Origin: a virus
Lineage: Duplodnaviria > Caudoviricetes
IMG/VR virus record: IMGVR_UViG_3300027833_000047
Coordinates: 1 to 62,802 of that record
DNA: 62,802 nucleotides
Strand: one strand, 5' to 3'
The notes beneath the pieces are model-generated. The model had not been told where the DNA came from, did no database searches, and saw only the letters and a program-made list of their open reading frames with translations. Position 1 is the stretch's first letter. Each line of letters opens with the position of its first letter. Shown here one piece after another: positions 1 to 62,802 of this stretch. Position numbers and translations under genes: made by a program.

Positions 1-2090
1 GGAGTATTTGTTGGTGTTATAGTAGGAGTATTAGTAGGTGCTGGTGTAGATGTAGGAGTATTCGTAGGAGTATTGGTTGGAGTGTTGGTAGGAGTATTTG
101 TTGGGGTGTTAGTAGGTGTTACGGTATTAGTTGGGGTGTTTGTTGGTGTGTTTGTTGGAGTATTAGTCGGTGTATTTGTAGGTGTATTAGTTGGCGTTAC
201 GGTATTAGTTGGCGTATTGGTAGGAGTATTAGTTGGTGTGTTCGTAGGTGTATTAGTTGGAGTTACGGTATTAGTAGGGGTATTTGTAGGAGTATTAGTT
301 GGAGTATTAGTTGGCGTATTAGTTGGTGTGTTCGTAGGTGTAGGTGTATTCGTAGGAGTATTAGTCGGCGTATTAGTTGGAGTTACAGTATTTGTAGGAG
401 TATTTGTTGGTGTGTTTGTTGGTGTATTAGTTGGAGTATTGGTTGGGGTAACTGTAGGAGTATTAGTTGGTGCAGGTGTAGTCGTTGGCGTATTAGTTGG
501 GGTATTTGTTGGAGTTACAGTATTTGTAGGAGTATTGGTAGGAGTATTAGTTGGCGTATTGGTTGGAGTATTAGTTGGTGTAGGTGTATTAGTTGACGTA
601 TTAGTTGGAGTATTGGTTGGGGTATTTGTTGGAGTTACAGTATTTGTAGGAGTATTGGTAGGAGTATTAGTTGGCGTATTGGTTGGAGTATTAGTTGGTG
701 TAGGTGTATTAGTTGACGTATTAGTTGGAGTATTGGTTGGAGTATTGGTTGGTGTAACTGTAGGCGTATTAGTTGGTGCAGGTGTAGTCGTTGGAGTATT
801 AGTTGGAGTGTTGGTTGGGGTATTAGTCGGAGTATTAGTAGGTGTTGGTGTTAAAGTCGCACCAGGAGTTGATGTAACGCTTGGTGTTGGCGTATTAGTT
901 GGAGTATTAGTAGGTGTGTTCGTTGGAGTATTGGTAGGAGTATTGGTTGGAGTATTAGTTGGAGTATTTGTTGGTGCCGGTGTAGTCGTTGGCGTATTAG
1001 TTGGAGTATTGGTAGGAGTATTGGTTGGAGTATTTGTAGGCGTATTCGTTGGTGTTTGCGTTGGTGTTTGAGTAGGTGTTGAAGTATTAGTCGGAGTATT
1101 AGTAGGTGTTGGTGTTAAAGTCGCACCAGGAGTTGATGTAACGCTTGGTGTTGGTGTATTAGTTGGAGTATTAGTTGGAGTATTAGTAGGTGTGTTCGTT
1201 GGAGTATTGGTTGGTGTAACTGTAGGCGTATTAGTTGGTGCCGGTGTAGTCGTTGGCGTATTAGTTGGCGTATTAGTTGGAGTATTGGTTGGAGTATTTG
1301 TAGGCGTATTCGTTGGTGTTTGAGTAGGTGTTGAAGTATTAGTAGGTGTATTTGTGGGTGTCGGAGTTAAACTAGCACCAGGAGTTGACGTAACGCTTGG
1401 TGTTGGTGTGTTAGTAGGTGTATTAGTTGGAGTGTTCGTTGGAGTGTTCGTTGGTGTATTAGTTGGGGTATTAGTTGGTGTATTAGTTGGGGTATTAGTT
1501 GGTGCCGGTGTAGTCGTTGGCGTATTAGTTGGCGTATTAGTTGGAGTATTGGTAGGTGTATTTGTCGGAGTTAATGTAGGTGTAGATGTATTAGTCGGGG
1601 TATTAGTAGGAGTTAAGGTAGGAGTAACTGTAGTAGTATTAGTTGGGGTATTGGTAGGAGTATTAGTTGGTGTGTTCGTAGGAGTATTAGTCGGAGTATT
1701 AGTTGGCGTATTAGTTGGGGTCGCAGTATTGGTTGGCGTATTAGTTGGGGTTGGAGTAGGTCCATCTGTTGGCGTAGGTGTTGGAGTTACACTTGTTGGT
1801 GTATTTGTTGGGGTTACAGTATTGGTTGGAGTATTTGTTGGTGTAGACGTATTAGTCGGGGTATTAGTTGGTGTAGATGTGTTAGTAGGAGTATTTGTAG
1901 GGGTATTAGTTGGAGTGTTGGTTGGGGTTGGAGTTACAGGATTCGTAGGTGTGTTCGTAGGTGTAACAGTCATAGTAACTGTAACTGTAGGTGTTGGCGT
2001 ATTCGTAGCCGTATTGGTAGGTGTATTCGTAGGAGTATTCGTAGGAGTATTGGTTGGAGTGTTCGTTGGTGTAGGGGTAGGCGTTACATC
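1..2090. repeat. Degenerate 12-nt coding tandem repeat (TPTN units on the minus strand) with higher-order duplications
   Basis: Units like GGAGTATTAGTT recur. There is a near-perfect 120-bp tandem duplication at about 496-740, and a [10 protein letters not shown](T/S)LTP block recurs at about 847, 1111 and 1363. Confidence 0.95.
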
Positions 2091-2333
2091 GTCTTCATAA
2101 ACTATGATTTTCTTGGCTACCGCCTCATCGTTACACCCTGGTTGTTTATTAACAACAAAAATAGTATATTGGATACCTGCAACTGAGCCTGGTAGATTTA
2201 AAACCACACCCGCAATAATTTGGTCTCTAGTTACCCCCGTTTTAATAGGTGTAGTTGCAGTAGAGCCCGTGTGAATATCAAACGGTCCAACAGCATTTGA
2301 ACTTAAAGTTAATCTTATTATTACTTGCGACAT
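3..2333 (-). CDS. Partial (runs off the left edge) Thr/Pro/Asn-repeat protein, >=777 aa; mucin-like stalk or fibre, missed by the ORF track
   Basis: ATG at 2333 reads [38 protein letters not shown]...[17 protein letters not shown]..., with no in-frame stop to base 3. A TATTTATA motif lies 18 nt upstream. Confidence 0.9.
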
Positions 2334-2351
2334 TAATTAATACATTTGTTA

Positions 2352-2359
2352 TATAAATA
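2352..2359 (-). promoter_or_regulatory. TATTTATA putative late-promoter motif
   Basis: 18 nt upstream of the ATG at 2333; the motif recurs before most structural genes. Confidence 0.6.
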
Positions 2360-2444
2360 CTGCGAGAATGTAAAATACAGATTTCTATTTACTTTATTTT
2401 TTTTTAGTTTTATCACTTGAATATATTATTATTTTTATAAATTA

Positions 2445-5400
2445 TTAGCAACCACTTCCGATTCCACTACAATTACCACCTATACATGGTGAGAACGATG
2501 TTACAACACCACCACTAACATTAAAAATACATCCCGTATCTGAAACAAATGCTCCGTTACCTATTAATACGTAGTTACCACTACTAAAGGCGTAAACCGA
2601 ATTACCTGTAGGACAATCTAAGAACGTAGATGTACTAACATCTGTAAAATATTCAATCGTTGGAGTACCCCCACCATTAAAGGAGTTACATGGTTGTGAG
2701 GAACCTCCTCCGTGAAGTCCGAAGAATAGACCTAATGAGTTATATCCTGGAGGTGTCGTATTACATGGGTCAAAACCTGTAATGAAATTACCAACAGGAC
2801 AATCATTATACATTACTTCTTCAGTAGATAAGTTAAGGTCTTTTATCACTCTAACCCAACTAACATCTTGGTGACATTGTGTAGAGGTAGGGTGGGAACA
2901 GTTTTGATTAGGTCCTGACCATATACATGCACAAACAAAATCAAAGTCAATAAGTCCACTAGGGGAATTCGCGGCGATAGCCTGAGCAGCTATAGAAGAT
3001 ACAGGAATTGCATTATATCTATCGTTATTACTTTGTCCAGGATAACCAGGACCCCCTGCTAAAGTAGAAAGAGGTGGGTAATTTAGAAGGTCGGGGGTTC
3101 CTCCTACATTATTCATAGATACCTGACCAATAGTTATACCATTTGCCGTAATATCAAACACTCCTCTATTACATGTATGACCTCCAAAACAAGGTGACCC
3201 GTTTAACCCAAACTGGTTATATTCAACAATAAATGTCAGAGACTCAATACAACTAACTAAAGGTAGTGTTGTTGGCGTTGGTGTTGGTGTAGGTGTCGCA
3301 AGTAGGGTAGTTGTGGGTGTTGGCGTAGGCGTAGTTGTTTGTGTTGGAGTTGGTGTTGGTGTAACATCATTACAACAGATATTATATACAATTTTAGTAC
3401 TTAATCTAAAGTATACATTTTTTAATTCTTTACAATCTGAAATAATTGTTATTAAATTTTGGCCAATATCTAATGTAAAACTTTCAATTTGTGGTATCGT
3501 TTTAAGTATCTCATTAATTGTATTTAACCAATCTTGTGCACTAGGATAATCACCTAAGGTCGTTCCCGTATAAAATGGGTTCTCTACGTGATAAGGAGGT
3601 GTCATTGTACCACCTGAAAAATCAACTATAACATAAAAAACAGCATTTACCAATGAACAGTCCTGATGACCAACAGTTAAATCAAGGTAACCCTCATTTA
3701 ACATAGAACCAAAATCTCTAATACCCGCTGAAGTGGTAATGAAATCGTTTTCACATATCTCAGTTACTTCATAACATTCAACAATTTGATTGTTACAATT
3801 AATTGTGACTGAGTTCGTTGCGGTACACCCATTATGGTCAGTAATAGTTGCGGTATAAGTACCCCCACTCAAACCATTAATGGACGTAGTTGTCTCACCA
3901 TTACTCCATTGAATATTAAACGGAGCAACACCCTGATTAATAGTTATATCCGCCATACCATCATTACCTGAAACACATTCAGTAGGGACTATTATAAAGT
4001 TTACTCCTGTAGATGGGCCTATCGTTATAGTTTGGGAAACTGTACAATTTCGTACATCAATAACATTTAAAAGATATGTTGATGGAGATAGTGAAGTTAT
4101 TGACTGAGTATTTGATGGGTCGTCAATTACTGAATAAACAACAGAACCCGTATTAACATCTGTTAATATATAATCAAATGGTCCCTGTAACGGAACTGAA
4201 CCCGCGGTTAGATTAATATCTATTATTCCATTATTATCGCCACAAGTACCATCAGTGATTGTACTATTAACATTAAATTTAACAGTATTAGATATAGTTT
4301 TTTGAGTCGTGTATGTACAATTACTATTTTGTGATACAATTGTTACCGTATACGTGTCAGAAGGTAAATTGTTAAAAGTATGTGACTGTGACTGAGTACT
4401 GATAGTGTCAGAAGTTATACTACCGGTGACTGAATACGTAAATATTCCTGAAGGACCTATTAAGGATATTGATATGGAACCCTCATCATTACAGACAGAG
4501 TTAGTTACACCAACACTAACAACTGAAAACCCTGCGGTTGAGGGTATAGGCTCTATTGATGTAACTGTACAACCACCAGCATCTGTAATAAGTGTACTAT
4601 TAAACCCTCCACATAATCCCGTAAATGCCACTGACAAATTATTTGAAACTATTACTTCACCTGAACTATTTTGATACGTATATGGTGAAGTACCCCCCAA
4701 TATAGTCACCACTACTTGACCATCACAATCAAAACATCCCGCCTGTGTCGGTACCGCTGAAACTACAGACAATGGGTCAGCTAACCCTACGTTAGTACTT
4801 TGGCTTAATCTACACCCTTCAGAATCTGTAACTTCAACCCCCCATGAACCCACAGATAATCCAGTCGCGGTTGGTGTTGTTTGTCCATTAGTCCATAAGT
4901 ACGTGTATGGTGGGGTTCCACCTAATAAGTTAGTGACAGTCACGGTGCCGACATTAGAACCACATGGAGAATCAGGAACAACTAAAAGATTGTAACTTAT
5001 CGGGTCAGTACTTATAACTATTGTGTTCGTTGTTTGTACAATCGCACCTCCAAAATCGGTAACAATACAATAATAAGTCCCTGGTTGAACATTTACAAAT
5101 ATTTGTACATTAGAAAGAGCATTAAAAGATTGTACAATTACACCTAAAGAATCATATAAATCGTACTGAAATGGGCTAGATAATGAATCATTTGTAACAG
5201 TTACTACTCCATTGGTGTTACCACATGTCGTACCCGAAGAAGTGATAGTGGCGGTAAAACAACCTTCAACATTAACATTAATAATTACATCTTGATTAAT
5301 CCCACCTGAACTATCTTGAAGTACAAAAACATAACTACCTTCGTCAACTCCACTCCAAATAAATGGACCGTCACCTGTTTGTTGAGCCAATAGTAATCCA

Positions 5401-7214
5401 CCCACCGCAGTAGTTGACGTATTTGTAATAGTATAAGGTTTTGTACCACCTGAAGGACTTATCAATATGACACCACCTTTAGGATTGGTACAAGTACCTG
5501 TAACTTCAAAACTATAACTTAAAGGTCCTTCGTCACAAGGGTCAACACATGGGTCACTAGTTATTCGTATACCTTGATATGAAAAACTAGTGTCTACACA
5601 TACCTTTTCACCTACCGATGTACCTTGTAGTATATTTCCACAACAATCCGTATATGCATAAACACCGTCAGTATCACCTGAAAAACAACCCGTAACCGCA
5701 CTTGGGGTCGGAGTATTAGTCGGAGTGTTAGTTGGTGTATAAGTAGGGGGAACGAAGGAGCTTGTAGTTGGCGTCATTGTTGGCGTTACCGTAGGTGTTG
5801 GAGTAAACGTATTTGTCGGCGTAGGGGTAGGTGTGACTTCCTGACATAATACATCATCACACTTTATAGTACTTACTGAGGCAACATCATTATCCCAATA
5901 AGTGATGGTTACAAATGAAAGAGCACCTGGGCTAATTATTCGACTGAGACAATTATTTACCCCACCGACATCTTCAAATAAATACGTATTTCCCACCCCA
6001 AATGGTCCTGTAAAGTCATTATCAAAATCTATAACATTAAATCTAAATATTTTGTTACCAGTACAGGCCGAAAAAAAGTAATATATATCTACGGCATTTA
6101 CGTTATTAGTACAGTCAACACAACTTTCAAAGACATCACCCATTGGATTTCCATTTAATGGTGTCGAAACCAATACTTGGTCAACCGTATCAGTTTCACC
6201 ACCAAAACATTCCAATTTTAATTGAACAAATTGTGGTTGTACTTTTCCACCACCCGTTGGTTGTCCCCATGTTAATGTTGATGCACTAAAGACCTGAGCA
6301 CCTTGACTTATCCCCGTACAATCTTTATCAGCCGTAAATTTATATATGTTATTAAATGGGTTATTTGTTTGACAATCACTACAATCCGAATACCAATTTG
6401 ATACTATATCATAAAAATTAGTTAAAGTTCCGCTGTAAGGTGTTTGAGTATTATTCGGACGTAAACACGGTCCACCCCATATTGAAGAATATGATTCTAC
6501 TCTATCCCTCATATCTCCAGAATATTCTATACCACTAATACCCGTTATTATATTACCATAACAGTCATCGGACATCGAAACCCATCCATCATATAACCCA
6601 TTAAAGTAGTTTCTAGCGGTTGTTGCGGAATAGGGGATTGTCGTGTAATATGAACTTGGACCACTTATTAAGTCTGATGAGTAAGAACTGGCATTGTTAA
6701 AATCATAATTTAAAACTCCATTATTAGTTATATGATTATAATCATCTAAACTCGTTAAAGAAATGTAATCATACCTATTAGTATCGACTCCAATTAATTT
6801 TAACGTATTATTAAACGTATTCGCACTATAAAAATTAGTAACGTATCGGGGGGACTTAAACGTTCCACTCGGACTTTCTACATCAATATAGTTTTGAGCA
6901 AAAAATGTTGTATTAATATTAAACGTTGAACCTATATAGACCGCGACCGATGAAGATGATGTTGTATTCCATGGTTCACCTGTAATCATTTGAGTATCAA
7001 AAGCAATTGGTGTAAGACCTAAAGGTGAAACTTTCCAAGTTCTTGACCTAAATGCCCAAGTTGAGTTCGGGAAATTCGTTAAATAAGTAACTGTAGACGC
7101 TCGGTCATTACCTGCAGGAACATTGGCATCTGGCCAAGCCATATAAACTGTCGAACCTGTAGTTGGTGAACCTACAGTTGCTATTTGTTCTAATTTAAAA
7201 TATAATGTTGCCAT
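2445..7214 (-). CDS. Large Cys-rich virion or fibre protein with SprB-like repeats and PT linkers (1589 aa)
   Basis: Repeats such as GGTPPYTYLWTNGQTTPTATGLSVGSWGVEVTDSEGC and GVAPFNIQWSNGETTTSINGLSGGTYTATITDHNGC; two TP-rich linkers. Confidence 0.7.
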   Translation of the reverse strand: MATLYFKLEQIATVGSPTTGSTVYMAWPDANVPAGNDRASTVTYLTNFPNSTWAFRSRTWKVSPLGLTPIAFDTQMITGEPWNTTSSSSVAVYIGSTFNINTTFFAQNYIDVESPSGTFKSPRYVTNFYSANTFNNTLKLIGVDTNRYDYISLTSLDDYNHITNNGVLNYDFNNASSYSSDLISGPSSYYTTIPYSATTARNYFNGLYDGWVSMSDDCYGNIITGISGIEYSGDMRDRVESYSSIWGGPCLRPNNTQTPYSGTLTNFYDIVSNWYSDCSDCQTNNPFNNIYKFTADKDCTGISQGAQVFSASTLTWGQPTGGGKVQPQFVQLKLECFGGETDTVDQVLVSTPLNGNPMGDVFESCVDCTNNVNAVDIYYFFSACTGNKIFRFNVIDFDNDFTGPFGVGNTYLFEDVGGVNNCLSRIISPGALSFVTITYWDNDVASVSTIKCDDVLCQEVTPTPTPTNTFTPTPTVTPTMTPTTSSFVPPTYTPTNTPTNTPTPSAVTGCFSGDTDGVYAYTDCCGNILQGTSVGEKVCVDTSFSYQGIRITSDPCVDPCDEGPLSYSFEVTGTCTNPKGGVILISPSGGTKPYTITNTSTTAVGGLLLAQQTGDGPFIWSGVDEGSYVFVLQDSSGGINQDVIINVNVEGCFTATITSSGTTCGNTNGVVTVTNDSLSSPFQYDLYDSLGVIVQSFNALSNVQIFVNVQPGTYYCIVTDFGGAIVQTTNTIVISTDPISYNLLVVPDSPCGSNVGTVTVTNLLGGTPPYTYLWTNGQTTPTATGLSVGSWGVEVTDSEGCRLSQSTNVGLADPLSVVSAVPTQAGCFDCDGQVVVTILGGTSPYTYQNSSGEVIVSNNLSVAFTGLCGGFNSTLITDAGGCTVTSIEPIPSTAGFSVVSVGVTNSVCNDEGSISISLIGPSGIFTYSVTGSITSDTISTQSQSHTFNNLPSDTYTVTIVSQNSNCTYTTQKTISNTVKFNVNSTITDGTCGDNNGIIDINLTAGSVPLQGPFDYILTDVNTGSVVYSVIDDPSNTQSITSLSPSTYLLNVIDVRNCTVSQTITIGPSTGVNFIIVPTECVSGNDGMADITINQGVAPFNIQWSNGETTTSINGLSGGTYTATITDHNGCTATNSVTINCNNQIVECYEVTEICENDFITTSAGIRDFGSMLNEGYLDLTVGHQDCSLVNAVFYVIVDFSGGTMTPPYHVENPFYTGTTLGDYPSAQDWLNTINEILKTIPQIESFTLDIGQNLITIISDCKELKNVYFRLSTKIVYNICCNDVTPTPTPTQTTTPTPTPTTTLLATPTPTPTPTTLPLVSCIESLTFIVEYNQFGLNGSPCFGGHTCNRGVFDITANGITIGQVSMNNVGGTPDLLNYPPLSTLAGGPGYPGQSNNDRYNAIPVSSIAAQAIAANSPSGLIDFDFVCACIWSGPNQNCSHPTSTQCHQDVSWVRVIKDLNLSTEEVMYNDCPVGNFITGFDPCNTTPPGYNSLGLFFGLHGGGSSQPCNSFNGGGTPTIEYFTDVSTSTFLDCPTGNSVYAFSSGNYVLIGNGAFVSDTGCIFNVSGGVVTSFSPCIGGNCSGIGSGC

Positions 7215-10183
7215 TAACTACAATTAATTTGTACATTTACACCAACGTTTACTGTTAGAGTTTTATCTGTGAATTCAGGGTCACATCCTGTGTTACTTAC
7301 TGTCAAAATATTACTACTACCTATAGTATAGTTTAAACCACTTTGATATAAATACTGTAACTTATCATTCAATGCGATAACCCATTCATTAAATGTCGGA
7401 TAATCTTGTCCACCAAGTCCCTCATAAAATTCTTCCTGTACTAAAATTGTTGAATCTAATCTTACATCAACATACCATTTACTAACTAAACTGTTTAGTA
7501 CACAGTCATTAATAGTGTACCCCGATTTATTAATACAACTATTAATACTATTATTTAATATGGTCGACATAGAATTAATATTAACGTCACACGTAAGTGT
7601 TTCATCAATACAATCATTATCAAATAACTGACCATAATATACACATGGTATACACTCAACAGGTATAAGTTGGCAACCTCTTTGTCGTCTCCAAACATGT
7701 TTTTGTCTTTGTAAAACATTGTTTACCATTTTCTGACCACCCATCCATATCGTAGAGGCAGGAATCATTTGTTCGACTAATTTTGTCCAATAGTCACCAA
7801 TACCTAAAGTAAAATCAATCATCTTTTGGTATGTATATTGATTTGATGGTATGTTTACCGCAGAATCGGATTGTAAGTATTTCCAATATATCGATTGTAG
7901 TGTTGGGTAACTGTTCACCGCACCGTCACTAATGGTTTGTCGGTTTCTTACATTAATTAATGTATTGTAAAAAGTTTGAGCAAATTCAAAAAATGTTTTT
8001 TCTTTTGGTAGTGGGTTAATTATTGTCCAATCTTGACCTCCAGGAGATGGATAAGGCGATGTCAGTCCCGATGAAGGAAAAGGGTAGTTATAACGTCTAG
8101 ACATTCTCCATATATCATATGTAATACCTTGCGCCATGTTTAAATATAATTCAACATTTTTAGCATTAAGTACTAATTTTTCATCAAATACCTCGTAATA
8201 TGCATTATACTCCCCATCACGATTTCTTCTAACACCTGTTTCAGTGTCATCCCACGATTTATTATTATCAATAGTTCTAGTTAAACCAAAACCAATATCC
8301 ATGTATGGAAATTTTCTAAACCTATCAAAATACTTTTGACCGTAGGTAAAAGTCTCTAAAGATGTTTGTATACTAGGATTCGCCCCTGTAAATGTTGAGT
8401 TTGTTATGTCGAGTTTTTCTATCGCTCTATGGTCGGGCGTCTCAATATACCATCCTGCACCCTTTTCAAAGAAATAGTCGTTGTTTGTTACAGGTCTTTT
8501 TGGGTAACCATATTCATTCATAGGGTAATCCCCTCTTATGGCATCTGTTTGACTAACGTATTTTGATGTCGTAAAACCTGTATATGAAACACCTTGTATA
8601 TTATAAACCACGTTAGGGTCTAAAGCCGGTACATCATCTACTTTTGTACCACCTGACATTTTTAAGTATTCGCCTTCGAACCTTTTTACGTTTATTGGAC
8701 CATCAGCGACGTACACTATTTCATTAAATTCGATTAAATCTTTAGGGGCACCTACCATCCTCATAATTGCCTCGATAGAGTGTCTCGTACCTTTTGACTT
8801 AAACAAATATGCCGAATTAAGTATTAAATTTCTATAAAATTGAAAATTTAATTGGTTGGGTGTTGGGTCATTTTCAAATCCTGCATATGCGGACTTATTT
8901 TCATTACCAAATATTGAATTTAAAAAGCCCTCATTTGTTATTGGTGATATATTAGTGTTCCACCCTAACGTTTGAGCTAAATTTTGTAATAACTCTGAAG
9001 GGATATCGTTTTGAGGGGTATAATGTACTGAATTCATAAAAGATAATGCATCTATAAATTTCTTAGACTCATCAAAACTTCTACCGTATAGTTGTAATAC
9101 TTTTTCAACCTTTTTATCACCAGTATCAAAATCTTTAAACGCACCTGTAGTTAAAAATCTAACTATTAGGTCAGTCTTATATCTATCCATAACTTCACCA
9201 ATTTCACTAACTTGCGTTAAGTAATTGTCAAATCTTAACGTTGATATGTCTAAATTCCACACCCCTAATTTTGGCCATGTTACTCTTTTTTTACGTTTTA
9301 TAAATTGTCCGTTATCTCCCTCTTCAACTAAATCAAATATTGCCGTATATGGTGGGTTAGTAAATCTATTTAATAAAAAATCTTCAATCTCATCAAAATC
9401 CTCTTTAAATGTAAATTCAGTATTGAATGATGTCGGTCTTAATATTAAAGTATCTGTTGATGAGGCTGACCCACTAAATGGGTTACCTCGAACCGTCACC
9501 GTAACTGTACCCGCAGAAACGTTTTGAGACGCCATGAAATTAACAAAAGGATACTCAGTTTCCATATTATTAACATATAACGCATATTTGTTGTAATTAG
9601 TAGTCATATCCCTCAATGGACTTATGGGGTATGACCTAACTGAAATATTACGTGCAGCATTTACTGAATAATCAATATCAAAAGGATTATCAAATCTAGT
9701 AACATCCATTGTAAACGTTGTTAACTGTTCAACACTATTAAACGTTATATTATTAGCTGTATTTGCAGTACTATACGATGGTAAAGAAACCCGATTCACT
9801 TGTATTGATGCCGGAAAAAAATTAATTATTTTAGTTATAGACGTAGACAATCTTTTCTGTAACGACCCATAAAGAGCGTAATTAGTAACCTGACTTATAT
9901 CGTAGTTCGGATAAACTCTATAATTTTTTATCGCAATTGCTTTAGACTCTTCAATACTACCAACATCGAGGTCATTTAAAGATATAGGATTACTAAACAC
10001 TCCCGTGTCAAATGTTCTATTAACTTTTTCAACAATATTTGTAGAAAACTCGAAATTACCCTGAGTTAACCCCCCTCCTTGAACCACTTGTAACCCAACT
10101 AAATCAGGTGAAAATGATTGGTCAGCACTTGGAGGTGCTGGTGGATAAAAAAACTTCTTAGTCTTATTGTTGTTTGTAGCCAT
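7214..10183 (-). CDS. Baseplate wedge protein with P2 gpI / T4 gp7-like segment (989 aa)
   Basis: LAQTLGW...FYRNLILNSAYLFKSKGTRHSIEAIMRMVG resembles the gpI-like KGT motif; located in the baseplate cluster. Confidence 0.55.
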   Translation of the reverse strand: MATNNNKTKKFFYPPAPPSADQSFSPDLVGLQVVQGGGLTQGNFEFSTNIVEKVNRTFDTGVFSNPISLNDLDVGSIEESKAIAIKNYRVYPNYDISQVTNYALYGSLQKRLSTSITKIINFFPASIQVNRVSLPSYSTANTANNITFNSVEQLTTFTMDVTRFDNPFDIDYSVNAARNISVRSYPISPLRDMTTNYNKYALYVNNMETEYPFVNFMASQNVSAGTVTVTVRGNPFSGSASSTDTLILRPTSFNTEFTFKEDFDEIEDFLLNRFTNPPYTAIFDLVEEGDNGQFIKRKKRVTWPKLGVWNLDISTLRFDNYLTQVSEIGEVMDRYKTDLIVRFLTTGAFKDFDTGDKKVEKVLQLYGRSFDESKKFIDALSFMNSVHYTPQNDIPSELLQNLAQTLGWNTNISPITNEGFLNSIFGNENKSAYAGFENDPTPNQLNFQFYRNLILNSAYLFKSKGTRHSIEAIMRMVGAPKDLIEFNEIVYVADGPINVKRFEGEYLKMSGGTKVDDVPALDPNVVYNIQGVSYTGFTTSKYVSQTDAIRGDYPMNEYGYPKRPVTNNDYFFEKGAGWYIETPDHRAIEKLDITNSTFTGANPSIQTSLETFTYGQKYFDRFRKFPYMDIGFGLTRTIDNNKSWDDTETGVRRNRDGEYNAYYEVFDEKLVLNAKNVELYLNMAQGITYDIWRMSRRYNYPFPSSGLTSPYPSPGGQDWTIINPLPKEKTFFEFAQTFYNTLINVRNRQTISDGAVNSYPTLQSIYWKYLQSDSAVNIPSNQYTYQKMIDFTLGIGDYWTKLVEQMIPASTIWMGGQKMVNNVLQRQKHVWRRQRGCQLIPVECIPCVYYGQLFDNDCIDETLTCDVNINSMSTILNNSINSCINKSGYTINDCVLNSLVSKWYVDVRLDSTILVQEEFYEGLGGQDYPTFNEWVIALNDKLQYLYQSGLNYTIGSSNILTVSNTGCDPEFTDKTLTVNVGVNVQINCS

Positions 10184-10185
10184 TT

Positions 10186-11094
10186 TTAATTAGTTATGTT
10201 ATTGAAATTTTTACTAAAATCAATATTATTGTCCCTGTCTTGTCTAACCTCATATAATAAATTATTAAATTCATCTCTGATTTCATACAAGTTATATTGT
10301 TTGTATATATTAAGACTACTGTCATACATAGTATAGATTCCATCTTCCATACTCTTTGTTTGATTACCATAAAGAGCAATTGCCAATGTGTCAATGTCAT
10401 GTTCAGCTAATTCAATATCCACACTTATTGGGTTAAAAAATGTGTTAGTCATAACTATATTTTGATTAGGTTGACCGATAAATGGTGTTGCATTCGCTTT
10501 ATTAGATGGTGCACTTGAAGGTGACACCGTACAAAAAATTAAGTCACTTCCTCCTTCAACATATCTATATCTTATAGCTTTTTGGGAACTATTACTTAAA
10601 TTAGTAACTACCGGTTCACAATAAAATGATGAAGTCACTACTCTATAAAAATTAGGTATTTTAGTTCCGTCACTATTTAAATATTCGATGCGGTACCCTA
10701 TTAATCCTTGGTTGGTAAACCTATTTCGATACTCTTGTGGTACCCCGTTTAAGTCTATTATTATACCTTTAACATTAGGTAATGATGATAATACACCACA
10801 ATCTGTAATAGTCGTCCTAATCTCTACAGGTCTTATGTATAATGTATATATTCCAATTTTATTAAATTCTTCAGCTGGGAGTTTTAAATTATATAAACCA
10901 CCTAATATTTCAACATCAGCATTACCTCCTGTCGTTGAACTGTGGAAATAAGGTGTTAAAACATCTTGGGCGTTCAGTTTTGTTAAAACAAAATTTGTTG
11001 TAACGTCTCTTGATGGAGTATAATTTAAAATTATCTCAACATCCTGTGGAGACATGTCAGCTGGTCTTACTGTTCCGTATGTTCCTAAAGCCAT
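10186..11094 (-). CDS. Hypothetical structural protein (302 aa)
   Basis: Long ORF, tightly packed in the structural operon. Confidence 0.6.
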   Translation of the reverse strand: MALGTYGTVRPADMSPQDVEIILNYTPSRDVTTNFVLTKLNAQDVLTPYFHSSTTGGNADVEILGGLYNLKLPAEEFNKIGIYTLYIRPVEIRTTITDCGVLSSLPNVKGIIIDLNGVPQEYRNRFTNQGLIGYRIEYLNSDGTKIPNFYRVVTSSFYCEPVVTNLSNSSQKAIRYRYVEGGSDLIFCTVSPSSAPSNKANATPFIGQPNQNIVMTNTFFNPISVDIELAEHDIDTLAIALYGNQTKSMEDGIYTMYDSSLNIYKQYNLYEIRDEFNNLLYEVRQDRDNNIDFSKNFNNITN

Positions 11095-11097
11095 TTT

Positions 11098-12180
11098 TTA
11101 CTCGTTATTATTGTTTATTCTGAAGTAACCATACCCATAAGATACCATGTCACCTAAGTTATCCACCTCTCCAAGTCTTTGTAGTGATTCAAAACCTGAA
11201 AGCTTGCCTCTTTCAATAAATATTTCAGATTGTATTTCTGGCGAGTCAACTACGTTAATTAATACTTCTTGTTTAGTAATTGCTGACGCAACTAGCTCAT
11301 TACTTGTTAAACCTGAAGATTCGGCGATATATAATGTGGTACCATCTAAGTAATCATAGTATTGAACATTATTAATTGTATAGGAGGTATATCCACTAGT
11401 TATTTGGTCTACCTTACCAAAAGGTTGACCCCCTTTAACCACTGTAGTGCTTATATCAAATTGAGTATTTCCATACAATTTAAGTTCAGATAACCTTGAA
11501 GAACTAAACCCACTTAGTATAAATGGTACTGTAGTGAAATTATTAGACGTTTGACTTTGTACTGTATTAGAACTGTCCCCCGTAAAAATATAATCGTAAC
11601 TAATAGGTATTCCTGACCAGCTACCACCTTGAGGAGTAAATGTAACATTACCATAAGGATTAGTTATTGTCACCCCTGTTGTTGGAACATAAACTGTTTT
11701 CTCAACTATCGTTTGTCCCCATGGATTATTTTGAGTCAATGTTATAACATAACTATTGGTTATATTAGGATAAGTATGTGATAAATACTGAGGAGCATTT
11801 GACGTTAGTGGTTCACTAAAACCGTCCCCCCAATCGACAATATAGTCAGACAACTTTAAAAATCCTTTAAATTCATCAGACGTGTTAAATAACCTTATCG
11901 TATTTTGATTAGACGGGTCACCTGATGTTATAAAATTTGATACCACATCTTGTTGTAACGCGAACCCATCAAATGGAGTATAAAAACCGTAGTTTTCATA
12001 CGTTTGTCTAAAAACTATTGGCACTGTTAACCCTGTTAATAAACTACTACCATCCGTACCCCCACTTAATATTTGAGTCATACCAGTATAAACACCAAAA
12101 GTGTTTCCACTAAAGTATTCAGTGATAACGTCACCTTTTATTGATTCGGGTGAAATCTTTATGTAGTATTTCTCTTCCAT
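11098..12180 (-). CDS. Structural protein with a PKD-like segment (360 aa)
   Basis: YIVDWGDG...LSHTY...YVITLT matches the PKD pattern; rich in [ST]Gx[ST]. Confidence 0.55.
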   Translation of the reverse strand: MEEKYYIKISPESIKGDVITEYFSGNTFGVYTGMTQILSGGTDGSSLLTGLTVPIVFRQTYENYGFYTPFDGFALQQDVVSNFITSGDPSNQNTIRLFNTSDEFKGFLKLSDYIVDWGDGFSEPLTSNAPQYLSHTYPNITNSYVITLTQNNPWGQTIVEKTVYVPTTGVTITNPYGNVTFTPQGGSWSGIPISYDYIFTGDSSNTVQSQTSNNFTTVPFILSGFSSSRLSELKLYGNTQFDISTTVVKGGQPFGKVDQITSGYTSYTINNVQYYDYLDGTTLYIAESSGLTSNELVASAITKQEVLINVVDSPEIQSEIFIERGKLSGFESLQRLGEVDNLGDMVSYGYGYFRINNNNE

Positions 12181-13040
12181 TATTGTGGATTAACATATTC
12201 ATACCATTTTATACCGTTTGTAAGTTGTCCTACACGATTTCCTAAACCGTATCCTTGAAACACTTGATACTGATAATTATTCACATCTAAATCAACCTTA
12301 TAATAAAAGTATTCAGTTTTATTAAATTTAAACGTTTCACTCATTTCAGATTGTGGTCGATTAATCATTCTAACAAATTGTCCGGTTTTGGCATTAAAAA
12401 ATTTAGCCGACATGTAAAATGTATTAACATCAATATATTCTCTACTTTTTAACCAATAAATAAAATACCCTTCTTTATCACCTATAAAATCTAAATTAAA
12501 AGTGGGGGTTCTTATTATAACAGGCTTTGGTACTGATGGTGTTCCAATATCCACACCTTGTTTTTCTCCTTGTTGAGTAGGTATCACCAATGTGAAGTAT
12601 AATCTTTGGTTTTCAGGTTGTTTGGAATCGTAAAAATCCAACTTAAAAAAACTCCTCTTAAAGGAATTAGCGTAGTAATACATTTCTTTATTAGTAAATG
12701 AAATTCCGCTATATGTTTGGTAAACTGAGGGGTCCACGTAATTGTAACTTGAAACCCACATATTAGTATTCGCCGGTGTAGTATTATTAACGTCTATGTC
12801 CCTATTAAAAAAGAAAAACTCATAAGTCGTACTAGTTTTAGGCTCATTATTAACCGTTAACCACTGAGTATGTGAATATCTAGTAGTCTCAAAATCCTCC
12901 ACAGGGTTAATGATTTCCTCAAGCACATCATTTTCATATTGCTTAATTAAGTCTTCCCTCCCAAAATTATCAAAATCAATTTCTACGGGTAGATTAATAT
13001 ATGTGTCTCCATTATTAACGGTAAATCTAAATTTATTCAC
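12180..13040 (-). CDS. Hypothetical structural protein (286 aa)
   Basis: Start and stop overlap the neighbours (translational coupling). Confidence 0.6.
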   Translation of the reverse strand: MNKFRFTVNNGDTYINLPVEIDFDNFGREDLIKQYENDVLEEIINPVEDFETTRYSHTQWLTVNNEPKTSTTYEFFFFNRDIDVNNTTPANTNMWVSSYNYVDPSVYQTYSGISFTNKEMYYYANSFKRSFFKLDFYDSKQPENQRLYFTLVIPTQQGEKQGVDIGTPSVPKPVIIRTPTFNLDFIGDKEGYFIYWLKSREYIDVNTFYMSAKFFNAKTGQFVRMINRPQSEMSETFKFNKTEYFYYKVDLDVNNYQYQVFQGYGLGNRVGQLTNGIKWYEYVNPQ

Positions 13041-14781
13041 AATTATCTATTATTGGTTGAAAGATTATGTTATTAAAAACGTTATTATTTTTCATTAGTG
13101 GAGTTTGTAGGAATAGTACCTCACCAAATGGATAATGCTCACCATTTAAAAATGGATAATTAACACCGTTACCACTTGAATCAACAAACCCATAAGAGTA
13201 TATGTCTCTCCATCTCCATTGTTGTTCATAGTTTGAAAAGAATGAATAGTCAGGTACACCACTTACATCATTTTTATCGCCCACCTCAATATAATCAGAA
13301 TATACTCTTAATTTTACTGAATGATGCGGATTATACGTATAACCATCAGGTAAATTAATATTCGCATTCGTTGTAAAAAAATCAGAATTAAATGAAAATT
13401 TATGTGATATCGGTGAGAGTACAGTTTCTTTTTGGTCGAATTCATTCCACTCACAGATGTCACCCTTTAATTCAGTACCGATAGGTAAATCTTTATTATA
13501 GTAAAATCTTACATTTAATCCGTTATCACCTGTTCTATCATAAAAATCAACATCAATATTATCTTTATTATTATTATTTATTTTAGACCACCAATTATCC
13601 ACACTATTTTCTAAAAAATTAAAACTCCATCCAACTTCTAACCCTTTGGTTGGGTAAGTTTGTGATGGTTTATTGAAGTATCCGATATATCCTTTATTAA
13701 CTATAGTAATAAATAATTCAGTAACTGGTCGGTCTAAATTATCCATTAAAGAAATAATATCAATATCTTTATCAAATGATACGCCAAACGTACCTCTCCC
13801 ATCTTTAACAGATATTCTTTCAACTTGATTAGGAGTCAATGCCGAATATTCTAATTTTTTATTCACAGGAAAATTATTCTGTTCAAAACCCATTTTAGTT
13901 AAATCAACATTTGAAACATTCGTTAAAGTTTTATGTTTTCTAACATAGTATTTAGACATCGTTTCACCCGAATTTTTAGGATTTATAACACGCTTTAAAT
14001 TTGACATATACCCATCACTAATTGTTACTCCAGTAAACCCATAATTATAAACATTAAGAATTTTGTCGTCATTTCCGTATGATTGGTCCCCTAAACTATA
14101 CACCTCGAGCAGGTTACTACCATTTATTGGTGTATTTAAATAAATGCTATCTCCTTGTTTTATATTATGTTTGTAACCACAATAAAAGCTTAACATATTC
14201 TTACCGTTCACCACTCGGTTTTTAATCGTATAGGGTATACCTTCAGAAACTTGAAACGATATATCGGTACCACTTTCCTCATCAGTATATTCCATTATTT
14301 GATTGTAATCATTACTATGTGGATACGTTAGGTAGGTGGACCAATTATAAGTTGAAGCGCTTTTACTTCTGTATATGATATGACCAGGTACTCCGCTTGT
14401 TCTAAAAAAATTAAACTCATCATATGGAGGATACCCTTTCCAATCACAATTTGCGTAGACACCTAAAGCGTCCACAACCGTCTTAGTTGGGTCAATTAAA
14501 TATAATTCATTCTCGAAGGCTTGATAGTTATTTGTTTTACCTGAAACAATGTTATCAAACAGATTAACTATCTTACCGGCAACTCTAAATTTAGTTGATA
14601 TTTGTCTTTCGTGGTCAAACCTTTCTTCTAAATTTAATAAAACGGTTCTATCCCCTTCAATAATACTTTTTTTAGTATTCTCAATCGGTACTTGGACAAA
14701 CAAATCCGTATCAGGTGCTCCGGCATATCTATCAGAGCCCCTAACAATCCTTATTGTCTGATTATTTTTTTGATTACCCAT
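13033..14781 (-). CDS. Hypothetical structural protein (582 aa)
   Basis: Long ORF coupled to its neighbours. Confidence 0.6.
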   Translation of the reverse strand: MGNQKNNQTIRIVRGSDRYAGAPDTDLFVQVPIENTKKSIIEGDRTVLLNLEERFDHERQISTKFRVAGKIVNLFDNIVSGKTNNYQAFENELYLIDPTKTVVDALGVYANCDWKGYPPYDEFNFFRTSGVPGHIIYRSKSASTYNWSTYLTYPHSNDYNQIMEYTDEESGTDISFQVSEGIPYTIKNRVVNGKNMLSFYCGYKHNIKQGDSIYLNTPINGSNLLEVYSLGDQSYGNDDKILNVYNYGFTGVTISDGYMSNLKRVINPKNSGETMSKYYVRKHKTLTNVSNVDLTKMGFEQNNFPVNKKLEYSALTPNQVERISVKDGRGTFGVSFDKDIDIISLMDNLDRPVTELFITIVNKGYIGYFNKPSQTYPTKGLEVGWSFNFLENSVDNWWSKINNNNKDNIDVDFYDRTGDNGLNVRFYYNKDLPIGTELKGDICEWNEFDQKETVLSPISHKFSFNSDFFTTNANINLPDGYTYNPHHSVKLRVYSDYIEVGDKNDVSGVPDYSFFSNYEQQWRWRDIYSYGFVDSSGNGVNYPFLNGEHYPFGEVLFLQTPLMKNNNVFNNIIFQPIIDNCE

Positions 14782-17700
14782 TTAAGTCCGCGTTAAACAT
14801 ATATTTAGTTATGAATAAATTCATTGCACTTTTTCCTTTTTTTAATCCAAAATAATTATGAAATGGTGAACCAACTCGAAACCCTTTAGACGCCTGTTGT
14901 CCTGAACCACTTGCAGGTGGTATACTACCAGTAAAACTACCTAATGGTCGGTTAAATAAGAACCCTGTTCCAAGTCCATTAATAGGTTGGGGATAATCAT
15001 TAAAACCATCAAATTCCTCATTTTGATATTTACCCGATAGTGATGGTGAATTATTGGTCTTCCATGTATTTTCCTCACTACCCCAAACGTTACCATTACT
15101 TTCATATTTCCACCCATAATATGGTACTTCTTGAGCTCCAGGGTATTTAAAATCATCTGTTATGAATGGGTTAAGTTCATTAAAAGTTAGTTGTCCCGGC
15201 CCCAATATTCTTCTGTCTTCAACGGTACTACCAATATTGTTATATAAACTTTTTGTACTACCGGTAAACCATATACCCATTAAATTTTCATTAACCGATA
15301 TACTATCTGAATAGTTTCCAGATAAGTAAGGTAATACACCAAATTCACTATTAATAGAAATCATTTGAGCATAATCTCCATCGACTCTAGAGTCAGTAAA
15401 ACTTGAACCTGCACCAGTAGAGGCGTCTCTTGAAAATAATTTTTGTATAGCTGCGTCTCCAACACCTAATAAATCCTCTAAAAAGCTTGAAGATATTAAT
15501 CTAGAAATTATAAATAAATTTAAAATTCCAGAAATATCTTGATAAGATGTGGACTCAACCTCATCAATAATATACCCTTGAAATTCAGGTGTTAATAAAA
15601 TTTCTTTTAGAAAATCAGTTTTTGGACCTAAATCCATTATTGTTGTTGGTTGGAAAATGTTACCTTTATTTGCACCTTCGGTCATCAATCCACCAAAAAA
15701 TCCGTAATCACATTCTTTTGATGGTGTAAAATTACCGTTGTAATATGGCGCGGACCGATAAAAAAATGAATTAGTGTCTGTGTTAAAATACAATGGTCCA
15801 CAATTTTTCTTATCTGCCGAAAAGATACCAGTACCACTACTTCGGTCACCACAAAACTTGTAACGTTTTACTTCATTATTACTATTATAAAAAGTTTTCT
15901 TTTGAAACGATGGCATATATAACGTACCGTTAATCCAACTATTTTGAAACATATGACCAACTACACCTCTACATGCTCCAAACATAAATCTAAATCTAGT
16001 TCTCCACTCAAATAATAATGGGTAGTCGATAGTAAACAAACTTATAATTAAAGGGTTATCTACAAAAACATAACAACCACCAACAACCCTATCGGCATCT
16101 TTTTTAGTACATGGGTTCGAAACACCAAAAGTGTCTCCCTCCCCCTCGTAACAATCAAGAGGTACTAATCCTTGACAAGTAAAACTATCTAATACCCCTC
16201 CTGGTAGTTCATCAGAATCGGGGTCCGCCTCGAAATCCCCTAATCCTCCTGACGAATCACTAGACGAATTTTGTGAACCTCCACCCACTAAATTACTTTG
16301 ACCGTTATCACTAACATTCCAATAAGCAAATGTTTCATTTAACATTAACGGAAAATCCTGATATTGTCTTAAATCAGGGTCAAGACCCGTATCTCTATAC
16401 GATGAAGTGGGTAACCTATCAGACCTGAATATTAATTGAGTTTCATCATTCATCTCAATGGTTGGTGTATTATTATTTAGTACTAATGGGTCATCATTTA
16501 ACCAATATGATGGTGCAATAGTATATCCCCTATCATTAGTCGAGTTAAAGTTTATAAGCGTATTTGGATTACAATCTGTCCACTGATATGATGCTCCGTC
16601 AATACGTCCCTGACCAAGAATATTTTGTGGACCTCTACTAACTGACAAAAAGGTTCTAACTCCACTTCCTTGTGCCGGTGGGTGTGCTGGAGTACTTAGG
16701 TAAGAAGTGACAGTCATACCATCTGGAGAACCCATAGGGCCGACATTGGGTACTGCTGAACCTAAGTTGTTACCCCATTGTTCACCTAGTGATGAATAAT
16801 ATGCAAATGCTGTAGTATCAAACGATTTAAATGAATTCATTAAGTTTACACACCAAGTACCTAAACCACCTACGTTTCCAGCAGTGTTTTGTGAACTAAT
16901 AACTGTTAATTCAAATTGTCCTGTCGCTGATACATATGAATTTACAGTACCGATTATATAATTTGCATCATTCAAAGATACTTTTACAATTTGTCCTGAG
17001 ACATATGGTAAATTTGTAGCTATTGATAATGGACCAAGAGTTGCTCCTGGACTTTGAGGTAAAAGTATGGTTTGTGAACTACAATACTCATACAATGAAC
17101 TATTTTCAGGTGGCGTAAACAAAAAAGGACTATGAAATAATTTATCATTAGTATTACCACCCGCAGTCGAATTATTAAATCGGCGAGTACCTGATGTAAC
17201 AAGGTTAGAATAGTGTCTTTCAGGAGCATAAAACCCACTTGCCTCATCAGTCGGACCAATAGGTATATTGGGGAAATAGTCACCCTCAAAATTATATTCA
17301 GAAATTAAATTACTATACACTGGCTCACCATACATACGGGAGACATTAAATTTCATCTTTTGTCTTGGAGAATAAGGGTCAACACCTTTCGATAAAAAAT
17401 ATATTTTTAAATTTTTATATTCTGCGTAGTAGTCTAAAGGTCTTAATGGGGTAATAATTTGGGTATCTGTCATCCCAAAGGACTGTCTACAGGTAAACTC
17501 GACTCTTTTATCTATCAGGTAATTCCATAATATTGACTTAGTTAAGTAATTACTACCCGCACCCGACATAACATCCATCGCATCCCCTATAGTAATACTA
17601 CCAATTACTTGATGATACTCGATACCCATTTTAAAATTATATGACATACCTGAATTAGGTGAGTAGAGGTCCATATCGACATATTGAACACTACCGTCAG

Positions 17701-20209
17701 GTTTTATATACGTTAATCCATTTGGTGCTTGAACATACGCCGAAGGATTTGAAACCATAGACCCTGTTATGCTTTGGTACCCGTATTGATTAACTGTTAA
17801 ACCACTATTATTAACGTTTTCATCAGGTATAAGTTCAGGGTCAACAAAACTTAATAATTGACCATTATCCATGTCAACTTGACCGTCAGTAACCATTATA
17901 AGTGGCATATCCTCATATCGATTTCTAACATTTGTCACAGGAATCGTATCAGGGACACCAATTGTTGATAATTGGTCATTTATAACATCAACCAACATAC
18001 GATTCGGCATATAGTTTTGAGTACCATCACTTAAAAAATCAAAATATCGTTCCCTCTGATTCATTAAGTTTACCGCTTGAGGTAATGTTACGTTATACAC
18101 CATTCGAGCAACTGGACCACCAACAGCGGGGTCATTTAAAGAAAAGGGGCTTTTATACCACCTATTACTAGGGTCAGTAAAACCACCACCCGTTAACTCA
18201 ACATCGGGGTCATATCCTGAAAACATAACCATATTATAATTTTCCGCCACACCGCTTCCATCACTATTACCGTAACAAACGTTACAAGGACTTTGGGCAC
18301 CACCACTAGGGTCACAGTATATTGGTTGTTCATAAGCCCCAATACTTACAAAATCCGCTAAATTACTTTCGTTATTATTAGCTAATAAAATATCCATATC
18401 ATCAAGAGTTTCACTCTCAGCTGGTGGCATATTAATGTCCTCACAAGAACAAGCTTCACAATCAGGATAAGTCATCATTGGTAAAGTTAACCTCTTAAAT
18501 GGGTTGTCTTTAGATAGTGGAGTAATGGTTTCTTTTTTACAGTCACTTTTCTTTAATTTACTACTAAGCCACGCAACAACCTTACAAATACCGTAAACTA
18601 ATTTATTTATTATCCAAAGAACCAAATTAATAATAACCCTAAAAATTGGATACAATAAAGCTAATACGTGCATTATAGGTAAGATAACAACTATAACCGG
18701 AGTCACAATCGTTAATAATATATTAAATAGAAAATATAAAAAATCAAAATTTCTTTGACCGTCATTAGTAGGAAACTTATTATTCTCACTAGCGCATGAC
18801 TTATCTAAAATTTCTTTTATACCGTAATGAGACGCCCGATTTATACCATATTTCCAACGGTCGATATGTGCTGCGGTAGTATATACTTTATTAAATCCAA
18901 ATAAATAAAAGGTGTCTTCACATTTTATAGCCGAATCTTTATCATAGTAATCATCCCAATTTAAAGAAAAGGAATAAGATTTATTACGATTTTCCCAAGT
19001 ACCCCCGTAGTTGCTGTTTGGGCTAGTACTACCCGTCCAATGTTCTTTTATATTTGGAACTAAGTAATTTGCCCTCATTATTTGACTTTGTAACCCCGCC
19101 TCATTTTGCCATTTAATTTTAAACCTATATTTAGATTTAGTCGGAATACCTATTGTCGGGTCAACTGAAATAACTCTTTCACCAAATTCATTAGTGGTTA
19201 TATAATCTAAATTCATTGGTATATCTATTAACCAAGCCCCATTGTCGTCTATAACATTACCTCCGTCCTCTAACTGATATTGCTCAAGTACGGGGTCACC
19301 ATTTTCATCTTCTTGTATGGTATGTCTTATGGCTAAAATTTCACCAGGACCAGCCACCATATCACATAAATTACCCGTATCTTTTTTAGGTCGACAACTT
19401 GACTTAATGTATTCATCATCGTTTGATGATGATATAGAACCCATAAATGTTGAATGTGGTATTATCTCAATTCCTTGGTCGGCTAAATCAAAATCTACCC
19501 TTGTAATTCCAACGTCACACATGTCATCTTGACCCCAAAATGAACTAACATCTATGTCCTTTATTTCATGAACTATCTGAGGTAGTGAGTCAATGTTTTC
19601 CGAATCCTTAAATAATTGACCATTGAATTGTGATTTTACTCCCCTACCCATCCTTATTAAATCAGAAGGTCTTAATGAAAACTCACCCATATTAGATAAG
19701 TCTAAATCCATAATTATTTTTTGACTACCTAATGGAACCCCCACTATCATAAAATCCCCCGACTCATTAGTTCTTACAGAATACTTATAATACTTTTCAT
19801 AAACCTGTAGTACTTCTTTACGTGTTAACACATCATCGACCGTTGGAAATGTTCCTGTAGCATTATGACCATAATACTCGTCCTCATAGGGTAAAAGATT
19901 ATAACGATACCCATCCTCATTTTTAGTGGTCGGCGTCTTATACGGATAAAGTGTGGATATTATTGGGTCTTCCTCATCTACACTATCTAAAGGTATGAAA
20001 ATAGAGATATGAGCGTTAGGTATACCTAAACCCCCATTGGCGATTACACGACCAACCACTACACCGTAGTTAGCACAGAACTGCGTATATAGGTCTTCTT
20101 GTCTTAATTTTAAAGACAGAATTTCCAAAGAATCAAAATCTTGGTCAATTTTAATATTAATATTTCTATCAACACCAGGTTCTGTTCTTATTCTAATAGA
20201 TTTTGGCAT
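14774..20209 (-). CDS. Large virion-associated protein (1811 aa) with an N-terminal carboxypeptidase-regulatory-like beta domain and a central hydrophobic/TM segment
   Basis: VVVGRVIANGGLGIPNAHISIF...RTNESGDFMIVGVPLG; hydrophobic stretch FLYFLFNILLTIVTPVIVVILPIMHVLALLYPIFRVIINLVLWII. Confidence 0.6.
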   Translation of the reverse strand: MPKSIRIRTEPGVDRNINIKIDQDFDSLEILSLKLRQEDLYTQFCANYGVVVGRVIANGGLGIPNAHISIFIPLDSVDEEDPIISTLYPYKTPTTKNEDGYRYNLLPYEDEYYGHNATGTFPTVDDVLTRKEVLQVYEKYYKYSVRTNESGDFMIVGVPLGSQKIIMDLDLSNMGEFSLRPSDLIRMGRGVKSQFNGQLFKDSENIDSLPQIVHEIKDIDVSSFWGQDDMCDVGITRVDFDLADQGIEIIPHSTFMGSISSSNDDEYIKSSCRPKKDTGNLCDMVAGPGEILAIRHTIQEDENGDPVLEQYQLEDGGNVIDDNGAWLIDIPMNLDYITTNEFGERVISVDPTIGIPTKSKYRFKIKWQNEAGLQSQIMRANYLVPNIKEHWTGSTSPNSNYGGTWENRNKSYSFSLNWDDYYDKDSAIKCEDTFYLFGFNKVYTTAAHIDRWKYGINRASHYGIKEILDKSCASENNKFPTNDGQRNFDFLYFLFNILLTIVTPVIVVILPIMHVLALLYPIFRVIINLVLWIINKLVYGICKVVAWLSSKLKKSDCKKETITPLSKDNPFKRLTLPMMTYPDCEACSCEDINMPPAESETLDDMDILLANNNESNLADFVSIGAYEQPIYCDPSGGAQSPCNVCYGNSDGSGVAENYNMVMFSGYDPDVELTGGGFTDPSNRWYKSPFSLNDPAVGGPVARMVYNVTLPQAVNLMNQRERYFDFLSDGTQNYMPNRMLVDVINDQLSTIGVPDTIPVTNVRNRYEDMPLIMVTDGQVDMDNGQLLSFVDPELIPDENVNNSGLTVNQYGYQSITGSMVSNPSAYVQAPNGLTYIKPDGSVQYVDMDLYSPNSGMSYNFKMGIEYHQVIGSITIGDAMDVMSGAGSNYLTKSILWNYLIDKRVEFTCRQSFGMTDTQIITPLRPLDYYAEYKNLKIYFLSKGVDPYSPRQKMKFNVSRMYGEPVYSNLISEYNFEGDYFPNIPIGPTDEASGFYAPERHYSNLVTSGTRRFNNSTAGGNTNDKLFHSPFLFTPPENSSLYEYCSSQTILLPQSPGATLGPLSIATNLPYVSGQIVKVSLNDANYIIGTVNSYVSATGQFELTVISSQNTAGNVGGLGTWCVNLMNSFKSFDTTAFAYYSSLGEQWGNNLGSAVPNVGPMGSPDGMTVTSYLSTPAHPPAQGSGVRTFLSVSRGPQNILGQGRIDGASYQWTDCNPNTLINFNSTNDRGYTIAPSYWLNDDPLVLNNNTPTIEMNDETQLIFRSDRLPTSSYRDTGLDPDLRQYQDFPLMLNETFAYWNVSDNGQSNLVGGGSQNSSSDSSGGLGDFEADPDSDELPGGVLDSFTCQGLVPLDCYEGEGDTFGVSNPCTKKDADRVVGGCYVFVDNPLIISLFTIDYPLLFEWRTRFRFMFGACRGVVGHMFQNSWINGTLYMPSFQKKTFYNSNNEVKRYKFCGDRSSGTGIFSADKKNCGPLYFNTDTNSFFYRSAPYYNGNFTPSKECDYGFFGGLMTEGANKGNIFQPTTIMDLGPKTDFLKEILLTPEFQGYIIDEVESTSYQDISGILNLFIISRLISSSFLEDLLGVGDAAIQKLFSRDASTGAGSSFTDSRVDGDYAQMISINSEFGVLPYLSGNYSDSISVNENLMGIWFTGSTKSLYNNIGSTVEDRRILGPGQLTFNELNPFITDDFKYPGAQEVPYYGWKYESNGNVWGSEENTWKTNNSPSLSGKYQNEEFDGFNDYPQPINGLGTGFLFNRPLGSFTGSIPPASGSGQQASKGFRVGSPFHNYFGLKKGKSAMNLFITKYMFNADLNG

Positions 20210-20222
20210 AATTAGTTTTTAA

Positions 20223-20230
20223 GATAAATA
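20223..20230 (-). promoter_or_regulatory. TATTTATC putative late-promoter motif
   Basis: 13 nt upstream of the ATG at 20209. Confidence 0.6.
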
Positions 20231-20280
20231 GTTATTCATCCTAATTTTAATTTGATTTTGTCAAAAGTATATGGATAGAT

Positions 20281-22119
20281 TTAAGAGAAGTCGACATTTT
20301 TGAGTGACTTAGCTCTTACTTTAATATCGTTATTAGGAAAACGAATTTGATATACTTGATTTGGTTGAGCGAAAATGGTGTCGTCAATTAACTGTATTTG
20401 TTTTGTTTGACTATCAGAATATCTTTGAGATGTTTGTGAATTAGAGTATCTACCCCCAACTTTCCCAAAAACCTTTAAGTCTGAAAGTGATATAACACCA
20501 GGAATATCTTGAACAATTCTCCTTACATCTGAAACATTAACATTCTCACCTAATTGTTGTTTTTGAGGTGAGAAATAACTATCAATAGAATTAATAATAT
20601 TTGTAATAATTTGTCCTTGATTCTGAGTGGAGTCCATAACGACCGATAAATCAAACTCCAAATCGACTACATTCGCACTTGATATGGATATATAATCATT
20701 TATCATACGATAATGTGATAAGTAATTGGCAATATTTTGTTTTAACGTATTAGATACTGTTTCAGTTAGTTTACCCTGAGTATCGTATGAAAGAATTTCA
20801 ATTTTTATTTTATTGTCTTCCTCAGTAATCGCCGCTTTAGCAGGTGCTCCGTACCTACTTGGCATTGTCCTTACTAATGAATTATAATCATTTACAGTGA
20901 CCGCTCTTTTTTGTGCCGCAAAATTAAATGATACCATATTTCTTACTTCATCTGTAGTTGGTAAATTACCACCACCAATTGCCGCAGTAACATTAGTAAC
21001 CCTTAAACTTTCAATTACATTTTGGCTAATTGTACTTGACGGCCCATTTACATCAAAATATGTTGTACCAAATTGAGTTAACACATCAACCCCAACGTTA
21101 GAAGCCTTACCTCCGCCGACTCGATATTGTACAAATAACGTAGTATTTGCTCTAACAGTCACACCTAACCCAATATTATTTTGATAGTTTGATAGAGTTA
21201 ATGGAATACCTGTCCTCGTAAATTCTTGTAATTGTTCTTCAGGAGTAGTGGTACCACCACCAAAATTTATTTTACAATAACCTTCGGGAGTATACTCTGA
21301 TACAAATCTAGTTTCAGACTCAATATATTTACCAACCTTAATACCTGGTTGGTCAGATGGTTTAGTTGGGTCTTCAACAAAAATTTTAGCCTCCGCTAAT
21401 GAATCGACTTCATACCACTTATTAGATGAACTTATAAATTCATCATATGTGGGCGGCGATTGGTAATTAACACCATCTTTTTGTATTAAAGTGGTAATAC
21501 TAATAACATTCTTTTCAGGTAAAAAGAATTCAAAAAATGGTCGAACATCATTATTACTAATAACTTTTTTAAACGTTTTAGTTAAACCATTAACCACGAC
21601 CTCTCTTTTAGTCATAGTATAATTTATTAAACGATTATTTGCATCAAAATTTGGTATCTTAGTACGATTTGGGTAACCCTCACTATTATATTGTGAACTA
21701 AACTCAATATCATTAGGGTTTTCAAATACTTGACCTCCACCAATAAACTGTGAACCAGCTCTCATTGTACCCAAATATCTTTCATCTTCTTGGTCACCTA
21801 AAGCAGGAACGGTTATTGATACGTCAACTAACGCTATAGATGGTCTATTACCCGGTATTTTTAAACCATATGTTCTAGCAATATTATATATTGAGGACTT
21901 TTGTTGTGCGTATTGAAGTACGGTCTCTTGTATACTACGGTCCATATGGTAATGTAAGTTATCACCAATTGCGGCATTTAAATCCATAAACACTGAATAA
22001 ATGGACGCATCATTAAAGTTACCTATTAAATCAGGGTAATATTGTTGAGTATAATTTATCAGTTCCTGTCTTAAGGATTGAAAGTCTCTATCTGTGTATG
22101 AAATTTTACGGTTAGCCAT
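20281..22119 (-). CDS. gp6: Baseplate wedge subunit (T4 gp6 / baseplate J-like)
   Basis: N-terminal YTDRDFQSLRQELINY...YYPD...FNDAS, YRVGGG..SNV, and FAAQKRAVTVNDY; adjacent to a gp25-like gene. Confidence 0.85.
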   Translation of the reverse strand: MANRKISYTDRDFQSLRQELINYTQQYYPDLIGNFNDASIYSVFMDLNAAIGDNLHYHMDRSIQETVLQYAQQKSSIYNIARTYGLKIPGNRPSIALVDVSITVPALGDQEDERYLGTMRAGSQFIGGGQVFENPNDIEFSSQYNSEGYPNRTKIPNFDANNRLINYTMTKREVVVNGLTKTFKKVISNNDVRPFFEFFLPEKNVISITTLIQKDGVNYQSPPTYDEFISSSNKWYEVDSLAEAKIFVEDPTKPSDQPGIKVGKYIESETRFVSEYTPEGYCKINFGGGTTTPEEQLQEFTRTGIPLTLSNYQNNIGLGVTVRANTTLFVQYRVGGGKASNVGVDVLTQFGTTYFDVNGPSSTISQNVIESLRVTNVTAAIGGGNLPTTDEVRNMVSFNFAAQKRAVTVNDYNSLVRTMPSRYGAPAKAAITEEDNKIKIEILSYDTQGKLTETVSNTLKQNIANYLSHYRMINDYISISSANVVDLEFDLSVVMDSTQNQGQIITNIINSIDSYFSPQKQQLGENVNVSDVRRIVQDIPGVISLSDLKVFGKVGGRYSNSQTSQRYSDSQTKQIQLIDDTIFAQPNQVYQIRFPNNDIKVRAKSLKNVDFS

Positions 22120-22125
22120 ATATTA

Positions 22126-22587
22126 TTAAATATTTATAATCACGAAATCTTTTGATGAAAATGTACCACTAACAATTGTATAGTCAATTCTTAACTTTGC
22201 AGTGTACTCAACCGCACTATCGCTAGCCACTCTAAAAACTTGACCACCTAATTCATCATAGTTTATTTCACCGGGTAAAGGTTCAGTCTCAACATAAGGT
22301 TGAATTGAGATATCATTTATTTGTAGGTTGGGTATGTACTTATCTACGGCCTGTCGGACATCAGCCTTTATTGCGTCGAATGTTGGTCCGTCCATTGGTT
22401 CAAAAATAAACTCATAAATACGAGTACCAAAATCGGGTAAATAATACCTACTACCCTTTCTAGTTAATATTAAATGCAGTAAATCAGCCCTAATCTCCTC
22501 ATTAGTTGATTGAGTCAATCTAAGGTAGTCTCCTTGTAAACTATCTCTAAAAGGAAAAAATACTCCGTATGTTTTACCGTCTGCCAT
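22126..22587 (-). CDS. gp25: Baseplate wedge subunit, gp25/GPW-like
   Basis: IRADLLHLILTRKGSRYYLPDFGTRIYEFIFEP is the gp25 family signature. Confidence 0.9.
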   Translation of the reverse strand: MADGKTYGVFFPFRDSLQGDYLRLTQSTNEEIRADLLHLILTRKGSRYYLPDFGTRIYEFIFEPMDGPTFDAIKADVRQAVDKYIPNLQINDISIQPYVETEPLPGEINYDELGGQVFRVASDSAVEYTAKLRIDYTIVSGTFSSKDFVIINI

Positions 22588-22591
22588 ATTT

Positions 22592-22599
22592 CATAAATA
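22592..22599 (-). promoter_or_regulatory. TATTTATG putative late-promoter motif
   Basis: Only 4 nt upstream of the gp25 ATG, just downstream of the nrdA terminator. Confidence 0.55.
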
Positions 22600-22631
22600 T
22601 AAACACAGATTATTTTATCTAAATATAAAAG

Positions 22632-22660
22632 AAAAAAGGTTAGACGAATCCAACCTTTTT
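22632..22660 (-). terminator. Intrinsic terminator after nrdA
   Basis: Minus strand AAAAAGGTTGGA-TTCG-TCTAACCTTTTTT: stem, UUCG loop and U tract. Confidence 0.8.
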
Positions 22661-22685
22661 ATATGATATCCCTATATTTTATCCC

Positions 22686-24392
22686 TTAACCTTCACATGC
22701 AACACATTGTAAATCATTTAAATTTAATTTTTTTCTAGCAAATGCTTGCGCTGAATTCATTGAATGTTGATAATATAGTGTTTTTACCCCTAACTTCCAT
22801 GAGTCAATAAGTAACTTATTTACGTCTTTAGTCGGCATTTCAGGTGAAACCATTAGATTTAATGACTGTGATTGGTCTATATAGTCCTGTCTTATTGCCG
22901 CTTGATTAATAATTGATGATTGATTAATTTCTGCAAATGTTCTAAAAACATCTTTTTGTTCGTCACTTAAAAAATCTAAATGTTGTACCGAACCATCTCC
23001 CTTTTTAATACTGTCCCACGTATCTTTATTATCCATATTCATAGTACCTAACAATTCTTTTAATACAGGATTTTTAATCGTAACCTTCATTTTCGCAACG
23101 TCTTTAACGTAACAGTTAGACCAAATAGGTTCAATAGATTGTGATACTTGACCAAGAATAAACGCTGAAGAAGTAGTTGGTGCAACTGCGTTAAGTGTAA
23201 CATTTCTTCTACCATAACCTTTTAGATATTCAGGCTCCCCAAATATCTCAGCTAATTCTTCTGACGCCTTGTATGATTTATCTTTAATGGTTTTAAACAC
23301 CTCAACATTAAGTTTAGCGGTTTCTCTTGTGTCAAATGCCAACCCCTTTGATTGTAAAAGTGAGTGCCAACCTAAAACACCTAAACCAAGCGCTCTTTGT
23401 CTCTTAGCGAAGTTATAAGCCTTTTCCATATAAAGAAACGCCATTTTACCTTCTCTGGTACCATTGTCTCTTAATTCCTCTAATTTATTACAATACTCAG
23501 TAACTACCGCATCTAAGAAATAAACCATAGTTTCAACAGCATCTGTGTCTTTCCACTCATCGTAGTGTAACACATTCATTGAAGATAATACGCAAACGAA
23601 TGATTCGTCTTCAGAGTTATGTAGAGCTATCTCAGAACAAAGATTAGAGTTATAAATTTTAGCCCCTTTATCTTGGTAAACTTTAGGCGCATTATTGTTC
23701 ATAGTGTCATGGAACATAATATATGGGTAACCAATTTCACCCCTTCTTTGGATTACTTTTGCCCATATTTTTCTTTTCTCGTCATCACCCGCAATCATTT
23801 CTTCCATAAATTTATCAGTCACTGTAACTGCGTGTGTTAAATCTTGAATTGAAGCCCCTTCTGTTCCAATCTCTAAAAACTCCATAATGTCTGGATGTTC
23901 AACAGGTAAGTAAGGTGAGAACCTACCTCTACGTGTCGCCCCTTGTGAAATATTATCCACGACACTTTGAAAAAGATTCATAAAGTGGACCGCTCCTGGC
24001 GCATGTCCGTTATCAGTTATCTTAGCTCCACGACCACGAATGTTACCGAAATACCCTGAAGTACCTCCACCCATTTTACTCATCTCACCAACCTCAGCCT
24101 GAGTAAATAGAATTGACTCTATACTATCACTGACATTAGAACCGAAACAACTAACAGGTAACCCTCTTTCTTTACCAAAATTTGCCCATACTGGTGATGA
24201 TAGTGAATACCACCCTTTACTCATATAGTCGTAAAATTTATCGGCGAACCCTTCTTTACCTAATAGTTTTTCTGCATGTTCCGCAATTGTTTTTATTCTA
24301 TCTAAAGGTTCCTCACCCTCACTCAAATAACCTCTACGAAGAAACGTAACTGATTCTTCATTAATCCAATTAAATGGTTTTCTATTTTTCAT
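22686..24392 (-). CDS. nrdA: Class I ribonucleotide reductase alpha subunit, compact and lacking an ATP cone
   Basis: PVSCF, SNLCSEI (radical Cys), VCVLSS, APTTSS, KTLYY and a C-terminal CVAC. Confidence 0.95.
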   Translation of the reverse strand: MKNRKPFNWINEESVTFLRRGYLSEGEEPLDRIKTIAEHAEKLLGKEGFADKFYDYMSKGWYSLSSPVWANFGKERGLPVSCFGSNVSDSIESILFTQAEVGEMSKMGGGTSGYFGNIRGRGAKITDNGHAPGAVHFMNLFQSVVDNISQGATRRGRFSPYLPVEHPDIMEFLEIGTEGASIQDLTHAVTVTDKFMEEMIAGDDEKRKIWAKVIQRRGEIGYPYIMFHDTMNNNAPKVYQDKGAKIYNSNLCSEIALHNSEDESFVCVLSSMNVLHYDEWKDTDAVETMVYFLDAVVTEYCNKLEELRDNGTREGKMAFLYMEKAYNFAKRQRALGLGVLGWHSLLQSKGLAFDTRETAKLNVEVFKTIKDKSYKASEELAEIFGEPEYLKGYGRRNVTLNAVAPTTSSAFILGQVSQSIEPIWSNCYVKDVAKMKVTIKNPVLKELLGTMNMDNKDTWDSIKKGDGSVQHLDFLSDEQKDVFRTFAEINQSSIINQAAIRQDYIDQSQSLNLMVSPEMPTKDVNKLLIDSWKLGVKTLYYQHSMNSAQAFARKKLNLNDLQCVACEG

Positions 24393-24413
24393 ATTATTAT
24401 TTTGTTATTGTTT

Positions 24414-25694
24414 TTAAAATAAATCGTTAGATGTTATCGATTTTTGTTTTTTACTGTAATTAATACTTCTTTTATTAAAAAAGTCAGTATGTTTTGTAGT
24501 TAGAATTTCATCATCAAACCATTCTGTGGTCTCCAATAAGGTTTGATTAATTTCAAAAATACTATCAACACCTATAGAATTCAAAGATACGTTAAATCTA
24601 TGTTTAATGAACTCCATTGTTTGTTTTTTAGTTAAAAATTCTAAATCACCTTTTTCGAAAATCCAATTAACTACTTCAGTCTCCGCTTCATAAGCCTCTT
24701 TAGTTGCGATAACTAAATCTTCAACTAATTGTGGTGTCCACCAATCAGGGTTTTCTTTTTTAATTAAATTAACTAATTCAAACCCAAATTCCGCATGGAT
24801 ATTCTCTTCTTTAGATGTTGCCTCAACTGCGTTACTAATACCTTTTAATTTATTTTTATGTTTATTAAATGACATAATAACTAAAAATTGTGAAAATAGT
24901 GATACGTTTTCAACAAACATTGAGAATAACACTATAGACTCAAAGTATTCTTTATCATCGACTGATTTAGAGTTTGAGATAGCCTTTTCTAAGTATTTAA
25001 TTCTTCTTCTCACTTGTGGAACCTCTAACAAATTTTCAAATTCCCCATTAAGACCTAGTAATTGAATTAGGTGTGAGTAAGCGTCCGCATGTCTCACTTC
25101 CGATTCAGCAAACGTAGCCCCTACATTACCAATTTCAGGTTTTGGCATTCTTTTATAAATGTCCCCCCAAAACGATTTAACTGCGACTTCAATTTGTGAA
25201 ATCGCTAACATAGCTCTTTCAACTGCAGACTTTTCTTTTTCATTTAAATGTACTTTATAGTCTTGGATATCAGACGTATAGTTAAATTCTGTATGTACCC
25301 AATAGGAGTGTCTAATTGCGTCCACATATTCATTTAAGTTTGGGTACTCGTAAGGTTTAAGATTAGTTCTTTTTGAAAAAATGTTAGGTCGATTTTTAGA
25401 ACGATAAATAATATATTCCTTCGCAACATCATTAAGTCCATTATCCATTAATTTGTTTTCAACCATATCATGGATTTCATCAACATTGGGAACCCTTTCT
25501 TTATTACCTCTGAAAAGACTTTTAGTCGTGAGTCTAGCAATTTTTTCAGTCATACTCTCGTCTACTTTATCTATACTTTTCATCGCATTTAAAATAGCCA
25601 TTTCAATCTTTTCAGATTTAAAAACTACCTTATCTCCACTTCTCTTTATTACATAACGAATGTCTTTACTGACACTATCAATTAGATTGTCCAT
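24414..25694 (-). CDS. nrdB: Ribonucleotide reductase beta subunit with an N-terminal ATP cone; class Id-like
   Basis: ATP cone VIKRSG...F...KI...VENKLM; ligand motifs QIEVAVK, ESEVRHADAY, VENVSLF, EENIH; C-terminal DFFNKRSINY. Confidence 0.93.
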   Translation of the reverse strand: MDNLIDSVSKDIRYVIKRSGDKVVFKSEKIEMAILNAMKSIDKVDESMTEKIARLTTKSLFRGNKERVPNVDEIHDMVENKLMDNGLNDVAKEYIIYRSKNRPNIFSKRTNLKPYEYPNLNEYVDAIRHSYWVHTEFNYTSDIQDYKVHLNEKEKSAVERAMLAISQIEVAVKSFWGDIYKRMPKPEIGNVGATFAESEVRHADAYSHLIQLLGLNGEFENLLEVPQVRRRIKYLEKAISNSKSVDDKEYFESIVLFSMFVENVSLFSQFLVIMSFNKHKNKLKGISNAVEATSKEENIHAEFGFELVNLIKKENPDWWTPQLVEDLVIATKEAYEAETEVVNWIFEKGDLEFLTKKQTMEFIKHRFNVSLNSIGVDSIFEINQTLLETTEWFDDEILTTKHTDFFNKRSINYSKKQKSITSNDLF

Positions 25695-25716
25695 ATATTA
25701 TTGTTTTTAAAAAATT

Positions 25717-27096
25717 TTATATTTTACTTTCCCTTTGTTTTCTCTTTTGTAGTAGTTCTTGAATACGTACTTTGTTTTTCTCTTCTTTTTGTTCTTCCAT
25801 ACCTAAGAAGGTTACACTACTATCCGTATCAATTTCTATCATTTCGTTATCGAATTTGCAATTTTCAAATACAATACCATCTTTACCAATTCTTGATTTG
25901 GTAATCGCTATTGTTGCTAAATTCATTTCTTTCTGCTGTAGGGATTTAGCGATAGAAATAATAACGTGACCTACTTGGGCCTTTTTAATTGAACCACCCA
26001 TTTGGTCTGTGGTTACAACTTCAGAAGATATTGAGGAGCGATTCCCTTGAGTTGCCGTCCAACCCGCAATATCTAACTCATGACACATGGATTCAAATCC
26101 TCTCATAACCGAACCTTCACTTTTCCATTCGTCTCCTAAGTTCTTATCAGGAACTATACAATCAATATAATCCACCACAACTAAATCTAATTTAATTCCT
26201 TCAGCAATCATCTTACGTATCTGATTCTTTATCTGATTCATCGTTAATGTATCTGAAGGTAACTTTTTTAGTATAAGTCTGTTAGGTGCATTTTCTTTAA
26301 TTTGTTTAACTTTTTCTAAAACTTCTTCTCTTTGTAATGACAAATTATCTGGTGCGATTTTTGTCCACATAGTAAAGTGTTTTCTTTGTATAATTTTAGG
26401 GTTATCCTCAAAAAATATTTGTAATACGTTATAACCTAAGTTAAATGCATTATTTGCAATTTTACTAAGAACTGTGGTTTTACCAACACCTGTCGGAGCT
26501 AGAATAACACCAATTTCACCTTTTGCTAACCCACCTTTCAATAAGTTATCTATACCAGTTATCCCTATAGGAATTGGGTGTCTAAAATCGTCATCCAATA
26601 CCTCATCTAAATTAAAAAAAACATCCGCAGTTCCCGTATCAACTTCACCAACTTGTAAAGCTTCTCTTACCATTTCTTCTAAATGGTCATAAGATTCAAA
26701 ATCACCTTTATCGATAATTTTTTGAGCTTTAGTCATTACCTTCTGTAATTCTTGTTGTTTACAGAACTTTAACGCCTTTTCTTGAACGTATTGGTATCCA
26801 TCATCAGGTGCGTCTATTACTTGAGTAATCATATCTAAGACCATTTTTTGGGCCATAGGTGACGTAACTTCAGATTTAGTGATTTGTTCGAGTGTTGAGA
26901 ATGAAGGAGCGTGTTCATATTTGTGATAATACTCCTTGGTCATCTGCATGATTAACTTAAAATATTGATTGTCAAAGTACTTAGGTTCCAACACATCTAC
27001 AATAGAACTTGCGAAATCCTTATAAAGGATAATATTGTTAAGTATTTGTAATTGAAATGTATTACCGAGGTAACCAAAATTCTTTTCTTTTGACAT
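25717..27096 (-). CDS. Replicative DnaB-like helicase (T4 gp41-like)
   Basis: Walker A APTGVGKT, Walker B VVVDYID, TATQGNR and KSRIG. Confidence 0.9.
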   Translation of the reverse strand: MSKEKNFGYLGNTFQLQILNNIILYKDFASSIVDVLEPKYFDNQYFKLIMQMTKEYYHKYEHAPSFSTLEQITKSEVTSPMAQKMVLDMITQVIDAPDDGYQYVQEKALKFCKQQELQKVMTKAQKIIDKGDFESYDHLEEMVREALQVGEVDTGTADVFFNLDEVLDDDFRHPIPIGITGIDNLLKGGLAKGEIGVILAPTGVGKTTVLSKIANNAFNLGYNVLQIFFEDNPKIIQRKHFTMWTKIAPDNLSLQREEVLEKVKQIKENAPNRLILKKLPSDTLTMNQIKNQIRKMIAEGIKLDLVVVDYIDCIVPDKNLGDEWKSEGSVMRGFESMCHELDIAGWTATQGNRSSISSEVVTTDQMGGSIKKAQVGHVIISIAKSLQQKEMNLATIAITKSRIGKDGIVFENCKFDNEMIEIDTDSSVTFLGMEEQKEEKNKVRIQELLQKRKQRESKI

Positions 27097-27127
27097 ATTT
27101 TTTTGAGTTTTAATCTGTGTTTGTAAA

Positions 27128-27592
27128 TTATAAATATGGGTGAATTAGTGAATGCTTCATGTACTTGTAAGTTAAATTTTCACTTGAGAAAGTGTCAGTT
27201 AACTCGCGAAGTAACTTTTTTAGGTGTGGGCGTACGTCCACAGTGTATCTAGTCTTAGGTGGGTATAATTTAGCATCTATAATTCTATGACAAATTGTCT
27301 CATCTCCTATCTTAAGGTAAATGTTAAAATGTTCGTCACCTTCAGTATTTGATGTTTCTAACAATTCAGGATTGACCGTTATTTGACCAATATTTTCTGA
27401 AAGGTAGTTACACGATTTGATTTTCAAATCTTCCTGAATTACTTCAGACGCATTTCTGATTACCTCATAAAGCTCAACACTCCCTCTAGCCTTAGGGTTA
27501 TACCCTCTAACATTAAAGTACCTCTGTACAACAAAGTTATCATTTAGAGTCATTAAGAACTCTAATTTGGTTGTTTCTGTTTTTTCTTTCAT
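27128..27592 (-). CDS. Hypothetical protein (154 aa)
   Basis: ATGA overlap with the exonuclease stop; within the replication operon. Confidence 0.7.
   Translation of the reverse strand: MKEKTETTKLEFLMTLNDNFVVQRYFNVRGYNPKARGSVELYEVIRNASEVIQEDLKIKSCNYLSENIGQITVNPELLETSNTEGDEHFNIYLKIGDETICHRIIDAKLYPPKTRYTVDVRPHLKKLLRELTDTFSSENLTYKYMKHSLIHPYL
27129..27136 (-). promoter_or_regulatory. TATTTATA motif overlapping the 3' end of the upstream ORF
   Basis: 32 nt upstream of the helicase ATG. Confidence 0.4.
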
Positions 27593-28605
27593 ATTAAACG
27601 TTTTTTAGTTTTAAATCTTCTTTTTTCTTTTCTTGTTAATTTCATAAAAGGGGTTAAAAATTCAACCCACGCATTATCATGTTTTGGTAGATACTTAAAA
27701 ATTCCATCACTCATCATCATTCTCATTAGGTTTTTATATCCTCTACCATCAGGGTCTAAATTTTCTGTATGGTACTGTTCAATAATCACTTTTGAGTCCT
27801 CGGTTAATAAAGGTTGAGACAAATCTACGAGTTTTTTATTGATTATAAAAAATTCTTCACCATAAATCCCTCTTTTTGTTTTTCCTGAGAGTAAATTTTG
27901 TAGTGCTCGATTGTCTTTATCAGTTTTATGTAGTTCCTCTGCATGTTTTAAAATATCATCAATAGTTACGACACTATCAACTATTTCGGGAAATAACTTA
28001 ACAAATGTTTTTTCACCCATATATCTGATACCATCAATATTATCTGATTTATCACCTGATATGATTTTAAAAGTTGATATGTTCTGATGAGGGATTGAGA
28101 TATCTTTTAAAGGGACTAAATCTCCATTTCTAAGGGTTATCTTCTTCATCGGTTGGTACACTTCCACTTTATCGGAGATAAGCTGTGTGAGGTCCTTATC
28201 TGAAGAATAGATAGTCTTATATTCGTCTTCAGATATTTGACAGTAATATGCGATTAAATCATCACTCTCAGTGTTTTTAACAGAAACTTGTCTGATAAAC
28301 ATTTCTTCAAGGTATGATTTAACTTGTTGTACCTGCCACTCGAACGATTCCTTTTTAGATTCGTTTAATGTCTGTTTACGATTTCCCTTATATTCTGGTG
28401 AAATAAGTTTTCTTTGGGATGAGTTATTTTCCCCATCCCAAAACACAATGACTTTATCATGATTGTGTTCATTAAGAAACTTTTTGATTGTATTAACGAA
28501 ATGATATAAACCTCCAATATGTTTTCCGTCATGGTAGAAATCTCTTACCCCATGAAAACCTATTTTAAATAAATTATTTCCGTCAATTAATAATGTTTTA
28601 ACCAC
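27589..28605 (-). CDS. 5'-3' exonuclease / flap endonuclease (T4 RNase H, Pol I N-domain family)
   Basis: LLIDGNN, FWDG, YKGNR, ESDDLIA, SSDKDLTQL and GDKSDNIDG motifs. Confidence 0.92.
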   Translation of the reverse strand: MVKTLLIDGNNLFKIGFHGVRDFYHDGKHIGGLYHFVNTIKKFLNEHNHDKVIVFWDGENNSSQRKLISPEYKGNRKQTLNESKKESFEWQVQQVKSYLEEMFIRQVSVKNTESDDLIAYYCQISEDEYKTIYSSDKDLTQLISDKVEVYQPMKKITLRNGDLVPLKDISIPHQNISTFKIISGDKSDNIDGIRYMGEKTFVKLFPEIVDSVVTIDDILKHAEELHKTDKDNRALQNLLSGKTKRGIYGEEFFIINKKLVDLSQPLLTEDSKVIIEQYHTENLDPDGRGYKNLMRMMMSDGIFKYLPKHDNAWVEFLTPFMKLTRKEKRRFKTKKRLI

Positions 28606-28623
28606 TTTATTTGTGTTAAATTG

Positions 28624-29628
28624 TTACTGTTCTTTTTTTTCCTCTTCTAACTTAAAGTCACCTTCAATTCCGATAACCTCTTTCCAATACTCAGATTGCT
28701 CACCTTTGTATTTTTCAATTGATTTTTTTTCCTCAGTACTTTCTTTACCCGCTAAGAATCCGTGAGGGGTTACAATTATTTTTCCGTCCGCATATCCTAA
28801 TCCATTGATGTGATTTTTCATTACCGATATTTTTGTTCTAGACGCGAACTTTACTTTTCTTTTGTTCTTAACTGCAGATATAGTGGTAGTACCCGCATCT
28901 TTTTGATTACCAAATAAGAAAACTAAAGAAGAATTTAACCAAATCGCTTCACCTCCTTTGCTCTTTATCTTAGGTTGCCCAAATGGGTTATCAGGAAGTT
29001 GTACCCAAGGTTGATTAACAATTAATAAAGTATTCTCATACTTAGAATCCGCTCTACGTGAGCCCGAAATTCTTTGGTTGATACCCATACCTATCTTATC
29101 CGCTAATGTAGATGCGTTATGCATTTTACCACCTTTACCGTCAAAAGTCATTTTACATGGTACTGAACCTACTGAATCCCATAAGAACAATAAGTCATAG
29201 TCTAATTCACCTTTAGACTGAGCGTCTAATAATTCATTAATAAAGTCAGTTATTTGTTCTATATAATTAAAATTATTATTAAAAATAAAGAATCCGTCCC
29301 AATCTAATTCACCTGTTTCCTCATCAACTACTTCATCACACTCGAAACCCATAAGTTTTGCGTGTTCAAAAGACCATTTTTGTTCCGTAATAATGAATAC
29401 AGGTAATATACCTTTTTTCTGTGCATCTACTGCCGCTTTTACTAACGCAGTTGTTTTACCCGTATCTGAATGCCCTAAAAACATATTTAAATGACCTATT
29501 GCTGGTCCAGGTAATCCAACAGCATCTAAGAAATCCTCACCCAAATCAAAAAACCTTTGTGGTTTGTATTTTGCGGATGTAGAAAATTTCTTTTTTATAC
29601 TACTAAAATCTTTTTTCTTTATTGCCAT
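28624..29628 (-). CDS. uvsX: RecA/UvsX-like recombinase
   Basis: Walker A GHSDTGKT, LWDSVGS, IVNQ and KSKGGEA; lies next to the SSB gene. Confidence 0.85.
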   Translation of the reverse strand: MAIKKKDFSSIKKKFSTSAKYKPQRFFDLGEDFLDAVGLPGPAIGHLNMFLGHSDTGKTTALVKAAVDAQKKGILPVFIITEQKWSFEHAKLMGFECDEVVDEETGELDWDGFFIFNNNFNYIEQITDFINELLDAQSKGELDYDLLFLWDSVGSVPCKMTFDGKGGKMHNASTLADKIGMGINQRISGSRRADSKYENTLLIVNQPWVQLPDNPFGQPKIKSKGGEAIWLNSSLVFLFGNQKDAGTTTISAVKNKRKVKFASRTKISVMKNHINGLGYADGKIIVTPHGFLAGKESTEEKKSIEKYKGEQSEYWKEVIGIEGDFKLEEEKKEQ

Positions 29629-29646
29629 ATTTTTTTTTAAATTGAT

Positions 29647-29678
29647 AAAAATGGTGACAACATCACTGTCGTCACCAT
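29647..29678 (-). terminator. Intrinsic terminator between ssb and uvsX
   Basis: Minus strand ATGGTGACGACA-GTGA-TGTTGTCACCAT-TTTT with a GNRA loop. Confidence 0.7.
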
Positions 29679-29695
29679 CATCATATTAGTTGTTA

Positions 29696-30556
29696 TTAAA
29701 ATGGTAAGTCTGTGTCTACACCCATTTTTGATTGTGGGTCAGTAGTCTCCTCAGTTTTAGTTGATTCATTTGAACCACCTAAGACTACTTCAGAAGAGTC
29801 ATCACCATATACGTACTTCTTTAGGTCACTACTCCATACAGGTGTTTCACCTCTTGAAATAGCCTCTAAATACTCTACGGGTTTCTGTGCATAAACATCT
29901 TGCCATGTTAACTCATTAGTCATCCATTCTTTCATTTGGGACTCATCCGTATGAATAGGACATGGGTCATCATACATAACCGTTTGCACTACAGTGTACT
30001 CAATACCTTTAGGTGTTTTTGCCTTTGATAGTTCGACCATCAAGTCACGTCCCTCATTAGCGTCGGTCACATCACCCTTTGCTTTCCAAATCGGAATAAT
30101 TTTATCTAAGATACCTTCTTGTTTGTAATTATCTTTAAATCTCCAAAATTTAGGTCCGTGGTCCTCATTATCTCTGTCGATAAGTTTTACAATGTAAAAT
30201 TTACGTGGACGATACTGCCTTGCTAAATCTTTATCGGATTCTTTACCTGTTGAGATTAGCTCTTCGTAAACCTCAGTAAGAGGTGAACGTTCTCCGTCAT
30301 TTTTTCCTGGGTCGTAAAGTTTTGTCCATTTACCATCAATCTGTACCTCATGATACCACACTTCTTTAAAAGGTGATGAACCGTCAGGTGTTGGTAGTAT
30401 ACGTACTCTTTTCTGTCCCGAACTCGTACCTTTTGGTAAATAAGTCGTGAAATAACGTTTTAACCTATCTTCTTGAGAGATAGATTGTTTTCCTGTGTTT
30501 GATTTTGAAGTATTTTGCTCATACTGAGCCAATACCGCGTCTAATGCATTTGCCAT
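29696..30556 (-). CDS. gp32: Single-stranded DNA-binding protein (T4 gp32-like)
   Basis: RVRILP...PF...WYH, GPKFWRF, D..EGRDL and an acidic C-terminus ending DTDLPF. Confidence 0.82.
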   Translation of the reverse strand: MANALDAVLAQYEQNTSKSNTGKQSISQEDRLKRYFTTYLPKGTSSGQKRVRILPTPDGSSPFKEVWYHEVQIDGKWTKLYDPGKNDGERSPLTEVYEELISTGKESDKDLARQYRPRKFYIVKLIDRDNEDHGPKFWRFKDNYKQEGILDKIIPIWKAKGDVTDANEGRDLMVELSKAKTPKGIEYTVVQTVMYDDPCPIHTDESQMKEWMTNELTWQDVYAQKPVEYLEAISRGETPVWSSDLKKYVYGDDSSEVVLGGSNESTKTEETTDPQSKMGVDTDLPF

Positions 30557-30605
30557 AATTTTTCTTTTTTCTCTGTTATTATTTATTTATCGTTTACTCA
30601 ATTAT

Positions 30606-30633
30606 AATATAACAAAGAAAGTCATTAAGTCAA
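30606..30633 (-). promoter_or_regulatory. Sigma70-like early/middle promoter for the replication operon
   Basis: TTGACT-N16-TATATT immediately downstream of a terminator and upstream of ssb. Confidence 0.55.
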
Positions 30634-30669
30634 ATAAAAAAAGACCATTTAGAATGGTCTTTAATTTTT
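30634..30669. terminator. Probably bidirectional intrinsic terminator
   Basis: AAAGACCATT-TAG-AATGGTCTTT perfect stem with A and T tracts on both sides. Confidence 0.8.
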
Positions 30670-30701
30670 ATTTATAAACTTTATATAATATGTAAGGGGT
30701 A

Positions 30702-31313
30702 TTAATATTCTTGTTCTAAAGGTGCGTCAAACGAATCTTTAATATCTCTATCTGAATAACTTTCTACTTCATCAGACGTTAGTACATATTCATTTTTACC
30801 TGTCTTTTCCATATCAGGACCTTTGTCCATAAAGAAATCTGTTAACTTTTGATTATATGGGTAACTATCTAAACTTCTTAATTGTAACTTTTCTTCAGGT
30901 GATTTTTGACGATATTTTTCAACTTTATCTTCTAAACTATTAATTTTAACTAATATTTTATCCATATCAGATAATTTAGAAGTAAGGTCATTTAACCTAT
31001 CCATCATACTATCCATATACTCCTCTTGTTTAGCTGACATATCTTTTTGAGTCGTAACTAAATCAGTTATATCTAACTCTTCTGTCCCACTCTCTTCTAC
31101 ATCTGAATCAGATGAAGGTTCACCAACAACTTCAACATCTGGGTCAGACTCAACATCGACAGGTTGTACATCATCAATCTCAAGTTCAGGACTATCTAAG
31201 TCAAGTTCACCACCTTCAATCGGCTCAGGTAAGTCAGTTTCTTGCTCAGTAATATATTTGTTAATATTATTATATTTACTTATCTCTTCTAATATTTTCT
31301 TATCTACAGACAT
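30702..31313 (-). CDS. Acidic coiled-coil hypothetical protein (203 aa); possible head-internal or scaffold-like protein
   Basis: Leader MSVDKKILEEISK...YITEQE, then an acidic linker and a coiled coil. Confidence 0.65.
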   Translation of the reverse strand: MSVDKKILEEISKYNNINKYITEQETDLPEPIEGGELDLDSPELEIDDVQPVDVESDPDVEVVGEPSSDSDVEESGTEELDITDLVTTQKDMSAKQEEYMDSMMDRLNDLTSKLSDMDKILVKINSLEDKVEKYRQKSPEEKLQLRSLDSYPYNQKLTDFFMDKGPDMEKTGKNEYVLTSDEVESYSDRDIKDSFDAPLEQEY

Positions 31314-31326
31314 TTTGTATATTTTT

Positions 31327-31551
31327 TTAACCGTTTAAGAGTGTCTTTACACCATGAGGTGTTTCAACTCTTAAAGTCTTATTTAGTTTCATTGAGTTAT
31401 CGACCCTTTCAATAAGTCCGTCTCTCATTCTTACGGTATAACAATCTCCGGTGTCTAAATCACAAACTTCTTTGTAACCGTTACCTGTATTTTTTTCAGT
31501 TATTCTAGTGTCTTTTGACAAAAACTGGTCTAATAATGCTTTAGTATCCAT
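31327..31551 (-). CDS. Small hypothetical protein (74 aa)
   Basis: EVCDLDTGDCY; TATTTATA lies 11 nt upstream (31563-31570). Confidence 0.7.
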   Translation of the reverse strand: MDTKALLDQFLSKDTRITEKNTGNGYKEVCDLDTGDCYTVRMRDGLIERVDNSMKLNKTLRVETPHGVKTLLNG

Positions 31552-31595
31552 AATCTTTTATTTATAAATATACGATAAATGTTCTTTTTCTTAAA

Positions 31596-34500
31596 TTAAC
31601 TTCGATTCCAAACATTTATTTTGGCTTTAAAAACCGCTTCCGCCGTATCAAAAAGTTTTTTTGACTCAGTATTCGTTGTTAAATCATGGTTTACTGATGC
31701 GATAATTGAATCATCTATATTACTACCTGCGGTTAATTCTTTATCTAATGTAGTAAATCTAAAGGTATAATACCATAAGTAAGCAAAAGTTTTAGGTAAG
31801 TTACCATTAATTGTCGTATTAACTAAAAACGCATCAATTATTTGTTCGTACTGTGAACATACTTGATTCATAAACGTAATTGAATCTCCTGGCGATTTAA
31901 ATGAAAGATAAGGAATTGCATAATCACTATCATTAACACACACTTGTTCTTCAAAATTAATTGTCCATCTTGCATTTTCTTTAAGATTTTTTAGGTTGAA
32001 GTGATTATTATTAATACTAACTACATTACTTCCTTTACCATTTTCAACATAACCAACACCGAAAATAAATTGTTTTACATTATCGTTAAAACTACTACTT
32101 CCGTCAATTAAAGTTTTAAATTTAGTTTCAGTGATACTTTTTCGTGTAATATCAACATAAGGTTTACTAACTTTTTGTACTGCAACACATTTTTGATTGT
32201 CAGCGATTTGTGTTTTCGCTCCACTCTTAGTAGAACTATTTTTGATATCTGTGGACCTAGTAACGGTATCCGCAGTAGAACCTTCGAGAGTCGGTATTCT
32301 CCTAACTTCTGATAAGTAATTTTGTACAATTTCTCTATTTACGCTCGATATTAAACCGTCTGGCATTTTTAACGAATATTTTGACATTCGTACACCCTCA
32401 AAAGTTGTTTGAAAGTCTCTTGTGGTTATGTCATGAGTAACACTAGTAATTAAATAAGGTCCATAAAACATTGGTACGTATCTTAAATTAAAATACATTG
32501 TAGGTTGAATCATAACATTACCCATAGAAGTAACACTACAATTATAACTAGACGCCTTATAAAAATTATATAAACTTACGGACTGTTGTGCTACTTTTTG
32601 TCCTTCGGCCTGTGACCCCATATCTGCGAGTATCTGAAATGTTGGTGCAATATTTTTTCTTTGGGACATATCAATGTTAATTGCTTTAAATATACTTTGA
32701 TTTTGTACACCAAAATCCACATTGAACGCAACAACTTTATTTCTATTTGAAAAGTTAGTAACTCCATCTTCAGAGGCTCTAACACTATTTTGTGATGGTA
32801 TTGAGATATCAAAAGAGTCATCACCATATAAGTAATTATCGTTTTCCGGTGACGTATTTATTTTTTCGGCGGGTTTACCAACATATATAGCCAATAATTT
32901 AGGTTCAGATGTATGGGTATCTACCTCTAAAAATGTTCCAAAAGTATTATTCGCAATATCACTAAAAGCCGGATTAGGCATACCCTCCTTAACTCTTTCA
33001 TTCCTACCATAGAAATTAGAATAAGATGGTGTCGGCATAAAGATAAAATTATTTTTTTCTAAAATACTCCCTATTAAATCCAATACACTTGTTTGTGCTA
33101 AATTACTTTTTAGAAACCCCCTTAATTGATTAATATCAATAATAACTTTATCCCCGATAGGTCTATTAGCCTTATCTAAAAATAAAAATTGTTCAAATAA
33201 TGTTTTATTTTTAACATCTTGTCCAGATATCCACCTATCATTAAAATTTTTAAATGTTTCCCATAGTTCGGTTTTTAAAGCTCCACCTTTATCGTCTAAC
33301 TTAGAAATTCTCGATTGAGTATTATTTACTTTAACTGTCGGTAACGTTTTATTTAAACTTGTAAATATTTGATTTAACATGTCATTTTGAAATGTGACTT
33401 GTTCAGACATGAAAGCATCAAACGTTTGTTGAAAATCACTTTTTGTTAGATTATTGTTCTCCATTTTTTGTGTCACAAAAACTTTAATTATTTGTGACAA
33501 ATCTCTCACATTTTCTTTAGTGAATTGGATATCCATGGTTGGGAAAAAATCAGTTATGAATGAACCATTATCACTATACATTAAATCAAAATCATCATAG
33601 TAACCAACACGTAAGTATAACTCATCCCAAGCTTCAGGTGACGCTCCTTGACTACCAGCTAATGTCGTGGCATTTGTTGCGGTAGGGACAGAACCCTCCC
33701 TATAGTAACTAAAATCAATTGGGTCTATTGGAATAATACTTTCGACAGATGAGAAAGAATCGAAGACCCTTCTATTAAACCTTCCAGGGTTACCTATTTT
33801 TAATATAACATCCTTTTCTTGTATTGCTGTTTTATTTAAATTAACAAACTGTTCCATCTGTTTATCAGAAATACTTTTAACATCATTTATTGAATTATTT
33901 GTCAGTTCGGGCTTATCTACAATTAATAAACTTTTCATCACCTTTTCAATATTATAATCGTATTCTACGTTAAATGACCCTAAATACTCATCATCATTTG
34001 GTGTTGTTGGGTTAAAAACTATATCTTCATAGTCCTTATCTTTTTTACAAAAATTTAAAAAGTGTTTTTCAAATTCATCTAACATCTCTTTAGAGAAGAT
34101 AGCAAAAATTTCCTCAATAGATTTATATGCTCTGTCATTATCCTTATTAATAACATTAAAGGCATCTTGTTGGGTATCTCCCGTATCAATAACTTTAATA
34201 TATTGAGTTGTTTTAGGTTTTCTTACCCACTCATTATTATAGTAACCATAGTGAGATGATGCCCACAACGACCTAACATTACCGTTTTGAATAGATTTAT
34301 TGTTGATATCTATATTTTGAGTTAAGTGGTTTTGTGAGTTTAGACACTCTCTTTGGGCTTGTGTAAACTTTAAATAACCTGAAGATGGTATTATTAACAT
34401 CTTAGAATTATTAACTGCGTTTCCTGTATTTCCTGACGTTCCTATCGCGGATAACAATTCAAAAGTAGATAAATTAAAATCAAAACTATTATTACCTTCA

Positions 34501-37500
34501 ATATCAAAGTACTGGTAGTAACTATCATAACTTAAAGTATTAAGTACATTACTTTGGTCATATCCCGCAGGTAAAAAATTACTTTGTGATTTACCTAATT
34601 TAAATTGACCCTTATTAAATAAGTCATTTATTTCAGTGTTGGTATACCCCGTTAATGGTGACTTACCTGTAAAGAATTTGTAAGTATCATTCACCACTTT
34701 AGGGTAAAATCCATTGCTAGTAAATTGATGATTAAAATTAATAAGTGTACCAGGAAGTGTTGGATTTATTATGTTGGGTATAAGTACTGGAACTATTTCA
34801 GTTTTTTGAGGAACATAGGTCGTACTCCCTCCCGTATAGTTTTGTACATCATAAACTTTATTTATATCATTAGTAATTGGGTCATAAGCGTTAACATAAT
34901 CAAAATCTTTCCATATTCCGTCAAGAATGTCTCCATTACCTATTTTATCTTCTTTATATCTATGCCATATTGAACCATATTTTAATAACCAAAGATATGG
35001 TATTTTATGTATCGCAGCAAATTTACTTAGACCCGCGTAAATATTATCACCCCACTTAGTGGTATTGACTCCAGCGTCGCTAGTGTTTTTTGTTAAATAT
35101 TTTTCGCTAAGTGTCGGTAATGGTAATGAATTAAGATAAATATACCCTAAACCCACATATGGATTTATTACTCCGTTGGTTTCTCCCGACACCCCTTTTA
35201 ATAATGCATTGGTAAAGTAAGGAGTATTTAATAACGAAGTTGTTTGTATTGAAGTTAGATTATTTGTTGCGGTGTTATAATCAGTACCGTAGTCAATTGG
35301 ACTTTCCGTTAAATAAAAATCCTTATTTTCTCTATTAAAGTAATAATCTTTAGCTTGAGCATTTGTTTGATATTGTGTACTATCACTATTATTACTAGTG
35401 TTTTGATTTGGGTTTGATGGGTAGTTTTTATCGTATTGAAAATAAGTAATAAAGTTATTTTTATATCTTACATCATCAGACGATTGGTCGTCAAATGTGG
35501 AAATAGTTTTTTTAAGTACATTAAAACTCATAACATCAGTAGTACTATTCGCCCTATAAATCTCGGATATATCTTTACCTTTAGAAATGTTTTTTTGTAA
35601 CCAATCAAGATTATTAAATGGATAAACATCCATTAACGTAGTCGCATTTGATGAAGTACCTGTAATATAAGTTTCTAAATCTTTCACGGACTCTGTTGCA
35701 GATATTACCTCAACTGAACTTGTGTTCATACTTTCTTGACTATAAATGCCGAAGTCGTTATCTACATAACCTTTTATATAATTTTGAGTATAAATATCTC
35801 TAGATTTTCTAGCAAAATAACTACCTTCTCCATTATTAGAAATCGATAATAGGTACTGATTAAAAGTCGATGCGTTAAATTTAAATTCCTTAAAAATCTT
35901 CATTAATTCAGGAATGTTCTCCACACCGTCTTTTATATTAGATGATTCGAAATCCGCTAATACATTATATAATGTTTTTCTAAAATTATTATTTCTAATA
36001 ACTTTACTATAATTCGCCCCTAAATAAGTTCTTTCATATATTTCATAAAAAAATGAGACAAACTCTTCATTTGTATATGGCGCAACATTAAAAGGAAACT
36101 CTACAGAGTTTATTCCAATATATTTAGAGACTTGAGTTTCATTACCATAATTTATGTTAATATTAGGTTTATCTTTTTCTAATGAAGCGGTAATATACTC
36201 CTCAGTAAATTGTATTTCAGGCCAAAGATTATAGTTCCATCCTTGAAGTTCACTGGTGACATTAGACCCTCCAGGATATGTTAAAGTATAGTTGGTATCA
36301 TTATTTTCATCCGTCTCTTCAATGAAATATTGAGGCCACGGATAAACTATTTGAGTGTTTTTTAAAGCATCTGACTTACCATCAACTTTTACAGTCTTTA
36401 ATGATGCTTTAGACGCATCAACACCGAAAGATTTTTCAGGTGGCATAATTGCGGTTAACCTCACTGGATTATCTCTAACGTCCCAAGCCCTACTATGGGT
36501 ATTATCCATTAATCGATAAAACGCCTCAGCGTTTGCGCAGATTACGGCTAAAACATTATTTATTGTTGGGTTAAACCCTAAACCCACATCTGAGCTTATT
36601 ATTTTTTTAGCTAACGCTTCGGATAGTTTTGTTTCGATTTCCTCCTTCATTCTCTTGTATGTGGTTTCAATCTTCGCTAATTTAGCTAAAAAACTACCAT
36701 TTTGAAAATTGGCACCTTTAAACACATTACCAAAGGCAATAAGTACTGAAGGATTATCCGTTTCCTGTAACCCACCGTCAGGACCTACCTTATAACTTTT
36801 GGAAGAAACTTTAAACGCCGCCTTAATCTTCCCTTCAAACTCACTTAATTGAGCGTCTGTTGGTTCATTACCATTACGTTTAATATATGTCGACTTATAA
36901 TCTATAACCTCAGGGTCCGTGATTTCTTGTATTAAATCACTTGTTTTAATATTAACGGCTATTTTTGAAGGGGATGTTTTATCCTCTATAACATAAGTCC
37001 CCGGATTATAACCAAATGTAGGATTATCTGTTAGGTACTTATTACCCTCAAGTATAGCGATTTGTAGTTTTGATATCGCAGTTCTACGTCCCTGTTCATC
37101 AAGTTCCTTTTTCAAACCATATAAAGTGGTTGCTTTAGTGTCGTTTAAAACATATATAGAAGTTGAGTCAACAAACTCACTAAACCAATTATCGGTAATA
37201 TCTGGAAAAATACTTCTCCTAAACCTAGAAATTCCCCTTTCATAATTAACAACATTATTTAGAACTGACATATCTTCTTTGGAATACGCTTCCATAACAT
37301 AACGGTTAAAATACTCTAATCTCATTCTCATCTGATTAAGAGTTATTTCGGGAAAGTCTTCTTCAACTAACCCTTTTGACTTATATAAAGAATAAACTTC
37401 TTTAATTTTTTCCATACCTTTAGTCGTATCTATCTTATCTATGGCTACGGTTCCACCCGCGGGTATACCCTTAACATTTTCAAGTTCATAACTTTTAGGG

Positions 37501-38255
37501 TACATATGTGGTGTAGTATACAAATAATCTAATAACGTGTCCTTTAAGAACGCATGTGACCTTGCAACATATGAAGTTGTTATTCGGTAACTACCGTCTG
37601 CCGGGTCAAATCTAGCGTTAAAGTCTTTTAACATTAACTCTAACTTAATAGCTTTACCATAATGACCTTTTACTGTTAATATAAAAATTGGGTAAGGTAA
37701 GTTCATAAATATTGAATAAGGTGACTTATCCCCTCTTTCAAATAAAACCCTTCCCTGTACATCGGTCATTTCAATAGTAACTGTAGGTACAAACGCCGGA
37801 TTCATTTTTATATTAATACGAGTAATACCTAATAATTGAGTATCAACCCCTCTTCCTGAACTAAATATGTCATTTTCACTCTTATTATTTTGTCCAGGCA
37901 AAAATTGGTCAGTCCATGTAGAATCGAAATATTTTGGGTCGTCAGATTCTTTACCACCTAAATTAACATTGGGTTCTTTTTGAGTTTGTGGGTTACCTTC
38001 CATAAAGTTAACCTTTAGTTGAGCAACACCTACATTTTTAACACTATCCTCATAGTTAGAGCCAATCGCCAATTTTGTTCTCGGAATCACTCTAGCCTCC
38101 AAATTGGCGTAAGTTATTAAATTTTCTTGTTTAACATTGCGTTCTTCAACCGTACCGTCAGAATTGACAACTTTATTAGGGTCAACTACTACGACATTAT
38201 CGTATTCGGTTTCAACATAAACCTTATCATTACCAAAAAATTTATTATCTGCCAT
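31596..38255 (-). CDS. Giant baseplate hub protein (gp27/gpD-like) with a C-terminal GH73/glucosaminidase-like domain (2219 aa)
   Basis: CSVTSMGNVMIQP...GPYLITSVTHDI..FQTTFEGVR is a typical hub C-terminus; YVENGKG...NNNHFNLK...YLSFKSPGDSI resembles GH73. Confidence 0.6.
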   Translation of the reverse strand: MADNKFFGNDKVYVETEYDNVVVVDPNKVVNSDGTVEERNVKQENLITYANLEARVIPRTKLAIGSNYEDSVKNVGVAQLKVNFMEGNPQTQKEPNVNLGGKESDDPKYFDSTWTDQFLPGQNNKSENDIFSSGRGVDTQLLGITRINIKMNPAFVPTVTIEMTDVQGRVLFERGDKSPYSIFMNLPYPIFILTVKGHYGKAIKLELMLKDFNARFDPADGSYRITTSYVARSHAFLKDTLLDYLYTTPHMYPKSYELENVKGIPAGGTVAIDKIDTTKGMEKIKEVYSLYKSKGLVEEDFPEITLNQMRMRLEYFNRYVMEAYSKEDMSVLNNVVNYERGISRFRRSIFPDITDNWFSEFVDSTSIYVLNDTKATTLYGLKKELDEQGRRTAISKLQIAILEGNKYLTDNPTFGYNPGTYVIEDKTSPSKIAVNIKTSDLIQEITDPEVIDYKSTYIKRNGNEPTDAQLSEFEGKIKAAFKVSSKSYKVGPDGGLQETDNPSVLIAFGNVFKGANFQNGSFLAKLAKIETTYKRMKEEIETKLSEALAKKIISSDVGLGFNPTINNVLAVICANAEAFYRLMDNTHSRAWDVRDNPVRLTAIMPPEKSFGVDASKASLKTVKVDGKSDALKNTQIVYPWPQYFIEETDENNDTNYTLTYPGGSNVTSELQGWNYNLWPEIQFTEEYITASLEKDKPNININYGNETQVSKYIGINSVEFPFNVAPYTNEEFVSFFYEIYERTYLGANYSKVIRNNNFRKTLYNVLADFESSNIKDGVENIPELMKIFKEFKFNASTFNQYLLSISNNGEGSYFARKSRDIYTQNYIKGYVDNDFGIYSQESMNTSSVEVISATESVKDLETYITGTSSNATTLMDVYPFNNLDWLQKNISKGKDISEIYRANSTTDVMSFNVLKKTISTFDDQSSDDVRYKNNFITYFQYDKNYPSNPNQNTSNNSDSTQYQTNAQAKDYYFNRENKDFYLTESPIDYGTDYNTATNNLTSIQTTSLLNTPYFTNALLKGVSGETNGVINPYVGLGYIYLNSLPLPTLSEKYLTKNTSDAGVNTTKWGDNIYAGLSKFAAIHKIPYLWLLKYGSIWHRYKEDKIGNGDILDGIWKDFDYVNAYDPITNDINKVYDVQNYTGGSTTYVPQKTEIVPVLIPNIINPTLPGTLINFNHQFTSNGFYPKVVNDTYKFFTGKSPLTGYTNTEINDLFNKGQFKLGKSQSNFLPAGYDQSNVLNTLSYDSYYQYFDIEGNNSFDFNLSTFELLSAIGTSGNTGNAVNNSKMLIIPSSGYLKFTQAQRECLNSQNHLTQNIDINNKSIQNGNVRSLWASSHYGYYNNEWVRKPKTTQYIKVIDTGDTQQDAFNVINKDNDRAYKSIEEIFAIFSKEMLDEFEKHFLNFCKKDKDYEDIVFNPTTPNDDEYLGSFNVEYDYNIEKVMKSLLIVDKPELTNNSINDVKSISDKQMEQFVNLNKTAIQEKDVILKIGNPGRFNRRVFDSFSSVESIIPIDPIDFSYYREGSVPTATNATTLAGSQGASPEAWDELYLRVGYYDDFDLMYSDNGSFITDFFPTMDIQFTKENVRDLSQIIKVFVTQKMENNNLTKSDFQQTFDAFMSEQVTFQNDMLNQIFTSLNKTLPTVKVNNTQSRISKLDDKGGALKTELWETFKNFNDRWISGQDVKNKTLFEQFLFLDKANRPIGDKVIIDINQLRGFLKSNLAQTSVLDLIGSILEKNNFIFMPTPSYSNFYGRNERVKEGMPNPAFSDIANNTFGTFLEVDTHTSEPKLLAIYVGKPAEKINTSPENDNYLYGDDSFDISIPSQNSVRASEDGVTNFSNRNKVVAFNVDFGVQNQSIFKAINIDMSQRKNIAPTFQILADMGSQAEGQKVAQQSVSLYNFYKASSYNCSVTSMGNVMIQPTMYFNLRYVPMFYGPYLITSVTHDITTRDFQTTFEGVRMSKYSLKMPDGLISSVNREIVQNYLSEVRRIPTLEGSTADTVTRSTDIKNSSTKSGAKTQIADNQKCVAVQKVSKPYVDITRKSITETKFKTLIDGSSSFNDNVKQFIFGVGYVENGKGSNVVSINNNHFNLKNLKENARWTINFEEQVCVNDSDYAIPYLSFKSPGDSITFMNQVCSQYEQIIDAFLVNTTINGNLPKTFAYLWYYTFRFTTLDKELTAGSNIDDSIIASVNHDLTTNTESKKLFDTAEAVFKAKINVWNRS

Positions 38256-38562
38256 AATAGAAGAAATGGTTTTCTACCGCCGCTTTGTAATCCTGTAAAG
38301 AATTTGTTAGGGGAAATGGTATAAAAAGTAATGCGTTATCCGGTATATTAGACTCTAAACCACCATACTGTGGATTTGCTGCCAATATTAACCAACCAAA
38401 ATATGGTGACTCATAAAACTCATAACTTAGTTTATCTAACCTACTACGACCAGTCCTAAAAATATATCTCTTATCTGAAGGCTTTGATGGTATTCTAACG
38501 AACGGAACAACTGATTGTTGTCCATTAACTAAAAAGTCAGTATATCTATTCCAATATCTCAT
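38245..38562 (-). CDS. Baseplate wedge LysM-like protein (T4 gp53 / P2 gpX-like)
   Basis: RLDKLSYEFYESPYFGWLILAANP. Confidence 0.8.
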   Translation of the reverse strand: MRYWNRYTDFLVNGQQSVVPFVRIPSKPSDKRYIFRTGRSRLDKLSYEFYESPYFGWLILAANPQYGGLESNIPDNALLFIPFPLTNSLQDYKAAVENHFFYYGR

Positions 38563-38564
38563 AA

Positions 38565-41500
38565 TTAATTAAATGTTACTTTTCCGTTATAAGAGCTTTT
38601 TCCTCCCTTGTTTAATCCAGAATACAACTCATTAAAATATCCGTCTTTAACTGAATTTACGTTCGCTTTAGGTACGTTTATATAATAAAATATTCTTTCT
38701 TTTTCTTTAGTAAATGGTGAGTAGTCATTAAACTTTCTAACTGAGTTACGTTTACTAAACCTATCTAACTCTCTTTCAGTTTTTCTTTGAACTTTTTCAT
38801 AGTCCTTTTGTAAGTCATCAACTATATTATTGACATATCTGTCCCACTTATTAATATCACTTAACCTATCATTTAATAATTTTAATATTACATTGTCCTT
38901 ATCGTTTAGTATTTTTTGATACATAGCATTCATAAATCGAGAATAATATAACCCTTCATCTTGATATTCTATTGAGAATGAATAATCGGACTTAAATGGT
39001 TTTTCCACTAATTGTTTATTATCATCAAATATTTGGTTATAAAACTCTTTTAAGTCAGTACTTAAAGTCACCATATCATTTTCCATTTCCTCATAAGTAT
39101 TATTTGCGTTTTTAGAAGTTTTATCAACATTATCAGTGGCCTCTAATTCCTGTTGTACATTTCTTGCTTTATCCGCAAACCCATCCGTATTAGTCATCAC
39201 AAAACTTATTTTATCTATCGTATCGATTAAACTTATTTGGTTATTTACCACTTTTGGCATAACACTCATATAATCTGATATATAATTTGGCTTAACTTCA
39301 TTAATTAAAGAGATTATATTGAATTTATAGAGGTCAATATCTGCGTTTGTGAAATTTTTATTTTGTATCTTTTTTAATAATGGTGAGTTATTATTATTTA
39401 CGTCATCTATTATTTCATCAAATAAGTTATTTATTTTATTTTGTAACTCATCCTCTTTTGGTTTACCGAATAGATTAGTTCCAGTAGTGGTACCAGTAAA
39501 CCCATTAGTATAATACCCTAAGGTTTTACCATCTGTATAATTTCTCTCATCAGTAAAGTAAGCCAATCCATCTATAGAGTATGTGTTAGCGACTTGATTA
39601 AGTGATTCAGTGATTGAGTTTGCATAATTTTTAACATCTTCAACCGCAGTGGCCATTATCGTTTTATAAGAGGTTTGACCACTAGTGGTACTTTCTGTAG
39701 TTGTTGGGTATGTAGTTAATATATTAGTTTTAATAGTACCAATGGTTACACCCTTAGTTGGTATATCTTCATTAGTTGGTCTATTATCTGAACCAAAGGG
39801 TACGATACTTTCTATAGATTCCCATATCTCTTGATTTAACTCATCTCTTTGTTCTGTGACTACAGACCTATCATCATAAACTTCAGTATTTGCGTAGTAA
39901 TTAAATGAAAGAGCATTTTGTAATCGATTAACAGGTTCTTTTAATCCTTGACCACCTATAAAGAAAAATGACATATTAATATCCGCTAACATTGGTTGAA
40001 CTCCGATTCCTTCAGGGTTCAAATCAAAAGTTAATGGCTCATAACTTATAGATATTTGATTAATGGCTATCTTAGTGTGATAAAAATCCCCAATCCTTAA
40101 TATACATATTGGGGGAGCCCCAAATGAAGTATTCTTAGCGTTGAACTCTGTTGGTCTACCATCGTCTCCAATAACAGGAATCGTATCACCAGGCCTAATA
40201 CATTGTTGTAGAAATGTAAGTCTTGAGTTTAAACCTTCGGGTGTGGTAGAATGAAATGCGGGTTGGAAATACTTTATTTTTTCTTTTATTCCGTTATAAA
40301 CCATCGGCGAGCTTTCTTTAACTAAATCAAAGTAATCACATTCAGTTAACAACTTTCTGACTATTATTTTCGCAACTTCCTGTCTTTGTTTTTCAGTTTT
40401 TGTTGGTTGTTTCATAACCGGTTTCTCAGGTATTGCCGTTTGTGTTTCAGTATCAACTACAGGTGGCGTACTTTCTTCATCAGTTACCTCTATTTCTTCT
40501 TGGTATGGTGTTTCAACAATACTATTAAAAAATACTCTTCTACAACCCATTGCCTGTGGTGAATATACTTTATCTGCCTGAGCTAATTCTTGTGTACAGT
40601 CGACACCACCAATAGTTACCTGTTCTCCCGACGCAACCTCTTTAATTATAAATTTACCATCATCTTTCCATTGTTGTAACGTTTTTTCACTATTTGAAGG
40701 TTTTAATGGTAACATATATTGTATAACGCTATCGATTCTTCTCTTAGATAAAGATTTATTATAATTAACACTATTAGGTGACGACGCAGAACCTTGTAAT
40801 AAGACTTCAACTGTAGAACCCTCGTTTAACGCCTCTCCCACTCCTTCAATAAATAATAAAGTACTATTTAATGGTCCTTTATCTGGACCTGTTAATATGT
40901 TTTTTTCATAAAACTCCTTAACCCCCACTTTATTTTCTGCGCTGGCACTTGCATCATATACGGACTGTTCCGCAATATAATTAGTTAATGTTGTTTCGTA
41001 AGATTCATCAGAGGTCGTAGATGTCGCGTCTTGTGGACCTGGTACATCATTATCAAAATAATAAGAGAAACTGTAAGTATCCTCTTTTACTTTATCAACA
41101 TATTCAACTGTAGCGGGGTCTTCGGTTCCAGGTGTCTCAGTGTTTATAGAATCGAAAGTTTCTTTTACTTCTTCAGGTACAGGTGAGTTAACGATTATTT
41201 CATAGATATCACTATACGTAAATTGAGGATATCTTAACGCCAATTCATATATATCGTATTTTCTACAACCAGCAAAGAATGAATCAACAATACCCGTAAC
41301 TTTATTGTTATTACTTTGATTAGCTAATTCTTTATCCACTATAGCATTTAGTATTGATGGGTGGTCAACCACTATCTTCCAACTTAAATTACCATTTCTT
41401 GTTGTATTATTATACGTATAAATTGGTTCAGGTCGACCTAAAAATTCGTTTGTGTTCCAATTAGCCGAATTAGTTTCACTAACTTTCATGTCATACGGTG

Positions 41501-43331
41501 GAAACCACATTATTCTACCACCATTAGGACCTCTCTCACAATGAGGTAAATCTTGGTAAGTAAATCCTTTTTTTCGTGAAGTCCTCCACGATAAGTTTTC
41601 TAAAGAGAACATGTATTTTTTAACCCCTTCAGGACTAAAATCATTACCTGTTAAGTTTGTTGTCTCATTACCCCTCATTGGAGCAATATTTAGATTATAT
41701 GTACTATCTAACACTGAGTAGGTAAAACGTCTGTTTGCAGTTGTTATACCCTCTGTTTTTTGTAAATCACCCATAGAATAATATGGGGTATCTTTAGTAA
41801 ACACTCGACAGTACTCTTGTCCGATAATATCACCATCAACATCTTTATAAGCGATTACTCTTGAACCTTTTGTTAGTTCTCTCGTACCATCATGAAATAC
41901 TTTAGATACTTGGTCGATAGCATTACCAACATGTTGTAGTTTTCTAACACCTACAACCTCATCAGCGGCGTTAATTAATTTTTGTGTATTATCTAATATC
42001 GACCCTGGCGTAAAATCATAATTTCCTGCACCATCCACTGATTGGGTTGCGGTGAACGTATTTTGAACTCCTTGTTCATTCCAATCCGTATCAATAGTAC
42101 CAAAAAACTCAGCGCCTTTACCAACTTTTTGTCCCGCCCTATCTTTATATTTAGGTGATACCCATGTAAATCCTCCCTGTAACCCTGAACCGTCATATGT
42201 TGAGGTTTGGTTTAATCCAAATTGGTATATATTATCCCTCTTTTCGTTTTCATATATTTTAGCAATCTCATCATACCCATAAACAGGTACCTGAGTTTTA
42301 TTACCGTCTTGGTCTAATGGTAGAGATTCTGCGGGAGCCACAATATCCCTCATTTCTTGTTGTGAACTACCTACATAATAATTTTGTTTTGGTACTTTAG
42401 TAAATAAATCAGTTAAAAAATTTCGGTTATAATCAGGAATATAACGGTTAAGTCTAAGACCATGAAAAAGTCTTGACCTCTGTCCACCACCTGTGTTGTC
42501 CAAGAAAATTTGCATTCCTGTTTTTTCGGTAGGTAATTTAAGGACACCTCTCTTATCAAATAAACCAGTAATTTTATTAGCTATTTGATTTAAATACATT
42601 TGTTTCGGTTCGGAACTAAAATAGTCACCAGGTATCCATGAATACGGTGAATAGATTCCACTTACTCTACTAATAAAATCTAAACCTTTTCCGATTAAAC
42701 TTTTAGGTACTGAAATTTTCCAATCCCTTTCAATTATAGATTTATTACCTGTAACTATACCTAGTAAATCAAACGGGTCAGATAACGCATCTATCGCATT
42801 TACTCTACCTATAGTTTGTTGGTAAGTTTCTTCGGCGACTCTATACTGAAATTCAGTCTTAAGTGATTCCGCAGCGATTCTTGCCAAATCCGAATCCTGT
42901 GATAATGGACCGTTATCCCCTTGTGGGTTTTGACTAGTTAATAATATAAATGGATTATATGATGACGCAATAAAGGTATTATATGGACTTTTACCTACTA
43001 AGGCAGGTATACCCTGATTCATATCTAAATTTAAGGTATTACTAAAACTCGTAACTGAATTTATAAATGTAACGTCATCAATAGATTTTGGTTCCCCAAA
43101 TCCTCCTTCGGGACCATATTGATTTTTAACGTAAGCATAATTTCCTTCATTAGAACCAATAACTTCAACTTCATCTGAATCAATAACACCAATATCGTTT
43201 ATTATCACTTCACTCTGTCCAGGCTGAGAAGCAGGACTAAAACCATCGCTATTGTATGGTTGTAGATTTTTTACTAATAATTTTTTTCTAAAATTTTCAG
43301 TAGAATCAAATGATAATGGACTTAATGACAT
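38565..43331 (-). CDS. Tail tube initiator-like (gp48/gp54-type) protein with an inserted OmpA-like domain (1588 aa)
   Basis: Tube-fold segments FPPYDMKVSET..W....FLGRPEPIYTY and PPICILRIGDFY flank GSAS...YNKSLSKRRIDSV...GE...CRRV; located between the tape measure and gp53-like genes. Confidence 0.62.
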   Translation of the reverse strand: MSLSPLSFDSTENFRKKLLVKNLQPYNSDGFSPASQPGQSEVIINDIGVIDSDEVEVIGSNEGNYAYVKNQYGPEGGFGEPKSIDDVTFINSVTSFSNTLNLDMNQGIPALVGKSPYNTFIASSYNPFILLTSQNPQGDNGPLSQDSDLARIAAESLKTEFQYRVAEETYQQTIGRVNAIDALSDPFDLLGIVTGNKSIIERDWKISVPKSLIGKGLDFISRVSGIYSPYSWIPGDYFSSEPKQMYLNQIANKITGLFDKRGVLKLPTEKTGMQIFLDNTGGGQRSRLFHGLRLNRYIPDYNRNFLTDLFTKVPKQNYYVGSSQQEMRDIVAPAESLPLDQDGNKTQVPVYGYDEIAKIYENEKRDNIYQFGLNQTSTYDGSGLQGGFTWVSPKYKDRAGQKVGKGAEFFGTIDTDWNEQGVQNTFTATQSVDGAGNYDFTPGSILDNTQKLINAADEVVGVRKLQHVGNAIDQVSKVFHDGTRELTKGSRVIAYKDVDGDIIGQEYCRVFTKDTPYYSMGDLQKTEGITTANRRFTYSVLDSTYNLNIAPMRGNETTNLTGNDFSPEGVKKYMFSLENLSWRTSRKKGFTYQDLPHCERGPNGGRIMWFPPYDMKVSETNSANWNTNEFLGRPEPIYTYNNTTRNGNLSWKIVVDHPSILNAIVDKELANQSNNNKVTGIVDSFFAGCRKYDIYELALRYPQFTYSDIYEIIVNSPVPEEVKETFDSINTETPGTEDPATVEYVDKVKEDTYSFSYYFDNDVPGPQDATSTTSDESYETTLTNYIAEQSVYDASASAENKVGVKEFYEKNILTGPDKGPLNSTLLFIEGVGEALNEGSTVEVLLQGSASSPNSVNYNKSLSKRRIDSVIQYMLPLKPSNSEKTLQQWKDDGKFIIKEVASGEQVTIGGVDCTQELAQADKVYSPQAMGCRRVFFNSIVETPYQEEIEVTDEESTPPVVDTETQTAIPEKPVMKQPTKTEKQRQEVAKIIVRKLLTECDYFDLVKESSPMVYNGIKEKIKYFQPAFHSTTPEGLNSRLTFLQQCIRPGDTIPVIGDDGRPTEFNAKNTSFGAPPICILRIGDFYHTKIAINQISISYEPLTFDLNPEGIGVQPMLADINMSFFFIGGQGLKEPVNRLQNALSFNYYANTEVYDDRSVVTEQRDELNQEIWESIESIVPFGSDNRPTNEDIPTKGVTIGTIKTNILTTYPTTTESTTSGQTSYKTIMATAVEDVKNYANSITESLNQVANTYSIDGLAYFTDERNYTDGKTLGYYTNGFTGTTTGTNLFGKPKEDELQNKINNLFDEIIDDVNNNNSPLLKKIQNKNFTNADIDLYKFNIISLINEVKPNYISDYMSVMPKVVNNQISLIDTIDKISFVMTNTDGFADKARNVQQELEATDNVDKTSKNANNTYEEMENDMVTLSTDLKEFYNQIFDDNKQLVEKPFKSDYSFSIEYQDEGLYYSRFMNAMYQKILNDKDNVILKLLNDRLSDINKWDRYVNNIVDDLQKDYEKVQRKTERELDRFSKRNSVRKFNDYSPFTKEKERIFYYINVPKANVNSVKDGYFNELYSGLNKGGKSSYNGKVTFN

Positions 43332-43347
43332 CTATATATTCTTTTTA

Positions 43348-43355
43348 GATAAATA
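43348..43355 (-). promoter_or_regulatory. TATTTATC putative late-promoter motif
   Basis: 16 nt upstream of the ATG at 43331. Confidence 0.55.
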
Positions 43356-43418
43356 GACGGTAACATAATTTTGTGTAAACTAAAAGAATAGATTTATACA
43401 AAGATACCCCTATTAATA

Positions 43419-45365
43419 TTATGAGTTCATACCTCCACCAGTCACAGACCCACCATACGTTCCATTTGTGTTAAGTAGTTGGGAACTGATTGTCGCCATC
43501 GCGTCTGGATTATTTATTAAGTATCTAGCAAACTCCTCCTTAGTCATAACCGAACTAGTTGGCATATTATCAACTGTTAAATTAACTTGACCACTCACAG
43601 TAAGGTTAGAATTAGATGCGATGGTACTTGTTGTTGGTTCACTAATGTTAAGACTTGAAGTATTTAAATTACTTACAGATAAATTATTTCTCTGCATAGT
43701 TTCATTACCTTCATTATTTCTCTGTACGGTTTCCTTACTTTCTTCGTTAACATTTTGAAATCCTTCATTATTTCTTTGGAGAGTAGACTTAAATATTCCA
43801 TCCGTACTTGTATCGATTTTATCTAAATAATCTGTCACATCATCCCATCCGGTTTTCATCATCGTTAAAAGTGCCTCTCCATTCGCCACTTTAAGTGCTT
43901 CTTCGAGACCTCTACTTATCGCATCACTAGCGGTATCAATACCTTTAACTACCGCATCTACAATCTCTTTAGCGGTATCTTCGTCAAGTTTTAATTGGGT
44001 CTCTACCTGACCTGCCATATCTACAATTTTTTGTGGTACCTTAATTTCTTCTTCTCGTTTTAAAAATTCAGTAGTTAATAAGTCTTGTGCTTTGACCGCG
44101 TCTTCGGCAAAAGTTTCAAAACCACCACTTTTTACTAAATTTAGTGCGGTTAAGTTAATTAAAGTGTTCTGAGCCGCCTGTATTTGGTTAAGATACCCCA
44201 TAGACTCCTTAGCGACATCAAGTTCTGACATCTTATTAACATCTAACATTTTCTCTAATTGAGTATAATCATTAGCAGTTAAATCATTAAATCCTTCTCC
44301 AATCTTTTTAACTGTACCATCAGGCATAGTTATCTCCAAATTACCATTAGCACCAATTTTACTCATATTAGCAATAAGTTCTTTTTGTTCTTCAGGAACA
44401 GTATTCATATTTCCTAATATATTTAACTTTTGAGTTTTTTGGGCGGCCATCATACCCATCTCAGAAAACTCTTGGTATGACATTCCAGCTAATTTTGCGG
44501 CTTCTCTAAGTCGATACATCTCCGTAACAGGTATATCAAACTCTCCCGACTCTTCATTAAATGTAACTGCTCCCGCAGCCATATCAACAAGACTATCTTG
44601 TAGTCCTGCCATGTCTGTTTGAGCCATGTGAAGTAATTGGAATGGGTCACCTAGTTTACTAATTGAACCACCTAACATTTGAAAACCTGCCGCGGTTTCA
44701 ATAGCGGTTTCTGGCGACATTAAACTATCCGCAAGGCTAACCGTATTACCCATATCTATTCTTAGTGCTTGAGCCTGTGCCACCATCTTAGAGAGTCCTT
44801 GTACACCATCTTTAAAATTGTATGTTACCATCAACTTTAAATTCTTGTTAACACCACCCATAAACTCTGAGACATTTAGACCGTAAGACCTGGCCTCTTT
44901 GGTCATATCCCCCATCATTTCGAGTGTTTGGTCGGTAGTATATCCTAAGGTATCAAATGCGGTTGCCATACTAGCCAACTCTGCAGATGTCATATTCGCA
45001 GTCATCCCCAATACTTGGAATCCGGTTGTTTGTTCATCAGTAAGGAAAGTACTCCTCATCATTGAATTATTTATTGCCGCAAATAATTCTATGTTTTTTT
45101 CGGCCCCAATACCTATTAACCCGGTGGTCTTAGCTGATTCGGCCATTACTTTTTGAACTTGGTTACTAACTGCCCTTGTCTGACCAATACTTTCCCTTAC
45201 CGCATTCGCAGTTTTAGTATTAATACCACCCGCTCTCTCAATTAACGTACCGACATCTGTAATACTCTTTCTAAGTTCTTTACCGAACGTTAAAAGACTA
45301 ATATTTGCTAATGTAATATTAGCTGCAATATCTGCACTGTCTTTTACTAATCCATCGTTAAACAT
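43419..45365 (-). CDS. Tape measure protein (648 aa)
   Basis: Ala/Met/Gly-rich helical sequence downstream of the tube and chaperone genes; TATTTATA at 45379-45386. Confidence 0.72.
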   Translation of the reverse strand: MFNDGLVKDSADIAANITLANISLLTFGKELRKSITDVGTLIERAGGINTKTANAVRESIGQTRAVSNQVQKVMAESAKTTGLIGIGAEKNIELFAAINNSMMRSTFLTDEQTTGFQVLGMTANMTSAELASMATAFDTLGYTTDQTLEMMGDMTKEARSYGLNVSEFMGGVNKNLKLMVTYNFKDGVQGLSKMVAQAQALRIDMGNTVSLADSLMSPETAIETAAGFQMLGGSISKLGDPFQLLHMAQTDMAGLQDSLVDMAAGAVTFNEESGEFDIPVTEMYRLREAAKLAGMSYQEFSEMGMMAAQKTQKLNILGNMNTVPEEQKELIANMSKIGANGNLEITMPDGTVKKIGEGFNDLTANDYTQLEKMLDVNKMSELDVAKESMGYLNQIQAAQNTLINLTALNLVKSGGFETFAEDAVKAQDLLTTEFLKREEEIKVPQKIVDMAGQVETQLKLDEDTAKEIVDAVVKGIDTASDAISRGLEEALKVANGEALLTMMKTGWDDVTDYLDKIDTSTDGIFKSTLQRNNEGFQNVNEESKETVQRNNEGNETMQRNNLSVSNLNTSSLNISEPTTSTIASNSNLTVSGQVNLTVDNMPTSSVMTKEEFARYLINNPDAMATISSQLLNTNGTYGGSVTGGGMNS

Positions 45366-45390
45366 AGTTTTCTTTTTATATAAATATTAC

Positions 45391-45597
45391 CTATCTAGAT
45401 TTCTGTCTTTGTTTTTCTGCTTGTTCGTTTTTCTCTTGAAATTCTGTTGAAAGTTTATCAATAAAGAACTTTCTTTCAAATGTGGGCATTAATTGTAAGT
45501 CTGAGTAAGACATATTAACATGTTTACTAAGATAGTAGAACTCATCGAGCATAACTTTCCTATAACTAGAAGAAAGGACGAAAAAACTCTGCCCCAA
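45391..45597 (-). CDS. Tail assembly chaperone second ORF (gpT-like), possibly reached by frameshift
   Basis: Overlaps the upstream ORF end in the +1 frame; YYLSKHVNMSYSDLQLMPTFERKFFI; lies directly before the tape measure gene. Confidence 0.6.
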   Translation of the reverse strand: MGQSFFVLSSSYRKVMLDEFYYLSKHVNMSYSDLQLMPTFERKFFIDKLSTEFQEKNEQAEKQRQKSR

Positions 45598-46315
45598 AAG
45601 TGATACGCATGTTCACTTTTTCTCCTGACGGGGCCATAACAGTTCTATTGAGGTCCAACTTAGGTTCACAATCATTAATTGTGTTTCTAATAAACTTTGA
45701 ATCCGCAATAGGTAGCGTACTAATAAATGTTGATATTTTTTCTCTGTTTTCATCACCGTCAATAGAAACTACAATCTTTTCTAATCGTTTTGTGATAATA
45801 GGTACAGTAACCCCATCAGGATATGAATCACCTAATGATGATAATTCATTGGTATCCTTAATATTTAAAAGTCGACACTTAACATTAACTGCCGACTTAG
45901 GTAAATTAAATTCAAATAATCCTTTATCGTTTGGAGTTATTTTAGGTGTGACTATGTTTAACTCATCTAGAGCAACTGTAGTTTCGAAGTTTTTTCCCGT
46001 TTTTGGGTCTTTTAATTTAAATATATAATCAGAACCAAACGCAGTGTTTCTTAAGAATATTAATATCGCTTCGGCATCCCCATCTAATAATTCGTTTACA
46101 TTAAAATCTGGTTCATATATTTTATTTTTTAGTAATGTCATCACTAAATTTTTATCCCCTGAAGATGACAATAATATGTTTTCATCTTGAGCAGTTAAAT
46201 AACCAACCTTAAGAGATTTTTTCTTATTACTGTAGAATATTCCCTGAGATGGTAATGGTACCACATCGTGTGGTAAGTTCATATTTGCTTGTCCGTATTG
46301 TTTTCCTTGGTCCAT
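45566..46315 (-). CDS. Baseplate hub assembly / tail chaperone (T4 gp26/gp51-like)
   Basis: VPLPSQGIFY, LTAQDENIL and LRNTAFGSDY; located between the tube and tape measure genes. Confidence 0.72.
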   Translation of the reverse strand: MDQGKQYGQANMNLPHDVVPLPSQGIFYSNKKKSLKVGYLTAQDENILLSSSGDKNLVMTLLKNKIYEPDFNVNELLDGDAEAILIFLRNTAFGSDYIFKLKDPKTGKNFETTVALDELNIVTPKITPNDKGLFEFNLPKSAVNVKCRLLNIKDTNELSSLGDSYPDGVTVPIITKRLEKIVVSIDGDENREKISTFISTLPIADSKFIRNTINDCEPKLDLNRTVMAPSGEKVNMRITFGAEFFRPFF

Positions 46316-46329
46316 AATAGTTTATTTAA

Positions 46330-46367
46330 ATAAAAAACCATAGAAGTTCAATGACCTCTACGGTTTT
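46330..46367 (-). terminator. Intrinsic terminator after the tail tube gene
   Basis: Minus strand AAAACCGTAGAGGT-CATTGA-ACTTCTATGGTTTTTT, a stem with G-U pairs followed by a U tract. Confidence 0.7.
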
Positions 46368-46409
46368 AAATATACAATTGATTGGTTTATTATCAATACT
46401 TGTTTTATA

Positions 46410-46898
46410 TTAGTATACTAAAATACATCTATCAGGACGTAATGTTGCTGTAATTGTAGCTAACGCATCATCACTATATCCTAAACTATCGAAATTAACG
46501 TCAGTTAAAAATGTTCCCTGTAGAATCCATTTTTCAACCGCTACTCCTGTTGGGTCCAACATCTCTAGGTCTAAGTCTTTCTTATAACCTGCAGCATATC
46601 CCATACGTCCTGTTACGGACTCTGAATGTAATCTAACCCACTCCATTAACGCTTGTGACGCTGATGGTCCAATTGGGTCACGGAATGTAACGTTTATCGT
46701 GTTCCACACGAATCTACCGGCTACGTATGTAGAGGTGTTTAAAAAAGGAATCTCTGTTGACCCGATTTGGATGTTAGGTCTTGATGTAGACTCAACATAC
46801 CAAGAATTGATACCCAATGATGATGGAAACGATAGTATAAATCGATTCTTCCTTTTTGGTTCATAGGGAACGGGCATTTTCATTAATAAGTCTGCCAT
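46410..46898 (-). CDS. gp19: Tail tube protein (T4 gp19-like)
   Basis: EPKRKNRF, RP......EIPFLN..YVAGR..W..I.VTFRD, YKKD..L..LDP.G..VEKW.L.G; TATTTATA at 46935-46942. Confidence 0.9.
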   Translation of the reverse strand: MADLLMKMPVPYEPKRKNRFILSFPSSLGINSWYVESTSRPNIQIGSTEIPFLNTSTYVAGRFVWNTINVTFRDPIGPSASQALMEWVRLHSESVTGRMGYAAGYKKDLDLEMLDPTGVAVEKWILQGTFLTDVNFDSLGYSDDALATITATLRPDRCILVY

Positions 46899-47018
46899 TG
46901 TATTTTGGTTTTATATTTCTTTAGTTTATTTAATTATAAATATCCAGTTTAAAAGTTTTTCTATTTACTTTTATTTTTTTTTCGGTAATCTACTAGAGCA
47001 AATAAAATATAATAATTA

Positions 47019-47870
47019 TTATACTTCTTTTTTATCTCCTCCTTTAGTTAAATACATTTTAACTGGTTTATCTTTATATTCTTTATCTAAAAATGATTTA
47101 ATCTTTTCAACATTGCCTGGGTCGTCATCAGAAAACCCAATCATCGGTACGAAATTATTTTTTATATCATTTTTAAGAAAGGCTTTTTTTCCAATCCTTT
47201 TACTTATATCTCTAACATAAGAGATAAATTCACGTAAAGCTTTGATTTTTCCCTCTTCAGGGTCAGCGGCGTTACCTTCACCGTAAGTTACGGGGTGGTA
47301 TTTATTAAGGTCCAAATAGTCGTTAATCATTATAGACGAATCTTTTTCTTCATCACCCGTCATATTACGATATTTTTTAAGATTGTCAATTAAAGACTCC
47401 TTACTAATACCATTATGGTTAGTTACAATCATATTGTAAATCGCTTCACGTAATACCGATGGGGTATGACCTCTTGCTGTGATTATTGAAAAAATTGACC
47501 CTCCGTTTATTGCTTCAACAAAATCATTCCACGATGGTCCTGGTTTAGCTAATAAGGAATCCACTATAAAGGCATTGTCACCTTTAACTCCGAAATTTCT
47601 ATAAGGGTCATCGGCATACCCCACAATCATTTTACTCTTATATTCAAAAGGTTCTTTACCAATCATACCTCGATAGTCAGCGAAGTCTTCTGTTGACATC
47701 CCTACCTCCTCGTCCTCATCGGACAAAAGTATGATTTGTGTTGGCATAGTCGCAATATTATCGTCCCAATCAAAAGCATAATACTTTAAATCAGGGTTAC
47801 CTTCAGGGTCAAACCCTTCTTGTAATTTTTTTTCGTGATAAAATTCTCTAATAACCTTCTTTAAACTCAT
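47019..47870 (-). CDS. HAD-superfamily phosphatase-like protein (283 aa)
   Basis: Motif I YAFDWDDN, motif II ITARG, a Lys at GKIKA and motif IV FSDDD. Confidence 0.7.
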   Translation of the reverse strand: MSLKKVIREFYHEKKLQEGFDPEGNPDLKYYAFDWDDNIATMPTQIILLSDEDEEVGMSTEDFADYRGMIGKEPFEYKSKMIVGYADDPYRNFGVKGDNAFIVDSLLAKPGPSWNDFVEAINGGSIFSIITARGHTPSVLREAIYNMIVTNHNGISKESLIDNLKKYRNMTGDEEKDSSIMINDYLDLNKYHPVTYGEGNAADPEEGKIKALREFISYVRDISKRIGKKAFLKNDIKNNFVPMIGFSDDDPGNVEKIKSFLDKEYKDKPVKMYLTKGGDKKEV

Positions 47871-47874
47871 TTTT

Positions 47875-48021
47875 CTACTTCGTTTTTTTATTGATTTTTA
47901 CCATTAGTCTTTCTAGTTGTGACTCAGATATTACAATATTCTGAGGTTTTTTAGAAAAAGACTTTTTTCCGTCAGACTTTACGTTTAACGACTCGTTAAG
48001 TGTTTTTTTCTTGAATTCCAT
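47875..48021 (-). CDS. Small basic protein, 48 aa (not in the ORF track)
   Basis: MEFKKKTLNESLNVKSDGKKSFSKKPQNIVISESQLERLMVKINKKTK*; fills the gap between the sheath and HAD genes; TATTTATA at 48080-48087. Confidence 0.7.
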   Translation of the reverse strand: MEFKKKTLNESLNVKSDGKKSFSKKPQNIVISESQLERLMVKINKKTK

Positions 48022-48097
48022 TTTATTTTTGTTTAAACGTTTAATTGGCTAAGAGGAGAGAATTAACCCTCCTCATTATTATAAATATAGTTAGTTA

Positions 48098-51000
48098 TTA
48101 AATATCTTCAAAAGATGCTCCTGTAGGAGTAATCAAAAATTCGATATCTATAAATTCAAGTGCTCTCGTTGGTTTCAAGTATATTTTACCTGTTAACGTA
48201 TTAGAGTCTAAATCTTCAGGTGTACCTGAAACCGTAACTCTAAAGTCAATTAAACCTCTGTCTCTTCTAATACTATCTAAGATAGGATTAACTGAGTCTA
48301 AGAATTCTTGTCTTACTTGTTCGTCATTTTGTTCGAACAATAACCTTACCGCCACAGCCGAAATTAATTTACGTGCTTGTAGTAATAATCTTCTAACGTT
48401 TATTCTATCAAGTGCAGATTCTTTAATTTGTAAAGTTTTGTTACCCCAAATAACAGTACCAACATCAGAGAAGGTTGCAATTGGGTTTAATCTACCTTGG
48501 TATAGAGTATCTCTATCTTCTTGTGTTAACTTTTTACGTGCTTTAACTGAATTAACTAAACCTCTCGTGTAACCCGCCGATGCGAACCATGGGAATGCTA
48601 TGTTATCTGTTAATGCTAAGTTTCTAATAACTTCACCTGTTGGTGGAAGATAAATTTGTGTATTATTAACGGTGTCTCTTGTAAGTATCCACGGGTAATA
48701 AGTTGCGGTATAGTTGGAATCAATTCCTGTATCAGTTAAATTATCTACCGCTTCTTCAGGGTAAATAAAGTCTGTATCAAAACTACCTAAAGAAGGTGTA
48801 AACATTTGATAATCAGGTGTAGTACAAATATAAATAGAATCCGCTCTATCCTGTTCAACCATATCAATTGCTGACTCAACTAAGTTTGAATTATTTACAT
48901 AATCAATACCTGGTGTAGTAAATACATTAATGTTAACTGCTTCAGGATTGTTAAAAGTGTATTGACCCCATAAGTAAGCGTAATAATCAGTGTTTGCCCA
49001 AGTTAATTTGTCTGGACCAACAATTTGTTTAAACGCTCCCCATCCTGTTGCGGTTGGGTAACTTATTGAAGGTGCCGCACCTTTTCTAAATCCAGCCGCT
49101 CCTAATTGGTATCTGTCTCCGTTAGTTCTATATTGTCTATATATGTCCCATCCATCAAAACCACCTGACGGTACAACTGTAAATTTACGTGAATTTAATC
49201 TAAAATATGGACTACCTTCAGTTGGTTCTGAGTCGAAACTCGCATCTCCAACTTCAAACGCAGTTTCACCTGATGTAGTATAATTAGAAGAAATACTAAT
49301 AACAGTCGCTCCTGAATCCATATGGTAACCTTTAGTAAGGTAAGACCATGGTTGTGAATCCGTAGCGGTAGCTAAGTTTGTTGGGTTTTGTTTTCCTTTA
49401 TATGATAAGAAATCCGCATCTATACCAGCAGTGTTAGAAACACCTAAGAAAGTTCTTCTTACTCTGTCGCCTGAACTTCTTGTTTCATTATCTGTACCTG
49501 AAGCCGCTCCAAATGGAGGATTCCAAATAACTTCACCTGGTGTGTCGTATTTTGTTTTGTATTCTAAGAATGGTGATTTAACTCCTGAGAACTGTCTAGT
49601 TTGGTAACCTCTAAAACCACAAGGTAGTGAATCAAAAGGTGCGTCTTCATTCATTTCTAACATTATAAATCTAGACCTTAATTCAAACTCCCCATTAGAA
49701 GTACCAATCCTCTTAGCCACAAAACTATTTTGGTTCATATCCATTGTACAGTTAGTAAATTTCTCTAAAACTACAGGGTTAGCGTCGGTATCGAAAAAGT
49801 CACGTACTACCACATCAAACGTTCCATTATTAAATGAAATATTCATGATAGATACTTTTATCTCTCTATTTGCCGAATTACCATCAGAAATGGTTAACAC
49901 TTTAAACATATTATAAACTTGATTACCTCTTAGTTCTGAAACAAAGTAAGGTGTTTCAGGTGTTTGATATTGTTCTAAATACCATCCGATACTCGTGTTA
50001 GTACCCAAATCTTGTCTTGCACTTGGTAATTCAACGAAATCACAATTTAAACCACGAACTCGACCTAATCGATACCCCGTGTTTAATAAGTTATAATATT
50101 CTTCTTCTACAAATAAAGGTACTTCAGATTTTGGTTTAGCAAAATTAGATTTACCAAATACTTTTGATAAGTAATTTGAATTAGAAATATTAAATGATGT
50201 TTGGAATGTGAAAATATCACCATCCGATGTTTTCGCTGAAACCGCGAAAGTATCAAAAGGGTTAGTGGATATTCCAGAATAAGCTCCTGAACAGTCTATT
50301 AAAGCGTCAGTTGTTCCTGAAACCTCATATACAGGACCATCATCAGTGGTATATGTATCAATACCTCGTGAACGTAAAGTTGCTACTACCACATCATGAT
50401 AATCATTATATGGTGTACCCGTATAAGTAGTTACGTAAACTTGAGCGGAACCTGTGAAAGATAAACCACTATTAGTCATAGTTGTTACACCAAAACCAAA
50501 TCCTGTACCGTTATAAACGTCATTATTTTCAGTAAATAATGCGTAATACCATGGGTCGTTTACAGATGCAGTTAAATCAATTGATTCAAACTGTACATCT
50601 TCAACACCTAAAACATTTACGTTTCCTACGTAATTAGGTGTGCTAGTTGTAATATCGCTATATGTTGTCGAACTAACCGCACCCCAAAAATAAGATGTTT
50701 GACCTGAAGTTGTGTTGTTTACTATCTCTGAATAGAAATAACCTTCCATATCTGAAAGGATTGATGATTCACCACCAGTATACGTAGTATATGGATTTGT
50801 TATCACACCTTGAATTGAAGCTGGAAGTGAACTGTAATTTGTCACCGCAACACTTGTAGATGTTCCTGAAACTCCGGTAAATATAATATTAAATGGTCCA
50901 GATTCTCCCGTAGCGGTTGTTCCTGAACTATCTAAGTTACCGATAGTTGTTATTGACCATGAAGGTCCTGCGTCATACCCTGATAGACCAAGTACTCTAG

Positions 51001-51280
51001 TAACAAACAATTGATTTGATTGTTGTAGATATGATTTAGCTATATAAGCCGCCTCATACTTAGGTATCTGAGTATTTACGAATTTAGTTGGATTTGTACC
51101 ACCAAAATAGGATTGGAACTCATCGTAATTAGTTATGAAAATCGGCTCGAACGCTGGTCCCGAAATTGTTTCACCTACTAACCCAAGAGTTGTGACTCCT
51201 ACACTTTGTGCTACAAAACTTAAATCTCTTTCTGATGTATAAACTCCCGGAGATACAAATACTTTGTTAGATGTTGCCAT
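48098..51280 (-). CDS. gp18: Contractile tail sheath protein (T4 gp18-like, 1060 aa)
   Basis: FVSPGVYTSERDLS N-terminus, PWFASAGYTRG, LYQGRLNPI, WGNKTLQ..SALDRINVRRLL and YLKPTRALEFI. Confidence 0.96.
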   Translation of the reverse strand: MATSNKVFVSPGVYTSERDLSFVAQSVGVTTLGLVGETISGPAFEPIFITNYDEFQSYFGGTNPTKFVNTQIPKYEAAYIAKSYLQQSNQLFVTRVLGLSGYDAGPSWSITTIGNLDSSGTTATGESGPFNIIFTGVSGTSTSVAVTNYSSLPASIQGVITNPYTTYTGGESSILSDMEGYFYSEIVNNTTSGQTSYFWGAVSSTTYSDITTSTPNYVGNVNVLGVEDVQFESIDLTASVNDPWYYALFTENNDVYNGTGFGFGVTTMTNSGLSFTGSAQVYVTTYTGTPYNDYHDVVVATLRSRGIDTYTTDDGPVYEVSGTTDALIDCSGAYSGISTNPFDTFAVSAKTSDGDIFTFQTSFNISNSNYLSKVFGKSNFAKPKSEVPLFVEEEYYNLLNTGYRLGRVRGLNCDFVELPSARQDLGTNTSIGWYLEQYQTPETPYFVSELRGNQVYNMFKVLTISDGNSANREIKVSIMNISFNNGTFDVVVRDFFDTDANPVVLEKFTNCTMDMNQNSFVAKRIGTSNGEFELRSRFIMLEMNEDAPFDSLPCGFRGYQTRQFSGVKSPFLEYKTKYDTPGEVIWNPPFGAASGTDNETRSSGDRVRRTFLGVSNTAGIDADFLSYKGKQNPTNLATATDSQPWSYLTKGYHMDSGATVISISSNYTTSGETAFEVGDASFDSEPTEGSPYFRLNSRKFTVVPSGGFDGWDIYRQYRTNGDRYQLGAAGFRKGAAPSISYPTATGWGAFKQIVGPDKLTWANTDYYAYLWGQYTFNNPEAVNINVFTTPGIDYVNNSNLVESAIDMVEQDRADSIYICTTPDYQMFTPSLGSFDTDFIYPEEAVDNLTDTGIDSNYTATYYPWILTRDTVNNTQIYLPPTGEVIRNLALTDNIAFPWFASAGYTRGLVNSVKARKKLTQEDRDTLYQGRLNPIATFSDVGTVIWGNKTLQIKESALDRINVRRLLLQARKLISAVAVRLLFEQNDEQVRQEFLDSVNPILDSIRRDRGLIDFRVTVSGTPEDLDSNTLTGKIYLKPTRALEFIDIEFLITPTGASFEDI

Positions 51281-51312
51281 TGTGTAATTTTTTTCTTAAG
51301 TTTTTATTTATT

Positions 51313-51320
51313 GATAAATA
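51313..51320 (-). promoter_or_regulatory. TATTTATC putative late-promoter motif for the sheath gene
   Basis: 32 nt upstream of the sheath ATG; a divergent TATTTATA lies on the + strand at 51358-51365. Confidence 0.6.
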
Positions 51321-51414
51321 TTAGTAAAAAGATGAAAAAACTAATAAGCTAAGAGTATATTTATAAAGAGTATGAAAAAGTTCTACCTTTTTTCTACATT
51401 TAAAAAAAACACCT

Positions 51415-51564
51415 ATGGCTAAAATAAAAAACATAAAAATTTCACCTGAGTCACATATGACTTTAAAAATATACTGCGAAAAACACGGTTTAAAGATATA
51501 TAAGTTCTTAGAAAAATTAATTGAGGATAATTGTAAAGAATCAAGAGATATCTACGGAGAGTAA
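51415..51564 (+). CDS. Small ribbon-helix-helix-like DNA-binding protein, 49 aa (not in the ORF track)
   Basis: MAKIKNIKISPESHMTLKIYCEKHGLKIYKFLEKLIEDNCKESRDIYGE*: beta strand, helix, G-turn, helix. Its stop abuts the stop of the convergent gene. Confidence 0.7.
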   Translation: MAKIKNIKISPESHMTLKIYCEKHGLKIYKFLEKLIEDNCKESRDIYGE

Positions 51565-52605
51565 TTAAAGAAGTCTCGCTTTAGATTTTAATACAGACTG
51601 TTTAGTTATATCCCCCTTAACGACATCAATTTTGATTTCATCGTTAGTGGATACTTTTATAGTTGAAACATCATCACCAATATAGTTACCGTTAATGTAA
51701 ACCGAATAACTGTCTACATTAGTGGATTCTAAAATTGTTAAATCAATTTCATATCTATAAGTCTCAGTTAAAGATTCTATACCACTAACAAAAATTATGT
51801 CTAAATCAAAATCACTTGGGTTTGAAGGATATTTTTCAACTCTCCTACCTGTGTTAAGAGTATCGACTTCAAATATAGTCGCGGTTCTTGATATTGCTGG
51901 AGACACTTCAAACTCTTCTTCATCTAATAAAAATCCCATCATTAAGAATTCATAACTTTGTACATAGTACTTTCTTTTTTCAAGTTCTAAAACCGATTCA
52001 TCAGATGAACTATTTAAAATCATTGGTATGTAATGACCTTTTATTTCCGTATATGCTTGTCGAGATGAAAATTTTTGTAAGACTTTCTTATTAAAGTCAT
52101 TTAGTTCCCTCATTCTATTGCAAAATATTTTAACATTATAAGTAATATCCACAGGAACAGGTTGAGGTATTTTATAAATGTCCATACCTTTTCTTTGTCC
52201 ATCCCACGTTGGTACTTTGGCGTAATAAAATTGTCTTCGATTTGGAATGGTGTATTGTAATGACGGATTCGTCCCAAACTTTACATCAGGGTTTCTAACT
52301 GTGGCAACAAACGGAGGTTTAATGTTTTTATCTAAATCTTGAAAATTCCAAGACTCTGTAAATTGTGCCCAATTTTGTGTCGTAATTATTAAATCGATAT
52401 TACTTACATTCTTACCGTTTATTGAAATACCTAACTCATCTCTAACGAAGTCTAACATACCTCTATCTAAATCGGCATGTAAAATAGACTTAGGTAAGTA
52501 AGTTCCGTCCACTTCAATTTGTTCCAATAACTCCTCTCTTCTTTTAAGTAGAGTCTTATTAAGAGTTAAAGGTAAATGTTTTTTTACGTTTTTAGGTAAT
52601 CCCAT
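51565..52605 (-). CDS. Tail terminator / sheath stabiliser (T4 gp15-like)
   Basis: PQPVPVDITYNVKIF...ELNDFNKKVLQKF; located upstream of the sheath gene. Confidence 0.6.
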   Translation of the reverse strand: MGLPKNVKKHLPLTLNKTLLKRREELLEQIEVDGTYLPKSILHADLDRGMLDFVRDELGISINGKNVSNIDLIITTQNWAQFTESWNFQDLDKNIKPPFVATVRNPDVKFGTNPSLQYTIPNRRQFYYAKVPTWDGQRKGMDIYKIPQPVPVDITYNVKIFCNRMRELNDFNKKVLQKFSSRQAYTEIKGHYIPMILNSSSDESVLELEKRKYYVQSYEFLMMGFLLDEEEFEVSPAISRTATIFEVDTLNTGRRVEKYPSNPSDFDLDIIFVSGIESLTETYRYEIDLTILESTNVDSYSVYINGNYIGDDVSTIKVSTNDEIKIDVVKGDITKQSVLKSKARLL

Positions 52606-53165
52606 TATTCTTTAATTTCACTGATAAAAAAAACTTTATTTTTTGAGTTAATCATTTCGACCTCATTTGCATCATAAATTGGTTCTTCACTATTTTTTCT
52701 AACAAATGAGTCGTACTTATATGGATTATAGGTTATTACGTTCTCATTTGGTTCATCAGGTAAGTTCTCACATGGAAACGTACAAAAATCCATTAAAGTT
52801 CCAATCACAAATGCGTGTACATTTTTTCTCATCTCATCTCTAACTTTTTTCTTTCCTCCTTGTCTTACCCTAAATTCAACATTTTTTAATTTAACGTAAT
52901 CGGCATACATCACAATCTTATTTTTATATGATACTGAAAATGTGTGTTTATGTAAGTTATAGTATACCATAACCTTTTTACCGACATAATTTACTTCTTG
53001 ATTATCGTTACCACATTTATGACAAATATAAGGGTCATCACCACCATCACTTAAATCCCAAGACCATCCACATTCATCACACACGACTTTTTCGCCCTCA
53101 ATACCCTCACACATATGTGACATACGACTCTTAATTAAATTTATTTCTTTTATTAATTTTTTCAT
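52605..53165 (-). CDS. Hypothetical protein: Zn-ribbon plus YNLH...KNVHA domain (186 aa)
   Basis: CDECG...CHKCG; VYYNLHKHTFSV...RKNVHAFVIG...YNPY. Confidence 0.65.
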   Translation of the reverse strand: MKKLIKEINLIKSRMSHMCEGIEGEKVVCDECGWSWDLSDGGDDPYICHKCGNDNQEVNYVGKKVMVYYNLHKHTFSVSYKNKIVMYADYVKLKNVEFRVRQGGKKKVRDEMRKNVHAFVIGTLMDFCTFPCENLPDEPNENVITYNPYKYDSFVRKNSEEPIYDANEVEMINSKNKVFFISEIKE

Positions 53166-53677
53166 ATTCCTCTAAATTCCCCATCATTGACAGGTGCGGC
53201 AATTATACTTCGGTAAAAGGGCTTATACCCTCCATATGTATGTTTATTATCACTAACAACTCGACCATCGTTTACGACAGAATAATACCTTACTCGGTCC
53301 TCAGTTTCGTAATAACCTAAATAATCACCATAATCGATATCGATGTTTAATTCATCTAACGCATCTTGATATACACCAACTTTTAAGTTTCCAGGCTCCA
53401 TTTGTGATAAATTAGAATTCGCGTAATTTTGATTATCGGGGGATTCGATTGTTACATAACCTTTAAATTCTACGGGCGGTAAAAATTGTATCCCATCCTC
53501 TAAGGACTCACCGTATACATCATCAGTTTTAGTTTTTTGTCGGTCAACTTTGTATAAAACAATAGTGAAATGCATATCACCTTCAAGCCACTCTCGACCC
53601 ATATTTTGTTCCAAACCAAAATCTTCGGACCCGAAAAACTTCTCTAAACGCGTTATTGGTATCTTTCTATTGTTCAT
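53162..53677 (-). CDS. Neck / head-closure protein (T4 gp14-like)
   Basis: LYKVD...DDVYGES..IQFLPPVE; located in the neck region; TATTTATC 5 nt upstream (53683-53690). Confidence 0.55.
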   Translation of the reverse strand: MNNRKIPITRLEKFFGSEDFGLEQNMGREWLEGDMHFTIVLYKVDRQKTKTDDVYGESLEDGIQFLPPVEFKGYVTIESPDNQNYANSNLSQMEPGNLKVGVYQDALDELNIDIDYGDYLGYYETEDRVRYYSVVNDGRVVSDNKHTYGGYKPFYRSIIAAPVNDGEFRGI

Positions 53678-53723
53678 ATATTGATAAATAGTTAGTTTAT
53701 AGTTATATTATAAATATTACATT

Positions 53724-55487
53724 ATGGAAAGTAATAAAGATAAATTATCAAAGATACCTGAAGTTAGGGCGCAACGTACATTAGAGGTGTACGATGGGTT
53801 CAATAACTATATACAATCCATTCAAAAAAAATTCAGAGAACAAAAACATTTTAAATTAACTAGGGCTCAAGCCGACTACATCAATAGTTATCATGAGTTA
53901 GTCCCTAAAATAGCCAGAAAGTGGGTCGAATTAGACAGTTACTTCGGTAAAAAAATGATGGAAGATAAACTTCTAACAAGAGTCCCTGAAAAAGTCTACA
54001 TAGAAAAACTTTTAGTTGAAAAAGATAAGTCCTTTCATATTTGGGGTAAAATCTTTGAGAATGAGAAATTACATTCCTTTTGGTTACCTCGTGTCGCACT
54101 AATTAAATCACAAGAAACCGAAAAAGTTGAAATTGATTATGAAAAGTATTCACATAGACCACCATTAGAACATCAAATTGAATCCATAGAAAAATTGGCT
54201 AGTCATAAAAAATATATTTTAGCTGACGATATGGGATTAGGTAAAACTACCTCAACAGTAATCGCCGCTTTAGAGTCGGGGGTGGAAAGAGTATTAATTG
54301 TTTGTCCAGCATCATTAAAGATTAATTGGAAACGAGAAATTCAAAACTACACTGAGAAATCGATATCGATAGTCGAGGGTAAGAAATGGGAAAGTGCGGA
54401 TTTTGTTATTATTAATTATGACATATTAAAAAACTTTCATGATATCAAAAACAAAGAAGAGTCAATTATATTACAAGAAGGATTCGATTTAGTTGTTGTT
54501 GATGAGGCACATTACATTCAAAATGTTCAGGCTAAAAGAACCAAACTTATTAATGACATTATAAACTCAATAGGTAAGGTTTGGTTGTTAACAGGAACAC
54601 CAATGACATCAAGACCAATAAATTATTATAACTTATTAAATTTAGTTGAGTCACCTGTCGCATACAATTGGATGGCATACGTTATTAGGTATTGTGAAGG
54701 ATATCAATTTAATGTGGGTAACCGTAAAGTATGGAACGTAAATGGTTCATCTAATCTAACAGAGTTAAGAGATAGAACTAAAACTCACGTTCTTAGAAGA
54801 TTAAAACAAGACATATTAGATTTACCAGATAAAATTATTACACCTGTTTACCTTAATTTAAAATCTAAAGAGTATGTTGCTCTAATGGGTGAATATTATG
54901 ATTGGATGGAAGATGATAGGGAAAAGAAATCATTAACGGTACAGTTCTCTATGTTAATGAAAATAAGACAGATAATCGCTGAAAATAAAATTAAAGAAAC
55001 TTGTGAATTAGTTGAGAACATTATCGAACAAGGTAAAAAAGTTATAGTTTTCACTAACTTTACAAATACCTTAAATCAAATTGCCGACCATTTCGGTAAA
55101 AAGGCAGTGAAGTTAGACGGTAAGATGAATAAAATATCAAGACAAAACTCAGTAGACCAATTTCAAGAAAACGATAAAGTAAGGGTGTTTGTAGGTAATC
55201 TTAAAGCTGCGGGTGTTGGAATAACACTAACGGCAGCTGAGGCGGTTATTATGAATGATTTATCTTTTGTCCCTTCGGACCATTCTCAAGCTGAAGACCG
55301 AGCGTATAGGTATGGTCAGAAATCTAACGTTTCAGTATTTTATCCAATATTTGAAAACTCCATTGAAGGAATTATTTACGATATACTCTCACAAAAGAAA
55401 AATGTCTTTGAAACTGTTATGGGGGATAATGAAGGAAGAGGAGACATTATGGAACAAATTATTAATGAAATATCAGTTAGAAGATAA
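53724..55487 (+). CDS. SNF2-family (SMARCAL1/HARP-like) helicase/ATPase
   Basis: LADDMGLGKT, VCPASLKINW, VDEAH, LTGTP, AAGVGITLT and QAEDRAYRYGQ. Confidence 0.92.
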   Translation: MESNKDKLSKIPEVRAQRTLEVYDGFNNYIQSIQKKFREQKHFKLTRAQADYINSYHELVPKIARKWVELDSYFGKKMMEDKLLTRVPEKVYIEKLLVEKDKSFHIWGKIFENEKLHSFWLPRVALIKSQETEKVEIDYEKYSHRPPLEHQIESIEKLASHKKYILADDMGLGKTTSTVIAALESGVERVLIVCPASLKINWKREIQNYTEKSISIVEGKKWESADFVIINYDILKNFHDIKNKEESIILQEGFDLVVVDEAHYIQNVQAKRTKLINDIINSIGKVWLLTGTPMTSRPINYYNLLNLVESPVAYNWMAYVIRYCEGYQFNVGNRKVWNVNGSSNLTELRDRTKTHVLRRLKQDILDLPDKIITPVYLNLKSKEYVALMGEYYDWMEDDREKKSLTVQFSMLMKIRQIIAENKIKETCELVENIIEQGKKVIVFTNFTNTLNQIADHFGKKAVKLDGKMNKISRQNSVDQFQENDKVRVFVGNLKAAGVGITLTAAEAVIMNDLSFVPSDHSQAEDRAYRYGQKSNVSVFYPIFENSIEGIIYDILSQKKNVFETVMGDNEGRGDIMEQIINEISVRR

Positions 55488-55505
55488 AAAATTATAATTA
55501 CCTAT

Positions 55506-55513
55506 TATTTATA
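55506..55513 (+). promoter_or_regulatory. TATTTATA putative late-promoter motif
   Basis: 12 nt upstream of the SOD-fusion ATG; the motif follows the coding strand on + genes. Confidence 0.6.
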
Positions 55514-55525
55514 ATAAAAAAACAA

Positions 55526-57088
55526 ATGGAGTTCAAAAGGTTAAAAGACAAAATCTCATTAATTGAACATAAAATTAATAGTCGAGAAAATTTAACTAAA
55601 GTTAATCCTATTATCTCGCACACTCCCAAACAAATTTTAACAGAAATGAAAAAAATTGGTATAGAAGAATTACCGTACTCTTATTCTGCCTTAGAGAGAT
55701 TTATAGATTCAGAAACTATGGATACTCACTATAATAAACATTATAAAGGATACGTAAAAAAATTAAATGACGCTCTTTCAAGTAGAGTCGATGGAAATAT
55801 TGAATTAGAACAACTAGTAAAAGGTATTTCAAGGTATAATAAAACAATTAGAGATAATGCGGGTGGAGCATTTAACCACGCATTATTTTGGAAAATTATG
55901 TCACCTAAAAAACAAAGAGCTGAAGGTGCGGTATATGAAAAAATAATTAAAGATTTTGGAAGTTTTCCTAAATTTAAAAAAATATTTAGTAATGAGGCCA
56001 TTAAAAATTTTGGCTCAGGATGGACTTGGTTAGTAGTGACTAAGGAAGGTAAATTAAAAGTTATGTCCACCCCTAATCAGGACAACCCATTAATGAATGT
56101 GGTTAAAAATGGAGGTTACCCAATCCTTTGTTTAGATACGTGGGAACACGCATATTATTTAAAATATCGCAACAAAAGAGACGAATATGTTAGAAATTTT
56201 TGGACAATAATTAATTGGGATTATGTTAATGAATTATATCTAAATCAAACCTCTAAAAAATTAACTGAGACTAAGATAGTAAAAAACATCATCTCTGAAG
56301 GGGCGAGTGCGGGTTGTAATAGAAACCAAGTACAAACATATCGAAGATTATTTAATACAAACCCTGAAATCAAAAAACGTTTTATGTATACTATAATGGA
56401 CATTTTAAAAGAAGTGTTTTCGGAATACTGGTATGAAAAAAATAAATACGATAAAGGTCAAATGTCAGGAATTTACGATTATGAACAAAAAGGTCGTTCT
56501 GTTATTAATAAGTTAAATACTAACTACACATCATTTTGTACTTTAGTTAGCGACACTAACCAGTATTTAAGAAAATATGGTATTGATGCAATTAACTTTA
56601 ATGATAAAAACCGTAAAGAGCAACTATCTGAAGTAGATAGACTTAATAAATATTTAGTCGAATTAAGGTACTCTATCTTTAAATCAGACTCTCCAACATT
56701 TAAAACAATTATGACGGGATTAGATAAAACTAACAAATTTGGGGATAAAAGAGAGGTTGATGCGGTAGCAAGTTTAAAAAATATTTTCAATACTAGCGAC
56801 GTTAAAAAAGTTGGTGAACTAGGTGATGTGGATGATATGATTAAAGGTATTGATGCGGTTGTTGAATTACCTGAAGGTACTAAAACAATACAAATTAAAC
56901 CATTTAATAGAATTAATAAACAAGATGGTAAAGTTATTGTTTATGGTACAGGAAACGTCAAACCCTATAAAACTGACTACTTAGTGTTTCATAGTAATAA
57001 ATTAGGTACCGAAGTTTTTGAAAATAAAAACACAAAGATAATTAACGGAAGATACGTTTTTAGTGAGTCATCACAATATAATAATTAA
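55526..57088 (+). CDS. sod: Fe/Mn superoxide dismutase (Mn-type signature) fused to a C-terminal PD-(D/E)xK-like domain
   Basis: LPYSYSALE, HYNKH, GGAFNHALFW, FGSGWTW, NQDNP, DTWEHAYY; C-terminal DDMIKGIDAVV...TIQIK. Confidence 0.88.
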   Translation: MEFKRLKDKISLIEHKINSRENLTKVNPIISHTPKQILTEMKKIGIEELPYSYSALERFIDSETMDTHYNKHYKGYVKKLNDALSSRVDGNIELEQLVKGISRYNKTIRDNAGGAFNHALFWKIMSPKKQRAEGAVYEKIIKDFGSFPKFKKIFSNEAIKNFGSGWTWLVVTKEGKLKVMSTPNQDNPLMNVVKNGGYPILCLDTWEHAYYLKYRNKRDEYVRNFWTIINWDYVNELYLNQTSKKLTETKIVKNIISEGASAGCNRNQVQTYRRLFNTNPEIKKRFMYTIMDILKEVFSEYWYEKNKYDKGQMSGIYDYEQKGRSVINKLNTNYTSFCTLVSDTNQYLRKYGIDAINFNDKNRKEQLSEVDRLNKYLVELRYSIFKSDSPTFKTIMTGLDKTNKFGDKREVDAVASLKNIFNTSDVKKVGELGDVDDMIKGIDAVVELPEGTKTIQIKPFNRINKQDGKVIVYGTGNVKPYKTDYLVFHSNKLGTEVFENKNTKIINGRYVFSESSQYNN

Positions 57089-57107
57089 CGAAATGTAGTT
57101 TTCTTAA

Positions 57108-57115
57108 TATTTATA
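57108..57115 (+). promoter_or_regulatory. TATTTATA putative late-promoter motif
   Basis: 14 nt upstream of the neck gene ATG at 57130. Confidence 0.6.
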
Positions 57116-57129
57116 AAGAAAACACATAT

Positions 57130-58242
57130 ATGTCTGTAATTATTGAACCACAAAGAACAAAACTGTATACTCGTGTAAAACACCTGTTAGGTGCACCAAT
57201 ACGTAGTATCGAAATAGAAGACGAAATGATGGACTCATTATTAGAGTTTTCAATTCAAGACTATGCCCAATATGTAAATGATTGGCTAATTGAATCACAA
57301 TGGACATCTCTTTACGGGTTGAACTTAGATGAAGAATCAGTTACTAGGGCATTTACTACACGTTCCTTAGATTGGGAAACTCAATACACTTATGCCTATT
57401 CCAAGATTGTTGGACTACAAGCAGGTGGAGATTCTGTACTTAAAAAGGACTATATAGATTTAAAAACAAACCAACAAATTTATGAAATACCTGCGGGTAG
57501 AGAGTTAAATGAATTATTATGGTTTACAAGAGCAGAATTAGACGCCGCCTTTTTTGACCCGTTTATGGGTGGATTTGGTGGTATGGGTGGTGTAGGTATG
57601 GGTGGTGGTGCCGGTTTTTCACAAATGGGTCAATCTGGTAACTATATGATAACTCCCGCGTTTGACATTTTACTTAGAATGCAAGATATCAACTTAAAAA
57701 GAAGATTAATTGGTGGTGAATTAACTTATAGGGTAACCGCGTTACCTGAAGGTAAAAAGGCATTACATCTTTATAATGTACCTGGAGGTAAATTTGATTT
57801 TGGTAATATGCAAAACAATGAGTACCGAGTATGGTACTGGTATTACGAAACTGACGATAGAGAAGATTGTTTAGCAAAAAATCCTGATATTATTAGATTA
57901 CCTTCTGATATTCCAATCGATGAGATGTTGTGGGCAGAATTAAATAATCCGGCACAGGCTTGGGTTAGAAAATGGTTCGTAGCCTATGTAAAGGAAACGT
58001 TAGGACGTGTTAGAGGTAAATTTAGTGGTAACTTAAAGACACCCGATTCTGAAGTAACCATGGATTATGATTCACTACTTACTGAAGCTAAAGATGAAAA
58101 AAGTAAATTATTGGAGGAGTTAACCGCAAGATTAGAAAGACTAAGACCCGATAAGATGATGGAGAGAGAAGCTAACTTAGCGGAACAATTAAATAAATCA
58201 TTACAATACAGAGCGTTACCAAGACAAATGTACGTAATTTAA
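57130..58242 (+). CDS. Neck / head-tail adaptor protein (T4 gp13-like)
   Basis: LLGAP...IEIEDEM and WVRKWFVAYVKETLGRVRGKF....P...VTMD...L..EA..EK.KL.EEL. Confidence 0.75.
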   Translation: MSVIIEPQRTKLYTRVKHLLGAPIRSIEIEDEMMDSLLEFSIQDYAQYVNDWLIESQWTSLYGLNLDEESVTRAFTTRSLDWETQYTYAYSKIVGLQAGGDSVLKKDYIDLKTNQQIYEIPAGRELNELLWFTRAELDAAFFDPFMGGFGGMGGVGMGGGAGFSQMGQSGNYMITPAFDILLRMQDINLKRRLIGGELTYRVTALPEGKKALHLYNVPGGKFDFGNMQNNEYRVWYWYYETDDREDCLAKNPDIIRLPSDIPIDEMLWAELNNPAQAWVRKWFVAYVKETLGRVRGKFSGNLKTPDSEVTMDYDSLLTEAKDEKSKLLEELTARLERLRPDKMMEREANLAEQLNKSLQYRALPRQMYVI

Positions 58243-58244
58243 TT

Positions 58245-58583
58245 ATGGGAATAATAAAAACACGACCAATTAAAAAAATTATTAACGGTAAAGAACATAT
58301 TGTTTCTGAAACTATTGTGGTTAATAATGTGTCTTCCTACACCACTAAAGGTGAAGTCTCAATTATTGTAAAAAATAGTAAATCAGAATGTGTAATTTTA
58401 TTAGATGAAACTACTACTCAACATGTTACAATAAAATCTATGTCCGATTCAGTAGTTAAATCAGGCAAACTAATCGATGAACAATATAATGAAATTAAAC
58501 TCGAAAAGTTTGCCTCAGTTGAATTAAGATATATTAATGGTTATTGGTATGTTATGTCTTCTGATGGGCTAAAGAACTCATAA
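58245..58583 (+). CDS. Small beta-rich hypothetical protein (112 aa) resembling fibre C-terminal modules
   Basis: VTIK...IDE....I.L....SVEL....GYWYV pattern; overlaps the polymerase 3' end convergently. Confidence 0.55.
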   Translation: MGIIKTRPIKKIINGKEHIVSETIVVNNVSSYTTKGEVSIIVKNSKSECVILLDETTTQHVTIKSMSDSVVKSGKLIDEQYNEIKLEKFASVELRYINGYWYVMSSDGLKNS

Positions 58584-61383
58584 TATTCATATTTTTATTA
58601 ACATAATTCATATCCACTAATTTAGTGGTACCCTCTAAATACATATAATAAGGGTTTATATTAACGTCATCCCAAAATCTAATTTCAGGGTCAGACAGTG
58701 TTAGTACCTCATCTAAATTATCTTGACTACCTTCTTTCATAGGATACCCCCTTACTAATTTTGTCTGTGATTTAGTAAAAAATGGTCTATCGTCTGGATT
58801 ATCCACTAATATCTCGCTACGAATTTCAGGAGAAAACACTACAAGTAATGGTTCAATACGTTTATTGAACGCCGCCATATAACGAGCAATATTGTACTCA
58901 CCTAATTTATCAGGGGTATCACTAATATATTTATCATCAATTAAATAACAATTTAATACGATTTCTGTAGAGTCGGGAGGCATAGGTTTACCATTATTAA
59001 TCGCGTACTCTCTTTTTTCCGCTGCAGTTGCGTTCCACTTATTCTTTTTCTGTACATCACCATGAGACTTTCTTTCCCCATTATTAACATAATAAATAGT
59101 ATCACCTAAACCAACATTTAACTCATGTTTTATCGCTAATTCCATATGTGCTTGTCGTGACATTAAAGAACCTGATTTGGTTCTTTTTTTCATATGTAAT
59201 TTATAATCTTTTATACTTTGTTTAACACGAGATTTATTTGCAATTTTAGAGATAGGTATTTCTAAATTGTAAATTTTATTTACATACTCATAATAGAAAT
59301 CCAAGAACTCGTGACCTTTACCGTCTAATAATAAACGAAGTCCGTGGTCCAAAAACTCAGCAACGTATGTTTGTAATTTTTTAGATTTAATACTGTTACC
59401 CGTTAATTTAACTTTACCTGTATCGGTAAGTAATGCGTAATTTTTACGAGCCACGTTAATTGTTGATGGCCACACACCATCGGTATCTAACCCCATTTCT
59501 CCCCTCATAAAGATATCATTATACTCGGCAACATCTGCCTCAGTACCTATGTACTCCTTACCTTCTTTAACTAAACCATTTAGTCCCTTACCAATATAAG
59601 TGTGATTTTTACGTTCAGATGGTGATGAAAAGTTTACACCATCCGTATCCATCACTAATGGTTTGTACCCCCTTTTCATAAACCACATTATCATTTGTCT
59701 AAGATATTGTCTACCCGTACAGGTAATTTGTTCCCCCATATCCATATCACCCCACGGAAATACGTGTGGAGCGGATAATGACCCGAAAAATGCATTAATA
59801 AATATTTTAATTGGTAGTTGTTTACGGTTATACTTTTTAGACTGTTCAGGGTCTGAAACGTATAAGTCTGACGCCAATTGTTTATAATTGATACGTGTGT
59901 CTCTGAAATACTTTAACATACTCTTCATTGCTCCCGTTACATCACATTTAGGGAAGATGTCGTGAACTAACTGTATCGATGGGTATAGTGAGGAGTAATC
60001 GAGTTTTAAAACGTCTGTAGAGTACCCTACTGCCATCAATCTTGACAATCCACCTGTAAATGGTCGTTTCTCACCTTTCTTAGGAATCGCTAAGTTATGT
60101 TTATATGACCAAGCTGCCATAATCATTTTCCATAATGTTGCAGTACCCATTGTTGATAACCTTTCGTATGTGGTGGGTACTAATTTAGAAAGAAGGAAGT
60201 TTGCTTGATTAAACTCCTCGTCCACAACCATAGTCTCCCAAATATCATCATAAAGATACCTTTCAATAATGTAATTCCCATTTACCTTTTCATAGTGACC
60301 TGGAAATCTTTCCATTAGGTTTTCAGTACCTGTTGAACCAACTTCTTTATAACCACCTGTCTTTGGGTTGAAATAATAGTCTTTATTATCGAAATAAATT
60401 TTACCAATCTTATCTCCTTCAACATAAACACGGTTTTCTTTTTCGGCCCCAATAAATTGAGTTATGTATTTAAGACCCCAACTTTTAATGTCTGAGTTAA
60501 TTGCTTGTGTTCTTCTAACTGCATGTGCGATATCAATGATATTGTAACCCCACATCATTGTTTGAGTGTATGGTTCCATTTCATTCGCTAACTTCAACAT
60601 ACCCTCCTTCTGTCTTAACTTTTGTTTAGGGTTTAACGTTTTAGATATTTTTTTAATGTCTAATCCTAATATCTCCGCCCTACGAAGAATAAAAGGAAAA
60701 TCGAAAAAGGCTGAGTTATAACCACCAATTAATGTTGGTTTTATACTTGCGATTGTATCAAAAAATTCAATAATAACTTTACGTTCCTCTTCATCGTTTT
60801 CACAGGCAATAACCTTTTCGAAACCTTTATTATCTTTCATCCCTATAAGGAATATTTTACTATCCTCAGGAGATAATCCTGTAGTCTCAATATCAAATAC
60901 GAAACGATGTACCTCATCGTACTCATCGAAACCTTTGAAAAGTCTTTTATTTTTTTGTATTAGATATTGTTCGGCGGGTGCCAGAATCATTATGTAGTCT
61001 GAATTACCACGACCCCATGGGTCTAATCCACCACCTTTAAAAAAGTTTACTAAATTACTATATGACTTAGTTGTTTTAACTAAATATTTTAAACCCTGTT
61101 CCATTCGAGTGTCATTGTGAGTATCTAATGTCTCAATAATGATTCCGTGTGTGGACATAGCTTGTTTTTGAGCCGCCTTAGAACCACCATAAAAGTTGAG
61201 TCCTTGTAGGTTACCTACCCATGCAAATGGAATAAATGTGTCTGATTTTATTGATTTACCCTGTATTGGGTCTTGAATTACTTTGAATATTTTTCCTGAC
61301 GCGTAATCATATTCTAACGCTACAATATATTTTTCAGGGTCCTCTCCATTGAGGAACGTTTCAATTTGTTCTTGTGATACCAT
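58552..61383 (-). CDS. Family B DNA polymerase with a 3'-5' exonuclease domain
   Basis: Exonuclease motifs FDIETTG, GYNSAFFDFPF, YLYDD; polymerase motifs LDYSSLYPS, KIFINAFFG, MDTDG and KNYA. Confidence 0.95.
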   Translation of the reverse strand: MVSQEQIETFLNGEDPEKYIVALEYDYASGKIFKVIQDPIQGKSIKSDTFIPFAWVGNLQGLNFYGGSKAAQKQAMSTHGIIIETLDTHNDTRMEQGLKYLVKTTKSYSNLVNFFKGGGLDPWGRGNSDYIMILAPAEQYLIQKNKRLFKGFDEYDEVHRFVFDIETTGLSPEDSKIFLIGMKDNKGFEKVIACENDEEERKVIIEFFDTIASIKPTLIGGYNSAFFDFPFILRRAEILGLDIKKISKTLNPKQKLRQKEGMLKLANEMEPYTQTMMWGYNIIDIAHAVRRTQAINSDIKSWGLKYITQFIGAEKENRVYVEGDKIGKIYFDNKDYYFNPKTGGYKEVGSTGTENLMERFPGHYEKVNGNYIIERYLYDDIWETMVVDEEFNQANFLLSKLVPTTYERLSTMGTATLWKMIMAAWSYKHNLAIPKKGEKRPFTGGLSRLMAVGYSTDVLKLDYSSLYPSIQLVHDIFPKCDVTGAMKSMLKYFRDTRINYKQLASDLYVSDPEQSKKYNRKQLPIKIFINAFFGSLSAPHVFPWGDMDMGEQITCTGRQYLRQMIMWFMKRGYKPLVMDTDGVNFSSPSERKNHTYIGKGLNGLVKEGKEYIGTEADVAEYNDIFMRGEMGLDTDGVWPSTINVARKNYALLTDTGKVKLTGNSIKSKKLQTYVAEFLDHGLRLLLDGKGHEFLDFYYEYVNKIYNLEIPISKIANKSRVKQSIKDYKLHMKKRTKSGSLMSRQAHMELAIKHELNVGLGDTIYYVNNGERKSHGDVQKKNKWNATAAEKREYAINNGKPMPPDSTEIVLNCYLIDDKYISDTPDKLGEYNIARYMAAFNKRIEPLLVVFSPEIRSEILVDNPDDRPFFTKSQTKLVRGYPMKEGSQDNLDEVLTLSDPEIRFWDDVNINPYYMYLEGTTKLVDMNYVNKNMNIMSSLAHQKT

Positions 61384-61455
61384 ATTATTTGTTTTTTCGT
61401 TTGAGACATTTTACTCACATCGTATTGATGTGATTACTCTTTAACACTTAAACAA

Positions 61456-61484
61456 ATTATAGGTAATGATTATAGAATTGTCAA
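61456..61484 (-). promoter_or_regulatory. Consensus sigma70-type promoter for the DNA polymerase gene
   Basis: Perfect TTGACA-N17-TATAAT about 70 nt upstream of the ATG. Confidence 0.8.
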
Positions 61485-61520
61485 ACTATTTTTTTTTCTT
61501 CTTACGTTATTGCTCATATC

Positions 61521-61874
61521 TTAAATTATGTTAATATATAAATTTTCTCTTATTGGAGCAATTAGTTCACCCATTGAATTATGTATATGAAATTCACCGA
61601 TAAATCTACCTTTAATATTAGTGTCCCTTTTACTCCATTTATAATAAATATAGTATTCATAAGGAGCATCAGGGTTAACTTGTATTTTTTCAGTGATATA
61701 AGCATTATTCATTAGTACCTTTTGTATACCATTCGCTTCATTTTTCATTGAGAATCTTATAGTTGCGGTATCTAAATCGGCGTCAAACAACTTATAGGCA
61801 TCTGTTCGTCCGTCTCTGACGACTTGCATTTTAAGGATTGGTAACTCACTTTTATGTTTTATAAAAAATTCCAT
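61521..61874 (-). CDS. BppU-N-like (baseplate upper / fibre adaptor) small protein (117 aa)
   Basis: FFIK...LP.L......DL..ATI.FSM...YKW...DT...G.F.GEF.I; TATTTATT 6 nt upstream. Confidence 0.55.
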   Translation of the reverse strand: MEFFIKHKSELPILKMQVVRDGRTDAYKLFDADLDTATIRFSMKNEANGIQKVLMNNAYITEKIQVNPDAPYEYYIYYKWSKRDTNIKGRFIGEFHIHNSMGELIAPIRENLYINII

Positions 61875-61902
61875 ACTATCAATAAATAGTTTATATATTT
61901 AA

Positions 61903-62802
61903 TTAGGCGGTCGGGGGACTATTCTTATATGGGTGGTTTGACGGTAACGCTCCTGTTCGTCCCCATTTCCAAGCCAAATAACCCTCAGCCTTTTCTAACT
62001 CAGTTAGGTCGGTACCACCCGTACCCGGTAAGGATGCGTAGGCGATATACTCACCCATTCGACCATTAAGTTCAACTGATGACCTATTTCTCATTAATCT
62101 CAATTCTTGATTTGTTGATAATGAATTATCATAATCATTTACAGGTGAGAAGGTATTTGTTTGACCATCTATTCTTATACCGATTTGGTTTCCTGTTTTA
62201 TTAAAGAAACATACAACAATATACCATTGGAATCTATTTAAACCTCCTAAACCTGTCCAATCTAATTTATCGCCAATTGTAGTACTAATTTTATTACTAC
62301 TTAAACCATCTAAATCCAATTCACCTGGCCATGTATTATTTGATGCTCCCGCACTTATAGCATAATCTCTTTTTGGTGATTGATTTGTTTCATAACTCCA
62401 AAATGAATTTTTGGTATTATTAGTTCCATCATATCTAAATAAACCAATAGCCCAATGGTTACCCGATGACACTTGTGATTCGTAGGATGTACTCTGTAAG
62501 TAATCACCGTTACCATCAAACTGAAATACATTCAATCCATTTTGAGTTGATGAGTTAGTTGTCGTAGTACCTGCAACTGTCATAGTATAAGTTCCCGCTT
62601 TATCAGTTACTGAAGATAAACTTGTTCCACTTCTTGTATAGTTCGAAGTATCTGATGCGTCAATCCAAGCGACTGGTGTTAATGTCGAATTTGGTGACCA
62701 TAGGATTGGTGATGGAGTTGGAGTTTGTGTTGGAGTATTTGTTTGAGTTACTGTGGGTGTAGGGGTATTAGTCGGAGTATTCGTTGGAGTGTTAGTAGGT
62801 GT
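61903..62802 (-). CDS. Partial (5' end outside the window) TPTN-repeat protein with a C-terminal LamG/ConA-like domain
   Basis: The frame stays open from 62802: TPTNTPTN...SPILWSPNSTLTPVAWIDASD...FDGNGDYL...GRMGEYIAY...EKAEGYLAWKWG. Confidence 0.8.
   Translation of the reverse strand, partial: TPTNTPTNTPTNTPTPTVTQTNTPTQTPTPSPILWSPNSTLTPVAWIDASDTSNYTRSGTSLSSVTDKAGTYTMTVAGTTTTNSSTQNGLNVFQFDGNGDYLQSTSYESQVSSGNHWAIGLFRYDGTNNTKNSFWSYETNQSPKRDYAISAGASNNTWPGELDLDGLSSNKISTTIGDKLDWTGLGGLNRFQWYIVVCFFNKTGNQIGIRIDGQTNTFSPVNDYDNSLSTNQELRLMRNRSSVELNGRMGEYIAYASLPGTGGTDLTELEKAEGYLAWKWGRTGALPSNHPYKNSPPTA

Follow-up and report, generated by a model that had tools for sequence, protein, structure and literature searches.

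TATTTAT, a probable phage-specific promoter box in an uncultured marine myovirus with a presumed Bacteroidota host

TATTTAT boxes in the window and in related phages

The window, i.e., the whole stretch of 62,802 nt analysed here, most likely belongs to an uncultured marine myovirus, whose genome would comprise about 300 kb according to completeness estimates and whose host is presumably a member of the Bacteroidota. Searches with its tail sheath and polB against cultured phages yielded only distant relatives with less than 37% identity. The TATTTAT boxes that precede genes are listed below, followed by two contrast sites. The term "kept" gives the share of distinct orthologous upstream sequences of a gene that contain the box, and positions are counted with the first T of the box as position 0.

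2352..2359, minus strand: TATTTATA, 18-nt spacer to the ATG of 3..2333 (phrog_15511, 777 aa)
20223..20230, minus strand: TATTTATC, 13-nt spacer to the 1811-aa gene, AAA at positions 11-13; kept 26/26
22592..22599, minus strand: TATTTATG, 4-nt spacer to gene 22126..22587 (gp25-like baseplate wedge); kept 38/38, with the 4-nt spacer in 29
27129..27136, minus strand: TATTTATA, 32-nt spacer to gene 25717..27096 (DnaB-like helicase); kept 56/56
31563..31570, minus strand: TATTTATA, 11-nt spacer to gene 31327..31551 (74 aa), AAA at positions 11-13; kept 25/25
43348..43355, minus strand: TATTTATC, 16-nt spacer to gene 38565..43331 (1588 aa), after which come 105-aa and 2219-aa genes
45379..45386, minus strand: TATTTATA, 13-nt spacer to gene 43419..45365 (648 aa); kept 11/11
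46935..46942, minus strand: TATTTATA, 36-nt spacer to gene 46410..46898 (tail tube), start predicted at 46931; kept 32/32
48080..48087, minus strand: TATTTATA, just past the sheath stop codon, 58-nt spacer to the 48-aa ORF 47875..48021
51307..51320, minus strand: predicted sheath promoter, TATTTATC at 51313-51320, initiator AAA at 51307-51309, and a 32-nt spacer between the box and the sheath ATG (51280)
51358..51365, plus strand: TATTTATA, 49-nt spacer to the conserved 49-aa ORF 51415..51564 (+)
53683..53690, minus strand: TATTTATC, 5-nt spacer to gene 53162..53677 (171 aa); kept 44/44
53709..53716, minus strand: TATTTATA, 31-nt spacer to gene 53162..53677, which thus has two boxes
55506..55513, plus strand: TATTTATA, 12-nt spacer to gene 55526..57088 (520 aa, superoxide dismutase domain); kept 27/32
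57108..57115, plus strand: TATTTATA, 14-nt spacer to gene 57130..58242 (370 aa, weak match to a head-tail adaptor); kept 41/41
61881..61888, minus strand: TATTTATT, 6-nt spacer to gene 61521..61874 (117 aa); kept 16/25
53681..53709, plus strand: contrast site TTGATA-17-TATATT, before the helicase gene 53724..55487
61456..61484, minus strand: contrast site TTGACA-17-TATAAT, 12/12 match, before polB 58552..61383, which lacks TATTTAT

All 15 sites named in the original prediction contain TATTTAT on the strand given (its minus-strand numbers include the eighth base), and one further sense box, 53709..53716 (-), was missing from its list. The eighth base had been described as A or C, which is true for 13 of the 15 sites, with G at 22592 and T at 61881. 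The spacers of 4-58 nt between 8-mer and ATG were confirmed for the window, the 58-nt and 49-nt cases preceding the ORFs of 48 and 49 aa. The former ORF lies ahead of a 283-aa gene, and the latter points away from the sheath gene and is found in 78/78 relatives. The 1811-aa gene heads a row of seven tightly packed genes from 20209 down to 2445, a terminator-like hairpin (22660..22633) directly precedes the box of the gp25-like gene, and the box of the DnaB-like gene sits within the 3' end of the preceding ORF. Among the protein names proposed initially, gp25-like is supported by phrog_261 and phrog_43, and gp14-like and BppU-like find no support in PHROGs or Pfam. Boxes are located ahead of the genes for sheath, tube, gp25-like wedge, head protease and amidase and of the gene preceding the major head protein; a cluster with glycosyltransferase, dUTPase, PhoH and exonuclease genes has none. 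Nevertheless, the assumed tie of the box to structural genes had to be abandoned, as the constantly boxed DnaB-like gene heads a row in which ribonucleotide reductase genes follow in the same direction.

Over the whole window TATTTAT is not enriched (52 copies vs 53.3 +/- 6.8 in shuffles). The intergenic DNA, which amounts to 2179 nt or 3.5% of the window, holds 20 of the 52 sites, and in an unbiased k-mer ranking of the 70 nt upstream of starts TATTTAT is the top-enriched 7-mer (13/37 genes vs 0.97 expected). As background for the spacers between co-directional genes we used 1000 dinucleotide-preserving shuffles of the same AT-rich spacers (73-79% AT). The window has 12 sense copies in these spacers vs 1.46 +/- 1.18 expected (largest shuffle 7), and 6 antisense copies vs 2.95 expected. 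The corresponding numbers for the 199-kb relative G002 are 50 sense copies vs 8.29 +/- 2.83 (largest shuffle 18) and 13 antisense copies vs 12.4, and in both genomes none of the 1000 shuffles reached the observed sense count. Moreover, 98 of the 175 TATTTAT sites of G002 are intergenic, although only 10.6% of this genome is intergenic, and in 21 relatives, with crude gene calls (longest ATG ORFs), TATTTAT ranks first among the upstream 7-mers in 19 and second in the remaining 2. Enrichment over an AT-matched background and strand bias, both suggested originally as checks, were thus found, namely in the spacers upstream of genes.

Conservation in related phages, a further check suggested at the outset, is equally evident, as presence or absence of the box is preserved per gene among relatives numbering in the hundreds. 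The box-bearing genes have it in the shares listed above, and for the sheath gene TATTTAT is present in 78/78 relatives despite varying flanks (49/49 distinct sequences). The shares for genes without the box are 0/34, 0/26, 0/27, 0/51, 0/51, 0/32, 0/31 (ssb), 0/19, 3/34, 1/35, 3/48, 3/25, and 3/24 (polB). That the pattern is a chance product of AT-rich spacers, which would agree with the AT content of these spacers and with the expected number of copies in the whole window, has therefore virtually no probability left: the shuffles in both genomes and the binary conservation of orthologous upstream regions rule it out.

Anatomy of the element and the predicted start of transcription

The full element reads a-TATTTAT-W-N3-AAA. 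At the 67 sites of G002 the eighth base is mostly A (39) or T (21), more rarely C (6) and once G, and position 11 is A in 51/67. AAA occupies positions 11-13 in 26/47 leader-bearing sites vs 3/73 TATTTAT copies inside genes, and ATG is present there in 12/67 sites vs 1/73 copies inside genes. The spacers to the start codon in G002 have two maxima, one of exactly 3 nt with 11 sites and one of 12-17 nt, and they measure 3-5 nt in 19/67 sites; for the 171-aa gene, 44 orthologous upstream sequences have spacers of 3 nt in 17, 4 nt in 9, and 5 nt in 16 cases. A -35-like element was not seen, since no position from -30 to -2 is above 0.76 bit and the enrichment of k-mers within -45 to -5 does not exceed about 3-fold. 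TATTTAT would then be the -10-like core of a promoter a-TATTTAT-(A/T/c)-N3-AAA that lacks a -35-like element, and transcription would most likely start at the A four bases past the 8-mer, as the A at position 11 and the contig ends described below suggest. For the 16 boxes of the window the starts predicted in this way are 2348, 20219, 22588, 27125, 31559, 43344, 45375, 46931, 48076, 51309, 53679, 53705, and 61877 on the minus strand and 51369, 55517, and 57119 on the plus strand.

In one large gene class the start codon takes the place of the initiating AAA exactly 3 nt after the 8-mer, so that these messages would be leaderless. The original idea that very short spacers lead to leaderless mRNAs is supported by the 11 exact 3-nt spacers and the frequent A at position 11, and more than a quarter of the predicted late-type sites (19/67, spacer 3-5 nt) seem to begin at or next to the start codon. 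The remaining leaders would comprise approximately 8-35 nt. Leaderless and short-leader messages fit a host without Shine-Dalgarno pairing.

It had also been considered that the motif acts at the RNA level, which is not favoured because the A-tract keeps a fixed distance to the box rather than to the start codon. UAUUUAU could be a processing, stability or translation signal instead of a promoter, in line with its presence in spacers of co-directional, possibly co-transcribed genes, some of which are crossed by cDNA contigs, and AU-rich sequences are often targets of RNases. However, the distance to the start codon varies between 3 and 58 nt while that to AAA is constant, boxes head gene rows and come after terminator-like hairpins, and in the 3-nt class the element would precede a message starting at its own AUG. 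We therefore regard an RNA signal as very unlikely.

Marine metatranscriptome contigs, which cover only some promoters, span the genes for tube and sheath. In two contigs, obtained from different samples of a single study, the end falls on 51309 and thereby on position 11 of the sheath element, and others run through the tube promoter. Since contigs cannot show true starts, these are contig ends and not mapped starts, and they give only a hint of the start position. One of the two carries 21 non-templated T on the plus strand, which correspond to A's ahead of the sheath message, and the second has 19 unaligned letters. These two ends at the same base and the preference for AAA over the copies inside genes, together with the description that AAA tracts favour productive reiterative initiation in E. 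coli (PMC12709180), led us to the idea that the polymerase may slip on the AAA initiator. Late messages of this bacteriophage would then begin, much like those of poxviruses, with 5' oligo(A) heads that are not templated; we put this forward as a tentative and rather doubtful possibility. If true, the oligo(A) head would provide a leader that is rich in A and free of structure, as would suit translation without Shine-Dalgarno pairing in Bacteroidota. A pattern of the sheath leader with an oligo(A) head had 0 matches among the assembled contigs of both viral_contigs and metagenome_contigs. The plain sheath leader pattern matched 15 metagenome contigs, and all 15 listings are consistent with genomic DNA; one contig starting near the site was rejected as an RNA end, as its sequence begins inside the box.

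Genes without the box and candidate readers of the box

The genes ssb and polB were said to lack the box and to have sigma-70-like promoters instead, and this proved correct. Besides the polB site listed above, the ssb upstream region contains TTGACT-16-TATATT (10/12 match), and the site 53681..53709 (+) overlaps the minus-strand boxes within a 46-bp divergent spacer. As a class, sigma-70-like matches are not above shuffles in promoter scans. The top 8-mers of the upstream regions without the box are ATATTTGT (11 vs 0.66 expected) and TATATTTG (9 vs 0.55), and TAnnTTTG is present in 17/65 of these regions vs 2/46 with the box. According to PMC9723704, flavobacteria have TAnnTTTG as their sigma-A box, located at -12 to -5. 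Judged from these motifs, genes without the box would use either the Bacteroidota sigma-A box or a promoter of the TTGACA/TATAAT type and, the TATTTAT box included, the genome would therefore have at least three promoter classes. Of the late transcription system with distinct specificity that was originally proposed, the separate, phage-specific signal unlike the ssb and polB promoters stands, while the designation "late" derives from gene content alone, and the DnaB and ribonucleotide reductase genes are untypical late genes.

We consider it probable that TATTTAT is a phage-specific middle or late promoter box that is read by the host core polymerase together with a phage sigma factor. The host core enzyme would be redirected to the boxes by a phage-encoded sigma lying outside of the window, as no sigma gene was found within its 62,802 nt. 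The original prediction had suggested seeking this factor elsewhere in the genome, and indeed the relatives encode two sigma-like proteins: a very divergent one of about 250-267 aa, similar to gp55 or sigma region 2, and a canonical sigma-70-family protein of 271 aa. Both are candidate readers, and either may serve the TTGACA/TATAAT class instead of the TATTTAT class.

The divergent protein is a conserved ORF in 5/5 long relatives with a weak match to the gp55 PHROG (phrog_234, E 2e-5 to 5e-3), which also has matches in 8/14 control genomes and therefore detects sigma factors in general. Its single-sequence Pfam scores are under the curated thresholds, and a profile of 84 sequences against the PDB gave SigA region 2 with E 0.0024-0.008 and gp55 with E 0.2. 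The AlphaFold model (pLDDT 89.4) superposes on T4 gp55 of the late open complex (7d7c_F) with Z 10.9 and rmsd 5.2 over 117 aligned residues, and on sigma-E region 2 bound to -10 DNA (4lup_A) with Z 9.7 and rmsd 2.4 over 91/91 residues, whereby a Z near 10 may arise by chance among helical proteins. Further fold matches are 7n4e_F and 5h6x_A, and all 50 matches listed are sigma factors. A Foldseek search of the PDB with the model found nothing at E <= 0.001, with nearly all listed rows being sigma factors. Model and profile together indicate that the protein has the fold and the sequence signature of a sigma-70-family region 2. The canonical sigma is present in 2/5 relatives (Sigma70_r2, E 2e-18 and 2e-9). 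In a tblastn search the divergent sigma had no match at E <= 1e-3 in 50,697 cultured phage records; its homologs number at least 8000 in a 90%-identity database and form 1204 clusters at 50% identity, and judging by these numbers the phage clade is very abundant. Among 79 further phage contigs around such homologs TATTTAT is the top 7-mer in 11 and within the top five in 33, a co-occurrence which is weak because the neighbourhoods hold few boxed genes, and which is consistent with the promoter reading.

Alternatively, a host sigma, i.e., a relaxed sigma-A variant or an alternative sigma, could read the box without any phage sigma. TATTTATN shares TA and a T-run with TAnnTTTG, the position is nearly equal (-12 to -5 in PMC9723704 vs approximately -11 to -4 here), flavobacteria are described to have minor sigma motifs SM4-6 (PMC9723704), and the window is devoid of a sigma gene. 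Yet the canonical TAnnTTTG is found on a different, nearly exclusive gene set, the G that defines the host box is missing (eighth base G in 1/67 sites), and two sigma-like genes are conserved in the relatives, which makes a host sigma unlikely. Another alternative is a phage-encoded RNA polymerase too divergent for detection, as in phiKZ-like or crAss-like phages. A jumbo genome of the estimated size would suit such an enzyme, the window encodes giant proteins of 2219, 1811, 1589, and 1588 aa without a family match, and divergent phage polymerases evade Pfam. However, the beta subunit of RNA polymerase (PF00562) was matched in none of 5/5 partial relatives, with a positive control in 14/14 genomes (the search of the same relatives for T7-type polymerase, PF00940, gave no match and was uninformative as its control was silent). 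Furthermore, the giant genes lie in boxed rows rich in tail genes, the two sigma-like genes imply a bacterial-type core enzyme, and the possibly related moraphage lineage is reported with a core sigma factor and without a polymerase, as far as PMC12619734 describes it. We therefore judge a phage polymerase to be highly improbable. No gp45-type clamp (phrog_223) was matched in the five relatives either; as these are only 52-71% complete, a clamp or an RNA polymerase of the phage may have escaped detection.

No paper was found that describes the TATTTAT/TATTTATA motif as a phage promoter. A map of three promoter classes (TAnnTTTG; TTGACA/TATAAT-type; TATTTAT-N4-AAA) would be readable directly from the sequence, which would allow timing classes for hundreds of unidentified genes in metagenomic Bacteroidota jumbo phages and conclusions from the promoters on the host phylum. 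The box would also offer a defined DNA target for probing recognition by a very divergent gp55-like sigma.

Comparison with known systems

The box was originally noted as the reverse complement of the T4 late promoter. This is true for the string, but incidental and without mechanistic weight, because the element works in one orientation, as the sense and antisense counts of G002 show. On the sense strand TATTTATW differs from TATAAATA only at the two middle bases, and the co-directional spacers of G002 contain TATTTATA 30 times vs TATAAATA 7 times, so the T4 consensus does not apply. Similar to T4, where late promoters have an A/T-only 8-bp box about one helical turn before the start and neither a -35 nor another conserved upstream element according to PMC2988020, the phage has an A/T-only 8-bp box about one helical turn before the predicted start, AT-rich sequence downstream, no -35 element and no conserved element upstream. 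Moreover, the box lies ahead of tail and head genes of a contractile-tailed phage, and the small sigma-like protein of the relatives appears to resemble gp55 in its modelled fold. In contrast, the predicted start is 4 nt past the box instead of 6 as in T4, the candidate sigma has 250-267 aa with an extra C-terminal helical domain vs 185 aa of gp55, and many predicted messages are leaderless. In T4, gp55 acts on the late promoters together with gp33 and the sliding clamp gp45, whereas a gp45-type clamp was not detected in the five partial relatives.

Sigma-A promoters of Bacteroidota are described with a -7 box TAnnTTTG, a -33 TTTG, and short leaders without Shine-Dalgarno sequence (PMC9723704). 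The presumed host is of the same phylum, the box has nearly the same position to the start, leaders are short, and the phage itself carries the host-type box on a different gene set. However, TATTTAT lacks the terminal G and has A instead of the host T, position 5 being always A, and both boxes are almost mutually exclusive. The share of leaderless messages, reported as 5.5% for Flavobacterium psychrophilum in PMC9723704, compares with 19/67 sites with a 3-5-nt spacer here. Moraphages are aquatic metagenomic Bacteroidota jumbo phages with genomes of up to 307 kb and predicted Flavobacteriia hosts, for which gp25, gp6, tube, sheath, polB, and a core sigma factor, but no RNA polymerase, are described, and the available text mentions no promoter motif (PMC12619734). 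Compared by this description only, they are similar to our clade in jumbo size, hosts, gene set, and sigma, and in that no polymerase was matched in the five partial relatives. They are mostly from fresh water (PMC12619734), whereas the RNA runs of our phage, i.e., those listed as holding at least a fifth of this sequence's words, are marine metatranscriptomes.

A last resemblance is that to poxviruses, where the predicted element would share the A/T-rich core, the short spacer, and initiation within an AAA tract that can abut the ATG. Poxvirus late promoters have a TAAAT initiator and give rise to 5' poly(A) heads, and a single contig end here has about 21 extra A's ahead of the sheath message. 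Poxviruses use another polymerase and belong to viruses of another domain of life, so the resemblance is one of possible working and not of family membership.

Distribution and conservation of the TATTTAT box

All 15 TATTTAT sites listed in the original prediction are found in the window. Counted across the full window, TATTTAT matches expectation (52 copies vs 53.3 ± 6.8). Its distribution is far from chance, with 20 of these copies located in intergenic DNA, which makes up 3.5% of the sequence. Within the 70 nt ahead of starts TATTTAT is the top-ranked 7-mer, occurring at 13 of 37 genes vs 0.97 expected. As AT-matched control, the co-directional spacers themselves were shuffled 1000 times with dinucleotides preserved, which gave 1.46 ± 1.18 sense copies (maximum 7) vs 12 in the window, and 2.95 antisense copies vs 6. 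The same analysis was performed with G002, a 198,834-base relative that overlaps window positions 44170-61503 at 79-89% identity and extends past the window. Here, 98 of 175 copies are intergenic, and the co-directional spacers contain 50 sense copies vs 8.29 ± 2.83 (maximum shuffle 18) and 13 antisense copies vs 12.4 expected. These counts indicate that the element is real and functions in a single orientation, and the original observation is confirmed, being much stronger than could be known at that time. Moreover, TATTTAT is the highest-ranking upstream 7-mer in 19 of the 21 relatives examined and takes second place in the remaining two, including some with a helicase only 64-67% identical to that of the window.

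Conservation was followed gene by gene. The 158 loci surrounding two anchor genes provided the distinct orthologous upstream sequences, in which presence or absence of the box is near-binary. It is kept ahead of the 1811-aa gene (26/26), the gp25-like gene (38/38), DnaB (56/56), the 74-aa gene (25/25), the 648-aa gene (11/11), tube (32/32), sheath (49/49), the 171-aa gene (44/44), the 370-aa gene (41/41), the superoxide-dismutase-domain gene (27/32) and the 117-aa gene (16/25). Among genes that are box-less in the window, orthologs with a box number 0/34 for wedge, 0/26 and 0/27 for the reductase genes, 0/51 each for the 154-aa gene and exonuclease, 0/32 for the UvsX-like gene, 0/31 for ssb and 0/19 for the 203-aa gene, as well as 3/34 for hub, 1/35 for the 283-aa gene, 3/48 for the 346-aa gene, 3/25 for helicase and 3/24 for polB. 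At the sheath gene TATTTAT is present in 78/78 relatives with varying flanking bases.

Two side observations concern the sheath locus. In divergent relatives, GTTTTTT is kept at a distance of exactly 14 nt ahead of the sheath TATTTAT (window 51321-51345 (-) and orthologs); this upstream element is not general to other TATTTAT sites. The 284 nt ahead of the sheath gene, nominally a spacer, contain a 49-aa ORF (51415-51564, +) that is directed away from sheath and is found in 78/78 relatives at 55-100% identity. A TATTTATA of its own precedes this ORF by 49 nt. From the pattern of a short strand (IKNIKIS) followed by two helices, one might guess that the ORF encodes a ribbon-helix-helix DNA-binding protein.

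The window is the entire record of this genome, with 62,802 bases and about 20% completeness as estimated by the tool, and its GC content is 30-38% across most of its length. It encodes a contractile-tail module (sheath, tube, hub, two wedge proteins), replication genes (DnaB-like helicase, ribonucleotide reductase, exonuclease, UvsX-like recombinase, ssb, a second helicase, polB) and four giant proteins:

31596-38255 (-), 2219 aa
38565-43331 (-), 1588 aa
14774-20209 (-), 1811 aa
2445-7214 (-), 1589 aa

The TATTTAT box heads gene rows containing all four giant genes. None of the four proteins matches a PHROG, and their sole Pfam match is to SprB repeats, a flavobacterial adhesin repeat, in the 1589-aa protein. 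Positions 1-2000, the distal part of a 777-aa gene (3..2333, -), stand out from the remaining window by a GC skew of +0.76 and a GC content of 42%; the coding strand must be very C-rich there, and the region may be low-complexity or repeat-rich and fibre-like. Cultured phages include distant relatives only, whereas IMG/VR relatives are numerous, with contigs of up to 214 kb estimated as 52-71% complete. A homolog to one gene of these relatives is also encoded on contigs of 300-310 kb, from which a jumbo phage with a genome of about 300 kb is deduced.

Anatomy of the element and putative transcription start

The anatomy of the element was derived from an alignment of 67 sense sites of G002. The core is preceded by A in 44 of the 67 sites, and at the eighth base 39 sites have A, 21 have T, 6 have C and one has G. 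The next three bases are unconstrained and lead into an A-tract, with A in 51 sites at position 11 (numbering the first T of the box as 0); a conserved upstream element was not found in these sites. AAA occupies positions 11-13 in 26 of 47 leader-bearing sites and drops to 2-5 at offsets a few bases off, and ATG is found there in 12 of 67 sites, compared with three AAA and one ATG among 73 control copies inside genes. The spacing between the 8-mer and the start codon is bimodal, with 3 nt in 11, 4 nt in 4 and 5 nt in 4 cases and a second peak at 12-17 nt. Orthologs of the 171-aa gene have spacers of 3, 4, and 5 nt in 17, 9, and 16 sequences, respectively, and those of the gp25-like gene have 4 nt in 29 of 38. 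The distance between the box and this A is fixed, and in an entire class of genes the A is also that of the ATG; from this we infer that transcription most likely begins at position 11. The box would then span about -11 to -4, and the class with ATG at positions 11-13 would give leaderless messages. Transcription start and start codon seem to be unusually tightly coupled. No start codon in the window is preceded by a Shine-Dalgarno sequence.

The tube and sheath genes are covered by metatranscriptome contigs from four marine runs. For two of these contigs, which come from two samples of one study, the end at 51309 coincides with position 11 of the sheath element. These ends agree with the proposed start and are the sole RNA evidence, and contigs cannot prove a start. 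Other contigs run across the tube promoter. One of the two carries on with 21 T on the + strand, corresponding to A's ahead of the message, and the second with 19 unaligned letters; a 3' tail from library preparation would read as A after the + strand end, not T. Late messages of poxviruses carry oligo(A) heads made by slippage, and it is conceivable, albeit unlikely, that slippage at the AAA initiator provides the messages of this phage with such heads as well. This idea derives from the T-run junction, which falls within the conserved AAA of the sheath element, and from E. coli, in which AAA tracts at the start are described to favour productive reiterative initiation (PMC12709180). Oligo(A)-head patterns were not found in the assembled collections searched.

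RNA contigs also break between 48038 and 48051, near a GC-rich hairpin, GAGGAGGG..CTCTCCTC at 48050-48075 (-), which directly follows the box at 48081 just past the sheath stop. No T-run lies behind it; a protective stem at a 3' or 5' end is a possible role.

Further promoter classes

For comparison, 65 box-less upstream regions of G002 of at least 35 nt were inspected, in which the top 8-mers are ATATTTGT (11 vs 0.66 expected) and TATATTTG (9 vs 0.55). TAnnTTTG is the top motif ahead of genes without TATTTAT (G002, stretches L085-L094), being present in 17 of the 65 box-less regions vs 2 of 46 with the box. A third class resembles the enterobacterial consensus and precedes replication genes. 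The examples in the window are:

43399 (-), TAnnTTTG box
20262 (-), TAnnTTTG box
61456-61484 (-), perfect TTGACA-17-TATAAT before polB
53681-53709 (+), TTGATA-17-TATATT before helicase
30606-30633 (-), TTGACT-16-TATATT before ssb

The flavobacterial sigma-A box is given as TAnnTTTG at -12 to -5 (PMC9723704). The TAnnTTTG class supports a Bacteroidota host and a role as early class that would be served by the host enzyme in its unmodified form. In several cases the box sits four bases before ATG, and leaderless messages would therefore extend beyond the TATTTAT class and include early messages. The original prediction was right in assigning sigma70-like promoters to ssb and polB, and 9 of 15 TTGAYA-N16-18-TATANT matches in G002 lie in the intergenic 10.6% of the genome. 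A TTGACA/TATAAT-type class is odd for a Bacteroidota host. Altogether, the promoter layout appears clean, with three classes.

Candidate sigma factors and comparison with known systems

The window contains no sigma gene. However, all five long relatives share a conserved, divergent ORF, 250-267 aa long, that weakly matches the T4 gp55 PHROG. This model is also matched by ordinary bacterial genomes and hence detects sigma factors generally. In single-sequence scans the protein stays under curated thresholds. The family is unannotated and very large, with at least 8000 homologs and, at 50% identity, 1204 clusters; no homolog was found in cultured phages. Searched against the PDB, an 84-member profile matched SigA region 2 (E 0.0024-0.008), further sigma factors and, at E 0.2, gp55. 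With the confident AlphaFold model (pLDDT 89.4), Foldseek listed almost only sigma factors, none at E <= 0.001. All 50 VIA-align entries listed are sigma factors. Second among them is T4 gp55 of the late open complex (7d7c_F, 117 residues aligned at rmsd 5.2, Z 10.9), region-2 domains superpose closely (4lup_A, 91/91 at rmsd 2.4) and full-length sigma factors cover residues 42-267. For helical proteins a Z near 10 does not settle the matter, but sequence profile and predicted fold agree on a sigma factor. Besides, two of the five relatives, G001 and G003, have a canonical sigma factor of 271-272 aa with regions 2 to 4, encoded on the following stretches:

L110, 1026-1841 (-), canonical sigma gene of G001
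L111, 1046-1864 (-), canonical sigma gene of G003

The third promoter class may be the target of this canonical sigma factor. Neither an RNA polymerase beta subunit nor a gp45-type clamp was found in the five relatives, all of which are fragments, and a search for a T7-type polymerase was uninformative as the control was silent. We favour that the host core polymerase together with one of the two candidate phage sigma factors reads TATTTAT. The moraphages, a Bacteroidota jumbo phage lineage, are likewise reported to have a core sigma factor and no polymerase (PMC12619734).

The box had been assigned to late structural genes, and it does stand before tail and head genes. In G002, for which 75 of 230 crude genes are annotated, it precedes the head protease, the gene in front of the major head protein and an amidase, and is lacking at the large terminase and a sugar and nucleotide metabolism gene cluster. 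Since it also precedes DnaB, with the ribonucleotide reductase genes next, and the superoxide-dismutase-domain gene, "middle/late" is the safer label. The latter gene, putatively driven by the box, encodes a 520-aa protein (55526-57088, +) with N- and C-terminal Fe/Mn superoxide dismutase domains in its first half (E 1e-21 and 2.5e-39).

The original interpretation is partly right. The T4 consensus is TATAAATA, which is near-palindromic and differs from its own reverse complement at two middle bases only. The mirror-image relation of the strings is correct, but a two-base specificity change describes it best, not a flipped promoter. T4 late promoters are described as an 8-bp TATA box from -13 that is followed by AT-rich DNA, with a -35 element lacking (PMC2988020). 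The TATTTAT element, probably a phage-specific sigma-type promoter of an abundant uncultured clade, resembles them in architecture and genes served, but departs from them in the defining sequence, as the sense strand reads TATTTATW and the co-directional spacers of G002 contain TATTTATA 30 times vs 7 times TATAAATA.
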